Shown: piece after piece, positions 1 to 64,000 of the stretch
Position numbering within the stretch: position 1 is the stretch's first letter
Layout: every line of letters begins with the position of its first letter
Source: a virus
Reading direction: 5' to 3' (one strand)
Length of the DNA: 64,000 nt
IMG/VR virus record: IMGVR_UViG_3300037258_001195
Span: 1-64,000 of that record
Translations under genes and position numbers: made by a program
The notes under the pieces: generated by a model
What the model saw: the letters and a program-made list of their open reading frames with translations, nothing else
What the model was told of the DNA's origin: nothing
Database searches by the model: none

Positions 1-231
1 TCAGCGGCAAAAACGCAGGTCGTCGCGCTCCTGTTCATAGTCGCTCATGACCTGGCGCAGGATGCTGTCGCGGGGAAGCTTGTCGAGCGCGGCCTGGACC
101 TTGTCGAGCGTCGCCTTGTCGTAATGCACGGGAATCGGGCAGCCGGTATGCCCGGTTGTGTCCTGGTCCTTGTCGCCGCAGCCCGCCATCAGCAGGCATG
201 CGGCCACGGCCAAAGCCGCCGTGACCCGCAT
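1..231 (-). CDS. Small lipoprotein (possible spanin-like lysis accessory)
   Basis: MRVTAALAVAACLLMAGC lipobox; last gene of the lysis cassette. Confidence 0.7.
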   Translation of the reverse strand: MRVTAALAVAACLLMAGCGDKDQDTTGHTGCPIPVHYDKATLDKVQAALDKLPRDSILRQVMSDYEQERDDLRFCR

Positions 232-306
232 CGCGTTCCCCCGCCCCATTCCGCCGCACGATGCCGGGCGGGCGGCGCCGGATCAAGCGACACGGCGCCG
301 CGCCCG

Positions 307-711
307 CTAACCCTGCCGCGCGCCCGCCAGGGTCGAGATCTGCCCGATAAGCTGCCCGAGCCAGATCGCGGTCGAGAGAGAGTCGCCCGAGGGCGGGTCG
401 GTGCATGCGGCGTCGCCAAAGCTCTCGATCGACGAAATCTTCGTCTCCGCATCCGCGGTAACCAGCCCGGTCTTCACGACGGCGTCCGCCCCCGCCTTGC
501 CGGTATCGTAGGCAGCGCAGGCATCCTTGATCACCGCATCGGCGTCGGAAGCGGCCGTGTTGACGATCGTCAGCACCCCGGACGCCGCCCCCAGCGCCGA
601 GCCCGCGGCGACGAGCCCGCCGCAGCCCCCAAGCGCCAGCGCCCCGCAGAGCGCCAGCGCCGCCCCGATCCATGCCGCGCCAGTTCGCGCCGGCGCAATC
701 CGCGCCACCAT
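307..711 (-). CDS. Lipoprotein with two extra Cys (paralog of 711-1160)
   Basis: LALGGC lipobox; DAC...C-x-x-P pattern; start overlaps upstream stop. Confidence 0.75.
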   Translation of the reverse strand: MVARIAPARTGAAWIGAALALCGALALGGCGGLVAAGSALGAASGVLTIVNTAASDADAVIKDACAAYDTGKAGADAVVKTGLVTADAETKISSIESFGDAACTDPPSGDSLSTAIWLGQLIGQISTLAGARQG

Positions 712-1160
712 CAATTCGCCGCCGGCAGCGTGACGCCGGCCCCGGCCCACGCCTTTTCCAGCGCTTCATAAAGCGTCAGCATCTCGCCTGCCGCCTGCGC
801 GACATTGGCCGGCGCCGGGTTCGGCGGGCATAGCGGCTCGGCGGCGGCAAGGCTCGCGGCGATCGCCTCCTGGTTTGCGGCCGAGATCAGCTTCGGATCG
901 ATCTCTTCGATCACCGCCACGATCTCGCTTCCCATCGACACGGCGCCGCAGGCATCGGACAGCACCTTCGGCGCGTCTGTCGCGATCGCGTTGTCGGCGT
1001 CGTCGAGATAGCCGGCGATCGTCGGGTCGAGCGCGGCGACGTAGCTCAGCGTTGTCGCCGCCGCGGTCGAGCCCAACAGCGCGTTGATGTCGCTCGCTGG
1101 CTGCGAGGTGCACGCAGCGAGGCCGAGCGCGGCCGCCAGGGCCAGGCCGGCGCGCCTCAC
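711..1160 (-). CDS. Lipoprotein with two extra Cys
   Basis: MRRAGLALAAALGLAAC lipobox; DAC...CPPNP. Confidence 0.8.
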   Translation of the reverse strand: MRRAGLALAAALGLAACTSQPASDINALLGSTAAATTLSYVAALDPTIAGYLDDADNAIATDAPKVLSDACGAVSMGSEIVAVIEEIDPKLISAANQEAIAASLAAAEPLCPPNPAPANVAQAAGEMLTLYEALEKAWAGAGVTLPAAN

Positions 1161-1336
1161 TGCATGCCTCCCGCGCGGGACGGCATCATGATCGCCGGCA
1201 GCGACCCGATCACGACGGTCGCGAACGCGCCCCAGCCGATCTGTCCGCTGAGCGCGGCGATCAGCGACCCGAAATCGGTGCTGAGCGCAAGCTGCGTCGC
1301 ATGCTCGCCGAGGCGAGCCTTGATGTACGAGATCAT
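1157..1336 (-). CDS. Putative holin (59 aa, hydrophobic)
   Basis: MISYIKARLGEH... with two hydrophobic segments; GAGACC-spaced ATG; downstream of lysozyme. Confidence 0.6.
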   Translation of the reverse strand: MISYIKARLGEHATQLALSTDFGSLIAALSGQIGWGAFATVVIGSLPAIMMPSRAGGMQ

Positions 1337-1361
1337 CCGATGGTCTCCGATTGAGGGAAAA

Positions 1362-1544
1362 TCAGGCCGGTATCGGCGCGAAGGCGAAGGCGGCGAGGAG
1401 CACGCCGGCAAAGCCGTAGGCGAGCGCCAGCAGCGCCGTGTTGACGGCCTGCGGCGATTCCGGCGCGGCGCCGGTAAGGTCGGTGAGCAGCAGCACCGCG
1501 AGCGTGAGGCAGCACAGCCCCGCGCCCAAGGCGGCATGGTTCAT
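1362..1544 (-). CDS. Small 2-TM membrane protein (holin-like)
   Basis: ATGA overlap with lysozyme stop; two TM segments. Confidence 0.6.
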   Translation of the reverse strand: MNHAALGAGLCCLTLAVLLLTDLTGAAPESPQAVNTALLALAYGFAGVLLAAFAFAPIPA

Positions 1545-2203
1545 TCCGCGGTCAGGGCCCCGGTGGCGTGCCAGGCGCGAAGCTGCGCCTCGGTGCCGAC
1601 CCAGACCGAGCGGTCGACGTTGCCGGTGATCCCGGCGACGATTCCTCGCTCCGTATACTGGTGGAAATCGTAGGGGCGCACGGCCGGACGGCCGGGCGGA
1701 AGCCTCGGCGCGGCGGCAACAAGGCTCGCGTAATCGCCGGTCCGGTGCCGCTGCGGGTATTCGGGCAGCATCAGCGGCCACCGCGACAAATTCGGTTCGG
1801 CCGCCGGGAGCTGCGCCCAGCCGTAATAGCCGACCGGATCCCGGCCGGTCACCGCCGCGACGGCCTCGCCGATTTCAGTCATCACCGCCACTGGCGCCGG
1901 CGTCTCCCAGTCGATCATCGCGGGGGCGCCTTCGCCGACGCCGGACACCTTCAGAAAATGCGCGGCCTGCGCGGCGCCGGCGGTCGCGGCGTCGACGAAA
2001 TGATACGGCACGACGAGCATTCCGGCTGCTTCCGCCCCGGCCCGGTTCTTCTCGAACAGCGGGTCGACATGACCGCCGCCTTCGCTCGCCTTGATCAGCA
2101 CGAGCGCGACTCCGGCCGCGGCGACCGCGGGCCAATCGATCGTGCCGTTCCAATGCGAAACATCGACCACCCCGTCGAACACGGGGTCGGGTAAAGCCGT
2201 CAC
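1541..2203 (-). CDS. GH25 muramidase (endolysin)
   Basis: VDVSHWNG, KASEG, YHF, IDWE, HQYT...GITGNVD GH25 motifs. Confidence 0.92.
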   Translation of the reverse strand: MTALPDPVFDGVVDVSHWNGTIDWPAVAAAGVALVLIKASEGGGHVDPLFEKNRAGAEAAGMLVVPYHFVDAATAGAAQAAHFLKVSGVGEGAPAMIDWETPAPVAVMTEIGEAVAAVTGRDPVGYYGWAQLPAAEPNLSRWPLMLPEYPQRHRTGDYASLVAAAPRLPPGRPAVRPYDFHQYTERGIVAGITGNVDRSVWVGTEAQLRAWHATGALTAE

Positions 2204-2219
2204 ATGCGCCTCCGTCAGA

Positions 2220-2516
2220 TTAGGGATGGCCGTCGAGCCAGCGTGCGGTCACCGCGCCGAGCACGCCCGAGGCGCCGCCCAGCAGCGCCGTCAGCGCCAT
2301 GCGCCAGCGGTGATGGACATAGTCGGCGGAATTGCGCGCCGCCGTGTCGCTGGCGAGGCGCAGCTCGACCGCCCTGACCCGCCGGTCGAGCTCGGCCAGT
2401 TCGCCCGAGCGCGAGCGCAGATCGCCGCGCAACTCGTCAATACGCTGACCGAGCGCGCGGACCTCGGCGCACAGCACGCCCAGCGCCCGGTCCATGTTCT
2501 CCGCATCCGCCGTCAT
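2220..2516 (-). CDS. Coiled-coil protein with C-terminal TM (lysis-associated)
   Basis: Heptad-like N-terminus, hydrophobic C-terminus; directly before endolysin. Confidence 0.65.
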   Translation of the reverse strand: MTADAENMDRALGVLCAEVRALGQRIDELRGDLRSRSGELAELDRRVRAVELRLASDTAARNSADYVHHRWRMALTALLGGASGVLGAVTARWLDGHP

Positions 2517-2568
2517 TGATCGGCCGCCAGGTTGGTGATGGGGTTGTCGTTCGCGAACGAGGGCCGCA

Positions 2569-4410
2569 TCAAAGCCCGTTGATCACCGGGGCCAGCACCG
2601 CGGCCAGGTTTGCCGCCCCCGTCGCCGTCGGGTGCGTGCCGTCGCTGTAGAGCGAGGTGTTCGAGGCTGCGCTGTCCGGCCCCATCGTCGGATCGGCGGC
2701 AAAATCGCAGATCGCGTCGGCATGGATCCCGGAAACGATCGACCCGCCCGTCGTCCAAAGCCTGATTTCGGTATTTGCCGTGGCGCGCCACGCGCTGAAC
2801 CCGCTGACCGTCGAGGGCGTCAGCGTGCAGAGCACCAATTTCCACCCCGCCTTGCGATACCCGTCGCAGAGCGCGGCGAGGTCGGTCAGATAGGTCGGAC
2901 TTCCCTGATCGTCGTGTCCGATGAGCAGCGACAGGATGAATTTCCGCGATCCTGGATTGGGCGGGATACGGCCGTTGACCGCCGCCTGACGTGCCAGGCA
3001 GTCGGCCACGCCTGAGCCGGTGACGGCATTGTCGAACCCCTGGCAGACCGGACTGAACGACGCCGCGGCCAGAAGTGGGTAGAAAGTCGAGATTGTCGGG
3101 GCGACCGTGATGCTGTCGCCCTCGGCGACGTAGATCCTCTTTGGCGCAATGCTGTTCCCCGAGGCCCCGATGCGGGCCACAAGGGCGCCATAAGCCTGCC
3201 GGTATTCAGCGTCGGAAAGCGCCCGGTTCCACAAGGCGATCGCACCGATCTTGTAGTCGCTGAAGAGCGCGGAGGCGCCGTTATTGAGGAACCCGCAGAA
3301 GAAATCCTCGACCTTTTGCGACGGCAGCGCCACGGTCCGGCTAAACATCTTGAGGTCGTCAAGCCAGGCATCGCCGCCGCCCTGGCCGGCGTCGTAACGG
3401 AGCCCAAAGGCGCTCCAGCCCAGGTTGAGGAACGTGTCGTCCCACAGGCTGGAGCTGGTCCGCGGCGTGGTCGCCCCGCCGTTGTTCTGCGTGTACATGC
3501 TGTCGCCGCCGAAATACGAGAACGGACCGGCATTCTCGAACCCGACGATGAGCGGGGAGTTGTTCCCGAACCCCCACTCGTTTCCCGTATGGGCGCCCGC
3601 CGTCTTCGCGGCCAGCACGATCATCGTGGCCGACGACCAGCTCCCGTTCGACGCCGCGAATTGTGCGATGGAATAGCGGTTGGTGGCGTATTGGAGCGCG
3701 CCGGCGGTATAGGCCGGCAGCGAACTGTCATAGGCGGTTCGGCCGAGCAGCACTGCGCCGCTCAACGTGTCCGGCCCGAGATCGAGCGAACCAGGGTAGA
3801 CGCCGAAATCGCAGACCAAAAGATCGAGGGCCGGGCTCGCCGAGTCGGCCGTCCGGATGCCCGGCTGGCGCGCGCCGCTCCAACCCGCGAACGTCTTGGC
3901 GAACACCTGCCAGCTCGTCGTCGCGGCAGCGGTGTCCATCGACCCGGCGATATCCCCGAACCGAAACGACTGCGACGCGCCGGTGTTGCTCTTGATGGCG
4001 CAGCGGACCGTATAGGTCCCCGAGGGGAGACCACCCGAAAACACGCTGTACAAGTAGCCGTCGGTGTCGGCGTTGACCTGCAGACGGGATGCTTCCGTCA
4101 AACCGTCCGGTCCCACCGCGAAATTGTCGGTCGCAGTACAGCTGGTGCGGCCCCACAGGCTCGTGGCAAAGACGCGGCGGGGCGCGGAGATCAGGTTCTG
4201 CGGCACGGCGCCGCCGGCCGCCGCATTCGGCACGTGAGGGCGCGGCGCGGCCTGATATCGATCCATGTACCAAAGACCGACGAGGCCAGGGGCGGGAAAG
4301 CCCTGGGCCTTGCCGCTCAGCAGGATGGTCTGCAGCAAACCGGCCCGCGCCGCCCCGGAAAAGGCGGCCAGGGGCGCGGCCGCAAGCGCCGCGCGTCGCG
4401 TGATCTTCAT
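2569..4410 (-). CDS. Tat-signal fibre-like protein: carbohydrate-binding/LamG-like domains plus C-terminal SGNH/GDSL esterase
   Basis: MKITRRAALAAAPLAAFSGAARA signal; ALWNRALSDAE LamG-like end; GDSIT and DGTHP SGNH motifs. Confidence 0.8.
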   Translation of the reverse strand: MKITRRAALAAAPLAAFSGAARAGLLQTILLSGKAQGFPAPGLVGLWYMDRYQAAPRPHVPNAAAGGAVPQNLISAPRRVFATSLWGRTSCTATDNFAVGPDGLTEASRLQVNADTDGYLYSVFSGGLPSGTYTVRCAIKSNTGASQSFRFGDIAGSMDTAAATTSWQVFAKTFAGWSGARQPGIRTADSASPALDLLVCDFGVYPGSLDLGPDTLSGAVLLGRTAYDSSLPAYTAGALQYATNRYSIAQFAASNGSWSSATMIVLAAKTAGAHTGNEWGFGNNSPLIVGFENAGPFSYFGGDSMYTQNNGGATTPRTSSSLWDDTFLNLGWSAFGLRYDAGQGGGDAWLDDLKMFSRTVALPSQKVEDFFCGFLNNGASALFSDYKIGAIALWNRALSDAEYRQAYGALVARIGASGNSIAPKRIYVAEGDSITVAPTISTFYPLLAAASFSPVCQGFDNAVTGSGVADCLARQAAVNGRIPPNPGSRKFILSLLIGHDDQGSPTYLTDLAALCDGYRKAGWKLVLCTLTPSTVSGFSAWRATANTEIRLWTTGGSIVSGIHADAICDFAADPTMGPDSAASNTSLYSDGTHPTATGAANLAAVLAPVINGL

Positions 4411-4415
4411 CGCGC

Positions 4416-5081
4416 TCACTGGTGCTGCTGGACGGCCTGGACGCCGATACGAAGGTCGGTCGTCGAGCCGGGCGTGAAGGTGCTGCCGGAGACCATCGCG
4501 TAATAGAGCGTCGCCGTACCGGCATGCGGGATGCGGGCCAGGTTGGCGTTTTCGGCAAAGCTGACGGTTGTTCCGGTCGGCGCGGCAAGTGACACCGAAA
4601 ACGGCGCGATGATAAGCCGGTCGATATCGACGATGCCGTCGGTTCCCGGAGTCGACGCGTTGAGCGAAAAGCTGCCTTTGTCGGTAAAGGTCGAGTTCTG
4701 CGGCGCGCTGTCGAAAAGATAGACGGTCAGCGTCGGCATCTGCCCCGACAGCGACTTCACCGCCACGCTTTCGACAAGCGAGACCGGCCCCGAGCCTCGA
4801 AACGACAGGGAGTTCAGCCCGCCGACATCGTTCCCCGCCGCGTAGGCCGAGGTCGAGACCGCCGGTACCCCGACGACCCGATCGCCGAACCACAGCGTCG
4901 GTAGCGGGTTCGCGCTCGACGCCGGCACCACATGCCCGCTCTGGTCCGACGACCCGACCTCGACCGGCGCCGCCGGCACGCCTTGCACCGCGGGCTGATA
5001 GGTCGGATCGGCGGAGGCCGCGGCGGCGGGAACGATGGCCGCGGCCATCAGCAGCGCCGCTGAAACACGACGATTTCGCAT
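4416..5081 (-). CDS. Signal-peptide-bearing beta-rich protein (fibre/decoration-like)
   Basis: MRNRRVSAALLMAAAIVPAAAASA signal; SANPLP fibre-type motif. Confidence 0.7.
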   Translation of the reverse strand: MRNRRVSAALLMAAAIVPAAAASADPTYQPAVQGVPAAPVEVGSSDQSGHVVPASSANPLPTLWFGDRVVGVPAVSTSAYAAGNDVGGLNSLSFRGSGPVSLVESVAVKSLSGQMPTLTVYLFDSAPQNSTFTDKGSFSLNASTPGTDGIVDIDRLIIAPFSVSLAAPTGTTVSFAENANLARIPHAGTATLYYAMVSGSTFTPGSTTDLRIGVQAVQQHQ

Positions 5082-5533
5082 CAAAACCTCCGATACCAGG
5101 TGTTGTTGGCCGTGCGGTAGCGCCACCCGGCGCCGGCATGGGCGCCGAGCGTCAGGCTGCCGCCGTTGACGCTTTGGCCGGATGCCGGACCGACCGTCAG
5201 CGCCGTGATGGTTTGGGTCGAGCTGAGCTCGAAGAACTGTCCGTCATTCGCCGTCGGCGGCATCACCACCGCCAGCGTCGACAGCGTCCCGGCCGGGTCG
5301 ATGACATAGGCAGCGAGATAGGCGCCCGCGGTCAGCGTCGCGCCGCTCGCGGGTTGCTGATAGGAGTAATTGCCGCCGCACGGTGCCCCCGCCTGATGGC
5401 CGCCGGCGGTGGCGCCGTCCTGGACATGCAAGGTGAAATCGTCGGTGTTGACGACGATCTCGCCGGCCGGTCCGGCATAGCTTGCGATCTCGCCCGAGTT
5501 GCCCCGCGCGAGTTGAACCTGGGTGTGTGACAT
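5081..5533 (-). CDS. Short tail fibre adaptor with Mtd N-terminal-like domain
   Basis: QVQLARGN...GEIVVNTDDFTLHVQDGATAGG matches the major-tropism-determinant N-domain; C-terminal knob-like domain. Confidence 0.75.
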   Translation of the reverse strand: MSHTQVQLARGNSGEIASYAGPAGEIVVNTDDFTLHVQDGATAGGHQAGAPCGGNYSYQQPASGATLTAGAYLAAYVIDPAGTLSTLAVVMPPTANDGQFFELSSTQTITALTVGPASGQSVNGGSLTLGAHAGAGWRYRTANNTWYRRF

Positions 5534-6384
5534 CAGGGTGCCGTTCCGAGGTTGATGGAAACGCCGACCGCCGCGGTCGCTGTGCCGAGATCGGCCGAGC
5601 CGATCAGGCTTGTCGCAATCGTGCCCCAGTTCTCGCCGATGCCGGCCGCGAGCGTGGCGATGATCGGATTGCCGAGCGGGTTCGTGCCCGCCCCGCCCAG
5701 TGCGTAGTCATAGGCCGACACCGTGGCGAGGCTCTGCAATTCCTGGCCGACGAAATTGAACGCCGGCAGCTTCACGTAGATCGTCTGGCCGATAAAATTT
5801 GCCGGATAGCCGTAGTGGAATACCGCCGGGTCATTCGGCCCGAGCCGCCCGAACTGGGCCCCGCTCCCATGCGCGGCGATCGGCGTGCCATAGGCGCCCC
5901 GCCGCAGATAGGTAAGGCCATATTTATACGCAGCGGTCAGCGTCGCGGTCTCATAGGCCAGCAATTCGCCGTCGCAGAAGCACAGCGTCACCATGTTGTC
6001 GGCGTCCGCCACCGTGCCCGACAGCAGCTGCCCCTCGCTCTCGCTCAGGTCGACCGCGAGCGTGTGCGTCGTGTCGGGATCGGCGCCGGCGGGCAGCGCC
6101 GCCGTCAGAACGCCCTGTCGCCCGCCGCGATAGGCCGTGCCGGCGAAGGCATAGGTGTTGCCGTCGCTCGACACCCAGATCTGGCAGCCGCCCCAATTCG
6201 AACCGCCGGTCGCGAGGATCCACACCTCGTTGGCGCCGCCGGTGAGACCGGGCGGCGGCTCGAAGATGATCGGCGCGTTGGTGTCGCCCGGCGGCACGAA
6301 GGGGTCGAGCGCCGCCCCGGCGGTCGCCTGCTTCGGATAGGGCCTCGCGGTGCCGACTCCGATCGGCCTGATGGTTCCCGGCAT
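5533..6384 (-). CDS. Tail tip protein, C-terminal half (split gene)
   Basis: Aligns to C-terminal part of 30025-32388 (DTNAPIIFEP; ELLAYETATLTA; YVKLPAFN). Confidence 0.85.
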   Translation of the reverse strand: MPGTIRPIGVGTARPYPKQATAGAALDPFVPPGDTNAPIIFEPPPGLTGGANEVWILATGGSNWGGCQIWVSSDGNTYAFAGTAYRGGRQGVLTAALPAGADPDTTHTLAVDLSESEGQLLSGTVADADNMVTLCFCDGELLAYETATLTAAYKYGLTYLRRGAYGTPIAAHGSGAQFGRLGPNDPAVFHYGYPANFIGQTIYVKLPAFNFVGQELQSLATVSAYDYALGGAGTNPLGNPIIATLAAGIGENWGTIATSLIGSADLGTATAAVGVSINLGTAP

Positions 6385-6385
6385 G

Positions 6386-7741
6386 TTACGGCGTCAGCCC
6401 AGGGATCTCTTCGGCGGTGACGGTCAGCTCGCCATTCTCGTCTTCGGCGATCTGGGTCACCCGCACCGCGGCCGCGTCGAGCCCCAGCGTGGTGTCGGTG
6501 ATCAGCACGATGTCCATCGGCTCCAACAGGCAGTACCGCCAGCCCAACTTGAACTGGTAGGTGTTGCGGATGTAGATGCGGCGTTGAAGCTGCAACGTCG
6601 CCGACACGGTCGCGATGTCCGGGTTGGTGAATTCGTGCGCCTGGAGCGATGGTTCGCTGCGCAGCCCGTACTGATCGATCATCCCCTGGTCGAACACGGC
6701 GATGATCTGCGCGTTGTAGCTGTTGCCGGCGTCCATGTATTCGAGCGAGAGCCAGTTGGTCGCCTGCGCCGGATCGCTGCGGGTGAGCAGGACCGGATCG
6801 CTTCCCCCGTCTCCACCTTGCCCCCAGGGCAGGAAATCGTCATCGCCGAGGCTGTATTGCCATGTCAAATCGGGCGTCCAGCTCGTGCCGTTCGCCGACA
6901 GCGCCCGGTCCCCGTATGGGATGATCCGGAGCGTATTTCCCGACCACACCACGGCCGACACGGTCAGGTCCGTCACCTCTTCGAGCCACCGCGCCGCCGG
7001 CTGCTGCCGGTCGAGCAACAGCGACATCCCGAGCCCCGCCGCCTGGCAATAGGCGCCCCAATCGGCGGCGGCCGCGCTGTCGAGATTGGCCGCCGGAAAC
7101 CCCGCGCCGTAACGCGCATTGGTCAACAAATCGGTGACGATCAGATCCGGCCTCGCATCGTTCGGGAACGGGCTGCCGGCGGTGCCGGCGCCGACCCCGG
7201 TGATCTCGAACGAGACATTCGGCAGCGCCGGTGACGAGCCGAGCTGCATCGGCGTCCCTGTCGTGTAGGCCGTGCCGGAATAGCCGATGACCGGCTGGTT
7301 GGAATCGCCGCTCGCGAACACCGCATCGGGCGCCTGCCCGTCGCTGCCGCCGTAGCCGTTGAGCCCGACCGCGCCGAGCCCCGCCGCGATCCCGCCATTC
7401 GACCAAATGCGATTGCCCGAGCCCGAACCGTAGATCGAGCCGACGAACGAGACCGGTCCCTGGCAGATTCCCAGCGCAACATTGACGGAGTATTGCTGTT
7501 GCCCCTTCTTGCCGCCTCCGGTGCCCCCGCCGCCGCCCTTGCCGCCCTTGCCGCCCGACGACCCGGTAAAGCCCCAGAACTCGAGCAGGTTGATCGTCAC
7601 CCGCTGGGTCCCATAACAGATCGGGATCGGGCTTCCGGCCTGGCTGGTGTTATAACGGAACGAGCCGATCGTATTGTTGGTGAAGGCGTTGACGAATGGC
7701 GTCGGCCCGCCACCCTTCCCGGTATAGGTCGGATCAGTCAT
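6386..7741 (-). CDS. Tail tip/host-specificity (RcGTA g15 megatron-like) protein, N-terminal half
   Basis: Follows NlpC/P60; PICYGTQRV, YQFKLGW...LEPMDIV; aligns to N-terminal part of 30025-32388. Confidence 0.85.
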   Translation of the reverse strand: MTDPTYTGKGGGPTPFVNAFTNNTIGSFRYNTSQAGSPIPICYGTQRVTINLLEFWGFTGSSGGKGGKGGGGGTGGGKKGQQQYSVNVALGICQGPVSFVGSIYGSGSGNRIWSNGGIAAGLGAVGLNGYGGSDGQAPDAVFASGDSNQPVIGYSGTAYTTGTPMQLGSSPALPNVSFEITGVGAGTAGSPFPNDARPDLIVTDLLTNARYGAGFPAANLDSAAAADWGAYCQAAGLGMSLLLDRQQPAARWLEEVTDLTVSAVVWSGNTLRIIPYGDRALSANGTSWTPDLTWQYSLGDDDFLPWGQGGDGGSDPVLLTRSDPAQATNWLSLEYMDAGNSYNAQIIAVFDQGMIDQYGLRSEPSLQAHEFTNPDIATVSATLQLQRRIYIRNTYQFKLGWRYCLLEPMDIVLITDTTLGLDAAAVRVTQIAEDENGELTVTAEEIPGLTP

Positions 7742-8171
7742 TGATGATTCCGAAAAATCTGGTGTCGCGCCCGGCGAGCGGATAGCGCGTCGCATCGCCC
7801 CACACGACCCGCCCGACAGCCCAAAAAGCGTGGATCACCATCGGCCATTCGATGACGATCGCACCATGTGAAAACGTCCGGCCAAACCGGAACACCGCGA
7901 CGTCGCCCGCCAGCGGCAACCGCTCCAGCTCATGCGCGTAATTCAGCAACCGGTCGAGATACCGCTCGGCCTCGCGATGCATGTGCCAGTCGGGCGGGTA
8001 ATAGCCGGGGTCGACATGGCTCACGACGCCGCAGCGCTCATAGGTCTCGGCGAGCAGCATCGCGCAATCCACGCCGGCGCCCTTGACCCTTCCTTGATGA
8101 TGAAACGGCGTGCCGAGCCAGCTCCGCGCCTCGGCGACGACCGCGGCGCGGATGGAATTCCCCTCGCTCAT
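7734..8171 (-). CDS. NlpC/P60 tail peptidase (RcGTA g14-like)
   Basis: ARSWLGTPFHHQGRVKGAGVDC...HGAI. Confidence 0.92.
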   Translation of the reverse strand: MSEGNSIRAAVVAEARSWLGTPFHHQGRVKGAGVDCAMLLAETYERCGVVSHVDPGYYPPDWHMHREAERYLDRLLNYAHELERLPLAGDVAVFRFGRTFSHGAIVIEWPMVIHAFWAVGRVVWGDATRYPLAGRDTRFFGIIND

Positions 8172-8172
8172 C

Positions 8173-9090
8173 TCACACCGCCAGTTCGGGCGGCGGGATA
8201 TAGGGAAACCCGCCGTAATGGATCAGGTTGTCGAAGGTGTTCTTGCAAGTCGCCGTGGTGTGGTCGCAGCCGGGCAGCAGCCGGAACGTGTCGCCGACCG
8301 ACACCGGAAACAGCCATGCCTTCAGCAGCGACGCGACGCCGCCGGTGAATTGTGCGAGCGTCCGCGTCTGCCCGGCATTGAGCCCCGTAACGCCGATGAT
8401 CGTACCCTGGTCGAAAAGCGTCGCCGGGCTCGGCGCGAGGCCAGTGACGATCGCCGCCTGGGTCGATCCCGCAAGCGCCGCCTGTGTCGACGCCAGGCTC
8501 GTCCGGTCGAACGCGCACATCGCGTCGCCAAACACATGCGTGCAGGCGGCCTGGTATAGCCGGCGCGGCATCTGTTGCACCGCCAGCAAATTCATCATCG
8601 ACTTCACCTTGATCGCAATGCTGGTCCGCCCCGCATCGGTCTCGGCCACCTGGCCGCAAAACCACACGATGGCGCCCAGCGCAGTCGACAGCGCCCCGCC
8701 CCCGGCGTGCGGTGGGGCAAAAAACCGGTCGAGCTCGACGGTCGCCCCGTCGAATTCGCCAACCCGCACCGCCTCGGCGAAGCTAAGGGTGCCGATCATC
8801 TCGTCGCCCTCCGCCATCACGGTGATGTCGAGCTCGGCCGGCTCGACCCCGATCTTGGTCGTCACCATCGACCGCCCAAACCGCGGCCCGAGCGTGAAAT
8901 CGGTATAGCCGGCGGCGTTGTAATTGAGGCTTCCCGCCGGAAACGCCGTCCCCGGAATGGTCAGCGCCGTCGTCCACCCCGAATAGCGCAGCACCAATCC
9001 GCTCGGCAGGCTGAACGTGTACAGATCGACGATCACGATCCGGTCGTTCTGCGCCAGGTAATCCTGCAGCGCGGGCGATGCCGATCTCAC
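8173..9090 (-). CDS. Baseplate hub protein DUF2163/BR0599 (RcGTA g13-like)
   Basis: YQAACTHVFGDAMC; PGCDH...C...FDN...YGGFPYIP. Confidence 0.9.
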   Translation of the reverse strand: MRSASPALQDYLAQNDRIVIVDLYTFSLPSGLVLRYSGWTTALTIPGTAFPAGSLNYNAAGYTDFTLGPRFGRSMVTTKIGVEPAELDITVMAEGDEMIGTLSFAEAVRVGEFDGATVELDRFFAPPHAGGGALSTALGAIVWFCGQVAETDAGRTSIAIKVKSMMNLLAVQQMPRRLYQAACTHVFGDAMCAFDRTSLASTQAALAGSTQAAIVTGLAPSPATLFDQGTIIGVTGLNAGQTRTLAQFTGGVASLLKAWLFPVSVGDTFRLLPGCDHTTATCKNTFDNLIHYGGFPYIPPPELAV

Positions 9091-9683
9091 AGGAGCACCG
9101 ATTGCAGTTTCACCTGACGCAGCGACCAGAGCTGGAACATGAAATTCTCGAACTCCGCCGAGTCATCGGCAAACCGGACGCGAAAGGCATAAGTGAAATC
9201 GGCGCTGACCGCCTCGCCCGCCGGGGGCGGCGTGGCGAAGGTGACAACACCGGTATCGGCGCCGACCGAATACCCGCCCGGGCTTTGCACGACGCCGTTG
9301 ACATACACGTTCCCGACCGCGCTCGGCGCCGTGACCGGCTCGGCAAACCCGCCCATCGTGCGCACGAGCTGAAACGCCGCCACGCTCCCGTCGCCGGTCC
9401 CGAGTGCCTGCCCGGTCACACTATTGTCGCCCGGATCGACAAACAGGAACGACGCGAAAGCCCCCCGCTGATCGAGGAAAAACCCCATCAGCGTCCGCAG
9501 CTCGTCATAGCCGCCGCCGTCGCGCAGCAGCGAATACGTCAGCGTCCACGTCCAGATCGGGTTCGGCTGGTCGAGCGCGCGCAATTCCCGGCCCGACACG
9601 GCGCGCTGGATCCGCGTCGCAAAACGCGGCTGCTTGGTGACGCTCCAGGTAAGGCCGGGCAGCGTCGGAAAAATCGCGGTCAT
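9087..9683 (-). CDS. Distal tail protein DUF2460 (RcGTA g12-like)
   Basis: SGRELR, GTGDGSVAAFQL, TGVVTF, VRFADD. Confidence 0.9.
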   Translation of the reverse strand: MTAIFPTLPGLTWSVTKQPRFATRIQRAVSGRELRALDQPNPIWTWTLTYSLLRDGGGYDELRTLMGFFLDQRGAFASFLFVDPGDNSVTGQALGTGDGSVAAFQLVRTMGGFAEPVTAPSAVGNVYVNGVVQSPGGYSVGADTGVVTFATPPPAGEAVSADFTYAFRVRFADDSAEFENFMFQLWSLRQVKLQSVLL

Positions 9684-9689
9684 CGCGGC

Positions 9690-10919
9690 CTACAGACTGC
9701 GCGGCGTCAGTGCGTTTGCGCGGAACAGGTCGCGCAGCGCGCCGGCATTTTGCTTGAGGTTGTCGCGGAACCAGCGGTTGACCGCCGGCGCGTCGGCCGG
9801 CCCATGAAAATGCGCGTGGAAATGCTGGGCGCCGCCGCCACTCCCGATCATTGCCTGCAACCCCTCGCTGATCGGCGCGGGCAGCACCATCTCGCGCGCA
9901 TGCAGGAGGGCCGGCTGCGCGCCGGCAAAATTGGGCAAGGCCCAGCCGCCCGCTGCGCTCGGCACGATCCCGCCCCCCGCGAACGCGAACAGCCCGCCGA
10001 GCCACGAAAAAAGCCCGCCACCCCCGGCCGCGCTGCCCGCCGCTGCCGCCCCGGCCGCCGAACCGAGCCCGCTTACGGCCGCGCCGCCGCCGCTGACTGC
10101 CGCGGCCCCGGTCAACGCCGTCGTCAAGACGGTGATCGCGGTCGTGCTGGCGGTCAGCGCCGCCGTGTTGGCCGTCATCGACGCGGCCTGCGCCGCGCCG
10201 CCGCCGGCCAAGAGCCCCGTCCCGAGCAGCCCTCCCGGCTGGTTGAGCCCCACCAGCGCCATCAGACCGGCCCCGAGCCCCGATGCCCCGGTCGCCTGAG
10301 CGCCCGACACCGCGCTCGACACCGCCCCGCCGGCAAGGCTCGCGAGCCCCGACGCCGCCCATTTCGCCGCCATGTTCTCCACTTCGGTCAGGAAAGAGCT
10401 CTCGACCTGGCGGGTCAGCTCGATCGAGCCTTTGGCCCAGGTGGTCTGCCCCGTCAGGATCTCGTTGAAGGTCCGCTGCGCCGAGCCGCCGAGCCGGTCG
10501 AACGCAGCCTCGTAAGACCGCTGCACCGCCTGCGCCTGGGTCTTCGCCTGATCGGCGATGCGGCGCTGGTCGTCGGTGACCGCGGCCGTGTACTGCGTAT
10601 CGAGCTGCGCCAAATTGTCCAGCGCCTTGGTCTTCTCCTCGATCGTCGTCGCGTCGCTGGCCATCACCGCCTGCAGCCGCTGCGCCTCCTGGTCGCGGAG
10701 CCGCGCGGTGTATTCGATGTCGAACCCCAGCGCCTGCTGCGTCGTCATCTGCTTCATGTCGACGAGCATCTGCATCTGGTCGCGGAACACGCGCAGCGAC
10801 GAGCTGCCGAACGCCGACACTGCCGGCGCCAGCATCGCCAGCGCATCCCGCAGCTCCGACACCGAGCGGACCGCCGGCATCGCGTCGGCGGTAAATTTGA
10901 TCTGGACCTCGTCGGCCAC
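9690..10919 (-). CDS. Short tail tape measure protein (409 aa)
   Basis: Ala/Gly-rich helical protein after the chaperones; C-terminal FAGGG...LHAREMVLP...NALTPRSL. Confidence 0.88.
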   Translation of the reverse strand: MADEVQIKFTADAMPAVRSVSELRDALAMLAPAVSAFGSSSLRVFRDQMQMLVDMKQMTTQQALGFDIEYTARLRDQEAQRLQAVMASDATTIEEKTKALDNLAQLDTQYTAAVTDDQRRIADQAKTQAQAVQRSYEAAFDRLGGSAQRTFNEILTGQTTWAKGSIELTRQVESSFLTEVENMAAKWAASGLASLAGGAVSSAVSGAQATGASGLGAGLMALVGLNQPGGLLGTGLLAGGGAAQAASMTANTAALTASTTAITVLTTALTGAAAVSGGGAAVSGLGSAAGAAAAGSAAGGGGLFSWLGGLFAFAGGGIVPSAAGGWALPNFAGAQPALLHAREMVLPAPISEGLQAMIGSGGGAQHFHAHFHGPADAPAVNRWFRDNLKQNAGALRDLFRANALTPRSL

Positions 10920-10935
10920 GATTCACCCCCACCCG

Positions 10936-11292
10936 CTATTTGCCCGCCGCCCGCGCCCGATTGGCGGCGCGCAGCGTATCGACATCGAAAATCGGGGCCG
11001 GCATCCCGGCATCCCCCTGGACCACCGCCAGCCCCGGCGGCGGCACAGCGGCGATCTCGGCGAGCCCGTCGCTCGCCCGCGCCGCCGGCCGCTTCTTCCA
11101 GCCGAGCATCGCGGCGATCGTCTGCACCATCAGATGCATCGGCGGGTTGTCGGCCCAATACGCAAAGATCTCCTCGGCCTCGGCCAGGGTCATCGCGTCG
11201 ATCACGCGATAGGGGTACCCGCAGCCGGTCGCGAGGGCGCCGTAGATGCCGGCGAGCTGGGCGCGGCTGTCGCCGCCGGCACCGCTTCCCCC
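10936..11292 (-). CDS. Tail assembly chaperone frameshift extension (GT-like)
   Basis: -1 frame open from the GGGGGAA site; YGALATGCGY...MTL...YW; homologous to 42150-42533. Confidence 0.7.
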   Translation of the reverse strand, partial: GGSGAGGDSRAQLAGIYGALATGCGYPYRVIDAMTLAEAEEIFAYWADNPPMHLMVQTIAAMLGWKKRPAARASDGLAEIAAVPPPGLAVVQGDAGMPAPIFDVDTLRAANRARAAGK

Positions 11293-11579
11293 GACGGGCC
11301 GAGCCCCGCCGCCTTCAGGCCCGCGGCCTGGAGGATCGCCGCGACCGCCGCGTTGACCTCGTCGAGCGAGGTCTCCATCCCCAGCACCGCGTCGAGCGTC
11401 AGCGCCGGATCATCGCGCGACACCCCGGCCTGGATGATCCGCGCCGCCGCCTCGACGAGGTCGCCGCCACCCTTCCCCGGCAACGCCGCGACGACCTCCA
11501 GCACGACCCTGAGCTGCCCCAGGGTCAGCGGGCGGATCGCGAAATCTCGGCCCGCCAGTCTCACCACCGTCCCGGTCAT
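11202..11579 (-). CDS. Tail assembly chaperone (G-like)
   Basis: Between tail tube and tape measure; LAGRDFAIRPLTLGQLR. Confidence 0.8.
   Translation of the reverse strand: MTGTVVRLAGRDFAIRPLTLGQLRVVLEVVAALPGKGGGDLVEAAARIIQAGVSRDDPALTLDAVLGMETSLDEVNAAVAAILQAAGLKAAGLGPSGEAVPAATAAPSSPASTAPSRPAAGTPIA
11286..11292 (-). other. -1 programmed ribosomal frameshift site GGGGGAA
   Basis: TCG GGG GAA near chaperone end; same heptamer at 42527-42533. Confidence 0.75.
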
Positions 11580-12340
11580 TCGTTGGTGCTCAACGTGCCG
11601 ATCGTACCGGCCGCGTCGGCAAACGCGCTGAAGTCGAATTCCTGGATCTCGTAGTCGTCGATCTTGGTCGGCAATGACAGCTTCGTCGCGGTGCACGCAT
11701 TCAGCACCAAGGAGAGGTTCGCCGGCACGCTCTGTGTCGTCTTCGACGTATAGAATGTCGCCTTGAACACCGGCGTGAAGCCCATGAACTGGTTGGACAG
11801 CACCAGCTTCTTGCCGCCCGTCGCGGTATAGAGATAGCTGATCGACACCGCCGCGGCGGCGTCCGCCGCGGCAAAGGTATAGATGCCCGTCGAGAGGTTG
11901 ACCGAATACTGCCCCACCGCCGCCGGCGTCGTCACTCGCGTAAAGCGCAGCCCGGCATTGTTGCCGTTGGCGTAGTAGACGCCAAGGTCGTCGGAATAGG
12001 TCGCGGCGTTGGCGACCGTCACCGTAAACGGCGTCGTTCCCGGAACCACCTGCGCCTCATTCTCCGACACCGTCACCTGTCCCGACGCCGGGGTCTGGCC
12101 AAAAAACAGATCGCCATAGATCGCCCCGAAAATGCGGGCAAACTTGGCCTTGCCGGTGATCTTGCCCTGCCCACGCGCGATATCGAGCGGGAACTGGTAC
12201 TGCCCCCAGAGTTCCTTGGTCTGCCAGTCCCAGTCGATCTCGACATCCTGCAGGATTGCAAACTGGTCGGGGCCGATGCCCGAGCCGGTCGTGTCGGTGC
12301 GGTTGCCCCACAGGGCCCCGGCGCCAAAAGCGAGTTGCAT
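11576..12340 (-). CDS. Major tail tube protein with inserted Ig-like domain
   Basis: Position; closely similar to 42865-43629 (IGPDQFAILQD, FP-x-DIARG-x-GKITGKAK). Confidence 0.85.
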   Translation of the reverse strand: MQLAFGAGALWGNRTDTTGSGIGPDQFAILQDVEIDWDWQTKELWGQYQFPLDIARGQGKITGKAKFARIFGAIYGDLFFGQTPASGQVTVSENEAQVVPGTTPFTVTVANAATYSDDLGVYYANGNNAGLRFTRVTTPAAVGQYSVNLSTGIYTFAAADAAAAVSISYLYTATGGKKLVLSNQFMGFTPVFKATFYTSKTTQSVPANLSLVLNACTATKLSLPTKIDDYEIQEFDFSAFADAAGTIGTLSTNE

Positions 12341-12341
12341 G

Positions 12342-12530
12342 TCAGGTCCCTTCCTTCAAGCGCCGCTTCAGCTCTTCCTTGGCAGCGAATGCGTGGTTCC
12401 AAATTTCGGTCACCCGGGCGACCGGCGATCCCGGGAAATGCTCGTTCCACCAGCCCTCGACGATCGCGTCGAGCGGGTGGGGCGCCGGCCTGACTTCAGG
12501 CCGCGCTGAGGTGTCGTCCATCGTCGGCAC
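12342..12530 (-). CDS. Small conserved hypothetical protein
   Basis: IVEGWW...GS.V...IWNH shared with 43841-44071. Confidence 0.75.
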   Translation of the reverse strand: MPTMDDTSARPEVRPAPHPLDAIVEGWWNEHFPGSPVARVTEIWNHAFAAKEELKRRLKEGT

Positions 12531-12532
12531 TC

Positions 12533-12970
12533 CTATGAAACGCAGAGGATTTCGACAGGCACGATCGCGACCGCCTGGTCGCCGAGCACGCCTTCGTCGG
12601 TCGCGATCTTGCCGGCGAGATAGGCATGCTGAACCATCCCCGGCAGCCCGAGGGTCTGCACCCCCGTCACCGGATCAGGCAGCAGCGCCGCCTCGACCGC
12701 GTCGAGCAGCGGGTTCAACACCGTCGCCGGCGCCAGATACGGGTCGCTCGAATGCACATACACATAGAGGTCGACCGACAGCGTCCACACCGTCGGCGCG
12801 CCCAACGCCTGTACCGACGCGGTCTCCGATCTCTGGCTCAAGAACAGCGCCGGCTGCTCCGCCGGTGCGACATCGCTCCAATGCCGCAGCCGGCGATCCG
12901 CCGTGACGAACCCGCCCGCCCCGGCAGCCAGCGCAAACAGCGCCGCATAGATCGGCTCGCGGCTGATCAT
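12533..12970 (-). CDS. Tail terminator/completion protein
   Basis: RRLRHWSDV...QPA; homolog at 44105-44572; position before tail tube. Confidence 0.75.
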   Translation of the reverse strand: MISREPIYAALFALAAGAGGFVTADRRLRHWSDVAPAEQPALFLSQRSETASVQALGAPTVWTLSVDLYVYVHSSDPYLAPATVLNPLLDAVEAALLPDPVTGVQTLGLPGMVQHAYLAGKIATDEGVLGDQAVAIVPVEILCVS

Positions 12971-13440
12971 GCCGCCACCGCCCGGCTCACCACGGCGGCC
13001 AACGCCGCCCTGATCTCGGGCGCCATCGCCGCCAGTGCCGAGCGCAGGAACGACCGCTCCGGCATCTGCACCGGCGGCAGCTCGACCCGCTTGAAGAACC
13101 GCGCGCGCCCCTGCCACGGAAAGGCCAGCGCACGGGCGCTCTGCGGCAAGACCTCGCGCGCCGGGATCATCCCGCCGTATTCATGGATCGCCGCGTAAGG
13201 CACATCGCTGCCAACCGTTGCCGAGACCGCCGCCCCATCCCGCTGGACCGCCACGTCGATGCTGCCCGCGAGCCGCCCCGACCGCTGCTGCAGTACGCCG
13301 CCGCTCAAATTGCGCTCGACCGCCGCCCGCAGTTCGTCCCCCAGCCGCGCCGCTTCCTCGCCCAGCGCCGCCGCCAGTTTCCCCGGCATCTCCTCGAGCC
13401 GCGCAGCAAGCGCCTCGAGCCCCTCGATCGTCGCGCCCAT
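12967..13440 (-). CDS. HK97 gp10-like neck/tail-completion protein
   Basis: RSGRLAGSI, YAAIHEYGG, MPERSFLRSAL. Confidence 0.82.
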   Translation of the reverse strand: MGATIEGLEALAARLEEMPGKLAAALGEEAARLGDELRAAVERNLSGGVLQQRSGRLAGSIDVAVQRDGAAVSATVGSDVPYAAIHEYGGMIPAREVLPQSARALAFPWQGRARFFKRVELPPVQMPERSFLRSALAAMAPEIRAALAAVVSRAVAA

Positions 13441-14078
13441 TACAGCGCCGCCGCCAAGATCGCCGGGGCCGTCGCGGTCCCGGCGAGCTGCCGCGCAAAC
13501 CCCGACACCGGCACCACCGCCTGATATCGTGACAAGACCGTCTTGATGTCGTCGCTCATGTCCTTCTGCGAATAAGTCACGGTCTCGCCACTCGCCAGCG
13601 CCTTCGACACCTCGCCGGTACGCGTCCGCTCGCGGTAGCGCTGACACACCAACTCGACGCAGGCCTGCGCCAACTCGGGCGGCGGCGCCAGGTACCCGGC
13701 CGTGTAGGTCACCACCACATTCTGCGCCCGCCGCGTGAGCGCGTATCCGCGCACCACCAGCTCGGTCGGCGAGAACACGTAACCTGCGGCAAAACCCCTG
13801 CCCCCGCGCACCGGCGGGATATCGATCCCGTCGATCGTCAATGACAGCACCGCGCAGACCGGGATGTTCGCAAAGGCGAGGCGCTGCCCGCCGGTCCCGT
13901 CCCGCACCTCGACCCAGTCAGCCATCGCGATCGGCCGGCCGAGCCAAGTCTGGATGAACTGGCTCGCCGCCGTCACCAGATTGCCAAGCAGCGTGTCATC
14001 GGTATCCGGAAACGGGTTCTGACCGGTCTGCAACCAGGCTTTGACGGCCCCGAGCGTCGTCAGATCGCCAAACGCCAT
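13440..14078 (-). CDS. Head-tail connector (gp6-like adaptor)
   Basis: DLTTL..VKAWL; NVVVTYTAGY...ELAQAC. Confidence 0.85.
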   Translation of the reverse strand: MAFGDLTTLGAVKAWLQTGQNPFPDTDDTLLGNLVTAASQFIQTWLGRPIAMADWVEVRDGTGGQRLAFANIPVCAVLSLTIDGIDIPPVRGGRGFAAGYVFSPTELVVRGYALTRRAQNVVVTYTAGYLAPPPELAQACVELVCQRYRERTRTGEVSKALASGETVTYSQKDMSDDIKTVLSRYQAVVPVSGFARQLAGTATAPAILAAAL

Positions 14079-14082
14079 CGCC

Positions 14083-14268
14083 TCACCCCGCCGTCTCATC
14101 TACGAGCACGAACCCATGCCCCCGCAAGGCCTCGACCGCCTCGCGCGGCACCCTGAACACGCCGTCCCTGCCGACGGCAAAAACCTCGCCGCCAATCGAG
14201 CAAGCCCGCGCATCGTCATGCCGCATCGCGACGGTCATCGCCGTCGACGCCGAACGCTTTGCTTTCAT
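14083..14268 (-). CDS. Small capsid-associated protein
   Basis: Directly after MCP; CSIGGEVFAVGRDGVFRVP resembles N-terminus of 46147-46611. Confidence 0.6.
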   Translation of the reverse strand: MKAKRSASTAMTVAMRHDDARACSIGGEVFAVGRDGVFRVPREAVEALRGHGFVLVDETAG

Positions 14269-14285
14269 GGAAATCCTTTGAAGGG

Positions 14286-14353
14286 TTCATCACAGAGGCG
14301 ACAGAGACCACCGAGAAACGTTTTCTCTGTGCCCTCTGTGCCTCTGTGGTGAA
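14286..14353. repeat. REP-like imperfect palindrome (CACAGAG-type)
   Basis: TTCATCACAGAGGCGACAGAG...CTCTGTGCCCTCTGTGCCTCTGTGGTGAA inverted repeat built from 9-nt subrepeats. Confidence 0.8.
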
Positions 14354-14362
14354 ACAGCCCGA

Positions 14363-15853
14363 TCAGCCGTTGCCGATATTGGTGATGACACCCATCGCAA
14401 ACGGGGCGTACACCGCCAGCACCTCCTCGGCATAGACGCCGACCTGGCGCTGCCGCGTCACCACCGGCCAGTCGATCTGGTAGTAGTCCTGCCGCGTCTT
14501 GACCTCGGCCACGTTGGGCACTTCGCTCGACTGGTACTGGATCGGCAGGTTCTCGGCCCAGCCGATGATCGTGCCCGGCGGAACGCGCGGGTGGATGCGG
14601 ATCGGGATGCGCAGCCCGCCGTTGAGCGCGAACGGGTTGAAATAGAACGACACCGCCCCAGCCGCGGCCAGATCATAGGCATTCCCATCCGCACTCACCT
14701 CATACCGCAGCAGCGGCGCCGACGCGTTCGACAGCACCTTGTCGGTGATGTTCTTCAGCTCCTGCACGTTGACGTACAGGACGGTCGGGCTCAGCTCGAA
14801 ATTGTTCCACATCGTCTGGAACATCGTGTCGATCTCGACGACCGAGCCACGCCCCGACGCAGTCAGCGGCGTGCCGGTCCCGGCGGTGCCGCTCGCCTGG
14901 GTCGCGATATAGGCGTTGGAGCCTGCCTTGAACGCGCTCGTCAACAGCCCGTCATAGGCATAGCTCGGGTTCGCCGAATTGTCGGCGCTGACCGCCGACT
15001 GCGCCTGCATGCTGCCGGCAAGCGGCGCCGAGAGCGCGGCGCTGTTGATCGTCGTGATCGCCTGCAGCGTCTCCGCCCCGGTCGACGTCCCGACATACCA
15101 CGCATAGGCGACGGCGCCCTGCAGCGCGGTGACGGTACAAAACAAGGTCTGCCCCGACGTCACCGCCTGGCTCGCCTCGGCGCTGATATTCGACGACCCG
15201 CCGGCGAGCGTATAGGAGTGACCGTCCGCCCCCGTGATCGGCTTTGTCGTCGCGACCCCGCCAGAGAGGCTCGAATTCTGGAAGCCTTCGAGCGTCAACC
15301 CCACGACCTTCACATAATAGGTCGTCGCCGGCAGGGTCCCGCCCGACCCCGAGGCCGACAGCACCGGCGTCGCCGGGGTGCCGAGCTGGAGCGACGCGTT
15401 GCCGCCGAGGATCGCCATTTCCTCCTTCAGCATCATCTTTTGCAGGAGCCGAAACGTCATCCGCGACTGGATGTCCTCAAACCCCCGGCCGGCGCTGATC
15501 GCCTCGTAGGTCGCCGCGTCCTCCTCGCCGATCGTCACAAACGTCGCCGATTTGGTCCCGGTCGTATATGACATCTGCGCCGAGCGCTGCCCCTCCGGGA
15601 CCCACCCCATCGCGTCATAGCCCGAGCCCACCAGCGCCGTCACCTGGCGCCAGTTCGTCGCCGTGCCCGTCCCGCCGCCGACCCGCGGAATGACATTTCG
15701 GATCGGTGTGACGAACGGGTACAAATTTTTCGCCGGCGCTTGCAAATCAAACGCGACGAGCCCCGTGCCCGTCGAGATCGTCTTGGCGATCCGGTCGTCG
15801 GGCGAGCGCAGCGCACCCTTGACCAGATCAAGCGTATCTTGTGTCGGATTCAT
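14363..15853 (-). CDS. Major capsid protein with internal FN3/Ig-like insertion
   Basis: Follows protease/scaffold; homologous to 47152-48807 (RQDYYQI.WP, GVYA.EV). Confidence 0.85.
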   Translation of the reverse strand: MNPTQDTLDLVKGALRSPDDRIAKTISTGTGLVAFDLQAPAKNLYPFVTPIRNVIPRVGGGTGTATNWRQVTALVGSGYDAMGWVPEGQRSAQMSYTTGTKSATFVTIGEEDAATYEAISAGRGFEDIQSRMTFRLLQKMMLKEEMAILGGNASLQLGTPATPVLSASGSGGTLPATTYYVKVVGLTLEGFQNSSLSGGVATTKPITGADGHSYTLAGGSSNISAEASQAVTSGQTLFCTVTALQGAVAYAWYVGTSTGAETLQAITTINSAALSAPLAGSMQAQSAVSADNSANPSYAYDGLLTSAFKAGSNAYIATQASGTAGTGTPLTASGRGSVVEIDTMFQTMWNNFELSPTVLYVNVQELKNITDKVLSNASAPLLRYEVSADGNAYDLAAAGAVSFYFNPFALNGGLRIPIRIHPRVPPGTIIGWAENLPIQYQSSEVPNVAEVKTRQDYYQIDWPVVTRQRQVGVYAEEVLAVYAPFAMGVITNIGNG

Positions 15854-15880
15854 CAAAAACTCCCTTTGGGAGGTGGCAAC

Positions 15881-15904
15881 AAAAAACCCGCCGGAAAGGC
15901 GGGT
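15881..15904 (-). terminator. Intrinsic terminator-like hairpin in the MCP leader
   Basis: ACCCGCCTTTCCGGCGGGT followed by a T run on the minus strand. Confidence 0.7.
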
Positions 15905-15974
15905 GATGGGTCTCTGTCATTCATTCGGCTCTGGTCTATGCGACCATGACCGGTTTGACCGTCAGCTATCTCAA

Positions 15975-16004
15975 CCGTCATTCCGGAGAAGGCCGGGATG
16001 ACGG
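15975..16004. repeat. REP-like hairpin
   Basis: CCGTCATTCCGG-AGAAGG-CCGGGATGACGG inverted repeat. Confidence 0.6.
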
Positions 16005-16035
16005 ATCCGGATCACGCAAGGAACCTAACCCCGCA

Positions 16036-17247
16036 CTACCGCATCGCCGGCCGGATCGGGTTCGCATGCGCCGCCTTGATCAGCGCCAGCGTCCGTTCCT
16101 CGTCGCTCATCCGTGACAGCGCCGTGACGACATCGTCGCCGTACCCGCCGCCGTCCCCGCGCTTCGAGATCCCGGCATGCCCGCGCCCAGCGGTCAGCGG
16201 CGGTAAGGGGGTCGCGGCAATGTCCTCGACCCGCTTCGCCAGCGCGTCGAGCCGCGGCACGATCTCACCCGCCAGCGCCTTCATCAGCTCGCCCGGCCGC
16301 ACGCCTTTCGCGCCGTCGTCACGCGCAGGCCCTTCGCCCCCGTCACCGCTCATCCCGCGGAGAAACCCGCACAACCATTCGAGATCTCCGATGATCTGCC
16401 CGATCCGCGTCACCTCGCCGCCGCCGTCCTTGCGCACCCCGGCACCCGCGGCCTTGCCGCCGACGCCATCCCCCGGCGGCCCCGCCGGGTCGATCTTGTC
16501 CTGCCACGCGGCGACGATCCGTGCCTTGATATGCGCGAGCTGCGCCTCGGTATAGCGATCGGTATTGTCGGGCTGGTGTATATAAGCCCAAGCGGCGCGG
16601 ACATGCCCTTCGGTGTTGAGCGGATACCGCTTCTCGCCGTCCGGCCGATACCCGGGATCGGCGAAATCGCCGTCCGCCTCGGCGGCGCCGTCATCGCCTC
16701 CGCCGCGCTTCTCGACGCAGCGCATCGCCTCGGCCTTTATCAGGTGACGATGCGCGGCGACGCCGCAATGCCAGATCTGCACGGGCGGGTTGGCACCCGC
16801 GGCCGCTTCGGCCATGTGTTGTCCTCCTTCGGCTTTCCAGCAATCGAACACCGCCTCGGGGTTGGCCGGGCGGTCGACCAGGCTGATCTCGGTGAGCTTG
16901 AGCCCGGTGATGACGGATCGGTCGGCCGGGTCGCGTTGCGTCACCCGCCCGCCGATCGAGTACCCTTTATAGACGCCGCCCGTCACCTTCTCCCAGGCGC
17001 GCGGGTCGATGATGCGGGCGCCGACATAAAGCCCCTTGTCGTCGACCCCCGCCTCCTCGGCGACACCGACCGCCGACAATTGATGCATCTCGCGGATATT
17101 CGCGAACCGCATGTAATCGTCGAGCGCCGCCGCCAGCGCATCGCGAGTAATCGTCTCGCCCTGGTCATCCTCGGCCGCGGTCGAGGCATAACCCCAAACC
17201 ATATGCTGTGCCGCCTCGACCTTTGCGAGCGGAGCGTAAAAGCGCAT
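16036..17247 (-). CDS. Prohead protease fused to DUF6582-like domain and scaffold
   Basis: NIREMH, YKGYSIGG, EISLVDRPANP protease motifs; FADPGY...KRYPL...HVRAAWAYI domain. Confidence 0.85.
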   Translation of the reverse strand: MRFYAPLAKVEAAQHMVWGYASTAAEDDQGETITRDALAAALDDYMRFANIREMHQLSAVGVAEEAGVDDKGLYVGARIIDPRAWEKVTGGVYKGYSIGGRVTQRDPADRSVITGLKLTEISLVDRPANPEAVFDCWKAEGGQHMAEAAAGANPPVQIWHCGVAAHRHLIKAEAMRCVEKRGGGDDGAAEADGDFADPGYRPDGEKRYPLNTEGHVRAAWAYIHQPDNTDRYTEAQLAHIKARIVAAWQDKIDPAGPPGDGVGGKAAGAGVRKDGGGEVTRIGQIIGDLEWLCGFLRGMSGDGGEGPARDDGAKGVRPGELMKALAGEIVPRLDALAKRVEDIAATPLPPLTAGRGHAGISKRGDGGGYGDDVVTALSRMSDEERTLALIKAAHANPIRPAMR

Positions 17248-17326
17248 TGCGCATCACCGTCTGGTTACAGGTGGGAGTCATTGTCGGTGCGGGCGGAACC
17301 CACTGATCGGCTTGACGGAGCCAGCA

Positions 17327-17366
17327 GCGCCTCGGCAAAGGCCTGGTATTTCGATCCGCCCGGCGC
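17327..17366. repeat. 40-bp direct repeat, copy 2 (orphan fragment of portal gene)
   Basis: 39/40 identical to 18700-18739. Confidence 0.9.
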
Positions 17367-17398
17367 AGGCGCCCCCGCCTGCCGATCCGGCCCCGGGC

Positions 17399-17938
17399 CT
17401 AGCGGTTGCCCTGCGCCGCGGTCGCACGACGGCGTAGTTCCTTCGCAACCTCACTTTTAGTGCCTGCCGGCGCGCCGAGGAGGCCTGGTGTCCAGTGGTC
17501 GTTGGGAAGCGTGTCACAATCGGCCAACGCGGCCGCCTCATTGCCCAGCCGGTAATGGCAGTCGGCGCGAAACAACGGACCGAAGCCGCCCTGCCATTGC
17601 GCCGGGTCCAGGCGTTCACAGTGGTCATACGCCTCAATGGCTTCTTGGTAGCGACCCAGGTCCTGAAGGAGACGGCCTCGCGCTTCGTACGGGGCAGGAC
17701 GATCCTCAAGCTCTAGCGATTTCTCGAGGTCGGCCAAAGCCAGTTCGGGCTGGCCCACCTCGGACCATGCCTGGTGCCGGACAAAATATGCTCCGGCATC
17801 TCGCGGACGCTGCTTAACGAACTCGTTGGTCAGAGTCAGAAACTTCTGCGGCTCGGTCCGCAATAGGTAAAACTGACGATCAATGTCGTCATGGGTAATT
17901 TCATCCGCCATAGCGACTGCCTGCCTCGGTTGCTGCAT
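17399..17938 (-). CDS. TPR-repeat protein (candidate immunity/partner of the portal C-terminal domain)
   Basis: ALADLEKSLEL, RGRLLQDLGRYQEAIEAYD TPR motifs; ATG overlaps TAA of upstream frame (TAATG); alternative start 17911. Confidence 0.82.
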   Translation of the reverse strand: MQQPRQAVAMADEITHDDIDRQFYLLRTEPQKFLTLTNEFVKQRPRDAGAYFVRHQAWSEVGQPELALADLEKSLELEDRPAPYEARGRLLQDLGRYQEAIEAYDHCERLDPAQWQGGFGPLFRADCHYRLGNEAAALADCDTLPNDHWTPGLLGAPAGTKSEVAKELRRRATAAQGNR

Positions 17939-18157
17939 TAGACCTCGTTGCCGCCGCACCGTTCGGAGACCTGTCCCAGAAGGCAGCTCAGCATATCCTT
18001 CCCGGGTCCAGAATACCCAGGGCGGAACTTTCCTCATCTCTCATTCTGCTGCAATATTAGTACGCGAATGCCCACTCTCCGGCGCAGTCCGGGTGGTCTG
18101 GAAACGGGTTTACCGGCAGGGATGGTGGCCGCCCTGTTCCGGTCGTCCATTCCCCCC
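17938..18157 (-). pseudogene. Decayed Cys-rich C-terminal extension of the portal
   Basis: Reconstructs as GGEWTT...DCAGEWAFAY*YCSRMRDE/KFRPGYSGPGKDMLSCLLGQVSERCGGNEV*, with a frameshift in G6 (18152-18157), a TAA at 18057-18059 and a second frameshift near 18032. Confidence 0.65.
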
Positions 18158-19627
18158 TTGAGAATTGCCAGCGGAAACCCGCGGCTCGTCCGGGTTGTAT
18201 TTGCGCATTGAAACCGAGCCCGATCGCCGTTCCGAAGCGTGGCGTTCGCAAGCCTGCCTGGATGTACCTGTCGCGAGCCGTGCCAACACTTCTGGCGCGG
18301 AACCAGCACCGCCAAGCGCCACCGCCCCCTGCGTCCCGTACACCATCGGCCGCTCGCCGCCCGGCACCGGGTCGAGCCCCAAGAGGTCCCGCGCCTCGTT
18401 GATCGCGTAGATGCCGCTGCGGACATAGGTGTCGATGATCTTGGCTTCTTGCGCCGCGTCGGCCGGCCGTCCCTCCGCCCACACGAATTCCAACTCCGGC
18501 TCGCCCAGCCGATCCTGGATCACGTGGTCGGCGAGCCGCTTGACCCACCCCATCAGCGGAGCCATGCCCTCGTCGAGCGCGGCCTGCTGCGAGGTTTCGG
18601 CGGTCGCGCGGTTGATCTGCTTTGTAAACGCGGTCGGCGGCAGCGAAAACGCGAAGCACACGATCCGCGCCAGCCACTCGTCAAACTCGTCCTTGTACGG
18701 CGCCTCGGCAAAGGCCTGGTATTTCGACCCGCCCGGCGCCCACACAAGCCGCGTCCGCGACGCCGTGTTGCCGGCGAGCACGCTGTCGAACCATTCCTGG
18801 AACTGCCGGATTTGCTCGGCATTCCACCCATCCGGCGCGCTCAGCAGCCCCGGCGGAACATTCCCCTCGGTGAAATGCTGGAGCTGCATGACCTGGCGCC
18901 GCAGCGCGATGTTGACGGTCATGATGATCTGTTCGACCGGCCCGAACCCATAGGCCTTATGCGGCCGCGGGTTGCGCGGGAGGTAGAGCAGGTCGTCGCC
19001 GGTCAGCAATTTCCACGGCCGCCCGCGGATCACCTGCTCGAAACCCGGCGCCGGCGGACGCGGCCGCCGCCCGGTATCGTCGATCAACAGCTTGATCGTC
19101 GCCCCATCCACCGCGTCGAGCCCGATCAGCTCGCCGGCCCGGTTGCGCCGCATCTCCAGCGCCGGCGCGTCGAGCACCAGCAAGTCTTCGAGCACCTCGC
19201 GCAGCCAGGTCGCGAACGGCCGCTCGCCATCCGGCCGCCGCCAGAACCCTGCGACCTTCGCCACCCGGCCCGGATCGACCCGCGCGCCCCTCACCCCCTT
19301 GATCTTCCAGCCGAGCTTTTCGATCTGGTCCTTGCGCGTCTCGATCGCGAGCCGCGTGATGTCGTGCCCGTCGGCGAGCGCCCGCAATTCCGCGAACGAC
19401 ACCGCCTCATAGGCGCGCGGCGTATAGATCGTGTTGGCGCCGACCGGAAAGTCCCAGACCCGGAGCGCCTCCTCGTCGATCGGCGCCAGCGGATAGCCCG
19501 GCGAGAAAATCCCTAGATCGGGCTGGAACACGTCCCGGAACTGTGCTTCGAGCCCCTGCTGCCCCCAGGTATAGGATGGGGTGAGGCCCGGGGTCAGTGC
19601 TGTGCGCTTACCACCTTGAGGGGGCAT
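18110..19627 (-). CDS. Portal protein
   Basis: DGATIKLLIDDTGRRP, YGFGPVEQI, INEAR..LGL.P; homolog at 53590-56073. Confidence 0.9.
   Translation of the reverse strand: MPPQGGKRTALTPGLTPSYTWGQQGLEAQFRDVFQPDLGIFSPGYPLAPIDEEALRVWDFPVGANTIYTPRAYEAVSFAELRALADGHDITRLAIETRKDQIEKLGWKIKGVRGARVDPGRVAKVAGFWRRPDGERPFATWLREVLEDLLVLDAPALEMRRNRAGELIGLDAVDGATIKLLIDDTGRRPRPPAPGFEQVIRGRPWKLLTGDDLLYLPRNPRPHKAYGFGPVEQIIMTVNIALRRQVMQLQHFTEGNVPPGLLSAPDGWNAEQIRQFQEWFDSVLAGNTASRTRLVWAPGGSKYQAFAEAPYKDEFDEWLARIVCFAFSLPPTAFTKQINRATAETSQQAALDEGMAPLMGWVKRLADHVIQDRLGEPELEFVWAEGRPADAAQEAKIIDTYVRSGIYAINEARDLLGLDPVPGGERPMVYGTQGAVALGGAGSAPEVLARLATGTSRQACERHASERRSGSVSMRKYNPDEPRVSAGNSQGGNGRPEQGGHHPCR
18700..18739. repeat. 40-bp direct repeat, copy 1 (within portal, encodes APGGSKYQAFAEA)
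   Basis: Matches 17327-17366. Confidence 0.9.
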
Positions 19628-22209
19628 CAGAAGCTGCTCCATGCCGCCCGCTTCCAACTATTAGGAGCGGTGCAGGCGTAAAGAAAGTTGCTGTCGAACT
19701 CGAGCTGCCCGGTCTGGCACGCCGCCGAACTCGTCGACGGCGTGCCGCCCGCCGGAAACATCCCGTTCGCCGACGCAGTCGCCGGCGTCACCGCTGTGAC
19801 CCGGAAATTCGCGCCATCGAAGGTCAGCCGCACATACTCGTAATTCTGCCCGTACAACGTCAGCGCGCTTTGAGCTCCACGCGAGCCGGGAACCAAGATT
19901 TGTCCGCCGCCGCTGCCGTTCACCTGCACGGTCAGGGTCTTGCCGTTATCGGTGACGAACCCCATCGACCACCCCGCGGCGATCGCGCTCGTCGCCGGCA
20001 GCGTGACGGTCAGGCTGGAGATCGGCGTGTTGTAGTCCGACATCACCGTCCCGCAATCGGCGAGCGCGGCGGCATAGGTGCTGACCGACGGGAACACCCA
20101 TCTTTCAAGGCACGTCCCGCCGGAGACGCCGATCGAGGCTGCCGTCACCGGCGTCACTTGCATGACCCGGAAATTCGACCCGTCGAACTGCAGCACTGCC
20201 TCCTCGTAATCCCCCGCAGCCAGCATCAGCGACGTCGCGCTGCCGCCGCTGCCGGGATAGACGATCTTGCCGCCATTGGTCGGATTGACCTGAAAATTGG
20301 CGGTCTTGCCGTTGTCATTGACGATCGCGATCGTCCAACCGGGGTTGATCGCACCCGTCTCCGGCAAGGTGACGCTCAGATACCCCAGCGGGCTGTTGAA
20401 GGCCGATATCGCCGTGCCATTATCGGCGACCGTCGTCGCATAGGCGCTGACCGACGGAAAACTCCACCGATCGATCCCGCCGGTCCCGGCCAGGCCGAGC
20501 TGCTGCGCCGTCGCCGGTGTCATCTGCTCGACCCGGAAATTGGCGCCGCCATCATATTGCAAGGTCACGTATTCGTACTGGTCACCGGCCAGCGTCAGCG
20601 ACGTCCGCGCCGCCGCGTTGACCTGCGGGTACAGGATATGTCCGCCATTCGTGTCGTTGACGTTGACCGTCAGGCCCTTGCCCTGGTCGGTCGCAAACCC
20701 CATTGACCACCCCGACGGCAGCGAGGTCGTCGGCGGCAAGGTCACGCTCAGCCCCGCGCTGGTGTTATAGCTCGACACCACATTCCCGTTATCGCCGAGC
20801 CGCGCCGCATACCCGCTCGTCGATGGAAACAGCCAGTTCCCCGGCCAGTCCCGGCTTTCGAGCCCATTCGTCGCCAGCGTATTGCGGGTCCCGAACACGA
20901 CCCGGAAATTATTCCCGTCCGACTCAAGCTGCATATACTCGTAATCCCCCGGCCCCAGCGTCACCGCGCTCAGCGACTTGCCGCCGGCGAGGATCGCTCC
21001 ACTCGGCGCCGTGATCGTCATCCCCTTGCCGTTATCGGTAGCGAACCCCATCCACCATCCGGCCCCGACCGCGCTCGGCGACGGCAAATTCACCGCCAGC
21101 GTCCCGCCGGTCGCGTTGTAGGACGACACCGCGGTGCCGCTATCGACCGCCGACGCGGTAAAGCTCGCCGCCGTCGGAAACTGCCACTGCGCCCAGTTGC
21201 CTGTGCCATTCACCTCGATCCCGGCCGACTGCCCGGCCCGGTTGACGACCGCGCCGCCGTAATTCGGGTTCATCAAGAGGTTGTGCGTGCTCGCCGTCGC
21301 GTTGACCGCGGTGACGCAATCGAAATACGGCGACACGAAGCTGTTCTGCCCGTCATGGGCAAAGCTGATGCCGAGGCAGATCGGCGACGCCTCCATGTCA
21401 AAGGCGAAGATCGTGTTCGAAAAATCGTATCCGTTTTCCAAGAGCAGCGCCGTCCCCCCGGTCCCATTGGCCGAACCGGCCCCCGAGATCCGCGAAAACT
21501 GCACCTGTTCGAGCGCCATCCCGGCGGCACCGCCCGCCGTGTCGGCGACCGCGAATATATCGCTGTCCAACACGTAATTGAGCTGCAACGCCCCCGCTCC
21601 AGCCGCCGTGCTCGCGTTGTTGACGATCAGGTGATCGAGCCGGATCGAGTTATGCGCGTCGGAGAAATCGGTCTTGCCCACCCTCACCGCATAACCCGGC
21701 GTGTCGGCATTGACGAACAGCGTCCCCTCCTGCCGGAAATAAAAGCACCCGGTCGGACTGAGACTCGTCCCGCCCGAGCACTCAACCTGCAACACCGGCC
21801 CCGATCCAACCGACCGCCCGTCGATCGTCGCCCCTTCGGACAACAGCCGAAACCCGTTCCCGGGCTGCGCGGCATAGTCGATCGTGACCTCGCTCGTCAC
21901 CTTGTAAGTCCCGGCCGGCACATGCACCGGCCAGTTGTGAGTGACTGCCGTCTCGATCGTCGCCTGGATCGCCGCCGTATCGTCGTGGCTGTCGTCACCG
22001 AGAGCTCCGTTGCAGCGCACGTCGATCCACGGCCGCCCCGAGCACATCAGCACGTCGCCGTTCATCGTCGCCGTGCCGCTCGTCGCCAATGTCGAGAAGT
22101 TCCCCGGCGATTGCGCGAGCGCGCCCCAGCCGGACGCGACGCACGCCGCAAACGCGGCCGGCGCGATCGCCCGATCGACCCACCGCATCGCCGCCATTTC
22201 CGTCACCAT
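19627..22209 (-). CDS. Signal-peptide-like N-terminus, pectate-lyase-3-type beta-helix and four ~120-aa knob-like repeats (fibre/spike)
   Basis: DVRCNGALGDDSHDDTAAIQ...VPAGTY; four W.FP...GW...DNGK...YE...DG.NFRV repeats; exact start uncertain. Confidence 0.8.
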   Translation of the reverse strand: MVTEMAAMRWVDRAIAPAAFAACVASGWGALAQSPGNFSTLATSGTATMNGDVLMCSGRPWIDVRCNGALGDDSHDDTAAIQATIETAVTHNWPVHVPAGTYKVTSEVTIDYAAQPGNGFRLLSEGATIDGRSVGSGPVLQVECSGGTSLSPTGCFYFRQEGTLFVNADTPGYAVRVGKTDFSDAHNSIRLDHLIVNNASTAAGAGALQLNYVLDSDIFAVADTAGGAAGMALEQVQFSRISGAGSANGTGGTALLLENGYDFSNTIFAFDMEASPICLGISFAHDGQNSFVSPYFDCVTAVNATASTHNLLMNPNYGGAVVNRAGQSAGIEVNGTGNWAQWQFPTAASFTASAVDSGTAVSSYNATGGTLAVNLPSPSAVGAGWWMGFATDNGKGMTITAPSGAILAGGKSLSAVTLGPGDYEYMQLESDGNNFRVVFGTRNTLATNGLESRDWPGNWLFPSTSGYAARLGDNGNVVSSYNTSAGLSVTLPPTTSLPSGWSMGFATDQGKGLTVNVNDTNGGHILYPQVNAAARTSLTLAGDQYEYVTLQYDGGANFRVEQMTPATAQQLGLAGTGGIDRWSFPSVSAYATTVADNGTAISAFNSPLGYLSVTLPETGAINPGWTIAIVNDNGKTANFQVNPTNGGKIVYPGSGGSATSLMLAAGDYEEAVLQFDGSNFRVMQVTPVTAASIGVSGGTCLERWVFPSVSTYAAALADCGTVMSDYNTPISSLTVTLPATSAIAAGWSMGFVTDNGKTLTVQVNGSGGGQILVPGSRGAQSALTLYGQNYEYVRLTFDGANFRVTAVTPATASANGMFPAGGTPSTSSAACQTGQLEFDSNFLYACTAPNSWKRAAWSSF

Positions 22210-22646
22210 CGCCGCGCGGCAAAGGCCTGGCCGGTCGTCGCCCCGAAGAGGCTCACCGCCCCGGCCGGCTTATACCCCGACGGTGTCGCGAAAATCCCGC
22301 CGTTGGCCAAAACCTGGATGCTCGCGCCATCCGCCGCCGCGGTGCCGGCATCCGACACCCACAGCACCGCGGAGGAATTATTCTGCACGAGGAACCCGTT
22401 CGCCGGCGCGATCCCGCCGAAGAGGGTCTGCGCGCTGCCCCCGGTCGCGACCGTGCCGCTGCCGTCGCTCGCCGCCGCGCCGGCCACGTTGATCACCGGC
22501 AGCGGGGTCGCCGGCCCCACCGGCATCGCCACGCCCTGCGCGTTGGTCGAGGCCGGCGCGTGCACCGGCACCAGATTCCCGTTCCCGTCCACCGCGGTCG
22601 ACAGCGGCTGCACGGTCGTATTCGCGTCCTTCACCAAAAGCGTCAT
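22203..22646 (-). CDS. Beta-rich virion accessory (head-fibre/decoration-like)
   Basis: PVGPATPLPV motif; coupled to TerL stop. Confidence 0.7.
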   Translation of the reverse strand: MTLLVKDANTTVQPLSTAVDGNGNLVPVHAPASTNAQGVAMPVGPATPLPVINVAGAAASDGSGTVATGGSAQTLFGGIAPANGFLVQNNSSAVLWVSDAGTAAADGASIQVLANGGIFATPSGYKPAGAVSLFGATTGQAFAARRW

Positions 22647-23986
22647 GACTTGTCACCTCCGCTCGCCGCGTCTCGGCGATAGAGTTCGAAAATTCCGGCG
22701 CCGCTCATCGGCGACACCAAAAGCTCGCTGAGGCCCCACACCAGCGCATCGACCCGGTCGGGCGAGTACCCGGCCGCGTGGCGGTCGAAATCGCTGGTGA
22801 AGGCGCACATCTGGTCTTCGAGCAGCGGGAACGCGCCGACATGATGCACCCGCCCCTGCTCGTAGAGCGCCGCGACCGGCTCGGCCCGCGCGACCTTGCC
22901 GCGCGCCGCCCGCACCGCGGTAAAGGCGACGTTCGGGTCGACGACGCGCAAGGTCGCCTCGACCATCTCGCCGCCATTGTTCACCTCGGCGACGATCCGG
23001 TCCGCGCCATGCGTCCGCCACGCCGTCAGCGCGACTTTCGCCCATTCCGGCGGCGCATAACGGCCCGACAGATCGCCAAGCACATAGCCGTGCTCGCGCC
23101 CGTCCGGCCCCGCCGCCTTGCCGACAATGACGATCCCGGTCTCGTCCGATGCGCCGCCGCTCGTCGCGGCCGGGTCGATCGCGATGACGAGCCGATCGAG
23201 ATCGGGCTCGATGCCGATCCGCGCCGCCTCGATCATCGCATGGTTCCAGAGCGCCCCCGGCACGTCCTCGAGCAATTCGGCATCGAGCTCCTGCCGCCCC
23301 AGGCGCGTGCCCTCATACCGGCGCACGATCGCGTCGATAAAGGCCGCCGCCAAATTCGCGCGGTTCTCCCGCGTTTTACCGCGCGTCACCGCTACGGTCG
23401 GGTCGACGACGAGCGCCCTGACCAGCCTTGTCGGGCGGGGCGTCGTCGTCACCACCACGCGCGGATCATCGCCAAGCCTGAGACCGAACATCAGCATGTC
23501 CCACGCTTCCGGATACCGCCACGCCGCCAGCTCGTCGCACCAGGCCAGATCGTGCTGCGGCCCCCGAAGCCGCTGCGGCTCATCCGCCGAAAAAATCGTC
23601 GCGATCGCCCCGTTCGACCAGGTCAGTCGCCGTTTCGAGGGCTCATAGACCGGCCGGTCCTTGCGCGGCGACACCGCCAAGACCCCGCTTTCTCCCTCGA
23701 TCATCACATCGCGCGCATCGGCCGCGGTCGGTGCGACAAGGGCGACCCGCCGCGCCTTGCCCGCCGCGACCCGCGCCCGCACGAACTCGGCGCCGGTGCG
23801 CGTCTTGCCAAATCCGCGCCCGGCCAACAGCAGCCACACCCGCCAGTCGCCCGGCGGCGGCCCTTGCTCGTCGCGCCTCCAGAATTTCCAGTCAGTTACC
23901 AGCGCCTGTCTTTCCGCCAGCGTCATTTGCCGCAGCAGCCGCGTCCTCATCCAGCTGGGCAGCGAGGCGAGCCAGACGGCGTTCAA
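22643..23986 (-). CDS. terL: Terminase large subunit, RcGTA g2-like
   Basis: AGRGFGKTRTGAE Walker A; LRGPQHDLAWCDE Walker B; AIDPA and SPDRVDA nuclease motifs; TTG start inferred. Confidence 0.93.
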   Translation of the reverse strand: MNAVWLASLPSWMRTRLLRQMTLAERQALVTDWKFWRRDEQGPPPGDWRVWLLLAGRGFGKTRTGAEFVRARVAAGKARRVALVAPTAADARDVMIEGESGVLAVSPRKDRPVYEPSKRRLTWSNGAIATIFSADEPQRLRGPQHDLAWCDELAAWRYPEAWDMLMFGLRLGDDPRVVVTTTPRPTRLVRALVVDPTVAVTRGKTRENRANLAAAFIDAIVRRYEGTRLGRQELDAELLEDVPGALWNHAMIEAARIGIEPDLDRLVIAIDPAATSGGASDETGIVIVGKAAGPDGREHGYVLGDLSGRYAPPEWAKVALTAWRTHGADRIVAEVNNGGEMVEATLRVVDPNVAFTAVRAARGKVARAEPVAALYEQGRVHHVGAFPLLEDQMCAFTSDFDRHAAGYSPDRVDALVWGLSELLVSPMSGAGIFELYRRDAASGGDKS

Positions 23987-24299
23987 TTTCCTCAAGCGGG
24001 TCCTCGCCGGGATCGGGCTCCGGCTCGTCCTCGTGACGCCGCGGTGCCAGGGGAAAGAGGCCGAAATGCCGGGCCAGCGCATCGAGCGCGGCCTTTTTGT
24101 CATAGAGCTTCACGCGCACCCCGCCCTCGCCGCTTCCGGTCCTGCTGATCTCCGAGATCGCCGCGCGTTCGCTTTCGGACATCTCGGCGAGCGGCTTGAG
24201 CTGCAGCCGGCCCGTGGCGTCCCAGGTCACGATATGGGTGATATCGGCAAGGGCGATGCGCGCATATTCGTTGAATGCCCGCGGGGCATGGTATGCCAA
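23892..24299 (-). CDS. terS: Terminase small subunit, N-terminally short (no HTH)
   Basis: EYARIALADI...VRVKLYDKKAALDALARHFGLF oligomerisation region; overlaps TerL start. Confidence 0.75.
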   Translation of the reverse strand: MAYHAPRAFNEYARIALADITHIVTWDATGRLQLKPLAEMSESERAAISEISRTGSGEGGVRVKLYDKKAALDALARHFGLFPLAPRRHEDEPEPDPGEDPLEEIERRLARLAAQLDEDAAAAANDAGGKTGAGN

Positions 24300-24531
24300 T
24301 GGCTTATGAATCGTTTTCCGTCGACTTTCCGTCGTGGTTCATCCGCACCCTTCTACCGGCCCCGCGCCTGTCGCACGATGTTCGCCCCGCGTTCACGGTA
24401 TCTTGGATGCGTGGCTCTCTGCATGGCGACGAGTGGAGCGCGCATTTTCGCACCGCCGGATATAACCAGCATGTGCGGCTTATCGGGTTCGACCGGCGTT
24501 CTGGGAACTGGGATAGAAGGGCCCAAACATG

Positions 24532-24566
24532 AAAAAGCCGGCCCCAGGGATTACCTGAGACCGGCT
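24532..24566 (-). terminator. Intrinsic terminator downstream of tRNA-Gly
   Basis: AGCCGGTCTCAGG-TAAT-CCCTGGGGCCGGCT-TTTT. Confidence 0.75.
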
Positions 24567-24608
24567 CTACAATGCCGATCCCGTAGTGGGAGAGCGGCTA
24601 ACGGAGAT

Positions 24609-24683
24609 TGGAGCGTCTGGTCGGATTCGAACCGATCATCATGAGTTTGGAAGACTCAGGCCCTACCTTTGGACGACAGACGC
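24609..24683 (-). tRNA. tRNA-Gly(UCC), phage-type
   Basis: Acceptor GCGTCTG/CAGACGC; anticodon arm TGAGT-CTTCCAA-ACTCA; GGTTCGAATCC; U73-CCA. Confidence 0.9.
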
Positions 24684-24762
24684 GGAACGACAAGATATGT
24701 TAGGAACATAGCATGAATCGCGCGCCATCACCATCGAAGACGGCCCGACCGCGACCCAGCGA

Positions 24763-24839
24763 CGGGGTGTGGCGCAGTCTGGTAGCGCGCTCGGCCTGGG
24801 ACCGAGAGGTCGTCGGTTCGAATCCCTGACGGGGTTCCA
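24763..24839 (+). pseudogene. Chimeric tRNA-Pro(UGG)-like pseudogene
   Basis: 5' part has intact D arm and CTCGG-CCTGGGA-CCGAG anticodon arm; 3' of the T loop, CCCTG-ACGGGGT-T-CCA cannot pair with the T-stem base or acceptor. Confidence 0.75.
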
Positions 24840-24841
24840 CG

Positions 24842-25312
24842 CTATTCTGGCGGTTCACTGAACATCTTCTGATAGCCGGCAATCCAATCCCCGAGGAATA
24901 TGGCCTGCGCGTCGGCGAGCGACATCGAGTGCTTTTTGCAGACCATCCGCCACACGCGACTTTCGAGACGATCCTTGTCGTGGAAGCTCGGGTGCGTCAT
25001 TCCCTCTTGCGGCCAGAGGTTGCGCACGTCGTCGGCGCCCCCGAGGCTTAATTCGAGTCGGTGATCGATTTCAAATTCGCGGCCATCCTTCTCGATCCCG
25101 TAGCGCTTGAAGACTTCCGCCTTCATCGCCGCCGTCGTCTGCCGGTGCCGCTGGCTGTAGGTCTTCCCATCCACGACGCCGCAGACCTCGGCTTCATCGG
25201 TTGAGGCGACGACGCCCGGTGTCAGCGTGGGATCGGGCCGGATCGGTAAATCCTCGGCGAGCGCTGGGGTTGCTACGGCAAGCGCGGCGAGGGTGAGGAG
25301 AGAGGCTCGCAT
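24842..25312 (-). CDS. Secreted HNH-like nuclease-fold protein
   Basis: Sec signal; PDPTLTPG; EIDH..ELSLGG...NLWPQ...KDRLE. Confidence 0.75.
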   Translation of the reverse strand: MRASLLTLAALAVATPALAEDLPIRPDPTLTPGVVASTDEAEVCGVVDGKTYSQRHRQTTAAMKAEVFKRYGIEKDGREFEIDHRLELSLGGADDVRNLWPQEGMTHPSFHDKDRLESRVWRMVCKKHSMSLADAQAIFLGDWIAGYQKMFSEPPE

Positions 25313-26112
25313 TATGCCGGCTCCATCGACCGGATCATCTGGAAATCCGATGAAAGGCTCGGGTCCGCCGCGTAGTCGTAGGGCAGCCAAAATGAACCGT
25401 GCAGGCCCCAACCAGCCCCCCAGCTATTGTTGATGAGGAAATACCGGCTCGGATCGTCGTACCACACCGCGACGATCGCGTGACCGCCCAACACCGGCTC
25501 ACCCGGCTGCGGCATCGGCACGGGGGCGCCCCGCGCGCAGTCGGCGCCGTCGAGCGCGGCGAATACGGAGATGCCGAACGCGACCGGATACTTGGCGTTG
25601 AGACAGGCCCGGATGTAATTGATGTCCTGCGGGACAGCCGATCGGTCTATCGCCTGGTCTTTGAGCGCCGCCGCATAGCAGTTGTCGGCGGGCCTGACGA
25701 GCACCTTGGACGGATCGAACGGCCAGCCGTCATCACCATCCTCAAAGCACACGCCCTGCGTCGAGATCGCCTCGAATACGTCGCCGATGATGGCCCCGGA
25801 ATCGCTGCCCTGATTTCCCCGTGCCATGCGACCATCGTAATACGCCATGAGGCGAGCCGGCGTGCGGCCCGCGTCGGGAAGGTTCTGCATCGCCCGGTCA
25901 TAGGCGACACAGCGGGCCGCGGCGTGCCCCGTACAGCTCGACGTTTGTCCCTGATCCCATATCGGCGGCAGGAACCCCGTCTGACAGATGCCGCCCGACG
26001 ACGGCAACGCCCCGACCGGCTCTGCCGAGGCAAAGCGTTTCAGACGCAGATGATCGGGGCCAGCCGGGCGCCAGCCCATACCGCGCCCGTTGGGCGTGAC
26101 AAGATCAGGCAT
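25312..26112 (-). CDS. Papain-like cysteine peptidase (family C1A)
   Basis: DQGQTSSC, GGHAI, NSWG..WG..G. Confidence 0.92.
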   Translation of the reverse strand: MPDLVTPNGRGMGWRPAGPDHLRLKRFASAEPVGALPSSGGICQTGFLPPIWDQGQTSSCTGHAAARCVAYDRAMQNLPDAGRTPARLMAYYDGRMARGNQGSDSGAIIGDVFEAISTQGVCFEDGDDGWPFDPSKVLVRPADNCYAAALKDQAIDRSAVPQDINYIRACLNAKYPVAFGISVFAALDGADCARGAPVPMPQPGEPVLGGHAIVAVWYDDPSRYFLINNSWGAGWGLHGSFWLPYDYAADPSLSSDFQMIRSMEPA

Positions 26113-26170
26113 CGATTTTGCCTTTCTAAAGGGAGGTGGATTTGATATGGATCAGGGGCTGCGGCAGCGC

Positions 26171-26305
26171 CTACCGCGCCGCACCCATCGCGCAATGTGC
26201 TGGCGTGGCCCCATCGACGAAAAAGCAGTCAAGGGTCGAGACACAGCCCGAAAGTGCAAGTCCGAGGATAGCGATCGCGAGGGCGCGGCCGAAAAAGCGC
26301 ATCAT
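26171..26305 (-). CDS. Small lipoprotein
   Basis: MMRFFGRALAIAILGLALSGC lipobox. Confidence 0.55.
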   Translation of the reverse strand: MMRFFGRALAIAILGLALSGCVSTLDCFFVDGATPAHCAMGAAR

Positions 26306-26526
26306 TGGGTTTCCCTCATGTTTCGGGCGATCAGCCCAATGATGCCCACGCCGGCTATCCACAACAGACTCGGAGACCATTCGATGAACCACGGCATTGC
26401 CGGGTATGCGCCCGACCACACCATCGCCCAGAGTCCTATCTGCCAGAAGGACGCCATGTAGTAGGCGAACACGATCCAGAACAGCACCATCTCGATCGTC
26501 GTACCGAGGCACTCGTTGTCCTGCAT
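26302..26526 (-). CDS. Small membrane protein
   Basis: Trp-rich hydrophobic segments; coupled start/stop. Confidence 0.6.
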   Translation of the reverse strand: MQDNECLGTTIEMVLFWIVFAYYMASFWQIGLWAMVWSGAYPAMPWFIEWSPSLLWIAGVGIIGLIARNMRETQ

Positions 26527-26780
26527 CACGGCAACATCTTCGGGATTGGTATGTAGTGGCTGGGCCGGTTGATCTCGGCGTCTTCCCAGCCCGTGACGAC
26601 CCACCGGTCATGCTTGTCGGACCAGCGACCCTTTGCGGCCCACCAGAGGCCGTAGTGCGTTCCGGGGCCGTCATCGTCACCCTGTAGCCGCGTGCAGCCG
26701 TCAGCGCCGATCCACCCATAGCGGATGAGGATAAGCGGCTCGCCGTCATGCCTCGGGGCATCCGCTATCGGGATCATCAT
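26526..26780 (-). CDS. DUF551-like phage hypothetical protein
   Basis: PIADAPRHDG...PSHYIPIP pattern. Confidence 0.6.
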   Translation of the reverse strand: MMIPIADAPRHDGEPLILIRYGWIGADGCTRLQGDDDGPGTHYGLWWAAKGRWSDKHDRWVVTGWEDAEINRPSHYIPIPKMLP

Positions 26781-26784
26781 TCGA

Positions 26785-26961
26785 TCACCTTCGGCCAAGG
26801 TCTTCGATCTCAACGATGCGATGTTGCGGGTAGAAGCGGATCGCTGCCTGTTCGGCCCAGCCGCAATAGATCCAAACACCTTCGATAGTCTGTCGCCGCA
26901 ATTCTCCTCGGATCGTCTGATCAGGGTCGCGAAGTGTTGCGACAACATTGTTTCCCAACAT
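26785..26961 (-). CDS. Hypothetical protein (58 aa, not in ORF track)
   Basis: GGAG-spaced ATG; MLGNNVVATLRD...EDLGRR; fills an operon gap. Confidence 0.5.
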   Translation of the reverse strand: MLGNNVVATLRDPDQTIRGELRRQTIEGVWIYCGWAEQAAIRFYPQHRIVEIEDLGRR

Positions 26962-26962
26962 G

Positions 26963-27259
26963 TTAGGCTCCGTGCAGGTGGGCCAGCGCCGCAGCGGACA
27001 GCCGGTCGGGTGGGGTCAGCTCGGGAGGGAGTGCCGGTTTCCACAGCAGCGCGCGCTGCTGTGGGATTGGGCCGCGCGAGGTGTGAACCGTCGTCGAACC
27101 GCGCTCGATCCACGATATCCAACGGTTCTCGGGAGGCGGATCGTCGCGCCATCCGAGAGCGATGAGCCGGGCATATCCGTCGTACAGGCACCCGATCGCT
27201 TGCCTGTCGTCAGGATAAGCTTCCGCGCGGCGGAGTTCCTGTTGGTCGAGGTAGCTCAT
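26963..27259 (-). CDS. Hypothetical phage protein
   Basis: ATGA overlap with upstream lipoprotein gene; RLIALGWRD. Confidence 0.55.
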   Translation of the reverse strand: MSYLDQQELRRAEAYPDDRQAIGCLYDGYARLIALGWRDDPPPENRWISWIERGSTTVHTSRGPIPQQRALLWKPALPPELTPPDRLSAAALAHLHGA

Positions 27260-27522
27260 TGGCACAAGTCCTGTACCGCGAGCCCCATGTGATTGAGGGC
27301 GTCGCGGTATTTCTGGTATTTCTCGGGCACGAGGTCGCCGAGCGGGCCGTTGACCAACGCCAGGAACTTCGGGTCGAGCGTGCACGCCTTGGGCGGAGCA
27401 CACGAATAACCGGCTGGCGGATCGGGCGGGCAGATTTGCACCATAGCGACGGGCGTCACCACGGGCTGCTGGCCCGCGCAGCCGGCCACCACGAGGCAGC
27501 CGGCCACGAGGAACGCGCGCAT
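27256..27522 (-). CDS. Lipoprotein (o-spanin-like)
   Basis: MRAFLVAGCLVVAGC lipobox; Pro/Cys-rich. Confidence 0.7.
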   Translation of the reverse strand: MRAFLVAGCLVVAGCAGQQPVVTPVAMVQICPPDPPAGYSCAPPKACTLDPKFLALVNGPLGDLVPEKYQKYRDALNHMGLAVQDLCQ

Positions 27523-28091
27523 TACCGACCGGCCAGGCGCAGCAGTTCGGCAAGCGCCGCGGCAGACGTGGGATTGGCCCCCGGTGCCGTAGCTGCCATC
27601 CGAGCGGCCGACGTGGGAGCCGGAGTCGGCGGTGTTGCGGCAACGGCGATCGTCTTCGCCTCGGCCGACAACAGCGATACGGCGAAATTCAGCATCGCCT
27701 CGATCGCAGGAAGCGCGGCGATCACCAAAGCGAGGATGCCGCCACCGGGGATCAGCGAGACGAACGGCAGCACATCGGGAGCGATGGCGTTGACGTAGCC
27801 CTCGATCTGGATCAGGGTCGATTGCCCCTGCGTCGCCGTAGCGGCAGCGGAGATATCATTGCCGGCTGCGGAGATCGCGGTGATTGCGGTGCTCACCGTC
27901 GTCACCGTGGCACCGCTGAGCCCCGCCTTGGTGAGCTGCGGCATCGCTAGAACGATATCTTGCCCGACCGATTGCAGAGCTGCGACGAAGGCCGGAATCG
28001 CCGCCGGTCCCGAACATCCGTCCAAGAGCATAGCGACCGGGACGATAGAGGTGGCAGTCAGCAAGCGGCGGCGAGTGATGATCATGTTCAT
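27522..28091 (-). CDS. Tat lipoprotein with internal hydrophobic segment
   Basis: ITRRRLL twin-Arg; LDGC lipobox; VLPFVSLIPGGGILALVIAALP. Confidence 0.75.
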   Translation of the reverse strand: MNMIITRRRLLTATSIVPVAMLLDGCSGPAAIPAFVAALQSVGQDIVLAMPQLTKAGLSGATVTTVSTAITAISAAGNDISAAATATQGQSTLIQIEGYVNAIAPDVLPFVSLIPGGGILALVIAALPAIEAMLNFAVSLLSAEAKTIAVAATPPTPAPTSAARMAATAPGANPTSAAALAELLRLAGR

Positions 28092-28102
28092 GGGTTTTCT
28101 CC

Positions 28103-28381
28103 TTAGACGGGTTTAACGGGCGCGCCGGCTTTCGCCGAAGCGACTGCCACCGCATGCGTAGTCGAAGCGTGCTGAAATTCAGACCAAATTCCCCAACCAA
28201 ATCCAACAAGGGTTGAGATCGCCCCCGCGACATTTGCAAGGGTACTTTGGTCGTTAAGCGCCGCGGGCAACGTCAGGCCCAAAACTCCCGCAATCAGAAC
28301 TACCCCCTGAAGGACCGACAGCACCAATTTTGTCGGTGCCGGGTTCGGCGTAGACGGAACTACAACCGTCGTATCAGTCAT
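28103..28381 (-). CDS. Holin (2 TM)
   Basis: Two TM segments; overlaps endolysin stop. Confidence 0.75.
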   Translation of the reverse strand: MTDTTVVVPSTPNPAPTKLVLSVLQGVVLIAGVLGLTLPAALNDQSTLANVAGAISTLVGFGWGIWSEFQHASTTHAVAVASAKAGAPVKPV

Positions 28382-29048
28382 TATCCTGTTCCTCTTCCGT
28401 CAAATGAGCACGTATTGTGTTGGGATTATCCGCGGTAGACGCGCCCGGCACCGCAAAACGACTATACGCTCGCTCCAAGAGATTAGCATAAGTACTGACC
28501 TGCCCGCTTCCATTATACAGAAGCGCCACACGACTCCAATTTCTCTCCTGCAGCGGCTCAACGATTCCGACATTTTCACAGAAAAGTCCAAATGCGCTTA
28601 GATGAAACTTCTCATCGGCGCAAAACTCATAGATCATATCATCAATAGACGAATAACCGCCCGCGCGAAAATTCAGACCCATTAACTGATATCGACCCCA
28701 AGATGCCGCTTCAAGCGCTGCGTCGTGATCTAAGGTCATTGCCTCCGCAAGCCGGTCGTATTGGTGCGCGCCGGAAGCGCCATAGTTCCGAACCCAACTT
28801 GACGTCGAGATTCCCGGATGACTTCCGTCGAACTTTCCCCGTGTCAAGACATGAAATTGATGACTTTCGAAGAGAATCTTCGGTCGATTGTCGGGAAGAA
28901 ATCCACTGCCGCCGCTCTCGACAGAATCAATCGCCCGTATCATCGCAACCTCACACTCAAGCTGTGAGGACTCCGCAGCTAGATCATCATCGGTTAACCG
29001 TATTGCCGCCCCGATAAAACCGTTGGGAATGGTATAATTGCTGGTCAT
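28374..29048 (-). CDS. N-acetylmuramidase endolysin (DUF3380)
   Basis: VESGGSGF, PKILFESH, ASWGRYQLMG.N, YNG. Confidence 0.9.
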   Translation of the reverse strand: MTSNYTIPNGFIGAAIRLTDDDLAAESSQLECEVAMIRAIDSVESGGSGFLPDNRPKILFESHQFHVLTRGKFDGSHPGISTSSWVRNYGASGAHQYDRLAEAMTLDHDAALEAASWGRYQLMGLNFRAGGYSSIDDMIYEFCADEKFHLSAFGLFCENVGIVEPLQERNWSRVALLYNGSGQVSTYANLLERAYSRFAVPGASTADNPNTIRAHLTEEEQDND

Positions 29049-29050
29049 AT

Positions 29051-29590
29051 CTACTCTCCCTTCTCTGCTTTCTTGCGGCGCTCAATAATCTGATCGCCCT
29101 CGTCGAAGATATCCTGGAGTTTCTTCGCCAGATCAGAATCAACCGTCATTAGTTCGTCGAGTGGAAATGGCGTGATCGGCAACGCGAGCGCGGCCTTTAT
29201 ACGGACATCGGCGCCCCACACCAGGATATTGTCTATCATATGGCGCAACTTAGAATTTCCCTTCTCACTCAACCTAACCGATTCAATCAGCTTAGACACA
29301 TCATCGCGTAAATTCACGATAATCCGCTCATTCCGCTCATCAGACTCAATTCGCCATTGGCGCTGCTTGTCTGCGTCGCGTTGGAGGTTGTCGATGAGCC
29401 GTTGCGTGTCTTCCGAAAGCTGTTCGTGCTTAATATTTTCCGCTTCTTGCCTTCCAACGAAAATTCTCTGTAAAACATTCAGACGACTTAATAACAGAAA
29501 TATCGCCCCGAACACCAGTGCCCATATCCAGCCGAATTTATCGACCAAACTTCCTAGCGCGTTCCATCCCTGATCTTCCATTTCGGCCAC
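29051..29590 (-). CDS. N-terminal TM plus coiled-coil protein (lysis-associated)
   Basis: One TM then heptad region; before endolysin. Confidence 0.7.
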   Translation of the reverse strand: MAEMEDQGWNALGSLVDKFGWIWALVFGAIFLLLSRLNVLQRIFVGRQEAENIKHEQLSEDTQRLIDNLQRDADKQRQWRIESDERNERIIVNLRDDVSKLIESVRLSEKGNSKLRHMIDNILVWGADVRIKAALALPITPFPLDELMTVDSDLAKKLQDIFDEGDQIIERRKKAEKGE

Positions 29591-29593
29591 ATC

Positions 29594-30013
29594 TTAGGAC
29601 TTGAACATAGACGCAACGTAGAGATTTCCCCCGATCATAAGAACACACGGCCAAGACAGGAGTAATAGTCCCGCCGCCACAACGGACACGCCAATGTAAA
29701 TCCAGACAATTCCCGAAGCAACTGCTGCTAGACGAGCACATGGACGTGCAATCTGAGTAACAAGCGTTGATAGTTGAAATATACCGACTAGGAGAAGTGA
29801 CAAGAACCACGTCAATGGAATAGCAATAGCAGCAAAATGGGGAATCTTCAACAAATAATCTCTCATCGCCATCCCTTCGGGAAATAGCAAAAACGTAAAT
29901 GCCATCCCCAAAGAGCCAACAGTCAAAAGCCACTCAATCGAGCATCGCGACAACGCACACGGACCTAATTTATCTCGTGGCATGATTGCCTCCCCAATCG
30001 CGGTCATATACAT
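29594..30013 (-). CDS. Multi-TM membrane protein
   Basis: About four hydrophobic segments; GGAGGA RBS. Confidence 0.7.
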   Translation of the reverse strand: MYMTAIGEAIMPRDKLGPCALSRCSIEWLLTVGSLGMAFTFLLFPEGMAMRDYLLKIPHFAAIAIPLTWFLSLLLVGIFQLSTLVTQIARPCARLAAVASGIVWIYIGVSVVAAGLLLLSWPCVLMIGGNLYVASMFKS

Positions 30014-30024
30014 CCTCCCTCAAC

Positions 30025-32388
30025 TTACGACGTTCCAGCTAAGTTGCCGGTCAAATTTGCCAACGTAGCATCAGTTCGATTCGGGACAATCGAAAGAATA
30101 TCACCGGGAACAAAACTCTCAGCAGTTCCGGTAAAGGTGGCATCTGTATCGGTGGCAAGAATAGTCATGGTGCCGAAATTAGTCCCATTCTTATTTATAT
30201 CAAATGTTGTATCTGCCGTTGCAGCGGTTCCCGCCGTACAGACGCTTCCGGAGAGATTTAAGGGAAAATTGTCCGCTGCCCCGAAAGTATAATTTAAAAT
30301 CGGCGTTCCACTATGCGGAATTCCACCGAACGAGAACGGAATATTAACCGGATTGACTCCGCCCGCTCCCGTCAACGTGTACGTGAAGGCGGTTACTGTT
30401 GATAGGTCCTGGGTTGAATTCAAAAACTCATTGAAGCTCTGTAGTTTCACGAAAATTGTTGACCCAACAAGGTTGGAATTATAGTTATATTTCACAACGC
30501 CAATTGGATCGGTTTGAATTCCAATATAAGCAAATTGCGACCCGCTAGAGTGCGAGCCAGGAGTGGTCCCAAATAGACCCCTATACAAGGTCGTAATGTC
30601 ATATTTCGACGTAGCTGTTAAAGTTGCTGTTTCATACGAGAGCAATTCTTCATCGCAATAACACAACGTAACCCCGCTCGCAGCATCGCTAGACGAGGCA
30701 GATGTAATCACCCCGTTGCTTTCAGAGATATCAATTTTCAACGTATGTGTCGTATCAGGATTCGCGCCACTATGCGCTAGGAGCGCTGCTGTTAGGACTC
30801 CCTGCCTGAGCCCTGTATAAAGTGTCCCAATATTAGCATACGTACTGCCATCGGTCGAGACATTAACAATACAGCCACCCCAATCTGGACCACCTGAAGC
30901 ACAAATCCACGCTTGGTTCTGCCCCGACGACAGCGGCGCATTAGGCTCAAAGATAATCGGAGAGTTTGTATCCCCCGGGTCGACAAACACATTTGGCGTC
31001 TGAGAGCTTGGTGGAGACATAGAAAACACCGGCGTACTTGACACAACTGTCGGAATCTCTTCCGCCTCGAAGCTCAACTCTCCATTGTCGTTTTCACTAA
31101 TCGACGTAATTCGCACCGGTGTATTAGACAACCCCGCATTGACATCGGTTAATTCAACGATATCCATTGGGTCCAGAAGCGCGAATATCCAGCCCAATTG
31201 AAACTTATATGTGTTTCGGACGTTTTGTTTTCTTTGCACCTGGATTGTTGCCGACGCAAAAGCCGACACTAAATTCGTCATAGAATGGGCTTCTTTTGTC
31301 GCCTCATTCCTGACTCCCGGCCCACCCGTCTCCGCCGCAACGCTGTCGATGGCCCCTTGATCGAAAAAATTGGTAATATTCGCGTTATAGGAGTTACTTG
31401 AGTCCAGGTACTCAAGTGCTAACCAATTAGTCGCTAATGTTGGATCACTTCGAGTTGTAATAACCGGATCGCTATCGCCGCCCCAGTCAATAAAATCCCG
31501 ATCCGAGAGAGTATATTGAACAGTTAGATTTGGGGTCCAAGATCCTCCAAATCCACTATACGGCGACACAGCATATGGAACAACCTTTAACAATGCACTG
31601 GACCAAAATGGCGCCGCTACTGTAAGATCGCAAATCTCCTCTATCCAACGGGCGGCTGGCTGGCATCGGTCGAGAATCATCGACATTGCCAACCCGGCGG
31701 CCTGACAGTAGTTGCCAAAATCTGCCAGTGTCCCTGCACTATCGACATTCGCCGCTGGAAATCCTGCACCATACCTAGCATTCGTGCATAGATCAACTAT
31801 GATCCCAGACGGTCGGGCGTCGTCGGGAAAACTACTCCCCATCGATCCCGCAAGAGTTCCAGTTATTTCAAAACTAACATTCGGGAGCGTTGGCGCTTGA
31901 CCGAGCTGAAGCGGCGTTCCGGTTACGTAGCACGTTCCCGAATATCCAATAACAGGTTGATTGGGATCTTTTGCCACAAATGTCGAATCTGCCGCCTGCC
32001 CATCTGACCCGCCGTATGCATTTAAGCCAACCGCACCAGGTCCATAGGCAATTCCGTCATTGGCCCAAATTCGATTTTCCCCTCCAACTCCATATTGCGC
32101 GCCGGTAAAGCCGGCTGGACCTTGACAAATTCCAAACGCAGTGTAGACAGAATACGTCGCCGCCTTTTTCCCACCAGACTTTCCGATCGCTCCGCCTTTA
32201 CCGCCCTTAGACCCGGCGCCGTTGAAGTCCCAAAGTTCAAGAACATTAATTGAAACTCGTTGCGTACCATATACGATTGGAAGGGGTTGACCCTGTTGGG
32301 ACGTATTGTATCTGAGGCTGCCAATTGCCGGCTCCGCGAAAGCATTAACAAACGGCGTTGGCGCGCCACCTTTCCCGACCTCAGGCAT
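30025..32388 (-). CDS. Tail tip/host-specificity protein (unsplit)
   Basis: Homolog of 6386-7741 plus 5533-6384, with an extra C-terminal domain. Confidence 0.88.
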   Translation of the reverse strand: MPEVGKGGAPTPFVNAFAEPAIGSLRYNTSQQGQPLPIVYGTQRVSINVLELWDFNGAGSKGGKGGAIGKSGGKKAATYSVYTAFGICQGPAGFTGAQYGVGGENRIWANDGIAYGPGAVGLNAYGGSDGQAADSTFVAKDPNQPVIGYSGTCYVTGTPLQLGQAPTLPNVSFEITGTLAGSMGSSFPDDARPSGIIVDLCTNARYGAGFPAANVDSAGTLADFGNYCQAAGLAMSMILDRCQPAARWIEEICDLTVAAPFWSSALLKVVPYAVSPYSGFGGSWTPNLTVQYTLSDRDFIDWGGDSDPVITTRSDPTLATNWLALEYLDSSNSYNANITNFFDQGAIDSVAAETGGPGVRNEATKEAHSMTNLVSAFASATIQVQRKQNVRNTYKFQLGWIFALLDPMDIVELTDVNAGLSNTPVRITSISENDNGELSFEAEEIPTVVSSTPVFSMSPPSSQTPNVFVDPGDTNSPIIFEPNAPLSSGQNQAWICASGGPDWGGCIVNVSTDGSTYANIGTLYTGLRQGVLTAALLAHSGANPDTTHTLKIDISESNGVITSASSSDAASGVTLCYCDEELLSYETATLTATSKYDITTLYRGLFGTTPGSHSSGSQFAYIGIQTDPIGVVKYNYNSNLVGSTIFVKLQSFNEFLNSTQDLSTVTAFTYTLTGAGGVNPVNIPFSFGGIPHSGTPILNYTFGAADNFPLNLSGSVCTAGTAATADTTFDINKNGTNFGTMTILATDTDATFTGTAESFVPGDILSIVPNRTDATLANLTGNLAGTS

Positions 32389-32825
32389 CAGGCGTCCTTA
32401 AACGGAGAGTAAAACCGCCGCTCTTTCGTCACCAACGCAGCAAGCCTCTCCGCATCGACCTCAAGAACTTGTCTAGCTCCAATCCACGCATGGACAATAT
32501 TCGGCCATTCAGTCACAATTCCCCCATGAGAGAACAATCGGCCGAACTTATATAGGACTATATCCGCCGGCCCTGGCACCTCAACGCGTTTCGCAAACGT
32601 CTCAACAATAGACAAATACCATTCCTCATCGCGATGAATGGCGAAATCGGGAGAGTAGTGTTTTAGTTTATAATCCAATGGCATATAGCCATGCGCCCCA
32701 TAGACGGCAATTAGGAGCTGACCACAATCCACGCCGGCCCCAAGGACTCGCGCCTCGTGATGAAAGCTAGTCCCAATCCACTTTCGCGCCTCAGAGATAA
32801 TTACCTGCCGTTCAAGGGAAATCAT
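32388..32825 (-). CDS. NlpC/P60 tail peptidase
   Basis: ARKWIGTSFHH...GVDC...SHGGI. Confidence 0.9.
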   Translation of the reverse strand: MISLERQVIISEARKWIGTSFHHEARVLGAGVDCGQLLIAVYGAHGYMPLDYKLKHYSPDFAIHRDEEWYLSIVETFAKRVEVPGPADIVLYKFGRLFSHGGIVTEWPNIVHAWIGARQVLEVDAERLAALVTKERRFYSPFKDA

Positions 32826-32838
32826 ATCTAACCTCGCA

Positions 32839-33813
32839 TTATAAAGCATATTCGGGCGGAGGGACATAATCAAAGCCGCCGTAAAAAGCTAGATTATTCA
32901 ACGTCCCTTGACAAAAGCTCGCCTGATGCGTACAGCCGGGAAGAAGCTGGAACAAGTCCCCCACCATAACCGGATACGGGAAGCCGCGAAGTAATCCAAC
33001 TATTGTTGGGATTCCCACGCTTTGAATTCCGCGCGAAATGCCGGTGTTTTGCCCCGAAAGTCCAGTGCAGGTTCCAAGGGCCATGTACGATGGAACCCCA
33101 ATGGCGTTAATAATATCCGTTTGAGACGACCCAGCAACGGCCTCTATATTAAACGCGCCAACTCCGGTCGGTGTCCCGTTGCCATTATTTCCCGTCACCC
33201 GGTCAAATTTACACATAGCATCCCCGAAGATATGCGTACAGCCGCTTTGAAACAACCTCCGTGGCATCTGCTGTTGTTGGAGCAAATTAATATACGACTT
33301 AATCTTCATCTTAATCACACTGCGGCTAATATCAATGTCCGCGACTTTGCCATAAAACCAAACAATACAACCGAGGTCGGAAACTAAAGGTCCCGCGAAC
33401 CCGTCGCCTCCGGTTGGGATAAAAAATCTATCTACCTCGACCGTTGCCCCGTCAAATCCTCCCGCCTGGGCGAATTGCTGCCAGGTTAGAGTTCCGACCA
33501 TATCCGCTGATTCAGCCGTCGTACTACCGGCAGCGTAGACGTCTAAGTCTAATTCTGCGGGCTCAATTCCCACTTTCGTGTTAACTTTTGTCCGCCCAAA
33601 TCGCGGTCCGCGTGAGAATATGACATTTCCACTCGCGGCATAATTTAAGGGCGATCCGGGAAAATTCGTGGCTGGAATTGTTAGTGTCGATAATGGATAA
33701 TCACATTGACGAAGAACAATCCCTCCCGCAAGCGCAAACGTATATAAGTCACACAACACAACCGTGTCGTTGGAATTGAGATAATTAACCAGCGCTGTCA
33801 AGGCAGGCTTCAC
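32839..33813 (-). CDS. Baseplate hub DUF2163/BR0599
   Basis: CTHIFGDAMC; PGC...GGFDYVPPPE; homolog of 8173-9090. Confidence 0.9.
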   Translation of the reverse strand: MKPALTALVNYLNSNDTVVLCDLYTFALAGGIVLRQCDYPLSTLTIPATNFPGSPLNYAASGNVIFSRGPRFGRTKVNTKVGIEPAELDLDVYAAGSTTAESADMVGTLTWQQFAQAGGFDGATVEVDRFFIPTGGDGFAGPLVSDLGCIVWFYGKVADIDISRSVIKMKIKSYINLLQQQQMPRRLFQSGCTHIFGDAMCKFDRVTGNNGNGTPTGVGAFNIEAVAGSSQTDIINAIGVPSYMALGTCTGLSGQNTGISRGIQSVGIPTIVGLLRGFPYPVMVGDLFQLLPGCTHQASFCQGTLNNLAFYGGFDYVPPPEYAL

Positions 33814-34100
33814 GACACGTCCCCGTCTATAATAGCTCCTGTCCAACCGCAAGGCGGCGGATGTAAGATCCAACCTTTTACGCTTAAGGTCGAGAAATCA
33901 TACCCTGATACGGAATATCTGCTTTGGGGAAACGCCAAGGCGTCGAGTCCCTCATACCAAATCACAATCATCCCACCGCATCGCGGACAATTGAACGAAA
34001 ATCCATTCGCCAAAACTGCATCAATGACACGATCATAATGCAGACTATGAGCCTGTCGACGAAATCGAAGAAATTCCGGACGAAATAATTCTAATCTCAC
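33810..34100 (-). CDS. Small Cys-containing hypothetical protein
   Basis: FNCPRC...CGWTG; coupled between distal tail and hub. Confidence 0.6.
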   Translation of the reverse strand: MRLELFRPEFLRFRRQAHSLHYDRVIDAVLANGFSFNCPRCGGMIVIWYEGLDALAFPQSRYSVSGYDFSTLSVKGWILHPPPCGWTGAIIDGDVS

Positions 34101-34720
34101 AGCAACACCGACTGAAGTTTCAATTCCTGCAACGTCCAAAGTTGCCGCATGAATTGTTCGAAATCCTCCGTATCATCGGCGAATCGACAGATAAAGTAGA
34201 AACTAAATGTTGCAGTAATAGATGCATTGTTCGGGGGAGCGGTTGTAAACGTGACCACGCCAGTTCCAATGTTCACGGTATAGTCGGTAACCGCCAACCC
34301 ATTTACATATATACCCTCAATGACATTTGGAGCCAAAATGGGCTCCGTGAACGACGTTCCTCCATAGTACGTCATAGTCCTGACAAGTTGAAACGCCGTG
34401 AACGTCCCATTTCCCACACCAATCGGCTGCATAGCAATATAATTGTCCGTTTCATCATTAAATAGAAACGGCGACAATGATCCTTGTTGGGCCATAAACA
34501 GGCCCATAAGGACACGTAATTCATCAAATTTATTCTTGTATAATTTTGGCCCCAATCCCCGCAGAAAGTCAAACCGCAATTTAAACAGCCAAGTTGGAAC
34601 TGGTTGATATGTCAGCCTAAGCTCCCTACCACTGACACCTTTTTGGGTCTTAGTTTTGAACTGCGGGGATTTTGTTGTACTGTACGTCAATCCGGGGAGT
34701 GTCGGAAATATTACAGCCAC
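34097..34720 (-). CDS. Distal tail protein DUF2460
   Basis: Homolog of 9087-9683. Confidence 0.9.
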   Translation of the reverse strand: MAVIFPTLPGLTYSTTKSPQFKTKTQKGVSGRELRLTYQPVPTWLFKLRFDFLRGLGPKLYKNKFDELRVLMGLFMAQQGSLSPFLFNDETDNYIAMQPIGVGNGTFTAFQLVRTMTYYGGTSFTEPILAPNVIEGIYVNGLAVTDYTVNIGTGVVTFTTAPPNNASITATFSFYFICRFADDTEDFEQFMRQLWTLQELKLQSVLL

Positions 34721-34743
34721 GGGCAGAGCCTTTCAGACGTGCG

Positions 34744-35256
34744 TTACTTGGATGTCGGGCTCGGCGCAGTTCCATCGTCGAGTAGCGGCCCAAGGTCGGC
34801 GAGCGTGTCGGCGGGGATCGGGTTGTCCTTCTGAAGCTGATCCGCCGGGAGTCGAAACAGATTCATCATCTCGGCAACTCGCTTCTTCAACAGCGCCGTA
34901 GCGTCGGCCTGCGCCTTCGCGGGATCGAGTTTGGCGACACTCTGGATGTTGCTGAGCGCTGCGTCGGAATCCTCGACCGCCGGTTTCAGCGCGTTGAGAT
35001 CATGTGCGATCCACAGCGTCAGGCCAGGACCGAACTTATACGGCTCACTGACGACGTGCTCCTGCCCACCATCCTTCACCGTCCGATCCTGCTTGCCGCC
35101 GAGCGCCCGGAGTGCCTGGAACGCCGACCGCGCTTCGCCATAGGTCATCGGGATGTTCTGAGCCCCCGACGCAGGTGTGGATGCGGGTGCTACGTCATTG
35201 GCGTAGGCAGTCGTCGCCAGGAACGATAGGGCCGCCGCGAGTATAACCCGGTTCAT
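34744..35256 (-). CDS. Secreted helical protein
   Basis: MNRVILAAALSFLATTAYA signal; GGAGG RBS. Confidence 0.7.
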   Translation of the reverse strand: MNRVILAAALSFLATTAYANDVAPASTPASGAQNIPMTYGEARSAFQALRALGGKQDRTVKDGGQEHVVSEPYKFGPGLTLWIAHDLNALKPAVEDSDAALSNIQSVAKLDPAKAQADATALLKKRVAEMMNLFRLPADQLQKDNPIPADTLADLGPLLDDGTAPSPTSK

Positions 35257-35630
35257 CACTTCACCTCCAGATGCGTACCGGAAATAATGCACTGTCCCTG
35301 CCATTCGATGAGACAGCGTTTTCCGTTCCCGACTTTGATTATAGCAACGACAGCGGGACGGTCGGGATGTGGGTCGCTTGTAAGATCGATGACGAGTCCG
35401 TTTGGCGCGATTGCTTGAGCCTCCCCCACCTTTAGCGCAAATGACATCCCCGTATCGAAAGCGCCATTCAGCGGCTTGTCGATCATGACTGGTTTATACG
35501 CAGGAGTATTGGTGGATTCCGCGCCTACCACATTCGTCCAATCTGGCCAGCTCGGTATCTTATCGATAGATTGCGCGAACGCCAGCACCGGCACCGAACA
35601 AAGCAAACTCGCCAAGATTAACTTACGCAT
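35256..35630 (-). CDS. Secreted hypothetical protein
   Basis: MRKLILASLLCSVPVLAFA signal. Confidence 0.7.
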   Translation of the reverse strand: MRKLILASLLCSVPVLAFAQSIDKIPSWPDWTNVVGAESTNTPAYKPVMIDKPLNGAFDTGMSFALKVGEAQAIAPNGLVIDLTSDPHPDRPAVVAIIKVGNGKRCLIEWQGQCIISGTHLEVK

Positions 35631-35741
35631 GATTTTCCCCTCTCGTAGGAATGTTTCTCTCGCGCTTTGGATCGGCATGGCGCGACGCGTCGAGAGTGCC
35701 GCGTCTGGGGAATGACCCCTGCCATGCCGACTGGAATTTCA

Positions 35742-38465
35742 TCAACCGCCAACCCATCCCGACGTGTTCCGAAAGGCGAGGCACGCCACCGAGCCGCCGC
35801 CGGTGAATGTCCCACCGAAACTCGGGCACGATGTAAGTTGGTCGGTGACGTAGGCGATATCGCCAGCAGCTCCCGTGGGAAGCGATGCTACGGCAAAGCC
35901 CTTAAGCCGAGCGAGCGAACCGAAAACAATCTCTCCCGTGCCTTTGCCATTCAGTCCCAAGGCGATATTGGTGTCGCTGCCAACGGCCTCTATCTCGACC
36001 GGACTGCCTGCGTGGGAGGCAACGAATGCGGGATAATTCGCATTGGCAATTCCCCCACCGCCGCCCGCGAATTCCGCGAAATTTCCTAAACTAGTGGTAT
36101 TATCTACTGTACTATATGATGTGATAAAAAAGTTGGCACCGTTCGTCACTCCGAGAGTGGCGGTAGAATGGCCCGCGCCGACGCACAGGTTGTTGCCCTC
36201 AAGCATGCAACCACTTATCGTCAGATTACCGCCGGAAGCCAGGTCGATTCCGGTCGCGATTGTGCTGGCACTGGGTACTACAGCAGCCATTAACGAACTG
36301 GTCGTGGTTAAGGGCCATTGCTGATCTGAGCCCCCGACGAGGATTGCCTGGTTAACCGATGCCCCCGACTGGATCGAAGTGATCCATATTCCAGCACATT
36401 CGCTGTAAACGTTCGTGCAGCCGACATCGCCGTTCCACAGGGCAAGCGTGAGGCCGACCTTGTGTTGCGAGAAAACGTTCGCTTGCAGCCCGTAATCAAT
36501 CTCAAGCCCCTCGACCGAGTGAAGATAAGCGTTGCCGCTGGCTGGAGTTTTCCCAAGCTCTTGAATTCCGAGACCGTAAAAATCCCCGATCCCATTGCCG
36601 CTGCCAGAAGTTCCCCCAAGATTCACCTTGATCGTTTGACTGAAAAGCGCCTCCGGCCAGTAAGCGTTTCCGTTGACTTGCGAGCCGCCGGCATTATCGA
36701 TTGTCTGGTTAAGCGCCAAGACTGAACCAGATCCCTCCCACGAGCCACTCAACGTCATATCGATTGACAGGCAATTTACGGCATCAGGGCTGCTCACGCC
36801 GATTGTCGGCGCGCTGACGCTCGACGTACAGCGGATCGCGTTGATGGGCTGCGTGTATCCTTGCGTCAACAGGAGCGCGGTGCTGATCGTCGAATCTCCG
36901 GCGAGCGACGACACGTCGTAAAAGCCGGTGTTCGCCGCCCCGAACGCGCCCGAGATCGTAATCGCCGGCGCCATCGCAAGATTCGTCAGCGGCGTCGTCT
37001 GGCCGAGCGCCGCGTCGTCGATCGTACCACTGCTGGCCGTAAGGTTCGGCGTTTTAGTGCCAACCCCAGTCATTACCGAGACATTGCCCGTTGCAGTATT
37101 GGTGATGCTAGTCTTACTACTAAGTCCAACAATATTAAGATAGCCCCACGCTCCACCCTGAACAACTACGGCACCGCCGACTTCCACATTCGACACCGAA
37201 GCAATAGAATTCACCGCACCATCAACCGTCAACGTCCCTGAAATATACAGATTCGCGAGATTTAGTGCATCGTATTGAACAGCCGGAAGCGTGAAGGATG
37301 AGACGAAAAGGAAATCATCGTGAAAATTATCTTCAGTCATTACCGACGCTCCTATGTCAAACATAGGCAATGTCGGCGCATTTATAGTCGTATTGGCAAC
37401 ATTAAGCCTGAAAGGCGGCATGGTAGCGTCACTATGAATAATGGCAACGCCATTTCCAAGCGACATATCCACAACACTATCATCGAGAGTAATAATGCCG
37501 TCTATATATGAGGCAACATTGTAATAGTCAATAAAATAATCCGGAGACTGACTTCCCAGATTATATTGGCAATTTGTGCAGATAATTCCATTCGGATTGG
37601 TTCCGGTAATTCCCCAAAATGAAATCGAGGTTGCCTGATCGCCGCTCCCATTCAGTCCAAATCGAGCATTACTGATATATAGCTCTGGAAAACTATCATC
37701 AATAGTATGGCGACCGGTTAGGTTCCAAGTATATAAGTTATTACAATGTGCCGATACTCCATTTTCCCATTCAAATCCATTAACGGCATTATAGGCCATG
37801 AGATTGTTGCAGTGGGAATTATTTCCCTGAAACGCGATTCCGGTTGCGCTTCCGCTGGGCGTTCCAGCAAAGGAGACAAGCAAGTTTTCGACATTGCCGC
37901 CGGCAGCAGTTGCCCCCGACACCCCGAAAGTTGCACAAACGCCTGTTACTGTATCATCGCAGATAATATGCGGTCCAAGGGGAGTATTAGTCGGGGTAAT
38001 TGCTGATCCCCCGCGCACAATTGCCGACCCAAAAGCAAGTGCAAGACTAGACCGAAATGTAAGAGACGGGATAATAATCGGTGCAACATTCGCAGCAGAA
38101 TATGCAATAGCCTTGACAATACTCGCGTTCGCGTCCGTGCTTCCGCCTGGTACTGCCCCGAAATCACGAATGTCTATTCCGAGGGGATCAGGGTTAGCCT
38201 CCCACCGTCCGGTTGCAGGATTAGTTGCCGGCTTTATGCAACTACCTCCATCATCGGTGCACGACGACGCCCCCTTCCAATTAAATTGAATAGCGGGCGA
38301 ATCACCCGATGTCGCAAATCCCGTTCGAATTACTTGAGTATATTGTCCTGGAATCAGCGCGCGGAGGGCTGTATTGCTTTGAATTTGCGGAACTGAAACG
38401 GGGTCGGCATGGGCTGCGAACGCAAATAGGCCAGTAAACAAGATGCTTGCGAGTATTTTACGCAT
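35742..38465 (-). CDS. Signal-peptide-bearing beta-helix tailspike/depolymerase-like protein
   Basis: MRKILASILFTGLFAFAAHA; DDGGSCIKP...GRW; DIRDFGAVPGGSTDA; C-terminal fibre-end motif. Confidence 0.82.
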   Translation of the reverse strand: MRKILASILFTGLFAFAAHADPVSVPQIQSNTALRALIPGQYTQVIRTGFATSGDSPAIQFNWKGASSCTDDGGSCIKPATNPATGRWEANPDPLGIDIRDFGAVPGGSTDANASIVKAIAYSAANVAPIIIPSLTFRSSLALAFGSAIVRGGSAITPTNTPLGPHIICDDTVTGVCATFGVSGATAAGGNVENLLVSFAGTPSGSATGIAFQGNNSHCNNLMAYNAVNGFEWENGVSAHCNNLYTWNLTGRHTIDDSFPELYISNARFGLNGSGDQATSISFWGITGTNPNGIICTNCQYNLGSQSPDYFIDYYNVASYIDGIITLDDSVVDMSLGNGVAIIHSDATMPPFRLNVANTTINAPTLPMFDIGASVMTEDNFHDDFLFVSSFTLPAVQYDALNLANLYISGTLTVDGAVNSIASVSNVEVGGAVVVQGGAWGYLNIVGLSSKTSITNTATGNVSVMTGVGTKTPNLTASSGTIDDAALGQTTPLTNLAMAPAITISGAFGAANTGFYDVSSLAGDSTISTALLLTQGYTQPINAIRCTSSVSAPTIGVSSPDAVNCLSIDMTLSGSWEGSGSVLALNQTIDNAGGSQVNGNAYWPEALFSQTIKVNLGGTSGSGNGIGDFYGLGIQELGKTPASGNAYLHSVEGLEIDYGLQANVFSQHKVGLTLALWNGDVGCTNVYSECAGIWITSIQSGASVNQAILVGGSDQQWPLTTTSSLMAAVVPSASTIATGIDLASGGNLTISGCMLEGNNLCVGAGHSTATLGVTNGANFFITSYSTVDNTTSLGNFAEFAGGGGGIANANYPAFVASHAGSPVEIEAVGSDTNIALGLNGKGTGEIVFGSLARLKGFAVASLPTGAAGDIAYVTDQLTSCPSFGGTFTGGGSVACLAFRNTSGWVGG

Positions 38466-38470
38466 TTCAT

Positions 38471-39079
38471 TCACCACCAATTCGTTCCGTCAAAATTAAA
38501 CGTCTCTTTTTGCCCGCTAGTTACCAGCGCGAACGAAGCTAGACCGCGAATCGTTCCAGACGATGGAGTTATTGTGCACGGGTAAGTGCCGAAATTATTT
38601 CCTGTGTCGATGAAAGCCACATTACTATTTGTGCTGTAATCAGACTTTAAAGTTACCGTAATCGGCGCTGACGATGTATTATCCACATACACAGTCGTAT
38701 ATGGATGGTCAATAGTTTCATTCGTATGAATGGTAGTTGCAAGACCTATTGTGGTTCCGCTGGAGATGGCAACCCAAACCGCGTTGCCAGGAGTAACTCC
38801 CGCGCTTACACAAATATATAAGCTCTCGGTATCTGTATTATACCACAACGACCCCGCGCCGAAAAGCTGCGTGTAGTCGTTATCTGCGGTTGGACTAGAA
38901 TCCGAAACGTTATTTCGTTGATTTAAGACATAACAACCGATTGCAATGAGGAACGCGACATCAATTACGTTCGCGTTGTAGATTAACTGATATATATCAG
39001 AGGCATAGATATTTCCACTGGGGCAGCCTATTGTCTGCTCTGCCGATGGTGTCCAAATGAAAATGGTTGGTCCAGCCAT
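38471..39079 (-). CDS. Fibre-like virion protein
   Basis: GSLWYNT...YIC...AVW motif and knob-like C-terminus (FDGTNW). Confidence 0.7.
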   Translation of the reverse strand: MAGPTIFIWTPSAEQTIGCPSGNIYASDIYQLIYNANVIDVAFLIAIGCYVLNQRNNVSDSSPTADNDYTQLFGAGSLWYNTDTESLYICVSAGVTPGNAVWVAISSGTTIGLATTIHTNETIDHPYTTVYVDNTSSAPITVTLKSDYSTNSNVAFIDTGNNFGTYPCTITPSSGTIRGLASFALVTSGQKETFNFDGTNWW

Positions 39080-42000
39080 CAGAATGACCTCGGAGTCAAG
39101 GCATTGTTGCGGAATAGACCTTTAATTGCACCAGGATTCGACGCAATCAGGCCGCGAAACCAACGGTCCATCGATGGGGCATCCATCGCAGCAGCGTGAA
39201 GATGAAGGTGATTGTCGCCACCGGACGCACCTCCACCGGCAACCATGTTTCGGACACCTTGGGCTAAATTCGCCGGGAGGACCATTTCACGGGGATGTAG
39301 GATGGACAAGCCACCAGCAATGTCCGCTCCGCCGCCGGCGTATGCGGGGACGTCCCAACCGCCCGAGGCGGCAGCAAGCAACGCCGAGGCCGCACCGCTA
39401 GCACCGGCGGCTGCTCCACCTGCGGCACTGGCACCACCGAACAGCCCCCCGATAAGCGGCAATCCACCGAGGAAACTAAGAAATCCACCCGCATTCCCGA
39501 CCGCGCCTGCTGCCGACCCAGCTCCACTCGCCGCCGAAGATGCCGACATGGTTGCGACAGATCCCGTGAAGGTTGCCACCGCCGAGGCGAAAGCAGTTAC
39601 GGACGTAGCGAAAGTAGCTTCGGTCGAGATACTCTTCACGGCGCCGAGGCCGGTTCCGAGAAAGCCCCCCGGAGTTCCGATCCCAAGCATCTTAGCAATT
39701 CCTTGTCCGATGCTTGCCGTGCCTTCACCAAAAAGTGACTTTCCAATTGCCGTCGTAATTGACGAGCCGAGCTGCTTTCCCAAATCTCCTAGGGCACTCA
39801 TGCCGAACTGCCCCAAGAGTTGTGTTGTCGGGTTAATCCGATGCGACTCCATCAATGGCTGGCCGTGCGGACCTTGCACACTGGACCACCAATACTCCGG
39901 TTTCATTGGCTCAAAAGCGGATTTAATTGCTGTTCCGATCGTGCTTTCGAGTTGATCTCCAATGTTGTCAAAAGCGGCGCCCCACTTCGCAACAACCTCA
40001 TTAACTGCTTGCGCGTGAGCCTCAACAACTTCCATCAATTTCTGATCGACTTGATTTTGAATTTGCTGATGTTGGATTAGGAATTCCTTATCAGCGTTGA
40101 TTTTCTCTTGAATCGCCTCTTTATACAACTTTGGGTCTTGCTTATAGATCTCTTGTGCTTTGGCAATAATGGCGTCGTACGTCGAATCAGTCTTCGACTT
40201 CAAATCATCTAGAGCCGCAATTTTCTGCACCCCAGCATCGCGAGCGGCAGAATAGTCTTGTTTCGCTCGCTGTTGCGGGGAGATTTCCTTATCGCCCTGA
40301 GAAATTCGCGCGGCGATTCTCGTGTGCTCTACTTGTGCATCTTGTTGTTCCGAAACAAGACGATAATCCTCTTTCAATCCCTGAAGGCTCTTCCTCAAGG
40401 CGTCGATATCGGACGTTGTTTCTTTATTCACTCCGGCGTGGTGCGGCTTTGGCTGATCGAATGGCTTTATTCCTGGCCGAACATCGACGGGAGGAAGCTC
40501 CATAGGTCCGCCGAATTTGTGATACATATCACTGGTCGGCTTCCATCCCCCGTCAAACCGCGGCGCGCTAGAGAAACCAGGAATTCCAATTTTATTTAAA
40601 AACAGCCCAACCGACGCCTCAGCTTGCATTCCATAACTAAAAACCGTTCCTATTGCGCTAACAACAGACTTAGCTGCCGAGATAAGCTGGTTCATGAGGT
40701 TTAATACCGACTCTAGCGCCGGTATCGCGTTCATCTTAAATGTATCCCAACTCAAGCTAAGGGCATTGGTCTCTTGAGCAAGCTGCCGACCACCGTCAAT
40801 ATTCTTATCAACTGCATTTGCATAATCTTGTGCCGAGCTAGTAAGTTTCTGGTAATTCTGAACCATAGATGCAAGGGCGGCGTCAGATCGACCAAATAAC
40901 GCCTCTTCCGCCGCGCCTTTCACCGACGATGATTTGAAAGCATTTAACGCCGATGCAACCTTCATAAACATCGCATAGGTGTCATTACCATGCGAAATAA
41001 GTTCATCTTGACTAACTCCGATGGCGTGAAGTGCTTTCGCCGCTCGTGACGCGGGGTTTGCCATTGCCTGTTCAATATGCATGGCAAATTGCCGCAAAGC
41101 AGACGTTGCCCCATCCGCCTTAGTACCCGTTAAGATCAACGCCCCCTGGAGGGTTGCAAATTGATGAATGCTTAGTCCAGATGCTTCCGCCGCCCCGGAA
41201 ATTTCCTCGCTGAGCTTCCCCATTGCCTGCGCCATATGCAGCGCACCTTCAGCGGCACCTACAACTGCAACGCCCCCCATAAGAGCGCCAACGCCAACAC
41301 CGCCCCCCATTCCCGCCGCGCGAAACCCAGCCCCGACAGTCGACATCATCTGCCCACGTTGGCCACGCATTCCTTCGTCGAACAAGGACATCCCCGTTCG
41401 GCCGCCGCGCATGAAACGAGACCAAAAACCTCGTCCAGCTACTTCGCCCGCCTCACCGGCTGCCCGTCGAATCTTCCCAAACGCCGCCTCAGCATCATTC
41501 ACAGCAGTTTGATTATACACCTGACCTTTCGAGACGTAATTAAACCCTTTGTCAATCTCCTGCTGAAGTGACATATGCTGAACCGCTGCTGCCCCAGCGG
41601 CACGAGCAGACATTTGTTGAATTCGTGCTAACTCTTGCGCATTCTTCGAGGCTACCGAAAAATTAACATTGCTCGACGTTGGAGTTGTTCCGTGCGCGAA
41701 ACTTTGGTCTAGTTGCTTCTGCCGTTCAGAGTGTTGCGTCGCAATCAATCGCGCATTGTTAAGTCCCGTCGTAGCGGCAATCGCATCGCGGACGGATTGA
41801 GTATAAAGTCTATTTCCACTTGCCCCAGCACGAGTAACGGCATCTAGTGCCGTCATCTCTCGCTCGACACCCTTAACGGCATCTGCTTGCCCGCGCATGG
41901 CAGCGATGGCGCGCGTGCTGAAGGTCGTGATATCGGAGAATGTCGCCATAGAACTGGCGCGAAGCTGAGTTAGTTTCGCCTCAGCGATGGACAGTTCGGC

Positions 42001-42153
42001 GGCTGTTTTAGCCCCAAAACCGGCAAAGCCAGCGTATTGGCTTTGCCCCAGGTTGCTTAGTTGCTCCCGAAGCGACTTGATACGGGCTTCAAGTCGCGTA
42101 ATCTCGCCGTCGCCAGAAACCCCAATGCTGATTCCGAGGCGATTGTCGCTCAT
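39079..42153 (-). CDS. Tail tape measure protein (1024 aa)
   Basis: Long helical protein; C-terminal LHPREMVLP...NALTPRSF. Confidence 0.92.
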   Translation of the reverse strand: MSDNRLGISIGVSGDGEITRLEARIKSLREQLSNLGQSQYAGFAGFGAKTAAELSIAEAKLTQLRASSMATFSDITTFSTRAIAAMRGQADAVKGVEREMTALDAVTRAGASGNRLYTQSVRDAIAATTGLNNARLIATQHSERQKQLDQSFAHGTTPTSSNVNFSVASKNAQELARIQQMSARAAGAAAVQHMSLQQEIDKGFNYVSKGQVYNQTAVNDAEAAFGKIRRAAGEAGEVAGRGFWSRFMRGGRTGMSLFDEGMRGQRGQMMSTVGAGFRAAGMGGGVGVGALMGGVAVVGAAEGALHMAQAMGKLSEEISGAAEASGLSIHQFATLQGALILTGTKADGATSALRQFAMHIEQAMANPASRAAKALHAIGVSQDELISHGNDTYAMFMKVASALNAFKSSSVKGAAEEALFGRSDAALASMVQNYQKLTSSAQDYANAVDKNIDGGRQLAQETNALSLSWDTFKMNAIPALESVLNLMNQLISAAKSVVSAIGTVFSYGMQAEASVGLFLNKIGIPGFSSAPRFDGGWKPTSDMYHKFGGPMELPPVDVRPGIKPFDQPKPHHAGVNKETTSDIDALRKSLQGLKEDYRLVSEQQDAQVEHTRIAARISQGDKEISPQQRAKQDYSAARDAGVQKIAALDDLKSKTDSTYDAIIAKAQEIYKQDPKLYKEAIQEKINADKEFLIQHQQIQNQVDQKLMEVVEAHAQAVNEVVAKWGAAFDNIGDQLESTIGTAIKSAFEPMKPEYWWSSVQGPHGQPLMESHRINPTTQLLGQFGMSALGDLGKQLGSSITTAIGKSLFGEGTASIGQGIAKMLGIGTPGGFLGTGLGAVKSISTEATFATSVTAFASAVATFTGSVATMSASSAASGAGSAAGAVGNAGGFLSFLGGLPLIGGLFGGASAAGGAAAGASGAASALLAAASGGWDVPAYAGGGADIAGGLSILHPREMVLPANLAQGVRNMVAGGGASGGDNHLHLHAAAMDAPSMDRWFRGLIASNPGAIKGLFRNNALTPRSF

Positions 42154-42533
42154 GCGAGTCGGAGCCCTTTGCGCTTTTCGTCATTCCGCAGTCGAAGCTC
42201 TTCGAAGTCGAGAATTACCGCTGTTTTGGCCTCTTTAGGATCGGGACCGCGAATTATTGGAATTGCAAGTCCAGCCTGCTTGGCTAGCTGATTTAGCATT
42301 GCGTCGGTAATCTCCTCATCGTCGGCGACTTTTCCGCCGAGCCCCTCAAGGAGCGACTTAACCAGCATTGAAGTCGGCGGATAGTCCTTCCACCCGCGAA
42401 GAAGCGCATTGGCCTCTCCGATGGTGTATTCGTCGACTATTCGCTTGTCCCATCCGTAGCCGGCGGCGAAGGCGGAGTAGAACGGCTGGACGTCGTAACT
42501 CCCGTCTCGGTCTCCGTCGCCGCTGCTTCCCCC
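42150..42533 (-). CDS. Tail assembly chaperone frameshift extension
   Basis: -1 frame from GGGGGAA; FYSAFAAGYGW...W..YPP. Confidence 0.72.
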   Translation of the reverse strand, partial: GGSSGDGDRDGSYDVQPFYSAFAAGYGWDKRIVDEYTIGEANALLRGWKDYPPTSMLVKSLLEGLGGKVADDEEITDAMLNQLAKQAGLAIPIIRGPDPKEAKTAVILDFEELRLRNDEKRKGLRLA

Positions 42534-42826
42534 ACCATGCCGCTCAGACCAAGAACGGCATTCCAAGCAGCATTAACGTTGGCATAGTCGAGACGATCCC
42601 AAAGATCAAAATCAGAAAATTCCACCTCGGAATAATTCCTTCGCAGCGCCGCAATGACAATTTCACCGCGAAGAATCAAAAGCGGCGTGTAGTTGTTACC
42701 CGGTTCTGTGATTAGCTTATCATGCTGAACAAGCTTTTCGCCGAGTCCGTTTCGAAGCATCCCCAGACTAATTGGGGGAACTTCGAATTCCTTGTCGCCA
42801 AGGGCGATTTTAATGCCGGGAACCAT
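42437..42826 (-). CDS. Tail assembly chaperone
   Basis: LGDKEFEVPPISLG; between tube and tape measure. Confidence 0.82.
   Translation of the reverse strand: MVPGIKIALGDKEFEVPPISLGMLRNGLGEKLVQHDKLITEPGNNYTPLLILRGEIVIAALRRNYSEVEFSDFDLWDRLDYANVNAAWNAVLGLSGMVGEAAATETETGVTTSSRSTPPSPPATDGTSE
42527..42533 (-). other. -1 frameshift site GGGGGAA
   Basis: GTG GGG GAA; same heptamer as 11286-11292. Confidence 0.75.
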
Positions 42827-42864
42827 GTTGGGATAGCTCCGAAATTAGAGGAAAGGGGATGAGA

Positions 42865-43629
42865 TTACTCGCTTGTCGACAAGGTTCCGATCTGATTTCC
42901 CGTATTCGAGAACGCCATGTAGTCGAAATCGGGAATACCATAATCGTCAATTCTAGACGGGAAGGTCAGATGGCTACTAACACACTCAAAAAGTCGCAGC
43001 GTAATTTGCCCTGTCGACCCTTGCGTATTTCGCTGCTGGTAAAAGCTAGCTTCGAAGGTCGGCGTGTATCCCATGAAATTATTCGTCAGGGTAATCGTCT
43101 TGCCATTCGAGTCGGTGAAGGTGTAGGAAATTGCGACTGACGCGCCCGAATCCCCAGCACTAAACACATACACGCCGGTCGTGGGATTGACATAATACGT
43201 CCCGGCGGAACTCGGTGCCGACTCTGCGGTATAGGTAAACCGATTTCCTTCGTTCAATCCGCCACTGTAATAAACCCCTAAATCGGCCACAAACGCAGTC
43301 GCCTGGGCAACAGTGACTGAAAATCCAGCTGTCGGAACCGTATTGACTTCATTCTCCGCCGTGTTGTATTCGCTCGCCGTAGCAAGCGATGATCCAAAGA
43401 ATAGATCCGCATACAGGGCGGCGAAAATTCGCGCCATCTTCGCCTTTCCGGTAATCTTGCCCTTCCCGCGAGCAATATCGACCGGAAACTGAAGTTGACT
43501 ATAAAGCTCTTTCAACTCAAAGCTGAAGTCAATCGTATTGTCTTGCAAGATGGCGAACTGATCGGGGCCGATACTAGCCACGTCCGTTCGCGTGCCCCAG
43601 AGCGCGCCGATTCCGAAAATTAGCTGCAT
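42865..43629 (-). CDS. Major tail tube protein
   Basis: Homolog of 11576-12340; same length (254 aa). Confidence 0.88.
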   Translation of the reverse strand: MQLIFGIGALWGTRTDVASIGPDQFAILQDNTIDFSFELKELYSQLQFPVDIARGKGKITGKAKMARIFAALYADLFFGSSLATASEYNTAENEVNTVPTAGFSVTVAQATAFVADLGVYYSGGLNEGNRFTYTAESAPSSAGTYYVNPTTGVYVFSAGDSGASVAISYTFTDSNGKTITLTNNFMGYTPTFEASFYQQRNTQGSTGQITLRLFECVSSHLTFPSRIDDYGIPDFDYMAFSNTGNQIGTLSTSE

Positions 43630-43631
43630 AA

Positions 43632-43844
43632 CTAGTCTCCTCGAAGGTTCTTCGCCCGCAGGCGATTTCGTTCCCGAAGTTCAATTTCATTGAAACACGG
43701 CGCCGGCAACTCGATGGACTCAGTGAGAATGTCCAAACCTAGGAATTTCCACAATCCCTGACAATCGTCACGAGTAGCCTCAGAGAGAGTTGCCCTGGGG
43801 GTAATAGAGATAATCGGACCAAATAAAATCGATCCGACAATCAT
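43632..43844 (-). CDS. Hypothetical protein
   Basis: Coupled ORF filling an operon gap. Confidence 0.5.
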   Translation of the reverse strand: MIVGSILFGPIISITPRATLSEATRDDCQGLWKFLGLDILTESIELPAPCFNEIELRERNRLRAKNLRGD

Positions 43845-44071
43845 CGCCGCAACATTTCCTTCAGATGATCCTTACAGACCATGAGGTGGTTCCAAATCTG
43901 AGTGTGCTGCCCGACAACCGATCCCCGAATGTGATTGTCCCACCAATCTTCGACAATCTGGTCAATACTTCGCGGAGGGGCGGCTGTTTTATCTGCATCG
44001 ACTCCATAGTCCTTCAATGGAGTCTCGGATTCTGGCTGCTGTACGTCTGTTTTGGTTTCATCGTCGCTCAT
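43841..44071 (-). CDS. Small conserved hypothetical protein
   Basis: IVEDWW...GSVV...IWNH; homolog of 12342-12530. Confidence 0.75.
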   Translation of the reverse strand: MSDDETKTDVQQPESETPLKDYGVDADKTAAPPRSIDQIVEDWWDNHIRGSVVGQHTQIWNHLMVCKDHLKEMLRR

Positions 44072-44104
44072 TGTATGTCCTTTACACCTTGCGGCTTGTA
44101 TGCC

Positions 44105-44572
44105 CTACGGCATCTCGACAACTAACGGGACTATCAACAACGCCTGATTATCAATATCTCCGGGGTCCTTAAACACGCGACCCTCAAGGCGGCAGAAATA
44201 GACTAAATCCCCCAACGTATTCCCCCCAGTGGAGAAATTCGTTGCGGATTTCATGCCGAACATTTGGTCAAACGCTTCAAGCCAGTCGTTGATAATCGAG
44301 CCACCGACGATCGAGGGATCATCCGTCCGAGCATAGCACCAAATCCTAGGATTCAGCCTACGGCGATTAACGCCCAAGTTCCGATATTCGTCATGTTCCT
44401 CATGCTCGACCACATACGCCGCCGGCTGCGAGTCGCCGGGAACATCAGACCAAAGCCGTAGCCGCCGCCCTGTTGTGAGCCAGGTTGTTTGCCCGGCAAT
44501 GGGAGTCGAAAAGACCATTGCTTGAACAGAAGCCAGAATTGCATTCAGAACTTCTTCGCGTGTCGTGCTCAC
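44105..44572 (-). CDS. Tail terminator protein
   Basis: RRLRLWSDVP..SQPA. Confidence 0.78.
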   Translation of the reverse strand: MSTTREEVLNAILASVQAMVFSTPIAGQTTWLTTGRRLRLWSDVPGDSQPAAYVVEHEEHDEYRNLGVNRRRLNPRIWCYARTDDPSIVGGSIINDWLEAFDQMFGMKSATNFSTGGNTLGDLVYFCRLEGRVFKDPGDIDNQALLIVPLVVEMP

Positions 44573-45054
44573 AGGGCATCTCTAATTGCGTCTCGCAAGG
44601 CCGCCTCGATCTCGGGCGCCATTTCGGCCAATGCAGAGCGAAGATAACTTCTCTCGGGCATGGGAGGATGATAGACGTATGGAACGAATATGATATCGCC
44701 GTTTTTCCCGACAAAACGTAGAACTCTTTTATTCACCGGAACGATCTCATACGAGCCCTTCCCACCATACTCGTGTGCCATCGCGTAGGCTTGGACTTTC
44801 TGGTCTGTCGACTCAACGGCCACGAAACCAATTAGTCCGCTTCCAATCTTCTCGACCCCAGAAACAAGCGCCTCGATTAGTGCGCCGGATTTGGAATTAA
44901 GAACTTTCCCGGAGAGATTCTCAACTACCTTTTCCCGAAGCAACGCCACCTGTTCGTCTAGTTTCGCCTCAATCGCGGCGTGGATTTTCTTTGGAATCGA
45001 TTCCAGGTTAACCAGAACTTCTTGATCGACAATCTTAACGTTGATGCCAAGCAT
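44569..45054 (-). CDS. HK97 gp10-like neck protein
   Basis: YAMAHEYGG, MPERSYLRSAL. Confidence 0.82.
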   Translation of the reverse strand: MLGINVKIVDQEVLVNLESIPKKIHAAIEAKLDEQVALLREKVVENLSGKVLNSKSGALIEALVSGVEKIGSGLIGFVAVESTDQKVQAYAMAHEYGGKGSYEIVPVNKRVLRFVGKNGDIIFVPYVYHPPMPERSYLRSALAEMAPEIEAALRDAIRDAL

Positions 45055-45962
45055 CAGACTGGCGCCCCAATAGACGGGGGAACGACATTGACGTATGGCC
45101 AAATCATGTCAGAAATCTCTGGGGGAAGACTTGGAAATGCCGATCCACGCATTCCGCCGCGAAGAAAGCGGACTGATTCCTGACCCCCAAGGGATTTCGA
45201 TTCTTGTCCAACTCGGCCGCGATATGTCCAACGTTCGGCGACATACTGAATACAGGCTTCCTCCAGATCAGCCGGAACAAACGAGTAGGAAATTAAAAGG
45301 GCCGCCCCGGAATCGGACGACGAAAACGTGTAGAGTCCGGGAGCTGTGTCAGGTGGGGGAATGTACTGTCCAGCTCCGGGACTGCTCACAACTGGAACCA
45401 GTGCAACTCCCGAATCCGCATAAACAACCCCGTTGTCCCGACACCAAATTCCACTTGGCTGAAGAACTGTCACAACGTATGGGCCAGGGCTTGATGGAAT
45501 TATCTGGGCTTCGCTTTGGACCAAATATCCCGCCGTGTAGGAGATTTGGATATTCTGGGCTCCGGGCCACCAGACCCCATTAACAAATTCCAGAACTGCC
45601 GGCTGCGAGGGTAGCCCACCATCCCAGGGTATGATGCGATAGCCCCATCCGAGGCTGGGCGGCGGGCTAATCCCTGTTTGCGGGTTGGGCAGCGGCGAAG
45701 CCGGAATAATCCCGGCCCCCATCTGAATATTACTAATCGCCGTCACAGGATAATCATGAAGAACGATCTGATACGTTCCCGTCCCGTCGACGGTTTCGAC
45801 AAGATTTTTCGAGTAAAGCGTACTGCGATTTAATTTTGACCGAATACTCGCCGAGCATGAGGAGATTAGCTGTTGAAGAATCGTAGACGAGTTTGAGTTA
45901 GTCCCCTCAAGCCAATTCTCGGCCCGAGCAAGGGTCGTTAGATCGCCAGCCGCGAGGGTCAT
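45054..45962 (-). CDS. Head-tail connector with inserted Ig-like domain
   Basis: GDLTTL; NIQISYTAGY; VPADLEEAC. Confidence 0.83.
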   Translation of the reverse strand: MTLAAGDLTTLARAENWLEGTNSNSSTILQQLISSCSASIRSKLNRSTLYSKNLVETVDGTGTYQIVLHDYPVTAISNIQMGAGIIPASPLPNPQTGISPPPSLGWGYRIIPWDGGLPSQPAVLEFVNGVWWPGAQNIQISYTAGYLVQSEAQIIPSSPGPYVVTVLQPSGIWCRDNGVVYADSGVALVPVVSSPGAGQYIPPPDTAPGLYTFSSSDSGAALLISYSFVPADLEEACIQYVAERWTYRGRVGQESKSLGGQESVRFLRGGMRGSAFPSLPPEISDMIWPYVNVVPPSIGAPV

Positions 45963-46150
45963 GAGCGGACCGTTAGATCAAAACCTAGTGGATGCGAAGG
46001 GGCAACCCGATACAAAGGTTGACCTAAATGATTATAAAGTCCAATAAATCGGGGTGTGGACTTTTCTTGCTCAATAATCACTTCCCCGCCCGCAGCGTGC
46101 ATTTGGCCATAAATGTCAGGAAGTTGAACTATGGCCTTATATTCGCTCAT
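45959..46150 (-). CDS. Hypothetical protein
   Basis: Coupled small ORF. Confidence 0.5.
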   Translation of the reverse strand: MSEYKAIVQLPDIYGQMHAAGGEVIIEQEKSTPRFIGLYNHLGQPLYRVAPSHPLGFDLTVRS

Positions 46151-46611
46151 TTCTTCCCCGCTTTCACGAGCGCGTCGCGAGTGTCCTGTTCAGACTCAAA
46201 TTCGTCCAATCTCGCCTTAAGGGTCGCATTTTCGGACTCAAGTCCCTTATTCGCCTGACGAAGAATCGTGCATTCACTCTCGGCTTGGCGCTGTTGAGAC
46301 TGAAGTCGCTGAATAGACTCATTGGCAAGTATCAATTCCGCCCGGAGGCTCGAAATCGTCTGGGCTTGCTCACCAATCTGCTGACTGGCCTGCCCGAAGG
46401 TCGGAAGCAAATCGTCAATCTCGCATCCCTCTGGGCGACGTCCGGGAGGAAGACTACCAAATCCAAGATTCATGTCGAGAAGTTTCGGCGCAAAATGATC
46501 CGGCGCCTGAAACCAATCTCGACCCTCGTCGTCCCGGAATTCGCTGGTGAAATTCTGCTGCTCAACCGAGCAACTTTCAGTTCCCTCAGGAAACATAAAC
46601 CACATTGTCAT
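46147..46611 (-). CDS. Capsid-associated protein with coiled-coil tail
   Basis: N-terminus resembles 14083-14268. Confidence 0.6.
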   Translation of the reverse strand: MTMWFMFPEGTESCSVEQQNFTSEFRDDEGRDWFQAPDHFAPKLLDMNLGFGSLPPGRRPEGCEIDDLLPTFGQASQQIGEQAQTISSLRAELILANESIQRLQSQQRQAESECTILRQANKGLESENATLKARLDEFESEQDTRDALVKAGKK

Positions 46612-46651
46612 CACTCCTCAAACGACGAGAGAGTTGGGAATCCCCCGCCAA

Positions 46652-47119
46652 TTATGCCAACAAGAGGTTGGCGAATTCCTCTTCCGTCCCCACAACAGCC
46701 ATATCCCCCTTCATGGAGATAAGATGCTTGGAGTCCTGATACACAACAATCTTCCCCCCGCGAGCAAGGGTGCGTTGGATAAAGTCCTTGACAGGATCTT
46801 TTTTCCACGCATCGGGAAAATCGGGATATGGATAGATGTGAATCGTCTCGCGATCGACGCCCCAGGGCCAGCCGATTACGACTTTGGACCTCTCGGGAAG
46901 CATCGCCGGAGGAAGACGAAAATCTCCCCCACGACGCTCTCCATCAAGAAAAAGACAGACATAATGGCGGCACGCATCTGGCCGCTCCTCATAGATACGA
47001 CAACCGGGTCCGGAAGTTGTCGCTCCGAGATGCTTGCACGGCTGGCCGAATTCTTTCTGAACCTCGGGAACAGAAAAAACCCGGCAACAACCAGTGCAAT
47101 CCTGACACAATGCCGCCAT
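46652..47119 (-). CDS. YkgJ/FliB-like CxxCxxCC cysteine-cluster protein
   Basis: CQDCTGCC...PCKHL...CRIYEERPDACRHYVC. Confidence 0.8.
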   Translation of the reverse strand: MAALCQDCTGCCRVFSVPEVQKEFGQPCKHLGATTSGPGCRIYEERPDACRHYVCLFLDGERRGGDFRLPPAMLPERSKVVIGWPWGVDRETIHIYPYPDFPDAWKKDPVKDFIQRTLARGGKIVVYQDSKHLISMKGDMAVVGTEEEFANLLLA

Positions 47120-47151
47120 TATATCCTCCGCGTTCTAGAGACCGTTAATAA

Positions 47152-48807
47152 CTAGAAGGCGAAGTTGCCGGTCGTGGGATTAACGTTATTGATGACGGCG
47201 AAGCCCGGCGTGAAGTAGCACGGAAAGACTTCATCCGCATACACGCCATACTCATATCGCCGCGACCGCCAGGGCCATTGGATCTGATAATAATCCTGCC
47301 GAACGCGAGCCTCCAATATATTCCCCACGCCGCTCAGCTCATACGGACTCCGATCCGACCAGAACAAGATCGTCCCAGGCGGAATATACGGATGCAGCTC
47401 TACGTCGAGCGTATTTCCGAAGAACTTGTTGATATAGGACGTGATCTTATAGCCCGCAACCAACTGCCCCTTTTCGTTGTTCTCGAAAAAGAGCCGGAAG
47501 ATATTCGACGTGCCCGACTGACTCATCATCGCGCCGAAGCTGTTCAGCATATCGACCGAGGAGATCAAAATCCGATCAAACCCGATCTTATACTGGTCAT
47601 ACGCGGCGCGAAGAATTGAGTCGAACTCGTTGATATTGACGCCGTTAATCGTGAGGCCCGTGTTCCCGTTGGGACACGAATACACGAGCGATCCCGAGGG
47701 GCTCAACGTGACATTCGCAGGCAACGTAGCCGCAGTTGCCATCTGAGTCCCAGGCGCCGGCCCTGTGATGTTGCCGAAGACCTGATTCAGAATGCCATCG
47801 GGAGTCAGGAAATTGATTGAATTGTCCTGATAATTCCCGCCGACCTGAAGCGATGTAACCGGCTGCGCAGTTGCGGTATTGGGGAATTTCGTAAAGACCG
47901 CCTGAGTCGAGGGCGAGATGCCCGCGAGATATTCGGCACCGGAAGCCGACCCAATAAACCATGCGTAGCCCATCGCCCCGACCACGGAAGCAACCGTAGC
48001 GGTTACGATTTGGGTTGAGGACGTGCCGACACTTGCCTCAGCGGAAGGTTGTGCCGAGCCGCCGCCATAGGTATCGGACGAGCCGTCGGCGTTGATTCGG
48101 GTGATCTGCCCAAGAACACCGCCAGTTCCAGTTGCCGCGTTGTATGGAGAATAATTCGCAATCCCCATTCCCGTAAGCGCAACGGCGCGAACGTAGACAG
48201 TTCCGCCCGAGAATGACCCGGTATTTCCGCCGCCAGCGGCTCCCGCGGAGAGCGTCGGAGTCGGCGTAATCCCCAGCGGCAGATTTGCGTCGCCATTGAT
48301 GAGAAGCTTTTCCTCATCAATCATCAACGAACGAAGACTCGACTGAACACTGATCCCAAGCGTTTCCGGCGAGAGATTTCGACCCGCAAGCCGCGCCTCG
48401 AACGTGACCGAACTCTCGTAGCCGACCGTCTTAAAGGTCGCCATCTGATCCTGTTCGGAGATCGGAATACGCCCGCCACGATTACCTTCCGAGACGCCCG
48501 AGGACATTCCGTTGGGATTAATCGCAACAATACGTTTCCAATGATAGCTGTTTCCGCCGTCCGCGGCAACGCGAGGAAGCCGAGAAATTCGCGGAATCAA
48601 TTCCCGATACGGATAGAGCATCTGGACAACCGGCGACAGATCGTACCAGAGCAGATTCGTGCTCTGGGAAATCGTATCCGCCTTCGCTAGAGCATCCGGA
48701 CCATATTCCGTGTCCAGAAATTTCCTAAAGGTCTCGTTCTGCGTCAGTGCAGAGACGAACTCATTCCCGATCCCGCCAGGGCCGGTGAAAGGAACATTAC
48801 CCGACAT
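47152..48807 (-). CDS. Major capsid protein with FN3/Ig-like insertion
   Basis: Homolog of 14363-15853; AGGAG RBS. Confidence 0.87.
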   Translation of the reverse strand: MSGNVPFTGPGGIGNEFVSALTQNETFRKFLDTEYGPDALAKADTISQSTNLLWYDLSPVVQMLYPYRELIPRISRLPRVAADGGNSYHWKRIVAINPNGMSSGVSEGNRGGRIPISEQDQMATFKTVGYESSVTFEARLAGRNLSPETLGISVQSSLRSLMIDEEKLLINGDANLPLGITPTPTLSAGAAGGGNTGSFSGGTVYVRAVALTGMGIANYSPYNAATGTGGVLGQITRINADGSSDTYGGGSAQPSAEASVGTSSTQIVTATVASVVGAMGYAWFIGSASGAEYLAGISPSTQAVFTKFPNTATAQPVTSLQVGGNYQDNSINFLTPDGILNQVFGNITGPAPGTQMATAATLPANVTLSPSGSLVYSCPNGNTGLTINGVNINEFDSILRAAYDQYKIGFDRILISSVDMLNSFGAMMSQSGTSNIFRLFFENNEKGQLVAGYKITSYINKFFGNTLDVELHPYIPPGTILFWSDRSPYELSGVGNILEARVRQDYYQIQWPWRSRRYEYGVYADEVFPCYFTPGFAVINNVNPTTGNFAF

Positions 48808-48843
48808 CAACGTTCTCCTAATTCAAAATTAATAGGGTGGCAA

Positions 48844-51165
48844 TTACGCCCGCTTACCGGCGGCGGCGCCACGAAAACTCGGATCAAAGATCGACCGTCC
48901 ATTCGTGCCGTTGAGGATGTAGGTTCCGGCAACTTTTCGCCGCGCACCTTCATCATTCTCAAGCTGCATCGGAGAAACGCCCGCATCCTGGATCGCCTTC
49001 ATAAGCGGGTCGCTACCCGCTCCGTCGGCGCCATTTCCGTTTCCGATGACTTTCGTCATATCAAACGCATACGGTGCACGACTGGACGTGCTGCGGGCCA
49101 GAAGATTATTCTGGGCTTCGAGCCGCGCGTTTTCGATGAAGAGCTGAGCCGTCGCGGCATCGATTCGGCCATCCTTGCCAACCGCCTTTGCCAACTTGCC
49201 CCAATCCTTGTCAAGCGCCTGGATCGGCGGCTCGCGGCTACCACCTCGCGTCCCGGGTCCAGCAGTTGCAAGATCGCTCGGCGATAGGTCAGTGACGCCA
49301 GGGGGAACTCGATAGAATTCATTCCCGTGCGTTGGCTCCTGTTCCTTCTCACCAGATCGTCCCGCCATCTTTTTCAACTGTTCCCGGGCAGCCTTGGTAA
49401 AGGTGGAGACCTTCGACAGTTCTGAATATGCCTTATTCAGCTTATCCATCGCACCAGCCGAGTCGAATTCACCATCTTCCTCGTCGGGCTTCGCCTTACC
49501 CTTCGCCGCCTTCTCCATCTTGGAGATATAATAGGCTTTGATGAGCTTGGAGCACTCCTCGATCGCACCGGCAGCTTCCTTGCGAGCCTTCGACGCTTTC
49601 TTCATATTATCGCCCGCAGACTTCATCCGCATCGCCCGAGTTGGCTGAGCCGCCCGCTTGATTACGTCGAGAATCGCGTCCTGCAGAGGATCGCCCCCGC
49701 TAGTCTTCCTGAGATCGTCGCTCGTCGCTGCCATTTCGAAATCCTCACCTAAGAATTGCATGAGATATTGGTCATCGATGTCAGAAAGATCAACTGCCTC
49801 CTGACCTTCATGAGTTGCTTTCTGACCGATGACCGAAGCCAGAATCTGCGCCGCGGAACCTAGGTCTTTCGCCAGGCCCTTGTCCTTCATATCGCCGCCT
49901 TCACCCTTCGCCTCACGAAGAAGACTTCGTTGCGCCGAGCGAATCGAGTCGAAACAGAATGCCAACGACCCAGCAACTTCCATTCGCTTCGAAAGCGGTG
50001 CGGCGAAACTATCTTGTCCGCCTTCCTGAGACTGTCCCAACGTCAGCCACGACGGGAGTACGGGAGGCGCCGCTCCGTCGTCCCTCTCAGCGGCCTTTAG
50101 GGTCAGGAAGGACGGCACTACCGCCGAGCCCGAAGACTTAGTAAGAGATTTAAGAATTACTTTCTCATTAGCGAGTTTTGAGATTGCCGATGCGCGAGCG
50201 GCTTTCTTAGCTTCCTTTGCTGCGGCTTTCTTGCCCCATTTCTCGGGCAACATATCAGTCGCCCCGAGCGCGGCAGCGCGAGCTTTGATGTGGCTCTTTG
50301 CCTTCCCTTTGTCCTTGGCACGGCCAAAAGCCGACACAGCATCCCCGAGAGCTTCTTTGTCGGGAATCGGATAACTCCCATCGGGAAGGGCAATCCCTTT
50401 CCCCGCATATTCCTTTCGTTGATCGGACGAGTACTCCCGTTTCGAAATATCTTCGCCGCATGTCGGACAGCCCGCAACTCCATGAACGGAGCAAATTTTC
50501 GTATTCGCTGCGTCTAGCGGATTGCTAGTCTGCGCGTCAAACGGCGGCTTTCCATCTGCCTTCGCTGTTTTCTTTGGCTTTATCTTCTCTTGTACGTCAC
50601 GAACTAATTCGTCCTGACTCGGGGCCTTGGTGAGAAATTCACTGACCATCGCGAAGCTATTGGCAAGTTTCTGAACACGAGTCTTCTTGGCCTTCCGAAA
50701 CGCCACTCCCGGCTCAAACGCCAATGCTCCCGTCTTGTCCATCTTTGCCATATTAAACCGACACTCTGGATTCGCGGGCCGGTCGACAATGGAGATCTCG
50801 GTCATCGAAAGTCGGGTAATCTTATTCGGATCGTTGGGATCTTTGTCGAGTTTCCGCCCCCCGATCGAAAATCCCTTATAGACCTTATCGACAACTTTCT
50901 TCCAGGCGTCGTCGTCGGAAATCTTCGCGGTCAACCAAAGTCCCTTTCGGTCAACATGCGCCTCTTCGGCAGTTCCAACGGCTTGGAGCCGATGCATCTC
51001 CCGAATATTACCATACTGCATATAATCCGGGAGAGCTGACTTAATCGCCTCAAGTGCGATCGTTTCTCCATCTGAGTCCTTTGCCTCGGTCGAAGCGTAG
51101 CCTGAGATTGTCCTCTTAGCTTCGTCGACCTTAGTGATCGGCAAAAAGAAATTAAGGTCGCTCAT
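48844..51165 (-). CDS. Prohead protease + DUF6582-like domain + long scaffold
   Basis: NIREMH, YKGFSIGG, EISIVDRPANP; ALPDGSYPIPD...HIKARA..LG. Confidence 0.87.
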   Translation of the reverse strand: MSDLNFFLPITKVDEAKRTISGYASTEAKDSDGETIALEAIKSALPDYMQYGNIREMHRLQAVGTAEEAHVDRKGLWLTAKISDDDAWKKVVDKVYKGFSIGGRKLDKDPNDPNKITRLSMTEISIVDRPANPECRFNMAKMDKTGALAFEPGVAFRKAKKTRVQKLANSFAMVSEFLTKAPSQDELVRDVQEKIKPKKTAKADGKPPFDAQTSNPLDAANTKICSVHGVAGCPTCGEDISKREYSSDQRKEYAGKGIALPDGSYPIPDKEALGDAVSAFGRAKDKGKAKSHIKARAAALGATDMLPEKWGKKAAAKEAKKAARASAISKLANEKVILKSLTKSSGSAVVPSFLTLKAAERDDGAAPPVLPSWLTLGQSQEGGQDSFAAPLSKRMEVAGSLAFCFDSIRSAQRSLLREAKGEGGDMKDKGLAKDLGSAAQILASVIGQKATHEGQEAVDLSDIDDQYLMQFLGEDFEMAATSDDLRKTSGGDPLQDAILDVIKRAAQPTRAMRMKSAGDNMKKASKARKEAAGAIEECSKLIKAYYISKMEKAAKGKAKPDEEDGEFDSAGAMDKLNKAYSELSKVSTFTKAAREQLKKMAGRSGEKEQEPTHGNEFYRVPPGVTDLSPSDLATAGPGTRGGSREPPIQALDKDWGKLAKAVGKDGRIDAATAQLFIENARLEAQNNLLARSTSSRAPYAFDMTKVIGNGNGADGAGSDPLMKAIQDAGVSPMQLENDEGARRKVAGTYILNGTNGRSIFDPSFRGAAAGKRA

Positions 51166-51211
51166 CTTAGTCTCCGACAAATTAATCTCAGACTACGCAA
51201 CGCGCGGCGAC

Positions 51212-51454
51212 CTAATTCGTAAAGCTCGCTTGTGAGCCAACCTGGACATTCGGTCGGAGACCCGTAACAAGCATGGTCATCAAGGTGTTGAGAAGAATCT
51301 GCCCATCCGCGCGAAGCGCCCCCGAGGACGTAAAAGTCAAACCGCCCCCAGCAATTTGCGGGGCCGCAGCGGCGACCGTAAGCGTATCGCCCGCCTGATC
51401 GGTAATAACATAGGTCGTAACGTTGTTCGAATAGGTCGACGTGATCGCAGCCAT
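51212..51454 (-). CDS. Small beta-rich hypothetical virion protein
   Basis: GAGGAG RBS; within head operon. Confidence 0.65.
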   Translation of the reverse strand: MAAITSTYSNNVTTYVITDQAGDTLTVAAAAPQIAGGGLTFTSSGALRADGQILLNTLMTMLVTGLRPNVQVGSQASFTN

Positions 51455-52849
51455 TTAAATTTCTCCTCGATTCAGCCGACTATCGGCCAGTTTACGAACG
51501 TATTTGATAACCCGAGCTACGGAATCAGTCCACGTCAAATCTCGCCCCTGCGTGAAGATCCTAAAATCTTCATACCACGGCGTTCCGACGGGTGAATCCC
51601 ACCATCGCCAGCAACGAGTGTACGGTCCGAGCATTACGACTGGCTTACCCATCGCTCCCGCGAGATGCACCACTGCGCTATCGACAGAAATAACCAGGTC
51701 CAATTCCTGAATAAATCGGGCGGTGTCGTAGAAGTCCTCAATGGCGTGCATAGAGTCGAGCATAAGCGCTTCTGCGCCAAGGGCAAGGACCTCTTTAGAT
51801 TCTTCGCCTTTTTGCAGTGAAATGACCTGAACGCCAGGAATTTCCATTAATGGAAGAAACATTGAGAGCGGAATAACTCGACGCCGAAGGCTCAATGTTT
51901 TCCCGTGATCGCCAGAAGACCAGCAAAGACCAATTTTAAATTTACCAGGAATTCGGCGAATAAGGGGCTCTTTTACAGTCAAGTATGGTTCCGACGAAAT
52001 ATCCTTCGGCATAATTTCCGAATGCCGAATCATACTCAGCATGGGTGTGTGAAAGTCAAAGTTCTTCGCATTCGCCTCAGGTGGAAGACTTTCACAATCC
52101 CAGACCTGAATATCCGGAAAGTTCTCCGCGAACAAACGGACCAAAGGTGCTGCGGTAGCTAAAACGATGCTCCGGGTCCGCGTAGAGAGCTTCGCCAAAA
52201 ATCGAACGAACATCAGACTATCGCCATAGCCTTGTTCGTGATGGACTAAGATGCGTTTTTCGTCTAGATTCTCTCCCTGCCATTCAGGGATGCCAAGGTT
52301 CCAGACGGGATTCTTATACAATTCCTCCCACCGAATCTCATAAAGTGGAAGACCCTGGTCGAGGCGCCCTTGCGACATAATCGTTAAAGCGTGATCGTTC
52401 TTGGTTGCGTAGGCGTCGTAACCCAAAGCTCGCGCGCGCACCATCGCGTCTTCGGCGTCAGCGAACCTATTCTGACGATACAGCAACGTCCCGTAAGTAT
52501 GCCAAATTGCCGGATCACTTGGCTTAAGCCGCCTAGCTTCTCGCAATTGCTCCCGGGCGCCATCAATCCGACCAAGCGCAACCAAATTAATCGCCAGGTT
52601 GTTCCGCGCTTGAAAGTCCTTTGGATCAATTGCAACGGCGCGCTGCCCGACGGTAATTCCCATCTCATGCTTCTGGAGCTTGTAGAGGATTCCCGCTAGA
52701 TTCGACAAAACAACCGAATTATTCGGATCAATAAGAAGTGCTCCCATGTAATGGACGCGAGCGATTTCAAATTCGCCAGCCATTTGATGCTGGCTACCTT
52801 TGAGATTCAGCCCGTAAATTCGACGAATCGAATTATCATCCAACGGCAT
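51455..52849 (-). CDS. TPR-repeat + GT-B (family 9-like) glycosyltransferase
   Basis: N-terminal TPRs; EQGYGD; DLVISVDSAVVHLAGAMGKP; WRW...PWY. Confidence 0.9.
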   Translation of the reverse strand: MPLDDNSIRRIYGLNLKGSQHQMAGEFEIARVHYMGALLIDPNNSVVLSNLAGILYKLQKHEMGITVGQRAVAIDPKDFQARNNLAINLVALGRIDGAREQLREARRLKPSDPAIWHTYGTLLYRQNRFADAEDAMVRARALGYDAYATKNDHALTIMSQGRLDQGLPLYEIRWEELYKNPVWNLGIPEWQGENLDEKRILVHHEQGYGDSLMFVRFLAKLSTRTRSIVLATAAPLVRLFAENFPDIQVWDCESLPPEANAKNFDFHTPMLSMIRHSEIMPKDISSEPYLTVKEPLIRRIPGKFKIGLCWSSGDHGKTLSLRRRVIPLSMFLPLMEIPGVQVISLQKGEESKEVLALGAEALMLDSMHAIEDFYDTARFIQELDLVISVDSAVVHLAGAMGKPVVMLGPYTRCWRWWDSPVGTPWYEDFRIFTQGRDLTWTDSVARVIKYVRKLADSRLNRGEI

Positions 52850-52876
52850 AGGAGCAATTCCCTGCGAGGACTCTTC

Positions 52877-53575
52877 TTACGACCCAGTCAACGGCGCGTT
52901 GAATGAGTACATGAAGCCATAAGTATGGGAGGCGTTCGGCGCACTCGACGGCGTAATGGTTGCCAACGTTACCGCCGATGCGGTGCCAACCGTTTCATCC
53001 CCAGCATTCGTCGTCTCTTTAATAAAGACAACATCTTTTGCACCGGGATTCACTGGAACCGAAATTGCGGCAGTCGAATCGATCTGAATGCCCGGCGAGG
53101 TGCCACCGACAAGACCTGCAACGGTCGGCGCGGAGAGATGCACGATACCTTTCGAGGTAAACGTCGTTGCGGTCCCGCTTGCCGGAGCGGCAAGAGAGAA
53201 CACATCAACTTGGGACGTGCCATCATTGGCGAGATATGGAATCGAGATCGTGCCGCCTGTTACGGCAGACGTCCCCGCAGCAACAACAACGGCACCTTGC
53301 CGCGGAACGTCTGGTTGCGCCGCAACCGAAAGCGTGCCATTCGCAAGCGATGTCGAGCCGACGAATTTCCCGGCCGCCGCAGCAACAACTACGGGAGTCA
53401 TGCCGTAGTTGAAGACTTGTGCAACGAGAAGTTCCGCCCCAGCAGCTAAGAGCGCAGAAATATCTCGCGAATCAACATTCGCCGTCCCGTCGGCCCCAGC
53501 AACATACGTCCCGTAATTGCCGACAATTTGACCGCCCAAGCTCCCAATAAACATTTTCACAGTCGACGAAGCCAT
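52877..53575 (-). CDS. Putative head decoration/fibre protein
   Basis: Ser/Thr/Ala/Gly-rich beta protein after the portal; AGGAG RBS. Confidence 0.7.
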   Translation of the reverse strand: MASSTVKMFIGSLGGQIVGNYGTYVAGADGTANVDSRDISALLAAGAELLVAQVFNYGMTPVVVAAAAGKFVGSTSLANGTLSVAAQPDVPRQGAVVVAAGTSAVTGGTISIPYLANDGTSQVDVFSLAAPASGTATTFTSKGIVHLSAPTVAGLVGGTSPGIQIDSTAAISVPVNPGAKDVVFIKETTNAGDETVGTASAVTLATITPSSAPNASHTYGFMYSFNAPLTGS

Positions 53576-53589
53576 AACGTTCTCCTAAT

Positions 53590-56073
53590 TCAAGCGTTAA
53601 GTTGTAACCAACGGGGGCCGGAAGAAAGCCTCTTCTTAGTCTTCTTCATTCTCTTCTTCCGTTGCGGGCCTAAGTCCCTAGAAACAAGATTCGTTCCGGT
53701 CGAAATGGTATCCATCTTCTGGACCAACGCACCTCGACGTGCAACGATAGTTCCAAAGCCTTGCCTAGCAATCGCATGTTTGTGGTCGCCAGTCTTGAGC
53801 CATCGCTTAAACTCGTCCATCGACATCGCGACCATCGCGCCGAGACGTTCTGGACCAAGTCCATCTCCGTTCGAAGCGAAATAATCGTCCATCACGGCTT
53901 TGGATTTACGATATCCAAGAAAGACCTTGTGTTCGTCGAATAATCCGGTCTGCGCGTCAAACTGATCCACCACGAAGACAAACGGGCTTTTAGGATGTCG
54001 GCCGATGCAGACATCAATCTGATCTCCATCGGCGCCCAAGGTTCCGCGGAGATATCCGTAATCTCCGGCCATTTTAGATGACCATTTCGTCCCGTCATCT
54101 TCATGCCCATGGCGTTTCTTCCCCTTCGGGGTTTCAATCGAAATGCTTAACCCTTGAAGCCAAACATGGGCTTTTTTGTAATTTCCGGCTTTCTTCTGGT
54201 GCTTTGAGGGTTTCTGGACATCTTTGGTCGCGGCGCGCAGGACGGAGTACGCGAGCTTGTGGATTGTGGTTGGAGTTCCTGAAGGCTCCCCATGAGGCCG
54301 TGGCGAGCCGCGCTGCGCGGTGTTCTCACCTTTTGGCTGCGGGCTTCCATCCCCCTTCGGCTTACTACCCGACAATTTCGGCTTACCGCTCGCGTCGTCG
54401 CCTAGACTTCCACTACCCGGCGCGAACTGTTGCCCCTCAACTGCCATGTGAAGAGGGACAATTCCCGCCCCCGTCGTAACAGTTGCAATATCCCCATCGT
54501 CGGCAAACGGTTCTTCACCAAGCTCGGCGCGAATTTCATTCCGAGTCCGGACTCCTTCGTTGATCTGAATTTGCTGAATCTGAGCTTGTTTTAGCAAATC
54601 AACTTCGGGCCGTGGAAGATAGACAAATTCGACATCGTCATAGCCAAAGGCATTTATGATCGGGTCAATTACGTCGTCTTTCCACCAAGTCATAAGGGGG
54701 TAGAGACCCTCTTCCTCGGCAGTCTGTTGTGCGTTTTGCGCCGTCGAGCGATTGGTCTGTTTGATGAATGGAGTTGGACTAACCGAGAACGCATAACATG
54801 CTAGGCGGATTAGCATTTCATCTCTATTGGACCAGAGACTCTCACCCGAAGCGTTTTTAATGTCGAAAGGTTTCATCCCACCAGGAACGAAACGGACCTT
54901 CGATTTGAGAGTCAGATTCCCCGAGAGAACTGCATCGAAATGGGCTTGAAAGGATGCAATCTGGCGTGGCGTCCATTGATCTGGAACAGTCACGATTAAC
55001 TCGGGCATCGAGCCATTACGCCAAAATTCAGCCTGATAAAGGGTTTTTCGAATCGCCTCGGTCGTTTCGATAAGCATTTGTTCAATAGGCGAATAGCCGA
55101 ACATCGGAAGTTCGGGTCGGGGTCGCATAATCGGATAATGAAGCTCATCTTCCGACAAATTAATCATCGGAAGCCCGTAGATGATCTGTTGAAAGGCTGG
55201 CTGGCGACGGATGTAGGTTAGCCCGTCGGGACCAACTTCAACCGTCGTATCGGGACGCCGGCCCGTGTCGTCGATCAGGGGAAAGATCGTCGCGCCATCA
55301 AGAACTTGGGCATATTGAACTTGGTCCGTTCGATCGCGACTAATGTAGATACTGGGAGCGTCGATGTCGAAGAGATCGAAAAGCAGCTTTCGCGACCATT
55401 GGGAATAGCTCATCTTCCCGTCGGGCTTGCGAAAAACCTTCTTCATGTGCTCGACGCCAATAGAAGTCTGGCGTGGTTTGTCTTTACGTTGAATCGTCCA
55501 GGGAATCCGAAGCAACTGGTCCATGCGGGTTGATTCGACCGTCGCCAGAACGCCCCAAGAACTCCGCATCGCGCGAAGCATTCCATAAAGGGCCATACGC
55601 TTGGGGACGTAATTTAGATTATATCCAACCGGAAAGTCCCATTCCCGGGGAACGTTGTAATAGGGCGGACCAAAGGGCCAAACTGGCTCCATTGGGCTAT
55701 ACCAGACATTCGCCATATCAACGTCGTCAATCCACGGCGGCGGCTGAGATAGACGCTCGTCGGCGTATTTGGATCGACTAGGGTAGTTCTCATTTCCCCC
55801 AGGAACACCGAACTGTTGCGGAAATTGCTTCAGTCCGGTTCCTTGGTTTCCAGACGGGCGATTTCGGGGGCCGGTGGGGGCAAATGACGATGTGTTCTGA
55901 TACGCCCGCCCCACCATTCCAACACCAGGGTTGTAGCCGGGGGAGACGGGAATTCCGCGCGACTTAGCGAAATTGTCTTTATCTTGCGACCATTCCGAGA
56001 AGCTCTGACGCGGACGTGGCGAGAATTGATCTGCCTGAAGGTCGCGGAGCTTCGTTAGGAATTCATCATTCAT
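53590..56073 (-). CDS. Portal protein fused to C-terminal InPase (polyvalent-protein pyrophosphatase-like) domain
   Basis: DGATIFPLIDDTGRRP portal core; GNYKK.H...IETPKG...YGYLRGTLGADGDQID...VVDQ...FDEHKV...FKRWL. Confidence 0.88.
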   Translation of the reverse strand: MNDEFLTKLRDLQADQFSPRPRQSFSEWSQDKDNFAKSRGIPVSPGYNPGVGMVGRAYQNTSSFAPTGPRNRPSGNQGTGLKQFPQQFGVPGGNENYPSRSKYADERLSQPPPWIDDVDMANVWYSPMEPVWPFGPPYYNVPREWDFPVGYNLNYVPKRMALYGMLRAMRSSWGVLATVESTRMDQLLRIPWTIQRKDKPRQTSIGVEHMKKVFRKPDGKMSYSQWSRKLLFDLFDIDAPSIYISRDRTDQVQYAQVLDGATIFPLIDDTGRRPDTTVEVGPDGLTYIRRQPAFQQIIYGLPMINLSEDELHYPIMRPRPELPMFGYSPIEQMLIETTEAIRKTLYQAEFWRNGSMPELIVTVPDQWTPRQIASFQAHFDAVLSGNLTLKSKVRFVPGGMKPFDIKNASGESLWSNRDEMLIRLACYAFSVSPTPFIKQTNRSTAQNAQQTAEEEGLYPLMTWWKDDVIDPIINAFGYDDVEFVYLPRPEVDLLKQAQIQQIQINEGVRTRNEIRAELGEEPFADDGDIATVTTGAGIVPLHMAVEGQQFAPGSGSLGDDASGKPKLSGSKPKGDGSPQPKGENTAQRGSPRPHGEPSGTPTTIHKLAYSVLRAATKDVQKPSKHQKKAGNYKKAHVWLQGLSISIETPKGKKRHGHEDDGTKWSSKMAGDYGYLRGTLGADGDQIDVCIGRHPKSPFVFVVDQFDAQTGLFDEHKVFLGYRKSKAVMDDYFASNGDGLGPERLGAMVAMSMDEFKRWLKTGDHKHAIARQGFGTIVARRGALVQKMDTISTGTNLVSRDLGPQRKKRMKKTKKRLSSGPRWLQLNA

Positions 56074-56210
56074 AGCAGGCCTTGCACAACGCCAAGCCAT
56101 TCTGGACAATTAAGGGTCTTAAAGCATCGTTTCTCAAGTACGTAACACAAGTAACACTTTGGATGAATCCAACCTTTTAATTTTGTATTGATTATATATG
56201 GAATTTGGTC

Positions 56211-56250
56211 TGGGTGTTGCCCCGCAGTTTGGATTTCTGCGGGGCACCCA
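56211..56250. other. Strong hairpin upstream of the portal gene
   Basis: TGGGTG-TT-GCCCCGCAG...CTGCGGGGC-ACCCA. Confidence 0.6.
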
Positions 56251-56477
56251 TCACGTAAATGGTCCAAGCGTTGCTCGCTCTCCACACGCGGCCGGCGACG
56301 GTTTTGGTCCGCTGCTCGGTGTGAGGCCCCAGGAATCGACAGATGATGGCCAGTCCCAGTCAAGGGAGCCTCCAAGCCTCGTTCAGTCTTGGAGCGCTAC
56401 CAAACATCCCGTATCTCCTCGTGGTTAGACCTCGGGGTTGCGTCGTGCTTACGCATCGCAGGCACCCGCAAGCGGGC

Positions 56478-56708
56478 TCAGTGAAAGACAAGATCGCTTC
56501 CATTCTCGGGCGAAATCATTTGGTCCGGTTCTGTTTCGCCCCGTTTGGCTTGGATTTTTGCGTAACCGACAATCTCAAGATTCCGCAATTTCACGGCGCG
56601 GAGCTTGTTCTCGACCGCGATGATTGCCAGGGGCGAACCTTTTCGTCCGGGTGCGTAGCCTACGACCATACCCTCTTCGCCGGACTTGAGCTTGACCAAG
56701 AGCTTCAT
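56478..56708 (-). CDS. Hypothetical protein
   Basis: ATGA overlap with TerL stop. Confidence 0.6.
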   Translation of the reverse strand: MKLLVKLKSGEEGMVVGYAPGRKGSPLAIIAVENKLRAVKLRNLEIVGYAKIQAKRGETEPDQMISPENGSDLVFH

Positions 56709-58195
56709 GCCGCGTCCCTCGCATGTCCATAACCAGCGCAGCCTGGATGCCAGACAAATTCCCCGTCCGACACGCGATCCCCGGCCGAAACTGGGTCACC
56801 GCAGCGATGACATGTCCGCTCGCGGCGCGGCGTGAGGGCTTCGACGGTGGATTGATAGATTTTCGTCAGTTCGTTCTCGAAATCGACACCGAGATTCTCA
56901 TCTTCGTGATTCCACGGGAGCCGCGGCTTCGGATCGTCAGAGACATTCTCGATTGTCCGCTTGGCTTCGCCGGCGTAGTAGGACATAAGGCTCGCCCCGG
57001 GCGCGACTTCGGTCAGCATTTGGCGCGCGAGAGCCAGGGAACACACGCAATCGTCGTTATGTCCCTCTGGGGCAGAATATCTAACGCCAGTACGGGTGGT
57101 CTCGTATTCGAAAATTTCCAATTCTTGGGAAATCGGCCCCTCGGGATAACCGATGTCGTGGCCTTGAATAGAGACGGAAAGCCCCTCCATCAGACGCTGC
57201 TTCGAGAGTTGGGTGAAATTATAGCCTGTGAAATTTCCATGCTCGACCTGGAGTTCTTCCAGTACTGGGTCGCCAACTCCGGTTGAGTCCACCAGGGCCG
57301 GCGTGTCTTCCCCGACAATCGCGTGGATGCGCCGAATTGATTCGGTCCAGGGAACTCCGCGCCACCGCTCGAAAACAGCCGTTTGACCATCCTCATCGAG
57401 GCCAATGACCACGAGATAGTCTTGTTTTTTCGCGAGGTCGACGCCGAAGGCAACTGCGGGCTTGAGGCTTAGACCGTTTTGGATGCACGCGGAGATATGG
57501 GCAAAGCCGAATGGGTTTCCGCCGTCGTCACTGGCCGCCGCCTCATACAGCTCCAGGAAGACTTGTTCGGGAAGATTTCGCCGAGCGTCTTCGATTTCCT
57601 CGATGTCCAGGACGCCCGCATCGACCGCGTCGCGCCAAGTGATCCGCTCGAAATGTGCGTTGGGGTCTTTGCCTGCCTCGACTCGGCGCGCCCACTCGTA
57701 GAACCAATTCCTTCGGCCCTTGACGTTGCCGATGATAACCGCCCAGCCGCGCGTTGCGGTCAAGGTTGATCGGACGGCATACCATGCTTCCGGGCGGGCG
57801 CGGCTAGCTTCATCGATAACAGCGCCGAAGACGTCTTCGCCATAGAGACTGTCGGGATTGTCCGCCGACTTAAACCAGAGGACTGCGCCGGTAATTAAGG
57901 TGATTGATGGAGTCGGGCTTTCGCGCGCCGTGAAAGATCCCGCCGTTAGGTTTTGCTTGACGCGGGCGAAGGCGATCCGAGCTTGGTCGGAAACCGGCGC
58001 GACCCACCAGAAGTTCTGGCCGAAAGTCCCATTCAGGCCGGCCTCGATGAGCCGCACGATCGCCCCGACAGTTTTGCCTGATTTGGTTGAGGCTTCGCAA
58101 AGAGCCCAACGTTTGGACGGGAATATGGCGCGTTCTTGCTTTGGATATAAATACGGGCGCTCGTAAACGGTTATGGGTGAACCAGTTTCGTCCAA
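56705..58195 (-). CDS. terL: Terminase large subunit (different clade from module A)
   Basis: ASTKSGKT Walker A; AVIDEA Walker B; GVDLAK, DSTGVG, NDDCV nuclease motifs. Confidence 0.9.
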   Translation of the reverse strand: MDETGSPITVYERPYLYPKQERAIFPSKRWALCEASTKSGKTVGAIVRLIEAGLNGTFGQNFWWVAPVSDQARIAFARVKQNLTAGSFTARESPTPSITLITGAVLWFKSADNPDSLYGEDVFGAVIDEASRARPEAWYAVRSTLTATRGWAVIIGNVKGRRNWFYEWARRVEAGKDPNAHFERITWRDAVDAGVLDIEEIEDARRNLPEQVFLELYEAAASDDGGNPFGFAHISACIQNGLSLKPAVAFGVDLAKKQDYLVVIGLDEDGQTAVFERWRGVPWTESIRRIHAIVGEDTPALVDSTGVGDPVLEELQVEHGNFTGYNFTQLSKQRLMEGLSVSIQGHDIGYPEGPISQELEIFEYETTRTGVRYSAPEGHNDDCVCSLALARQMLTEVAPGASLMSYYAGEAKRTIENVSDDPKPRLPWNHEDENLGVDFENELTKIYQSTVEALTPRRERTCHRCGDPVSAGDRVSDGEFVWHPGCAGYGHARDAA

Positions 58196-58220
58196 AACTT
58201 TCGCCCGTCTCCCAGGAGCA

Positions 58221-58255
58221 AAAATGGACCGCTCAACCTCGAAAGGGAGCGGTCC
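58221..58255 (-). terminator. Intrinsic terminator-like hairpin just upstream of TerL
   Basis: GGACCGCTC...GAGCGGTCC followed by ATTTTT on the minus strand. Confidence 0.65.
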
Positions 58256-58406
58256 TAGTTCCTGCCCAAGTCCTCAAAGCTGCCAGCGCAATGCACCAGC
58301 ATGATTTATAATGAGTGACTGGGAGGGGGAAACGCAAGCGGAATTTTCGTTAAACTAAGAATTCTTGAGTTGGTATCCTCTAATGAGCATACAACCATCT
58401 TCCATC

Positions 58407-58883
58407 TTACGTCAGCACTTTGGTTGCGAAGTCTCGACGTATCCTATTCGTCACGACCCACGGAGCGGTAGTGCAGATGCGTTCGATTCCCCGAGTGTAA
58501 TATCTCTTAACTTGATACCCACTGGTTTCCAATTCGTCTGCTATTCGGCGCCAATTGTATAATCGCCGCCCAGTTATAGGATGTAGGAGGGTCCGCTTTC
58601 TTACCGTCTTACGCATCCGCCGAGTATAGACTTCATCGGTAACTAGGATGTAATTCGGAAGGAGGAGAATGTCTTCCATTAGTCCGATTTCGTTCGGCCC
58701 AGGCGCGGCGATACGGAGGCCGATTCTAGCACGAAATTGGACTACTTCGAAAATGTCTTGAGAGAAATCGGGCCACCATCCGGCGCCCTCAGATGGTCCA
58801 ACTCTTCGGCCCGGCATCGCGATGAGGCGTTGTCCGGCCCATTCGAGCCAACTTTCCAATTCGCTTGGCTCGACCGTTGCCAT
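58407..58883 (-). CDS. Putative late transcription regulator/antiterminator (DUF6362-like)
   Basis: W.RIADEL...VKRYY.RGIERI C-terminal HTH; directly before late promoter region. Confidence 0.6.
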   Translation of the reverse strand: MATVEPSELESWLEWAGQRLIAMPGRRVGPSEGAGWWPDFSQDIFEVVQFRARIGLRIAAPGPNEIGLMEDILLLPNYILVTDEVYTRRMRKTVRKRTLLHPITGRRLYNWRRIADELETSGYQVKRYYTRGIERICTTAPWVVTNRIRRDFATKVLT

Positions 58884-58884
58884 A

Positions 58885-59085
58885 TCAATGCAGCCTCGAC
58901 TCTTCTAATTCATGAACAGGACAACACGAACCAAATGCAAGGTGCCCCGGCCAAGGTTGAGTTTTTGGGCACGTACATCCTTGCATTTGGGCTGACTCAC
59001 TGCCGGGAAACGGATCTGGACGAAATCTCTCATGTCCGGCGGGTAATGTGACTGTTATTATGTCCTGATTATTATCGTTTGCCAT
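58885..59085 (-). CDS. Small Cys-rich phage protein
   Basis: PGSESA...GCTCP...CPVH. Confidence 0.6.
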   Translation of the reverse strand: MANDNNQDIITVTLPAGHERFRPDPFPGSESAQMQGCTCPKTQPWPGHLAFGSCCPVHELEESRLH

Positions 59086-59086
59086 C

Positions 59087-59755
59087 TCATCCGTTCCAAT
59101 CGACGATTCCGGTTCCGGTAAAATGGCCGAGAGATGTCAGATCCATTTTCGGGTGCGCGATGTCCCGCCAAAGATAGATCATATTGGGCTCGCGTATGTC
59201 GTCGAAAATCACAATTGGATTATTGTCGAATTCAGCATTATCCAGAAGTCGTATGAATTTATGTTCTGTTTTTCCATCCTTGGGTCCGTCAACGAAAATT
59301 AGATTTGCTGCTTTGAATACGGGAAGCTTGAATAATGTAGGGTCTATCATATCTCCAGTTAATTGGAGAATTCGACCATTGGCGAAATCGGAATCCTCAA
59401 ACCAATTTTCCTTGTATTTAGTATTATCGACCGTGATGATATTGCAATTTGCAGGAGCACCTTCTGCCAGGGCGATGGTTCCCATTCCGGTGTAAGTGCA
59501 AAATTCCCAGATTATTTTCGGCTGGAATAGCTTTGCGGCACAGGTCAATAGGTTGTAATGTTCTCCAGGCCAATGCTTAAACCAAGGGTATAAGCCGTCT
59601 CGATTTCGATTTGCTAACAAAGGGTGCTCAACGGTCGAGATATGTTCACCAAGGTATTCGACGAAATTCAAGATTCTTCCACTTGGACCTGAGCTAGGAT
59701 CATCGTCGAGAGAGATGAGCCGGCTTGGATAGTCCCAACGGGGTTTTGTGCTCAT
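59087..59755 (-). CDS. Class I SAM-dependent methyltransferase (Methyltransf_24-like)
   Basis: EFCTYTGMGT; IFVDGPKD; VIFDDI. Confidence 0.85.
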   Translation of the reverse strand: MSTKPRWDYPSRLISLDDDPSSGPSGRILNFVEYLGEHISTVEHPLLANRNRDGLYPWFKHWPGEHYNLLTCAAKLFQPKIIWEFCTYTGMGTIALAEGAPANCNIITVDNTKYKENWFEDSDFANGRILQLTGDMIDPTLFKLPVFKAANLIFVDGPKDGKTEHKFIRLLDNAEFDNNPIVIFDDIREPNMIYLWRDIAHPKMDLTSLGHFTGTGIVDWNG

Positions 59756-60339
59756 AATGGTTTCTCCGCTTCAAAGGTCATAGTTTCGAGTTGGAGGAAT
59801 CCGGGCGGCATTCGGGAATCGTTCTCAAGGTTCTGGAAGGTTTCATCCTCGCTCTTTCCGATCGCGCACCGTTTGAAGTCTCTAAATCCGACTGAATTCA
59901 TTGTCAGACACAAGGCTTCTTGGGTATATATGAATTGATGTCCCCATGCCCGAACGAAATTATTTACGACGTATGCTACCGAAAAGGATGAGTGGCCCTG
60001 GGGAAGTCGAAACTCCCGCGCTGCCCAATTTATGTAATTATGTCGTTCTAGGCCAGCGGGGTCGGACAAGAGGGCGGCGAGGAACATGAGGTCGGGGGTT
60101 GAGATTCGAATGCGCCCGCCGGGCTGGAGGACTCGATAGCATTCCGCGAGCATGTGTAGTCCATCTTTCGCACTTATGTGCTCGATCATGTGCTCGGAAA
60201 AGATTCTGTCGATCGAATTGTCGTTGAAAGGAAATCGCTTTGTTGCATCAAGGAATGTTGTGTTTTCGCGGCGACAGATGTCGGCATTGATCCAGCCGTC
60301 TAGCGGATGATCGCCGCAGCCGATGTTGAGCTTCTTCAT
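59752..60339 (-). CDS. Class I SAM-dependent methyltransferase (Methyltransf_11-like)
   Basis: KLNIGCG; SEHMIEH; ECYRVLQPGG.IRISTPD. Confidence 0.88.
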   Translation of the reverse strand: MKKLNIGCGDHPLDGWINADICRRENTTFLDATKRFPFNDNSIDRIFSEHMIEHISAKDGLHMLAECYRVLQPGGRIRISTPDLMFLAALLSDPAGLERHNYINWAAREFRLPQGHSSFSVAYVVNNFVRAWGHQFIYTQEALCLTMNSVGFRDFKRCAIGKSEDETFQNLENDSRMPPGFLQLETMTFEAEKPL

Positions 60340-60340
60340 C

Positions 60341-61192
60341 TTACGGCCTCGCTAGGACAGAATCGCAAAACTTGTCGAAAACTTCAGCGCCCGATGGCTC
60401 GGTTTCTTCCCATCGCTTCAGGCCGTCGATAATCTCATACAGGGCGTGGAGGATGTCGTTCGTTGCGAGATATTGATCTTTTCCGGGGCCATGCTGAGCA
60501 TTTTGCAGTCTCTCGAATGCAAATTCCCAGACGTCTTTCGGTGCCCGCATTCCGCTGCGATCTTTCTGGTCCGTATAGCGATTGGTTTTTTCGAGCCACG
60601 CCGAGATGTCTTCGTGGGAGAGATGGTCGATATAGACGGGAAAATCTGGACCTGATGGTGCAATATTTCCGACAATCTTTGCCCCCGCATGTACGGTGTC
60701 AGTTCGTTGTATTGCACCTTTTCGGTACAACGTTGGGCGATATTCTGGCCAATATCTAGCACGCGGATCATGACGACCGAGAATCCAATGTTTGATCGGG
60801 ATCATTAATACGTCAAAATTGGGGGCGCCTGGTATACTGTCGTTGTTAACAAAGTTTCGCAGGAAATATTCTGCCCCTTCCGAGAGGATCTCGTCGTCGT
60901 CGAGGCAAATTCTCCAGTCGTGTGTGCAGAGGATGTCAGCAAAAGCGCGAGTTGGCTCGACGGTTGGGGACCAATCTGTTCGCTGATATTTGATATTATA
61001 TTCACGCAATATATCTACATTCACTAATTTGGGAAATAGGAATGCGCTATCACGTAATATCTGTCGTTTATCAACTAGAATAAGTTCATCAACCCAACTA
61101 GCAGCTTTAAGGGTTGCGGCCAAAATCTTGTCGCTTCTGGTTCCCGCTGTTATGATGAAGGCGCTGATTGGGGTCTGTTTGATTTTGCTCAT
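60341..61192 (-). CDS. GT2-family glycosyltransferase (WaaE/KdtX-like)
   Basis: WVDELILVD; LDDDE; VH; KTNRYT. Confidence 0.82.
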   Translation of the reverse strand: MSKIKQTPISAFIITAGTRSDKILAATLKAASWVDELILVDKRQILRDSAFLFPKLVNVDILREYNIKYQRTDWSPTVEPTRAFADILCTHDWRICLDDDEILSEGAEYFLRNFVNNDSIPGAPNFDVLMIPIKHWILGRHDPRARYWPEYRPTLYRKGAIQRTDTVHAGAKIVGNIAPSGPDFPVYIDHLSHEDISAWLEKTNRYTDQKDRSGMRAPKDVWEFAFERLQNAQHGPGKDQYLATNDILHALYEIIDGLKRWEETEPSGAEVFDKFCDSVLARP

Positions 61193-61833
61193 GGCTCGAT
61201 TGCCTCTTGCAGATAGTATTCTCCGGGGACAAACTTCAGTCCCTGATTGACGCTTTTGCCTGCGTGAGTTGGGTCAAACAGGCGAACGGGAAGGACTCGA
61301 AAATCAAAGCTGACTCGAGTGGTCTTTGTGTCGTTGATCAAGTTTCCATGTCGAACGCGATTAGCGTCGAACATGATTGCTTGGCCGAAATGCGTGTTAA
61401 TTGGAATTGCTTTATGGCTTTCATCTTCGATCCAAATCGAATTGGATCTTCGGGCGTCGGTTAGGGGAAGCCAAAAGTTCACCTCTCCCTCCGGGTGGCC
61501 GTACTTGAGGTCCGTGTGAAATTCGCCGACGGCTTTGTTGCCAATTAGGCTAATTCGAAATGTCGGGATTGCCTGAACATAAAAGGGTTCGGTGATTATA
61601 GGGCCTACAAACTCACGTATGAATGCGGTGTAGAGGGTTTTCCAGGTTGAAAACCCGGCATAAAGTTTTTTGTGAAATTCTGTCTGTTGGTCGTCCTCGC
61701 GTTTGCGGACGCTAATTCCATAGCTGTAAAGTTTTGATAAGTCTGCTGTTTCTAGCGTCTTTGCTGTTCGCGTTGCGAAAGGAAATTCTTCGGTCGAGTA
61801 TTGAAGGACTCGATATAGCTCGGGAGTGGTCAT
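61189..61833 (-). CDS. 2OG-Fe(II) oxygenase-like protein (StrG-like)
   Basis: FHTD...NFWLPLT...HGN..N....TRVSFDFR. Confidence 0.78.
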   Translation of the reverse strand: MTTPELYRVLQYSTEEFPFATRTAKTLETADLSKLYSYGISVRKREDDQQTEFHKKLYAGFSTWKTLYTAFIREFVGPIITEPFYVQAIPTFRISLIGNKAVGEFHTDLKYGHPEGEVNFWLPLTDARRSNSIWIEDESHKAIPINTHFGQAIMFDANRVRHGNLINDTKTTRVSFDFRVLPVRLFDPTHAGKSVNQGLKFVPGEYYLQEAIEP

Positions 61834-62501
61834 GGGAGTTCCTTCCACTCGATCTTAGACCGCACATAGTTGTTAGCGAGTGATTTCCAGTCCAGATATT
61901 CGGCCGAGGGGAGGACTTTCGGAACGTTGAAGATTCCGTGGAAGCCGAAAGTCGACCTCGGTGCCTCGCGCTCGAAGGAGAATTCGCTCGCTACGTCCAA
62001 TGGTGCCCACTGAAATCCTTCGGCCTCTAGGGCGGGTCGATATTCTCGGCAGAGGGTTTCGTCTTCGGGAATGATTGGGGGAAATTTAGTTGGGTTGTTG
62101 GCAAGAAATCGCATCAACTTCGTTGAGCGGAGGCTGAATCCGCCGTTTCCGACATTATGGCTGGTATGCCACGGCCAGGGTGCTCCGATATAGTCGTATT
62201 GAATCCAACTGGGATTCCAGCGGGTTCCGTCGAGAACGAAGCCGTCGTATTGGATGTGAAGGACGTGGGAAGCTAGCACCCCAATACCTGCTGGAGAACT
62301 CCATCTAGCACGTTCGACTTCCTCCATTGATCGAATACAATGATAAAAGTTTGTAGTTTCTCCGGTAAAATTTCTGTCAGAGATGCAAATAATGTCTGCG
62401 GGGGTGATTTCCTCTAGTGTTTTATTGATTGCTAATTGGGTTAGCTCGTGCGCCACGCAATCGATGACGAGGACCGCAACATTGGGAAGGTTCGTCGGCA
62501 T
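61830..62501 (-). CDS. DUF5672 family (GT-A-like) protein
   Basis: IQYDGF; YDYIGAPW; VGNGGFSLRS; PED; FGFH. Confidence 0.85.
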   Translation of the reverse strand: MPTNLPNVAVLVIDCVAHELTQLAINKTLEEITPADIICISDRNFTGETTNFYHCIRSMEEVERARWSSPAGIGVLASHVLHIQYDGFVLDGTRWNPSWIQYDYIGAPWPWHTSHNVGNGGFSLRSTKLMRFLANNPTKFPPIIPEDETLCREYRPALEAEGFQWAPLDVASEFSFEREAPRSTFGFHGIFNVPKVLPSAEYLDWKSLANNYVRSKIEWKELP

Positions 62502-62523
62502 GTTGGGACTCCGACTGAGGTTG

Positions 62524-62994
62524 TTAGAGGATGATTGGACCCTCGCCGCGCCAAACGTAAAGGGGGTCGGCTGCTAGGAGGGCGAAACTGAGCCGAAGGT
62601 CTGCTTGTGGCGCGCCAGGCCGTAGGTTCTTGGCGATTACAAGGGCTTTGGTCGGGACATTCAGCGCCTTACGCACGACGGGCTCGTAGAGATTGCGGAT
62701 CTTGTCTAGGATTGTGGGAATCCAGGTGAGCTTGACATCGACGACGATCGTATAGGCTTCTTCAATGTCGTGGATGAGGATGTCCGGGCAACAGGTGCGG
62801 GGGATTCCGTCGAAACCTTGATACTCGAACCAAGGGTTGTGTTCGATGGTTAGTCCGCTTTTGATTCCGAACAGGGCCTTGACGACCTTGCGCTCGTACC
62901 GAAGACCGTCCAGAGCCGCAATTTGTCCAACAGGGCGGCTGACTGCCCGATTGGGAATTCGAGTTGCGCTCTGGACGATCATTGGTTGGACCAT
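62524..62994 (-). CDS. PD-(D/E)xK nuclease-like protein
   Basis: YE...PDIL...VDVKL. Confidence 0.6.
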   Translation of the reverse strand: MVQPMIVQSATRIPNRAVSRPVGQIAALDGLRYERKVVKALFGIKSGLTIEHNPWFEYQGFDGIPRTCCPDILIHDIEEAYTIVVDVKLTWIPTILDKIRNLYEPVVRKALNVPTKALVIAKNLRPGAPQADLRLSFALLAADPLYVWRGEGPIIL

Positions 62995-63024
62995 AACTGA
63001 TTTCCCCCGAAAATAAAATGTCCT

Positions 63025-63216
63025 TTAGGCAGCTAGACGATGAATTGGGTGGGAGCTAGATTTGTCGTCTGTCTCCCGCCCAGCACGGACTTGGACCACC
63101 TTGGGTTGGGGCACCCTAGGGGCTTTGACGATCTTGTCCTCAATTCGCTCCACGAGCCAAACGGTTGGACGCCGTTCGGTTCGGCCCCAAGGACCAGGAA
63201 GTTTAATTTCAGTCAT
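63025..63216 (-). CDS. Hypothetical protein
   Basis: Overlaps upstream stop; AAGGAA RBS. Confidence 0.5.
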   Translation of the reverse strand: MTEIKLPGPWGRTERRPTVWLVERIEDKIVKAPRVPQPKVVQVRAGRETDDKSSSHPIHRLAA

Positions 63217-63814
63217 CGTCTGGTTCCTTTCTATCTGGGGTTACGTCGATGATTTCCTTCGGGCGAAGGTCCCGAGTTCCAATGTTGAAGGTGATTTTGG
63301 TCGGGATATTCGCGGCGGGCGTTGCGGTTTTCGGCGGCGCGACGGTTCGGTCGAGCGCCATTTGGCTAATCTGGCGCAGCTCTCCTAGGGGGATTTGCTT
63401 TCGCTGTTCGTCATCCTCTAGTCGGTCTCTAATTTCGGCCGACGCGGTTTTTGCGATGTCGATTAGCATGGCGTCGACTTCGACTTTGGCGTCGATGTTT
63501 GCGTCGGCCATCGAGGCTTGGTAGGTGGCTACCAGTTCCGAAAAGGCTGGGTCTTTGCAGAGGTCCGAAACTCGTTGGGGCGTGTAGCCGGTCAGGAGGG
63601 CGACTTCGCGCATCGACTTTCCCGCCGCAACGCCCTGCGCCGCGCGGTGATGTCGACTGTGAAGTCGCTGGATCATCTGGGGTCCGATTAATTTTCCGCC
63701 GCCGCTCATGGCGAGCGCTGCGAAATCGCCGGGGGTTAGCTCCCGCTCGACCTCCATCATAATCAGACTTCCGGGGCGGCCGCGTTTGGGAAGGAGATTG
63801 GTTGCATTGGACAT
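63209..63814 (-). CDS. HTH protein, candidate terminase small subunit of module B
   Basis: AAGGAG RBS; GKSMREVALLTGYTPQRVS HTH followed by helices and a disordered C-terminus. Confidence 0.55.
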   Translation of the reverse strand: MSNATNLLPKRGRPGSLIMMEVERELTPGDFAALAMSGGGKLIGPQMIQRLHSRHHRAAQGVAAGKSMREVALLTGYTPQRVSDLCKDPAFSELVATYQASMADANIDAKVEVDAMLIDIAKTASAEIRDRLEDDEQRKQIPLGELRQISQMALDRTVAPPKTATPAANIPTKITFNIGTRDLRPKEIIDVTPDRKEPDDD

Positions 63815-64000
63815 TTTTACTCTCCTTTCTAAATGCGGGATGAGGAGGTCTAGATTTTTCGCCGGAGATTGGTTGCATTTGTCATCTTCGTTCTCCTTCT
63901 CAAAAGGGGTTGGTTGGACCGAAGGAACATAAAAGTTGGGAATTTTCTGTGAACGCCTACTACGTTCTCTCACCGGTCCAGGCTTAGAGGGGACCCTATG

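Follow-up and report, generated by a model that had tools for sequence, protein, structure and literature searches.

A phage-derived chromosomal element of Stellaceae as a plausible new gene-transfer-agent-like lineage

Gene content of the locus

The window analysed here comprises the first 64,000 nucleotides of a 92,987-bp IMG/VR virus record (IMGVR_UViG_3300037258_001195). From position 24,299 down to position 1, its minus strand carries a contiguous head-tail-lysis cluster of about 24 kb (module A), which encodes the small and large terminase (TerS and TerL), portal, protease, capsid, tape measure, tail tip, fibres and a GH25 lysin (Table 1). Such a cluster had been described in an earlier note on this DNA, and gene and domain calls bear it out. 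The reported GC content, much above that of the neighbouring prophage, likewise stands (67% vs 52% in the adjoining phage, module B), and the remark that the window holds no integrase extends to the whole record, from which integrase, resolvase and rve transposase are all missing. REP-type palindromes between the genes had also been claimed; no repeated palindrome family was found, and terminator-like hairpins are as frequent as in shuffled sequence. Four open reading frames (ORFs 35-769, 766-1113, 1157-1537 and 2513-2845) were rejected as apparent wrong-frame, Arg-rich translations.

Table 1. Features of the cluster and of the adjoining junction DNA (window coordinates)
Feature	Position	Strand	Basis
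Two small conserved terminal ORFs (1-249/282; 307-750)	1..765	-	GC3; DNA homology 7-627 to G001/G002
Lysis genes: 98-aa protein with one hydrophobic segment and GH25 muramidase	1541..2516	-	hydrophobic window; PF01183
Variable fibre, 856 aa	2569..5139	-	weak GTA_spike_fiber domain, below cut-off
Tail-tip proteins: Phage-tail_3 (469 aa), Rcc01698_C (283 aa), Mtd_N (150 aa)	5081..7795	-	
NlpC/P60 cell-wall peptidase	7734..8171	-	PF00877
Baseplate hub (DUF2163 type)	8173..9090	-	PF09931 and PF09356
Distal tail protein (DUF2460)	9087..9683	-	PF09343, E 2e-46
Short tape measure, 409 aa	9690..10919	-	26% to the 1024-aa tape measure of module B over 192 aa
Tail assembly chaperone ORFs (inferred from position)	10936..11696	-	precede tape measure; weak match to module B 42150-42566
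Major tail tube (inferred from position)	11576..12340	-	same-position match: module B 52%, Polewnik 42%
Head-tail connector, gp10-like and neck proteins (3 overlapping ORF calls)	12533..14099	-	Phage_connect_1, HK97-gp10_like, Phage_tail_S; homologues in module B and Polewnik
Major capsid protein with internal beta-sandwich insert	14363..15856	-	phage homologues by position and identity
Prohead protease, C-terminal DUF6582/scaffold-like part	16036..17247	-	Peptidase_S78, DUF6582
TPR protein, accessory insertion	17399..18037	-	TPR families
Portal	18110..19657	-	PF04860; 44% to Polewnik portal
860-aa pectate-lyase-like protein with internal repeats	19627..22209	-	PF12708
Conserved 147-aa protein	22203..22646	-	phrog_22789; 65-85% identity across 60 loci
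Large terminase	22643..24103	-	Terminase_6N/6C
Small terminase, 5'-truncated	23892..24299	-	Pfam Terminase_2, C-terminal part only
tRNA-Gly(TCC)	24609-24683	-	ARAGORN; junction DNA
Partial tRNA-like remnant	24770-24830	+	junction DNA

TerL, whose true start probably lies about 40 codons downstream of the ORF call, carries GRGFGKTRTGAE at 95-106 and LRGPQ at 179-183. The 860-aa pectate-lyase-like protein is a candidate glycan-degrading spike; its gene lies between those of TerL and portal in 35 of 50 related loci and has a dN/dS of about 0.2. The TPR protein has a counterpart in a single relative (L028), and a 40-nt duplicate of a portal segment adjoins its gene. No conservation of the 856-aa fibre was found across the relatives examined.

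Portal and protease give generic HK97-type NCBIfam matches alone, below the cut-offs, and the protease is 56% identical to the N-terminus of its module B counterpart. The capsid protein is 26-27% identical to phage genes annotated as major capsid or head protein and 41% identical to the homologue at the capsid position of Brevundimonas phage vB_BpoS-Polewnik, which, like vB_BpoS-Strzyga, is a lytic siphophage of 62 kb. The insert that the earlier note had placed in the capsid is an all-beta domain, confidently modelled at residues ~157-295 with a pLDDT of 75-90 (the rest is modelled poorly; whole model, pLDDT 45). Capsid dN/dS is 0.08-0.16. At the sequence level, a PDB search with the capsid (E up to 1) and the portal matched no RcGTA chain.

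The shortness of the candidate tape measure was confirmed, with 409 aa in the window and 410-411 aa at the same position in two Stellaceae genomes (G002 and G003), compared with 966 aa in Polewnik and 1024 aa in module B; the element protein has about 40% of the phage-kin length. Tail tube dN/dS is about 0.1. The tail tip follows the order DUF2460, PF09931+PF09356 hub, NlpC/P60, Phage-tail_3 and Rcc01698_C. The earlier note had likened it to the DUF2460-DUF2163-NlpC-megatron tip of RcGTA-type agents, of which the first three parts are present but the megatron is not: the GTA_megatron profile (equivalog NF048004) gives a weak partial match of 69 bits against a cut-off of 800, and the Stellaceae genome G001 gives none above that cut-off. 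The megatron baseplate protein serves as a marker of gene transfer agents (GTAs; bioRxiv 10.64898/2026.07.19.739414). Six genomes with a TerL 52-57% identical to the present one have a megatron gene 10-14 kb downstream. In the PDB, the hub matches that of a phage (8gtc) and that of RcGTA (6tba), each at about 1e-16. In module B, to which the window tail tip is 40-60% identical, the Phage-tail_3 and Rcc01698_C counterparts are fused into one 787-aa protein.

Relatives in Stellaceae chromosomes

The cluster is colinear at the DNA level (70-87%) with elements of 21-24 kb in chromosomes of Stellaceae (Rhodospirillales), and in G001:C132, G002:C167 and G003:C62 the colinearity runs from TerS through the last small ORF. 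The lysis genes are kept in all three, and the DNA homology of the terminal ORFs to G001 and G002 lies a little short of the host flank. Over 300 Stellaceae/alphaproteobacterial chromosomal copies of TerL share 63-92% identity with that of the window. Of 121 family genomes sampled, 58 have a capsid homologue, in most cases just one (the tally takes in the unpublished genome G029), and capsid genes are broken or split in about five sampled genomes.

A search for the same cluster at a syntenic site, proposed in the earlier note, was positive in many Stellaceae genomes. The relatives sit amid host genes, with a metallo-beta-lactamase-fold gene or clpB upstream and fabF-mltG downstream, and no integrase or replication genes lie between these flanks. 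Both flanks were examined in G001-G003, where the upstream order is metallo-beta-lactamase-fold gene, HTH+Peptidase_S24 and DUF6456, with metabolic genes farther out, and fabD/fabF, mltG and yicC lie downstream; other loci have hisS-prfA-prmC-clpB upstream. The evidence for a fixed site and vertical descent consists of both flanks in G001-G003 and the upstream flank in 40 of 50 loci; for the window copy, the one line of evidence is the absence of integrase and replication genes.

In the relatives, the element reads repressor, regulator and then TerS-TerL-spike-portal-protease-capsid-tail-tip-fibre-lysis. Its head is a switch, in which a cI/LexA-like HTH-S24 repressor faces a divergent DUF6456 regulator of the GafA/GafZ family (DUF6456 is the GafA family; PMC9638019, PMC9765227). 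The switch is present in 40 of the 50 loci with at least 3 kb of upstream sequence, and also in those IMG/VR relatives whose upstream sequence is available, the nearest (L174) among them. No DUF6456 gene was found in the present record or in five related phages searched, among which was Polewnik and not Strzyga. DUF6456 is not GTA-specific, since a complete prophage of G001 (G001:C117) has its own DUF6456-like gene.

The truncated copy and its junction

The window copy is cut inside TerS at ~24,280, and the switch and promoter region are missing. Homology to relatives begins at ~24,275-24,281, and DNA homology to all relatives ends at 24,257-24,299. TerS of the relatives has about 45 extra N-terminal residues with the conserved LATRSPRR...EIEEIAARAAR; the window protein lacks them because this copy is truncated. 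This corrects the earlier note, which had listed a TerS without a DNA-binding N-terminus among the features of the cluster.

The cut end adjoins tRNA debris, accessory genes and the integrase-less 63-66 kb phage genome of module B. The two tRNA features of this foreign junction DNA score 50.8 and 27.8 bits in Rfam and were not found in 12 related loci scanned for tRNAs. A DNA search of 24300-28300 against 201 family genomes gave tRNA-like matches alone (the set includes the unpublished G444 and G461, on which no claim depends). Two flanking ORFs, X (26963-27643) and Y' (record 91548-92330), have no relatives in viral contigs, and Y' and the neighbouring C1-peptidase ORF (25312-26112) have sporadic matches of ~40% in Stellaceae genomes. 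Neither the first 50 bases of the record nor the 24.28-kb junction was found by an exact-pattern scan of metagenome contigs, among which the record's own contig may be missing, and the cluster had no megablast match in phage and plasmid collections. Position 1 is not a contig end but the point at which IMG/VR trimmed the provirus, and it falls exactly on the stop codon of the last ORF. A circular 93-kb replicon was rejected, as there is no terminal overlap.

Because it is cut in TerS, lacks the switch and promoter and has odd neighbours, the window copy is probably silent, or else the join is an assembly artefact. It is quite possible that a chromosomal element was joined in assembly to a circularly permuted phage B of ~66 kb, in which case module A would be unaffected and the truncated TerS and its neighbours would be artefactual. 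The breakpoint inside a gene and a junction seen in no other relative are in line with this, as is the gene content of phage B (DNA polymerase A, RNR, a DUF3987 protein and a nuclease, with no integrase, resolvase or rve). Moreover, the final 528 bases of the record form a ~90% repeat of 26534-27247, as a self-closing B would lead one to expect. However, that repeat is only 90% identical and the sequences left of its two copies differ, the record is classed in IMG/VR as a provirus excised from a longer contig, and the tRNA gene and fragment resemble scars of true integration. That the record is one genuine 93-kb virus bearing two structural modules, or that module A is the structural half of a phage with the early genes of module B, is highly improbable. 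CheckV scored the record complete and the modules share orientation, but they differ by 15 points in GC, and module A is ~85% identical in DNA to chromosomal elements bounded by host genes. There are more than 560 capsid relatives in IMG/VR, of which the 80 listed are all on contigs no longer than ~38 kb, none with a B-type early region.

Selection and descent

Synonymous divergence between G001 and G002 is 0.41-0.65 for the element and 0.48 for fabF, and the other two pairs give similar values. About 20 genes are intact across species at dS 0.4-1.0, equal to fabF. The dN/dS calculation called for in the earlier note gave 0.08-0.3 throughout the element, indicating purifying selection. Furthermore, TerL and clpB distances correlate (Spearman 0.5-0.63, permutation p<=0.002), and the GC content of the element equals that of its flanks in relatives. 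The fixed site, the fabF-like dS and the purifying selection therefore support long-term domestication of the Stellaceae family, and the proposal of a host-domesticated particle system appears sound at the family level, given the syntenic site, the co-divergence with fabF and the purifying selection.

The same data bear on whether the element could be an inert cryptic prophage remnant, that is, a temperate phage without its early half that is kept by recency or hitch-hiking and has no host function. We consider this unlikely. It would suit the truncated, regulator-less window copy, the split capsid genes in several family genomes and the existence of closely related full prophages, but it fits poorly with some 20 genes intact at such synonymous divergence, with low dN/dS over the whole element and with identical flanks in several species.

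Relationship to phages and to RcGTA

The whole structural module, TerL included, is colinear with Polewnik and Strzyga; Polewnik matches follow in the same order, at 49% for TerL, 44% for portal, 41% for capsid, 42% for tube and 30-45% for the tail tip. Gene order and homologues are shared up to the tail tip, from TerL onwards with Polewnik and from the portal onwards with module B. These phages have replication genes and a tape measure of ~1000 aa, whereas module A has one of 409 aa, host-like GC and, in relatives, host genes on both sides. Despite the Polewnik-like structural module, no replication module lies between the host flanks of the relatives. Another relative is G001:C117, a full temperate prophage with 68-71% identity in TerL and 80-82% in capsid. 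It differs in its tyrosine integrase, C5 methylase, RNR, resolvase and recombination genes, in its site and in a spike gene within the tail module. The gene pool of the element is shared with live phages, because the capsid of this prophage nests among those of the fixed elements and the prophage has a DUF6456-like gene as well. Phages with homologous capsids hold ~62 kb, so the element head might, in contrast to classical GTAs, have room for the entire 24-kb locus.

RcGTA of Rhodobacter capsulatus and CcGTA of Caulobacter are also chromosomal, integrase-less head-tail clusters at a conserved site. The element shares with them its TerL family, including the Walker A and LRGPQ motifs, a tail tip made up of DUF2460, DUF2163 hub and NlpC proteins, the shortness of the tape measure, a DUF6456 regulator and a beta-helix spike protein (cf. 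RcGTA TspA). On the other hand, its portal and capsid have no sequence match to RcGTA structures, the tip is divided into smaller, phage-like proteins without a megatron, the lysis genes and switch lie within the locus, and an 860-aa gene separates TerL from portal. Additionally, the element locus measures ~24 kb against ~15 kb, and its host order is Rhodospirillales. According to published surveys, large RcGTA-like clusters are confined to one alphaproteobacterial clade, and Rhodospirillales have nothing beyond small clusters or solitary terminase homologues (PMC5721377, PMC9254644); for this order, Shakya et al. 2017 (PMC5721377) give small clusters only.

An RcGTA-lineage element with a replaced head, in which regulators, TerS/TerL and tail tip are ancestral and portal, protease and capsid come from a module-B-like phage, is very unlikely. 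In its favour, TerL is 52-60% identical to canonical-cluster TerLs, which have a true megatron gene ~10 kb downstream, and the hub matches RcGTA g13. However, TerL is also 46-57% identical to those of true phages, and in Polewnik this type of TerL already occurs together with this head and tail. The tail tip is nearer to module B than to RcGTA, and no megatron equivalent exists in the element. In a quick TerL tree (SH-aLRT 92-96), the Stellaceae clade falls outside the group holding the canonical RcGTA-cluster TerLs, and phage TerLs nest within that group. The earlier note's chimera of RcGTA terminase and tail tip with a head of the module B family is not supported, in view of this clade position, the colinearity with Polewnik from TerL to tail tip and the resemblance of the tip to module B. 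The RcGTA-type TerL motifs on which it drew are indeed present; true phages share them.

Interpretation and significance

Judged from sequence comparison, the region from 24,281 to 1 is probably a copy of a phage-derived element fixed in Stellaceae chromosomes, GTA-like and domesticated separately from RcGTA, and it is plausible that the element family represents a new gene-transfer-agent-like lineage. Its ancestors would have been siphophages of the Brevundimonas phage Polewnik type, which lost their integration and replication genes and shortened their tape measure. DNA damage or another signal may take off the repressor, after which the DUF6456 protein would activate the long late operon. 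Particles with a short tail and a decorated head would then be assembled and filled by the headful, largely with host DNA, by a terminase in whose TerS no helix-turn-helix can be recognised. The small membrane protein and the GH25 muramidase would then lyse the cell. As a tentative, somewhat doubtful proposal, the element may be an independent Stellaceae GTA of Polewnik-like origin, with an SOS-type cI/GafZ-like switch inside the locus, a lysis cassette, a short tail, a glycan-degrading spike, a decorated capsid and exchange of head genes with live temperate phages. If true, it would be a second, non-RcGTA lineage of GTAs within the Alphaproteobacteria, and it would account for the 'singlet GTA terminases' of free-living Rhodospirillales.

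At least in Stellaceae, the Rhodospirillales terminases head a complete, selected particle-and-lysis locus of ~24 kb, which GTA searches keyed to RcGTA capsid or megatron markers would overlook. If the element is functional, more bacteria would possess dedicated particles for gene exchange, and the family would provide a case of repeated domestication from a single phage lineage as well as a system with switch, particle genes and lysis genes in a single locus.

Relatives of the cluster in Stellaceae chromosomes

Homologues of the TerL of module A, the minus-strand head-tail-lysis cluster, number in the thousands at 70-92% identity, and many of them lie on long alphaproteobacterial contigs. Eighty loci were fetched from Stellaceae and unclassified alphaproteobacterial MAGs, most of which share the run TerL, 147-aa gene, 860-aa gene and portal. 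Upstream, a conserved pair of genes (the switch) is formed by a minus-strand HTH and Peptidase_S24 (cI/LexA-like) gene facing a plus-strand DUF6456 gene. The switch is present in 40 of the 50 loci having at least 3 kb of upstream sequence. Among the IMG/VR relatives, those with upstream sequence have it too, the closest one (L174; 85% DNA identity) included. Ahead of the switch lies either hisS-prfA-prmC-clpB or a metallo-beta-lactamase-fold gene with metabolic genes.

Module A is colinear throughout, TerS and the last small ORF included, with three extended loci of Stellaceae genomes (G001:C132, G002:C167 and G003:C62; 65-87% DNA identity). Downstream of the element, G001 and G002 carry a 477-511-aa gene without assigned role, then fabF and mltG or yicC; G003 has fabF, mltG or yicC, and fabD too. 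Thus, the search for a syntenic site proposed in the earlier note recovered the same cluster between host genes. Neither integrase-like nor replication-like genes were found between the host flanks of the relatives, and the GC content of the element equals that of its flanks.

Selection and descent

The dS of element genes matches that of the flanking fabF in all three genome pairs examined (0.41-0.65 versus 0.48 for G001-G002), and dN/dS is 0.08-0.3 in essentially every structural gene. Moreover, TerL and the adjacent clpB have correlated distances (Spearman 0.5-0.63, permutation p at most 0.002). Of 121 family genomes sampled, 58 have capsid homologues, a tally that counts the unpublished genome G029; they are mostly single-copy, and a few are broken. 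Capsid homologues in two or three pieces were seen in G104, G048, G029 (unpublished), G094 and G059, a sign that the element is decaying in some lineages. Such a combination of synteny, co-divergence and purifying selection is what one would expect of an element that is inherited vertically and maintained for its function. At the level of the family, it supports the earlier proposal of a putative host-domesticated particle system.

Gene content of module A

The 24-kb head-tail-lysis cluster described previously was largely confirmed, as was its short tape measure (Table). From the 410-aa tape measure of intact relatives, a tail of ~60 nm would be predicted. The AlphaFold model of the capsid protein is poor except for a confident mid-chain all-beta insert. 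The internal repeats of the pectate-lyase-like gene fit beta-helix rungs. Among relatives, the TPR gene is common to locus L028 only; a short stretch of the portal gene is repeated almost exactly in the spacer next to it and looks like a footprint of the TPR insertion. Near position 1, GC3 and homology identify the real genes, and the longest ORFs encode Arg-rich, wrong-frame-like products. The REP-type palindromes reported between genes were not confirmed: no intergenic palindrome family was found, and hairpin frequency equals the shuffled expectation.

Table. Features of module A and of the adjoining sequence in record coordinates
Feature	Position	Strand	Remarks
TerS	start of the 24299->1 cluster	-	C-terminal part only of Terminase_2 profile
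TerL		-	Terminase_6N/6C
Conserved 147-aa protein		-	
860-aa pectate-lyase-like protein		-	
Repeats within the 860-aa gene	19748-20616		~370 bp, 67-73% identity
Portal, then TPR protein, then S78 prohead protease		-	
Duplicated portal-gene segment	17327-17366; 18700-18739		40 nt
Capsid protein		-	497 aa; no Pfam or PDB sequence match
Connector and gp10-like proteins, tube candidate, chaperone ORFs		-	
Tape measure		-	409 aa
Tail tip		-	DUF2460, DUF2163-type hub, NlpC/P60, Phage-tail_3 (469 aa), Rcc01698_C (283 aa), Mtd_N
Fibre		-	856 aa
Small membrane protein and GH25 muramidase		-	
Real genes near position 1	1-249/282; 307-750		
Longest ORFs, wrong-frame-like	35-1537; 2513-2845		
Partial tRNA-like remnant	24770-24830	+	Rfam tRNA, 27.8 bits, model positions 8-63
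Direct repeat	26534-27247; 92460-92987 (L002:9460-9987)		~90% identity
Phage B	28374-64000		to 91483 in the record

Module B and the origin of the structural genes

Module B, the adjacent 52% GC segment, is a lytic-type siphophage genome. Among the products of its early genes are DNA polymerase A, class II RNR, a DUF3987 protein, a PD-(D/E)XK nuclease and a methylase. The order of structural genes is identical in modules A and B, and homology extends from the portal through the tail tip. Similarity is greatest in the tail tip (40-60% identity), followed by the protease N-terminus (56%), tube (52%), portal (33%) and capsid (30%). What was called an 'RcGTA-like' tail tip is therefore no more than the one belonging to this phage family. 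The sole differing part is TerL, that of B being unrelated to that of A. A counterpart for the latter is found in the lytic 62-kb Brevundimonas phages Polewnik and Strzyga, whose TerL is 49% identical to that of module A and whose portal (44%), capsid (41%), tube (42%) and tip (30-45%) follow in the same order.

The GRGxGKTRxGAE and LRGPQ motifs claimed for TerL are present, but they are shared by canonical RcGTA-cluster TerLs and true phages alike. TerL A shares 52-60% identity with TerLs that have a genuine megatron gene 10-14 kb downstream, and 46-57% with phage TerLs. A quick maximum-likelihood tree places the Stellaceae TerLs in a separate clade and the Polewnik and Desulfofustis phage TerLs within the group that includes the canonical GTA TerLs. 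Furthermore, no megatron equivalent was found in module A or in genome G001. The homology of A and B, the colinear Polewnik and Strzyga genomes, the TerL evidence and the missing megatron together argue against the chimera of the earlier note, in which an RcGTA-like terminase and tail tip were joined to a foreign head. By sequence comparison, module A represents the structural genes, or one half, of a phage lineage akin to Polewnik.

The copy in this record and its junction

The window makes up the first 64 kb of the record, a single 92,987-bp IMG/VR entry of the provirus class; the record's ends are therefore trim points and not contig ends. The stop codon of a minus-strand ORF sits at position 1. 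GC content is 67% from 1 to ~28.2 kb, ~52% to ~91.5 kb and ~60% in the final 1.5 kb. The earlier finding of no integrase in the window extends to the whole record, where resolvase and rve transposase were likewise undetectable, as were cI-like and DUF6456 genes.

Homology of module A to every relative ends at 24,257-24,299. The lack of a TerS N-terminus noted earlier is true of this copy but not of the relatives, which carry ~45 more N-terminal residues with conserved LATRSPRR and EIEEIAARAAR motifs; a search of all frames did not find this part here. The window copy is truncated and out of context. Past the junction follow a terminator-like hairpin, tRNA-Gly(TCC), the partial tRNA-like remnant on the opposite strand, a papain-like peptidase gene, three unknown ORFs and phage B, the genome of module B. 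A 63-nt stretch of the remnant matches one locus in ~100 Stellaceae genomes at 76-79% identity.

These tRNA scars speak for a genuine rearrangement at a hotspot of integration. An assembly chimera is favoured, on the other side, by a breakpoint falling within a gene and by the lack of any integrase in phage B. Phage B is flanked by high-GC segments in a provirus-class record, yet has no resolvase or rve transposase either. Additionally, a segment before phage B recurs as a direct repeat that forms the last 528 bases of the record. If both copies represent one locus, phage B would close as a ~65.9-kb circle of Polewnik-like layout with module A hanging off. Exact-pattern scans found no independent contig matching the junction or the record start.

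Regulator, live phages and head size

The GTA activator GafA/GafZ belongs to Pfam family DUF6456 (PMC9638019, PMC9765227, PMC9632790), which was not found in five related phages searched. Genome G001 also carries a complete temperate prophage (G001:C117; loci L089, L031 and L088) whose genes include tyrosine integrase, C5 methylase, RNR, resolvase and recombination genes. The TerL and capsid of this prophage are 68-71% and 80-82% identical to those of module A. The prophage capsid nests within the fixed-element capsids, and a DUF6456-like gene lies between the prophage TerL and portal. The fixed elements and live phages therefore draw on a common gene pool, and DUF6456 cannot serve as a marker of GTAs. 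Homologous capsids occur in phages that package ~62 kb, so any heads made by the element may be large enough for the 24-kb locus.

Relation to published surveys

In Rhodospirillales, Shakya et al. 2017 (PMC5721377) recorded nothing larger than small clusters. Singlet GTA terminase homologues have been described in free-living Rhodospirillales (George et al. 2022). The Stellaceae element would explain such singlet terminases: each would lead a complete locus whose head and baseplate are unlike those of RcGTA.

Follow-up and report, generated by a model that had tools for sequence, protein, structure and literature searches.

A decayed cargo cassette on a viral portal gene and its intact TPR partner, a putative toxin–immunity pair

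What stands at the 3′-end of a viral portal gene whose last codons are out of frame, and why is an intact gene for a TPR protein found next to it? The question is raised by a stretch of 64,000 nt, here called the window (positions 1 to 64,000 of IMG/VR record IMGVR_UViG_3300037258_001195, classed as a provirus with CheckV completeness of 100). A first-pass annotation, made from the letters alone, had seen a toxin–immunity-like pair delivered on the portal, with the toxin decayed and the immunity gene retained. According to our analysis, the locus is probably a decayed portal-3′ cargo cassette with an intact partner, the cargo (T3) being a proposed capsid-delivered effector and the TPR protein its proposed neutraliser.

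16036..17247, minus strand: prohead protease (S78) with a DUF6582 extension (Pfam, PHROGs)
17327..17366, minus strand: 40-nt second copy of portal codons ∼306–318, downstream of the TPR gene; direct repeat
17399..17911, minus strand: TPR partner gene, intact, 170 aa (Pfam TPR_1/TPR_2/TPR_8 above cut-off; gene call P0125)
17938..18151, minus strand: pseudogenised Cys-rich cargo domain T3 (alignments to L162 and L164; tblastn)
18110..19657, minus strand: portal gene, 515 aa as it stands (PF04860, E 7e-25; phrog_2662 portal, E 2.5e-74)
18152..18202, minus strand: linker coding region, K-Y-N-P-D-E-P-R-V-S-A-G-N-S-Q-G-G, ending in the G6 run
18152..18157, minus strand: G6 homopolymer (C6 on the plus strand), the first frame loss, where the G-G-E-W frame is lost
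18700..18739, minus strand: resident copy of the 40-nt repeat inside the portal gene; direct repeat with 17327..17366
53590-56109: second portal of the window, a portal–InPase fusion

The portal linker and its exchangeable tails

The portal core (∼445 aa) is intact, and PF04860 is the sole Pfam family in the window portal; the MuF domain was absent from it and from ten relatives (Pfam). We found 3628 homologues, the closest 84–92% identical, in a family of Stellaceae-type Alphaproteobacteria and their viral contigs. The translation (minus strand, 18110-19657) ends with KYNPDEPRVSAGNSQGG, followed by 13 out-of-frame residues read past the G6 run and by TAA. The portal thus ends in the linker named by the first-pass annotation, and the frame is lost where that annotation had placed the loss, at 18152-18157, the single run of at least six C or G found in a scan of 17001-19000; the −1 frame at this run restores GGEW and runs on into the Cys-rich sequence.

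In the portal comparison a conserved linker (..NPDEPRVPAG..GGQW..) was seen to join the portal core to exchangeable C-terminal domains. Among the 120 nearest clusters of portals, 19 had the full linker with a variable tail, 11 had a partial linker and 88 were core-only; about a quarter of the related portals carry the linker and unrelated C-terminal domains. The cores are 65–92% identical while tails T1–T9 are unrelated. Both the role ascribed to the linker, as a motif preceding variable C-terminal domains, and the outcome expected from collecting homologous portals, a distinct downstream gene for each tail type, were borne out: T1 is followed by a 129-aa ORF, T2 by a 75-aa ORF, T3 by the TPR gene and T9 by a DUF7336 ORF. 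A literature search for the linker motif returned nothing relevant.

Among the tails, Pfam matches were observed for Ribonuclease (barnase-type, PF00545; E 3e-4, 21.7 bits, below the cut-off of 24), for DPBB_1 (E 9e-15) and, weakly, for NERD. A virion protein and a candidate effector domain are found in one polypeptide in the relatives (portal with RNase-like, DPBB or other tails); the window copy is truncated. The DPBB and lysozyme-like tails are cell-wall enzymes, not toxins, and therefore the slot holds mixed cargo; we counted these tails against a purely toxic reading.

The prohead protease gene, the conserved head gene that comes next, bounds the variable slot on its far side. In relatives the distance between the portal stop and the protease start varies from 5 nt to ∼5.6 kb, and it is here that partner genes and displaced pieces of portal 3′ ends accumulate. 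Such orphan pieces, which comprise linker and tail and are longer than the 40-nt copy in the window, were observed in 7 of 126 related loci (L008, L024, L072, L103, L105, L135 and L138), and orphan partner genes in L162/L163, L004 and L072; the gene order in L162/L163 is portal-T3, TPR gene, 75-aa ORF, 129-aa ORF, protease. The combination claimed for the window, decayed cargo with a retained partner, is present there and recurs in L003/L082, where the tail is frameshifted, and in L004/L084, where it is deleted.

T3, the TPR protein and the chromosomal carriers

The window TPR protein is 100% identical to gene call P0125 (170 aa) and has 90 homologues of ∼170 aa. All three Pfam scores exceed their cut-offs: TPR_2 with 36.7 bits (cut-off 27), TPR_1 with 35.6 (27.8) and TPR_8 with 33.7 (25.7). 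With 170 aa the protein exceeds typical immunity proteins in size, a point counted against its role as a neutraliser. The second head module includes a TPR-GT9 protein, which we rejected as a specific relative (E 0.013). The GC3 value of the TPR ORF is 0.64, with 0.82–0.88 in the neighbouring genes.

The stop codon of the Cys-rich domain had been reported to overlap the ATG of the TPR gene. An in-frame ATG at 17936-17938 does overlap this TAA; however, the start shared by the homologues and P0125, and aligned with the starts in L162 and L164, is the ATG at 17909-17911. In L164 the TGATG that matches the TAATG of the window lies in another reading frame than the TPR gene.

The Cys-rich domain and the TPR gene, taken for a coupled pair from this one locus, proved to be a conserved pair. 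In 70 loci with a TPR homologue and usable upstream sequence, T3 was intact in 47 (4–39 nt upstream of the TPR gene), partial in 14 and missing in nine; T3 or its remnant was therefore directly upstream in 61 of the 70. Where one of the two, T3 or the 170-aa TPR protein, is present, the other nearly always accompanies it. The position of T3 is C-terminal in all 141 cluster representatives. Most of the T3–TPR pairs are situated among ordinary chromosomal genes, which was counted against a phage toxin; in the five loci checked, no phage genes were present among the 10 neighbouring ORFs. A degenerate DNA pattern for T3 matched only three viral contigs. The predicted structure of T3 (pLDDT 84) is a Cys-rich two-helix module of about 50–60 residues with four Cys. 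The predicted four-Cys helical hairpin and the 170-aa TPR protein appear as a new and widespread pair.

The portal-type linker is also present in a family of chromosomal carrier proteins, observed in 71 of 244 genomes with up to nine copies per genome; in these 71 genomes the carrier C-termini are variable. Joined to the same N-domain and linker we found Tox-REase-5 (30.7 and 43.1 bits, cut-off 25) and CDI_toxin_EC869_like (68.5 bits, cut-off 27), and HNH-like nuclease domains also occur on carriers that share the linker. The portal-type cassettes T3, T4, T5, T7 and DPBB were recognised on carriers by eye from the C-termini, without alignment scoring. Structural look-alikes of the carrier in the Atlas (clusters with AHH, EC869-like and glucosaminidase domains, TM 0.42–0.45) gave a lead only; the carrier–toxin link that it suggested was independently confirmed by the genome and domain searches. 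For T1, T2, T3, the 129-aa and 75-aa partner ORFs and the carrier N-domain, searches of Pfam, PHROGs and NCBIfam returned no match.

The events that we propose are the following. T3 would be an effector on the portal crown, inside the capsid, and would enter the recipient cell with the DNA, its release being probably due to cleavage near the linker. In the producer cell the TPR protein would bind and neutralise T3, and it would therefore act like an immunity protein. Recombination within the 3′ part of the portal gene and the linker could swap one cassette for another. The internal proteins of phage T4 and its Alt protein enter proheads by means of a targeting sequence, and the prohead protease then sets them free. 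They provide a possible model for freeing a capsid-internal cargo and ejecting it with the DNA.

Alternatively, T3 and the TPR protein may be a non-toxic working pair, T3 being a small portal-borne or free effector (anti-defence protein, DNA-ejection aid or regulator) and the TPR protein its chaperone or adaptor; the TPR gene would then persist in the window because it is useful in its own right. Such a pair is suggested by three natural T3–TPR fusion proteins (P0234, P0247 and P0281), which are easier to reconcile with a working complex than with a toxin–antidote pair and were counted against the preferred reading, as well as by the many pairs in plain chromosomal contexts. T3 itself is without enzymatic features or a known toxin fold: we saw no enzymatic motif in it, and its model had no usable match among solved folds (best Foldseek E-value 4, best VIA Z 3.8); we counted this, too, against the preferred reading, T3 being only a two-helix, four-Cys module. 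The TPR protein is sized and repeat-typed like TPR chaperones and weakly matches TIGR02552, the LcrH/SycD class II type III secretion chaperones (NCBIfam); but with 24.3 bits this match is far under the equivalog cut-off of 104.8 and reflects generic TPR likeness only. Against a non-toxic pair, T3 shares its slot, linker and carriers with the Tox-REase-5, EC869-like and HNH-like nuclease domains, and when other tails are lost their partners stay behind as orphans, in the manner of immunity genes. We consider this alternative unlikely, and a neutralised effector remains our preferred reading.

One could speculate further that the PRVPAG-GGQW linker is an address or processing tag common to portals and chromosomal carriers, so that heads (virus or GTA-like) of these Alphaproteobacteria load and deliver phage- and host-encoded polymorphic effectors; that T1, T2 and T3 make up a new class of tiny Cys-rich non-enzymatic effectors, each with a dedicated neutralising binder; and that the share of cargo-bearing portal subunits in some phages is set by −1 ribosomal frameshifting, with L244 as the candidate. 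Taken as a whole, this extension is quite improbable.

Loss of the tail in the window

In comparison with L164, the closest relative, three lesions were identified in the window copy of T3: the frame loss at G6; a TAA at 18057-18059 where L164 has AAA; and a 1-nt deletion between 18035 and 18034. The domain can thus be rebuilt, as had been claimed, across one stop and one further frameshift; the rebuilt sequence ends with ...CGGNEV at the original T3 stop, TAA 17938-17940. The rebuilt Cys-rich domain is real rather than a chance reading, because intact T3 homologues exist on portals P0013 and P0215/L162, as well as in L164; the P0013/P0215 tails are 85–87% identical to the window remnant in their last 31–34 residues (tblastn). 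A Pro-rich spacer of ∼50–65 aa, present in L162 and L164 (alignments), is missing from the window T3. The lower GC content noticed earlier was also confirmed, with values of 0.555–0.605 over 17700-18199 versus 0.65–0.70 in the flanks. No promoter-like sites were detected in 17200-18300, and the one terminator-like site in this interval was at chance level.

Given three lesions, we classified the window T3 as a pseudogene and not as a gene switched at G6; the window copy of the cargo cassette is an inert relic. T3 has lost its frame at the G run, gained a stop and lost one more base, with the TPR gene staying open; the portal product is therefore a core-only protein, like most of its relatives.

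It is very improbable that the organism has an intact tail and that errors of assembly or sequencing at short homopolymers account for the breaks. In two lesions out of three, indeed, a single base is deleted, from a G run in one case and from a short A run in the other (a possible assembly artefact that we counted against true decay); such deletions are typical of long-read consensus errors, and many of the related MAGs come from long-read projects, judging by project titles. Still, the stop codon is due to a substitution (AAA in L164, TAA in the window), the whole Pro-rich spacer is missing as well, and several independent relatives are broken in other ways.

We give hardly any credence to the claim that T3 is ‘switched off at a G6 tract’, in the sense of a reversible switch (phase variation or programmed −1 frameshifting) that sets the number of cargo-bearing portal subunits: a −1 shift at the G run does give exactly the conserved G-G-E-W, and the portal of a distant relative, L244, stops at C CCT TTT TGA with linker-T3 continuing in the −1 frame and a 12-bp GC hairpin 6 nt downstream (z −1.96), but in the window a stop and another frame change follow downstream and therefore no shift at G6 can yield the whole domain, the zero-frame A-GGG-GGG-AAT does not fit the X XXY YYZ heptamer pattern, shuffled sequences fold as stably as the downstream RNA (z −0.42), and most relatives have plain in-frame fusions.

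The copies of the 40-nt repeat at 17327-17366 and 18700-18739 are 98% identical, and the former is 100% identical to the L083 portal allele; among the compared loci with a recognisable copy, a second copy was seen only in the window. We take the fragment at 17327-17366, after the TPR gene, to be what is left of a displaced portal 3′ cassette, or else a recombination scar; under the proposed events it would be a scar of cassette exchange. The role in a GTA-like particle that had been proposed for the window is unsupported.

Relation to known systems

We judged the family by the criteria of Zhang et al. 2012 for polymorphic toxin systems. A conserved N-terminal carrier is combined with unrelated exchangeable C-terminal domains; recognised toxin folds are present on the carriers, T3 itself being without a family; a cognate small gene, with a putative protective role, immediately follows each C-terminal domain; and orphan CT/immunity cassettes are located downstream in the relatives, the window keeping a 40-nt relic only. 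On sequence grounds, the locus architecture in the relatives is that of a predicted polymorphic toxin–immunity system.

Capsid-borne phage toxins have so far been known through MuF proteins, and their natural role is unsettled. The MuF polymorphic toxins of temperate phages (Zhang et al. 2012, PMC3482391; Jamet et al. 2017, PMC5576092; Bxa/Apk2, PMC11699363) have, like the portals described here, a head-module carrier, a variable C-terminal cargo and a small specific gene directly downstream; they are prophage-borne and capsid delivery is presumed. Unlike them, the carrier here is the portal itself, with PF04860 only and no MuF domain, and the portal system has a linker shared with non-phage chromosomal carriers as well as orphan carrier-3′ fragments. 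In Jamet et al. 2017 (PMC5576092) portal genes serve only as muf neighbours. The portal family would extend what is known in three respects: exchangeable cargo can be carried by the portal, a 12-fold structural protein that is essential; orphan cassettes form arrays, as in Rhs and CDI loci; and both the junction motif and the cassettes recur in chromosomal carrier proteins. It thus provides a defined, testable setting in which to ask whether antibacterial effectors are delivered by virus particles.

Rhs and CDI loci with orphan CT–immunity modules, as described in Poole et al. 2011 (as cited in PMC5576092) and in Zhang et al. 2012, are similar in having a variable CT after a conserved junction motif, followed by an immunity gene, and displaced CT–immunity modules with a stub of the conserved region that accumulate downstream; EC869-like and Tox-REase toxin domains are found in the same family. 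The differences are that delivery would be by the virus particle, not by T5SS or T6SS, and that the conserved stub in the portal system is a piece of an essential structural gene.

Polyvalent proteins and portal–effector fusions, e.g. the BcepF1 portal–InPase (Iyer et al. 2017, PMC5512222), likewise combine a portal core with an effector domain, which is presumed to enter the capsid and to be injected. They differ in being described as fixed architectures against host defences, with no cognate downstream partners, cassette exchange or orphan arrays; the definition of polyvalent proteins does not include a cassette that travels with a partner gene. The second portal of the window (53590-56109) is exactly such a portal–InPase fusion.

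The decayed tail of the window portal

The genes of the portal stretch all lie on the minus strand of a parent IMG/VR record of 92,987 nt that is classed as a provirus.

Genes of the portal stretch
22643-24103, minus: large terminase
between the large terminase and the 860-aa protein, minus: 147-aa ORF
19627-22209, minus: 860-aa protein, pectate-lyase-like
18110-19657, minus: portal
between the portal and the S78 prohead protease, minus: TPR ORF
16036-17247, minus: S78 prohead protease with DUF6582 extension
14363-15856, minus: 497-aa protein, matches phrog_13692

In translation the portal ends with the residues quoted in the first-pass annotation, followed by 13 further residues and TAA. The G6 run (C6 on the plus strand) at 18152-18157 is the sole such run within 2 kb, and the -1 frame entered there reads G-G-E-W and then Cys-rich sequence, as had been claimed. 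This Cys-rich reading is interrupted by a TAA (18057-18059) and by one further frame change, and it terminates at the TAA at 17938-17940. Base composition also agrees with the first description: GC is 0.555-0.605 across 17700-18199 versus 0.65-0.70 in the flanks, and GC3 of the TPR ORF is 0.64 versus 0.82-0.88 in neighbouring genes.

Judging from intact relatives, the domain rebuilt across the stop and the frameshift is a real one. Among 3628 portal homologues, mainly from Stellaceae and other alphaproteobacterial MAGs, two library proteins (P0013, 629 aa, and P0215) carry the same domain unbroken behind the same linker, and at the DNA level it is intact in two viral contigs (L162 and L163) and in a metagenome contig, L164, whose cassette is the nearest to that of the window (82% identity in the TPR protein). 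In L163 an in-frame stop at 937-939 cuts the portal core into 245 aa and 394 aa, with the T3 tail and the TPR gene intact.

Compared with L164, the window has TAA for AAA, lacks one A between 18035 and 18034, and loses frame at the G run; a Pro-rich spacer between linker and domain, present in L162 and L164, is missing. With its three lesions the window tail is a pseudogene. Two of the lesions are single-base deletions, a kind that assemblies can introduce; the substitution and the absent spacer argue that the decay is probably real rather than an assembly artefact. The proposal that the cargo was switched off at the G6 tract did not hold, since repairing the G run alone would leave the domain incomplete. 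Nothing seen at G6 points to a programmed shift: the zero-frame context does not have the form of an X XXY YYZ heptamer, and RNA downstream is folded no more stably than shuffled sequence (z -0.42). The copy in the window is a relic.

The TPR gene is open in the window, and its 90 homologues are about 170 aa long. The notion of a decayed cargo with a retained partner stands. The start common to the homologues, used by the gene call (P0125), is the ATG at 17909-17911. An ATG overlapping the TAA of the tail does exist, as had been reported, 27 nt upstream, and is in frame with the TPR gene only through a 19-nt insertion in the window; the equivalent TGATG of L164 is out of frame. The TPR gene is tightly linked to the tail, without the overlap first proposed.

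Variable portal C-termini and their partner genes

The expectation that homologous portals would have variable C-termini, each with a distinct downstream gene, was borne out. Among the 120 nearest portal clusters, 88 have core-only portals (at most 470 aa); the full linker motif is present in 19, and a further 11 have a partial or variant linker. The tails behind the linker are mutually unrelated, and types T1, T2, T3 and T9 are each followed by a partner of their own.

Tails behind the portal linker and genes that follow them
T1: second Cys-rich type; 129-138-aa ORF in L074, L008, L019 and L105, also in L003/L082, where T1 is frameshifted
T2: third Cys-rich type; 75-aa ORF in L083, L072, L008 and L105
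T3: the type of the window; TPR gene
T4: 200 aa, lysozyme-like
T5, T7: further types
T9: DUF7336 protein in L024, twice
barnase-type Ribonuclease: match with E 3e-4, just below the cut-off
DPBB_1 (lytic transglycosylase): E 9e-15
NERD: weak match

Across 126 related loci, between 5 nt and about 5.6 kb separate the stop of the portal from the start of the protease, which makes this junction a variable slot. A deletion at the linker has removed the tail in L004/L084, where the T1-type partner ORF is still present. The order in L162/L163 is portal-T3, TPR, 75-aa ORF, 129-aa ORF and protease; therefore, partner genes of missing tails are retained as orphans. In seven loci one or two additional 3' pieces of a portal gene lie downstream, each continuing through the linker into another tail, with a clean array of three units in L024; such arrays have the orphan-cassette layout of Rhs and CDI loci.

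Directly after the TPR gene of the window, 40 nt (17327-17366) repeat portal codons about 306-318; this second copy is 98% identical to the window's own portal copy and 100% to the L083 allele. Among loci with a recognisable copy of the 40-mer, a second copy occurs in the window only; it may be the last relic of a displaced portal 3' fragment, or a recombination scar.

T3 outside portals and its possible role

When metagenomes were scanned with the TPR alignment, 80 more loci came up (40-82% identity). Seventy loci had 260 nt or more of sequence upstream of the TPR gene; in 47 of these an intact T3 ends 4-39 nt short of the TPR start, while 14 have a partial T3 and nine no detectable T3; about a third are thus like the window in having a TPR gene without a whole T3. 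The T3 carriers are mostly non-portal proteins of 230-350 aa in which an N-domain is followed by the same linker (or a KHPRWP...GG.F variant), then by a Pro-rich spacer and finally by T3. Of ten neighbouring ORFs examined with Pfam in five such loci, none was a phage gene; they were either typical chromosomal genes or lacked a family match.

The N-domain and linker of the chromosomal carriers have matches in 71 of 244 genomes of the order (unpublished genome G038 enters only this tally); a genome may hold as many as nine copies, and the open frames measure 100-866 aa. The family shows no obvious system for secretion or delivery. Its variable ends were sampled in L251-L279 and in G045 and G058, genomes of the order of G002. 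They include Tox-REase-5 and CDI_toxin_EC869_like domains, both exceeding Pfam cut-offs; ends assigned by eye from the C-terminal sequences include H-H motif ends resembling HNH-type nucleases and the portal cassettes T3, T4, T5, T7 and DPBB. Because carriers with the same linker end in toxin domains as well as in portal cassettes, T3 occupies a slot held elsewhere by recognised polymorphic-toxin domains. This shared slot is the strongest argument that T3 may be an effector of the polymorphic-toxin kind.

Under the main rival explanation, T3 would be a non-toxic effector and the TPR protein its chaperone. A full HMMER search detected T3 in 141 cluster representatives, C-terminal in all except three, which join T3 to the TPR protein (P0234, P0247 and P0281 are, as gene-called, single polypeptides of carrier, linker, T3 and TPR protein). 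The AlphaFold model of T3 is confident (pLDDT 84) and has two helices with four near-invariant Cys, two per helix region; no solved structure similar to the model was found in a structure search. This twin-Cys helical hairpin suggests possible disulfide or metal stabilisation. The natural fusions, the tiny and non-enzymatic fold and the type of TPR favour the effector-chaperone explanation; against it stand the slot that T3 shares with nucleases and the fact that orphan partner genes are kept.

The C-terminal crown of portals faces the capsid interior. From this portal structure, and from the parallel with MuF toxins and with T4 internal proteins, we propose that the tail is carried inside the head, released near the linker and brought into the next cell together with the DNA, and that the partner protein protects the lysogen.

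The nearest descriptions are those of MuF polymorphic toxins (PMC3482391, PMC5576092, PMC11699363) and of portal-effector fusions among polyvalent proteins (PMC5512222). Our literature search found no description of the linker motif, or of portals that act as polymorphic carriers and come with cognate partners and orphan arrays. The family represents phage-borne polymorphic effector systems of a new form and merits experimental follow-up.

Other arrangements in the window and its relatives

The pectate-lyase/rhamnogalacturonase-like match of the 860-aa protein (19627-22209, minus) is at its N-terminus, and the terminase-portal interval is an unusual site for such a spike-like gene; comparable large genes occupy the portal-protease gap in L086 and L024. 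In L083 a 259-aa DUF1835 + DUF3658 protein (5589-6365) follows the T2 tail and its 75-aa partner.

The same record has a second head module, whose TPR + GT9-like protein resembles the TPR protein studied here only generically.

Second head module (window 48844-56109, minus strand)
53590-56109, minus: portal-InPase fusion, 839 aa (PF18823, E 1e-43; 36% identical to the first portal)
within the module, minus: unknown ORF, 232 aa
51455-52849, minus: TPR + GT9-like protein, 464 aa
within the module, minus: S78 protease, 778 aa

Portal relatives that are 40-66% identical (L061-L070, L123-L125, L143-L153) are extended by long C-terminal regions that close with an H-P-N-C-R-C type motif, and look like portal-MuF fusions. 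In L244 (reverse strand, about 2960-3440 of the reversed locus; portal 49% identical) the portal ORF stops at C CCT TTT TGA, the linker-T3 reading proceeds in the -1 frame and a TPR gene follows; a GC-rich 12-bp hairpin lies about 6 nt past the heptamer (z -1.96). This site is a candidate for a programmed -1 frameshift that would yield a minority portal-cargo fusion.

Follow-up and report, generated by a model that had tools for sequence, protein, structure and literature searches.

A family I pyrophosphatase-like domain carried by a phage portal protein in a C-terminal slot with variable occupants

Results

Genome context and layout of the fusion gene

The window analysed here is a stretch of 64,000 nucleotides, positions 1 to 64,000 of the IMG/VR record IMGVR_UViG_3300037258_001195, which measures 92,987 bp, is labelled a provirus by IMG/VR and has a CheckV completeness of 100%. 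GC content falls sharply near 26-28 kb, from about 67% in the part up to ~26 kb to about 52% in the remainder of the record, and the record has two head modules. Because positions 26534-27247 are 90-92% identical to 92460-92987, 65.9 kb apart, and relatives of the window portal are found on 60-70-kb contigs, the low-GC element looks like a whole genome of about 66 kb. A search of the record for a tyrosine integrase (PF00589) was negative, and the junction ORFs at 24.8-30 kb yielded no informative Pfam match.

One head module, module B, contains a portal gene extended by an inorganic pyrophosphatase-like (InPase) domain. The gene order is terminase, portal-InPase, an unknown 232-aa gene, a TPR/GT9-like gene, protease-scaffold, capsid, adaptor and neck, and the module further includes the tape measure, tail proteins and an endolysin. 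The protease and capsid genes thus lie downstream of the portal. The main genes are:

56705..58195, minus strand: large terminase (TerL) of the same head module, from PHROG
53590..56109, minus strand: portal-InPase fusion gene, an uninterrupted 839-aa ORF from TTG, with the stop at 53590-53592
48844..51180, minus strand: prohead serine protease (S78) fused to a long scaffold-like region, from Pfam and PHROG; candidate enzyme for processing of portal and capsid
47152..48810, minus strand: major capsid protein gene, 552 aa, from homology to annotated Arthrobacter phage major capsid proteins

The fusion protein divides into five parts:

55705..56073, minus strand: N-terminal extension, aa 13-135, of low complexity and conserved in the clade (alignment consensus; N-termini of relatives)
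54430..55704, minus strand: portal core, aa 136-560, with PF04860 at aa 202-531
54202..54429, minus strand: disordered linker, aa 561-636 (76 aa), rich in G, P, S and K (pLDDT, composition, alignment blocks)
53794..54201, minus strand: InPase domain, aa 637-772, with a family I pyrophosphatase-like OB fold (PF18823 and predicted model)
53593..53793, minus strand: clade-specific C-terminal tail, aa 773-839 (67 aa), from alignment blocks

The N-termini of homologous portal-InPase proteins align with Met13 of the 839-aa ORF, so that the ATG at 56073 is the probable true start, giving 827 aa. Assignment of the front half as a portal rests on a Phage_portal match above the Pfam cut-off (PF04860, 56.9 bits against 39.1), on matches to PHROG portal families, among them phrog_2662 'portal' (E 1.5e-53), and on the position of the gene directly after the large terminase in the head module. 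As the first-pass annotation had described, a G/S/K/P linker separates the core from the C-terminal domain: G, S, P, K, T and Q make up 64% of its residues, and its first ~60 residues (aa 561-620) have an AlphaFold pLDDT of at most 50. It carries one conserved short motif, P-(V/I)-H-K, here TTIHK at aa 612-616. As a common cleavage site the 'HK' motif was not borne out, being absent from the protease, the capsid and the other head proteins.

Both domains are present in one chain in nearly all of the 120 best relatives (51-74% identity, mostly 800-850 aa), and portal-InPase is a single ORF in 10 IMG/VR loci; the fusion is therefore no assembly or frameshift artefact. The sharp GC change and the two head modules might have suggested that two genes were joined by a sequencing error or that the contig is chimeric. 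This is almost certainly not so, as the GC change lies 25 kb from the portal-InPase gene and, besides the IMG/VR loci, four sources supply over 100 independent sequences with the same single-ORF architecture. For practical purposes its recurrence refutes the artefact reading.

Identity and active site of the InPase domain

An InPase-like domain had been proposed at about 53790-54215 from sequence motifs, together with an HMM search as the way to check it. In this search PF18823 matched aa 637-772 (53794-54201) over essentially the full length of the model (positions 2-135 of 135) with 148.4 bits against a cut-off of 26.8 (E 1.4e-43). Six PHROG families of polyvalent or virion proteins also match the InPase stretch, and those matching the back half of the protein are labelled polyvalent, 'DarB-like', 'minor head' or 'virion structural'.

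We modelled aa 561-839 with AlphaFold using an alignment of 30 relatives. Block-mean pLDDT is 79-97 in the InPase domain and below 50 in the linker and part of the tail. Foldseek searches of the PDB with the InPase model gave only family I pyrophosphatases (PPases) among the top hits (E about 1e-4). VIA-align listed PPases in 50 of 50 rows and aligned the model to E. coli PPase (1faj) over 107 residues with an rmsd of 3.5 A and a Z score of 7.4; a Z below 8 is weak alone and was counted together with the PF18823 match. The predicted fold of the domain is that of a family I pyrophosphatase, as the proposal of an InPase-like domain implied.

By direct sequence comparison the similarity to cellular PPases is marginal (E 0.2), and the motifs IETPKG and DYGYLRGTLGADGDQID align with the corresponding cellular PPase motifs. 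The domain has 136 aa, compared with about 170 in cellular PPases, and a HMMER alignment to Rv3628 has gaps in the query in the region of the beta-hairpin insert between strands 1 and 2, an insert of cellular PPases that is expected to be lacking in InPase.

Conservation was assessed in 125 portal-InPase sequences. E659, R666, Y684, Y686, D694, D699, E726 and K728 are unchanged in all of them, D715 is kept in 124 and D725 in 123. From the motif line-up with E. coli Ppa, we take the conserved residues to be metal and phosphate ligands. One position departs from this pattern. At D696, which aligns with the middle Asp of the DxDxxD motif, the window protein and 31 of the 125 sequences have Asp and 82 have Met; by the same line-up D696 presumably corresponds to D67 of E. 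coli Ppa, and since this equivalent is Met in so many relatives, classical PPi hydrolysis may not be the conserved function. The acidic residues E659, D694, D699, E726, D715 and D725, putative metal ligands, are conserved or nearly so, where four conserved acidic metal ligands are expected in InPase (Iyer et al. 2017, PMC5512222). From these residues we read the domain as a putatively active, or at least ligand-binding, hydrolase whose substrate need not be PPi. Our literature search found no tested function of a portal-borne or polyvalent InPase.

The portal family and its variable C-terminal slot

A search with the portal core alone retrieved 3274 representatives (clusters at 50% identity) at E up to 0.001. 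C-termini were classed with our own HMMs and Pfam in the best 150 of these plus the window protein, 147 of the sequences being complete. Portal-MuF fusions account for 74 of the 147, a count to be read with the caveat that our MuF HMM may miss divergent MuF domains. InPase is present in 11, nine without MuF and two with the order portal-InPase-...-MuF; 33 have other extensions of at least 120 aa; and in 29 the C-terminus is short, ending less than 120 aa past the core. Further Pfam domains on the extensions are Acb1 (three proteins), ADP-ribosyltransferase (four) and zeta toxin (two), as well as barnase-type ribonuclease, PBECR1, colicin E5 and histidine phosphatase.

The cargo lies between portal and MuF in P0195 (Acb1 at aa 619-759), in P0249 (zeta toxin at aa 700-843) and in P0187, which reads portal-InPase-ADP-ribosyltransferase-MuF; P0180 is a simpler portal-InPase-MuF protein. 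Where they were mapped, Acb1 and zeta toxin occupy a slot equivalent to that of the window InPase at aa 637-772. On a FastTree phylogeny of 129 cores, which carries local support values only, the C-terminal class switches at least 42 times. The window portal and three other InPase portals form one clade with 100% support, and the two InPase+MuF portals are placed elsewhere, outside this clade. With its presence in nearly all of the best relatives, this grouping speaks for an old fusion. The cargo of sister portals in the InPase slot (Acb1, zeta toxin, ADP-ribosyltransferase) was counted for a packaged-cargo reading of the domain.

The second portal of the window, portal A, belongs to the other, high-GC module:

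18110..19657, minus strand: portal A, 515 aa, of the same family, with a short C-terminus and without an intact cargo domain

Over the core (window aa 142-582) it has 33% identity to the window portal, and it stops about 65 aa past the core, in ...KYNPDEPRVSAGNSQGG..., without a folded domain. The first-pass annotation had seen here two homologous portals with unrelated cargo in one window. This is not what we find: a cargo on portal A would require a frameshift at its G6 tract, and the shifted frame gives GGEWTT and about 33 residues only before a stop. As portal A has no domain, the window does not display two different cargoes; portals in the databases do. The motif YNPxEPR...GG(E/Q)W at the end of portal A is present in just 6 of 151 family representatives, by which its use as a general family linker was ruled out.

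The same annotation had expected that C-termini, once catalogued over the portal family, would not be uniform, and in the 147 representatives they are highly variable. Its idea of a variable effector-delivery slot holds in that the slot varies across the family. It does not hold as a novelty, nor for the window itself with its single cargo: variable-effector carriers in virions have already been described, both as polyvalent proteins (PMC5512222) and as MuF toxins (Jamet et al. 2017, PMC5576092).

The absence of a separate MuF gene, also claimed earlier, extends to the whole 92,987-bp record. Neither Pfam nor our own HMM matched MuF in the window portal protein, PF04233 had no match in the record, an HMM from the family's own MuF domains found none at E up to 10 among 970 six-frame ORFs of the record, and PHROG scans showed none among the head and tail genes; of the MuF models, these searches covered PF04233 and the family HMM. 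The record has no MuF gene, we reason, because in this family the portal chain itself usually ends in MuF, and the window's clade is without it.

The C-terminal tail and a peptide common to portal and capsid

After the InPase domain the tails of the clade carry, in this order, a capsid-like peptide, a polybasic run (R817-R827) and a terminal segment, here GPRWLQLNA. The peptide recurs in the major capsid protein:

53671..53718, minus strand: capsid-like peptide KMDTISTGTNLVSRDL, portal aa 798-813, a copy of the N-terminal peptide of the major capsid protein
48637..48684, minus strand: matching peptide KADTISQSTNLLWYDL, capsid aa 43-58, found with an HMM of other portals' tails

The common 16-aa peptide reads K-x-D-T-I/V-S-x-x-T-x-L-x-x-Y-D, and across the six frames of the record a pattern for the peptide matches only the portal and capsid ORFs. 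From the tails of 99 other portals, with the window left out, we made an HMM and ran it on the 970 ORFs. It matched the window capsid protein with E 3e-11, the window's own tail with 4.6e-6 and the module A capsid protein with 0.037; no other match fell below 0.7. Both copies are retained in related IMG/VR loci. Among portals the peptide is limited to the InPase clade, and in P0126 it sits before the InPase domain. The peptide common to portal and capsid is a new detail of this analysis.

Two readings of the peptide are possible. On the first, the S78 prohead protease would recognise it and cut after the Lys; the HK97 protease cuts after Lys103. On the second, the peptide would imitate the N-arm of the coat protein and so dock the tail on capsid or scaffold. 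Because the peptide follows InPase in the window's clade, a cut at this point would free only the basic tail, and the enzyme could be released only by a further cut in the linker. The peptide, as a possible processing signal in common with the capsid protein, and the nearby S78 protease gene were counted for the packaged-cargo reading.

The tail also suits a function in which InPase never leaves the virion. Tethered to the portal, the domain and the basic tail would replace MuF and might keep or organise the end of the DNA near the portal or help to nucleate and complete the head, and the active site would serve for phosphate binding or for nothing. Several features agree with this: the clade has InPase and the tail where 74 of 147 relatives have MuF; the tail combines a polybasic run with a strictly conserved terminal GPRWLxLxA, and it copies the capsid N-terminal peptide as a docking mimic would; the D67-equivalent is Met in most relatives; and the MuF protein SPP1 gp7 binds the portal (PMC5576092). 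The ten other putative catalytic or ligand residues are, however, invariant or nearly so, and such conservation would be difficult to understand if there were no small-molecule site. InPase also occurs in giant polyvalent proteins that have no portal, and Pbunavirus portals carry it without such a tail. We regard a permanently tethered, structural InPase as rather unlikely, though worth serious consideration.

Discussion

Proposed role of the portal-borne InPase

Each portal subunit would present one pyrophosphatase-like domain, joined to the core by about 75 flexible residues. The C-terminus of solved portals leaves the crown into the head, so that twelve copies of InPase are expected inside each capsid; the location in the head is inferred from this analogy. 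An InPase domain still covalently joined to the portal could not exit the head, and this was counted against ejection. Since every expected metal- and phosphate-binding residue is kept, the domain is predicted to be, most likely, an active Mg-dependent diphosphate-bond hydrolase, with PPi or a nucleotide-derived compound as candidate substrates.

In the reading that we prefer, and to which we give about an even chance, the portal-borne InPase is a packaged, probably active hydrolase that is released, leaves the virion with the DNA and acts in the new host. The cargo would be loaded as part of the portal, probably be freed by the prohead protease and leave with the DNA into the newly infected cell. 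Its task there could be to remove PPi in support of early synthesis or to break down a nucleotide-type molecule of defence or alarm. Hosts already hold abundant PPase, which weakens a simple PPi-clearing role.

The same abundance bears on the proposal that InPase acts before assembly and in the producing cell alone, removing PPi in late replication, for instance, with the fusion serving co-expression and presence in the head being incidental. A scarce late structural protein would be a poor PPase supplement where the cell has plenty, and the probably independent fusions on different portal subfamilies, with a slot in common with Acb1 and toxins, point to packaging. Family I PPases are nonetheless soluble housekeeping enzymes, and PPi clearance is among the options of Iyer et al. 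(PMC5512222). On balance we think that action confined to the producing cell is very unlikely.

A bolder form of the packaged-hydrolase reading joins two proposals: that the 16-aa peptide is a head-assembly signal (prohead-protease site or coat N-arm mimic) governing docking or release of portal-borne cargo, and that InPase, in the slot where sister portals have Acb1, is injected to counter defence by hydrolysing a nucleotide-type signal and is not simply a PPi-ase. We doubt that both hold together, and consider the combination unlikely.

Significance

Neither the portal-InPase fusion, which is standard among PB1-like phages, nor the idea of delivery is new. Iyer et al. (2017, PMC5512222) defined the polyvalent-protein InPase, noted versions fused to a portal, citing BcepF1 gp124, and proposed that it is injected, with a role in hydrolysis of nucleotide signals or in PPi clearance. 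The window reveals no new principle. Hundreds of sequenced phages carry portal-InPase fusions, among them therapeutic Pseudomonas phages with solved virions. To these the window adds a second, unrelated portal subfamily bearing the fusion; a family-wide view of a variable portal-MuF slot that also holds Acb1, ADP-ribosyltransferase and zeta toxin; and a candidate processing or docking peptide common to portal tail and capsid protein. Its main value is as another well-conserved example of a putative virion enzyme, with a testable candidate processing or docking peptide, and these additions yield concrete targets for mass spectrometry and mutagenesis.

Comparison with known systems

The InPase domain is found in about 290 Pseudomonas phage records and, in smaller numbers, in Escherichia, Serratia, Burkholderia and other phages; where PB1-like records were listed, the matched gene bears the annotation portal or minor head protein. 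BcepF1 gp124 (YP_001039808.1) and gp19 of Pa193 and E217 (765 aa) consist, as the window protein does, of a portal with a C-terminal PF18823. The sole solved chain with a strong match to the window protein is the Pa193 portal gp19 (PDB 9b41), through its aa 637-758, which align to window aa 649-776 (E 7e-18) in the same order of portal, then PF18823. The cryo-EM papers on Pa193 and E217 model the portal to residue 528 of 765 and leave the enzyme domain unmentioned. The C-terminal 237 residues are without density in both, which fits a flexible or released domain.

The portal cores themselves show no detectable sequence relation between Pa193 and the window (the second stretch has an i-Evalue of 110). 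The window protein therefore represents a different portal subfamily and probably an independent fusion. Its clade differs from PB1-like and BcepF1-like proteins by the extra 67-aa tail with the capsid-like peptide and basic run; and whereas PB1-like and BcepF1-like phages are myophages, the window phage, of about 66 kb, looks non-contractile-tailed.

Within its own family the window protein is 28% identical to gp3 of Arthrobacter phage Sonali, annotated 'portal and MuF-like fusion protein'. Sonali-type portal-MuF phages have a homologous capsid protein, and the C-terminal extension begins at the same point as in the window; unlike these fusions, the window protein has no MuF domain.

Polyvalent proteins and MuF toxins are likewise virion-borne carriers with InPase among their modules (PMC5512222, PMC5576092), and P0180 and P0187 are of this type. 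A phage-type polyvalent protein packages 2-15 effector domains per chain in the virion, often with a processing peptidase (PMC5512222). The window protein has a single effector-type domain besides the portal, with no MuF and no processing peptidase in the chain, and so resembles what that paper calls the 'simplest architectures' of portal and MuF fusions. It also differs from MuF polymorphic toxins in that no toxin or immunity pair was seen. The same type of InPase is present in polyvalent proteins of 2000-4000 aa in phages and prophages. GTDB genomes gave 53 InPase loci, mostly in giant polyvalent proteins, and no portal fusion of the window's clade among them.

T4 loads its internal proteins and Alt into the prohead, where the prohead protease trims them, and they are ejected along with the DNA. 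Alt is an example cited by Iyer et al. (PMC5512222). The window InPase is an analogue and not a member of this group, being covalently fused to the portal where T4 internal proteins have an N-terminal capsid-targeting peptide.

With cellular family I PPases (E. coli Ppa, M. tuberculosis Rv3628) the domain has in common the fold, the DxDxxD-type motif (DGDQID in the window) and the downstream D...DExK ligands. It differs from these free hexamers in being a shorter domain tethered to a portal, and in that the D67-equivalent residue varies across its clade.

Active-site position and capsid-like peptide of the portal-InPase protein

The codon for D696 of the portal-InPase fusion protein (window 54022-54024, -) encodes the middle Asp of a DxDxxD-type motif. 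This residue is Asp in the window, and the equivalent position is Met in 82 of the 125 portal-InPase relatives. Such replacement of the middle Asp hints at altered chemistry or an altered substrate in many of these relatives.

The tail of the same portal has a 16-residue peptide in common with the major capsid protein:

53671-53718, -, portal-tail peptide KMDTISTGTNLVSRDL, a copy of the capsid peptide
48637-48684, -, major capsid protein, N-terminal peptide KADTISQSTNLLWYDL, its counterpart

An HMM of portal tails, built from 99 other portals, matched the capsid protein (E 3e-11). The peptide may represent a protease site common to both proteins or a mimic of the coat N-arm.

Comparison of the two head modules

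In both the high-GC module A and the low-GC module B, which contains the portal-InPase gene, a gene with TPR repeats lies between those for portal and protease. The loci compared are:

51455-52849, -, TPR-repeat gene of module B
17399-18037, -, TPR-repeat gene of module A
48844-51180, -, S78 prohead protease of module B
18110-18260, -, end of portal A
19627-22209, -, 860-aa protein of module A

The TPR-repeat gene is longer in module B and has a weak match to heptosyltransferases (GT9). The S78 protein of module B (778 aa in total, the protease being fused to about 620 further residues) is twice as long as its module A counterpart, a 403-aa protein with DUF6582. At the end of portal A, KYNPDEPRVSAGNSQGG precedes a G6 tract, where the alternative frame gives GGEWTT and about 30 further residues; of 151 family representatives, no more than 6 have the motif. 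Separately, the 860-aa protein, which combines a pectate-lyase-like domain with a tail-protein-like end, is encoded between terminase and portal, an unusual location for a spike-like gene.

Repeats flanking the low-GC element

Two 0.5-0.7-kb copies, 90-92% identical and 65.9 kb apart, flank the low-GC element on both sides:

window 26534-27247, first copy
record 92460-92987, second copy

Their length and divergence are too great for att sites. The copies suggest tandem related elements or recombination, or possibly an assembly join.

Inteins and cargo in related portals

Inteins (PF14528, PF14890) account for the extra 300-400 aa of several portal relatives. They split the portal core in P0002, P0014, P0048, P0083 and P0124, and the MuF domain at its C-terminal end in P0169, P0197, P0204 and P0236. 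In other relatives outside the window (P0195, P0249, P0187), cargo is placed between the portal and MuF domains and consists of Acb1 (anti-CBASS), zeta toxin, or InPase with ADP-ribosyltransferase. With portal cargo of the Acb1 type, each virion would hold a known counter-defence enzyme in twelve copies.
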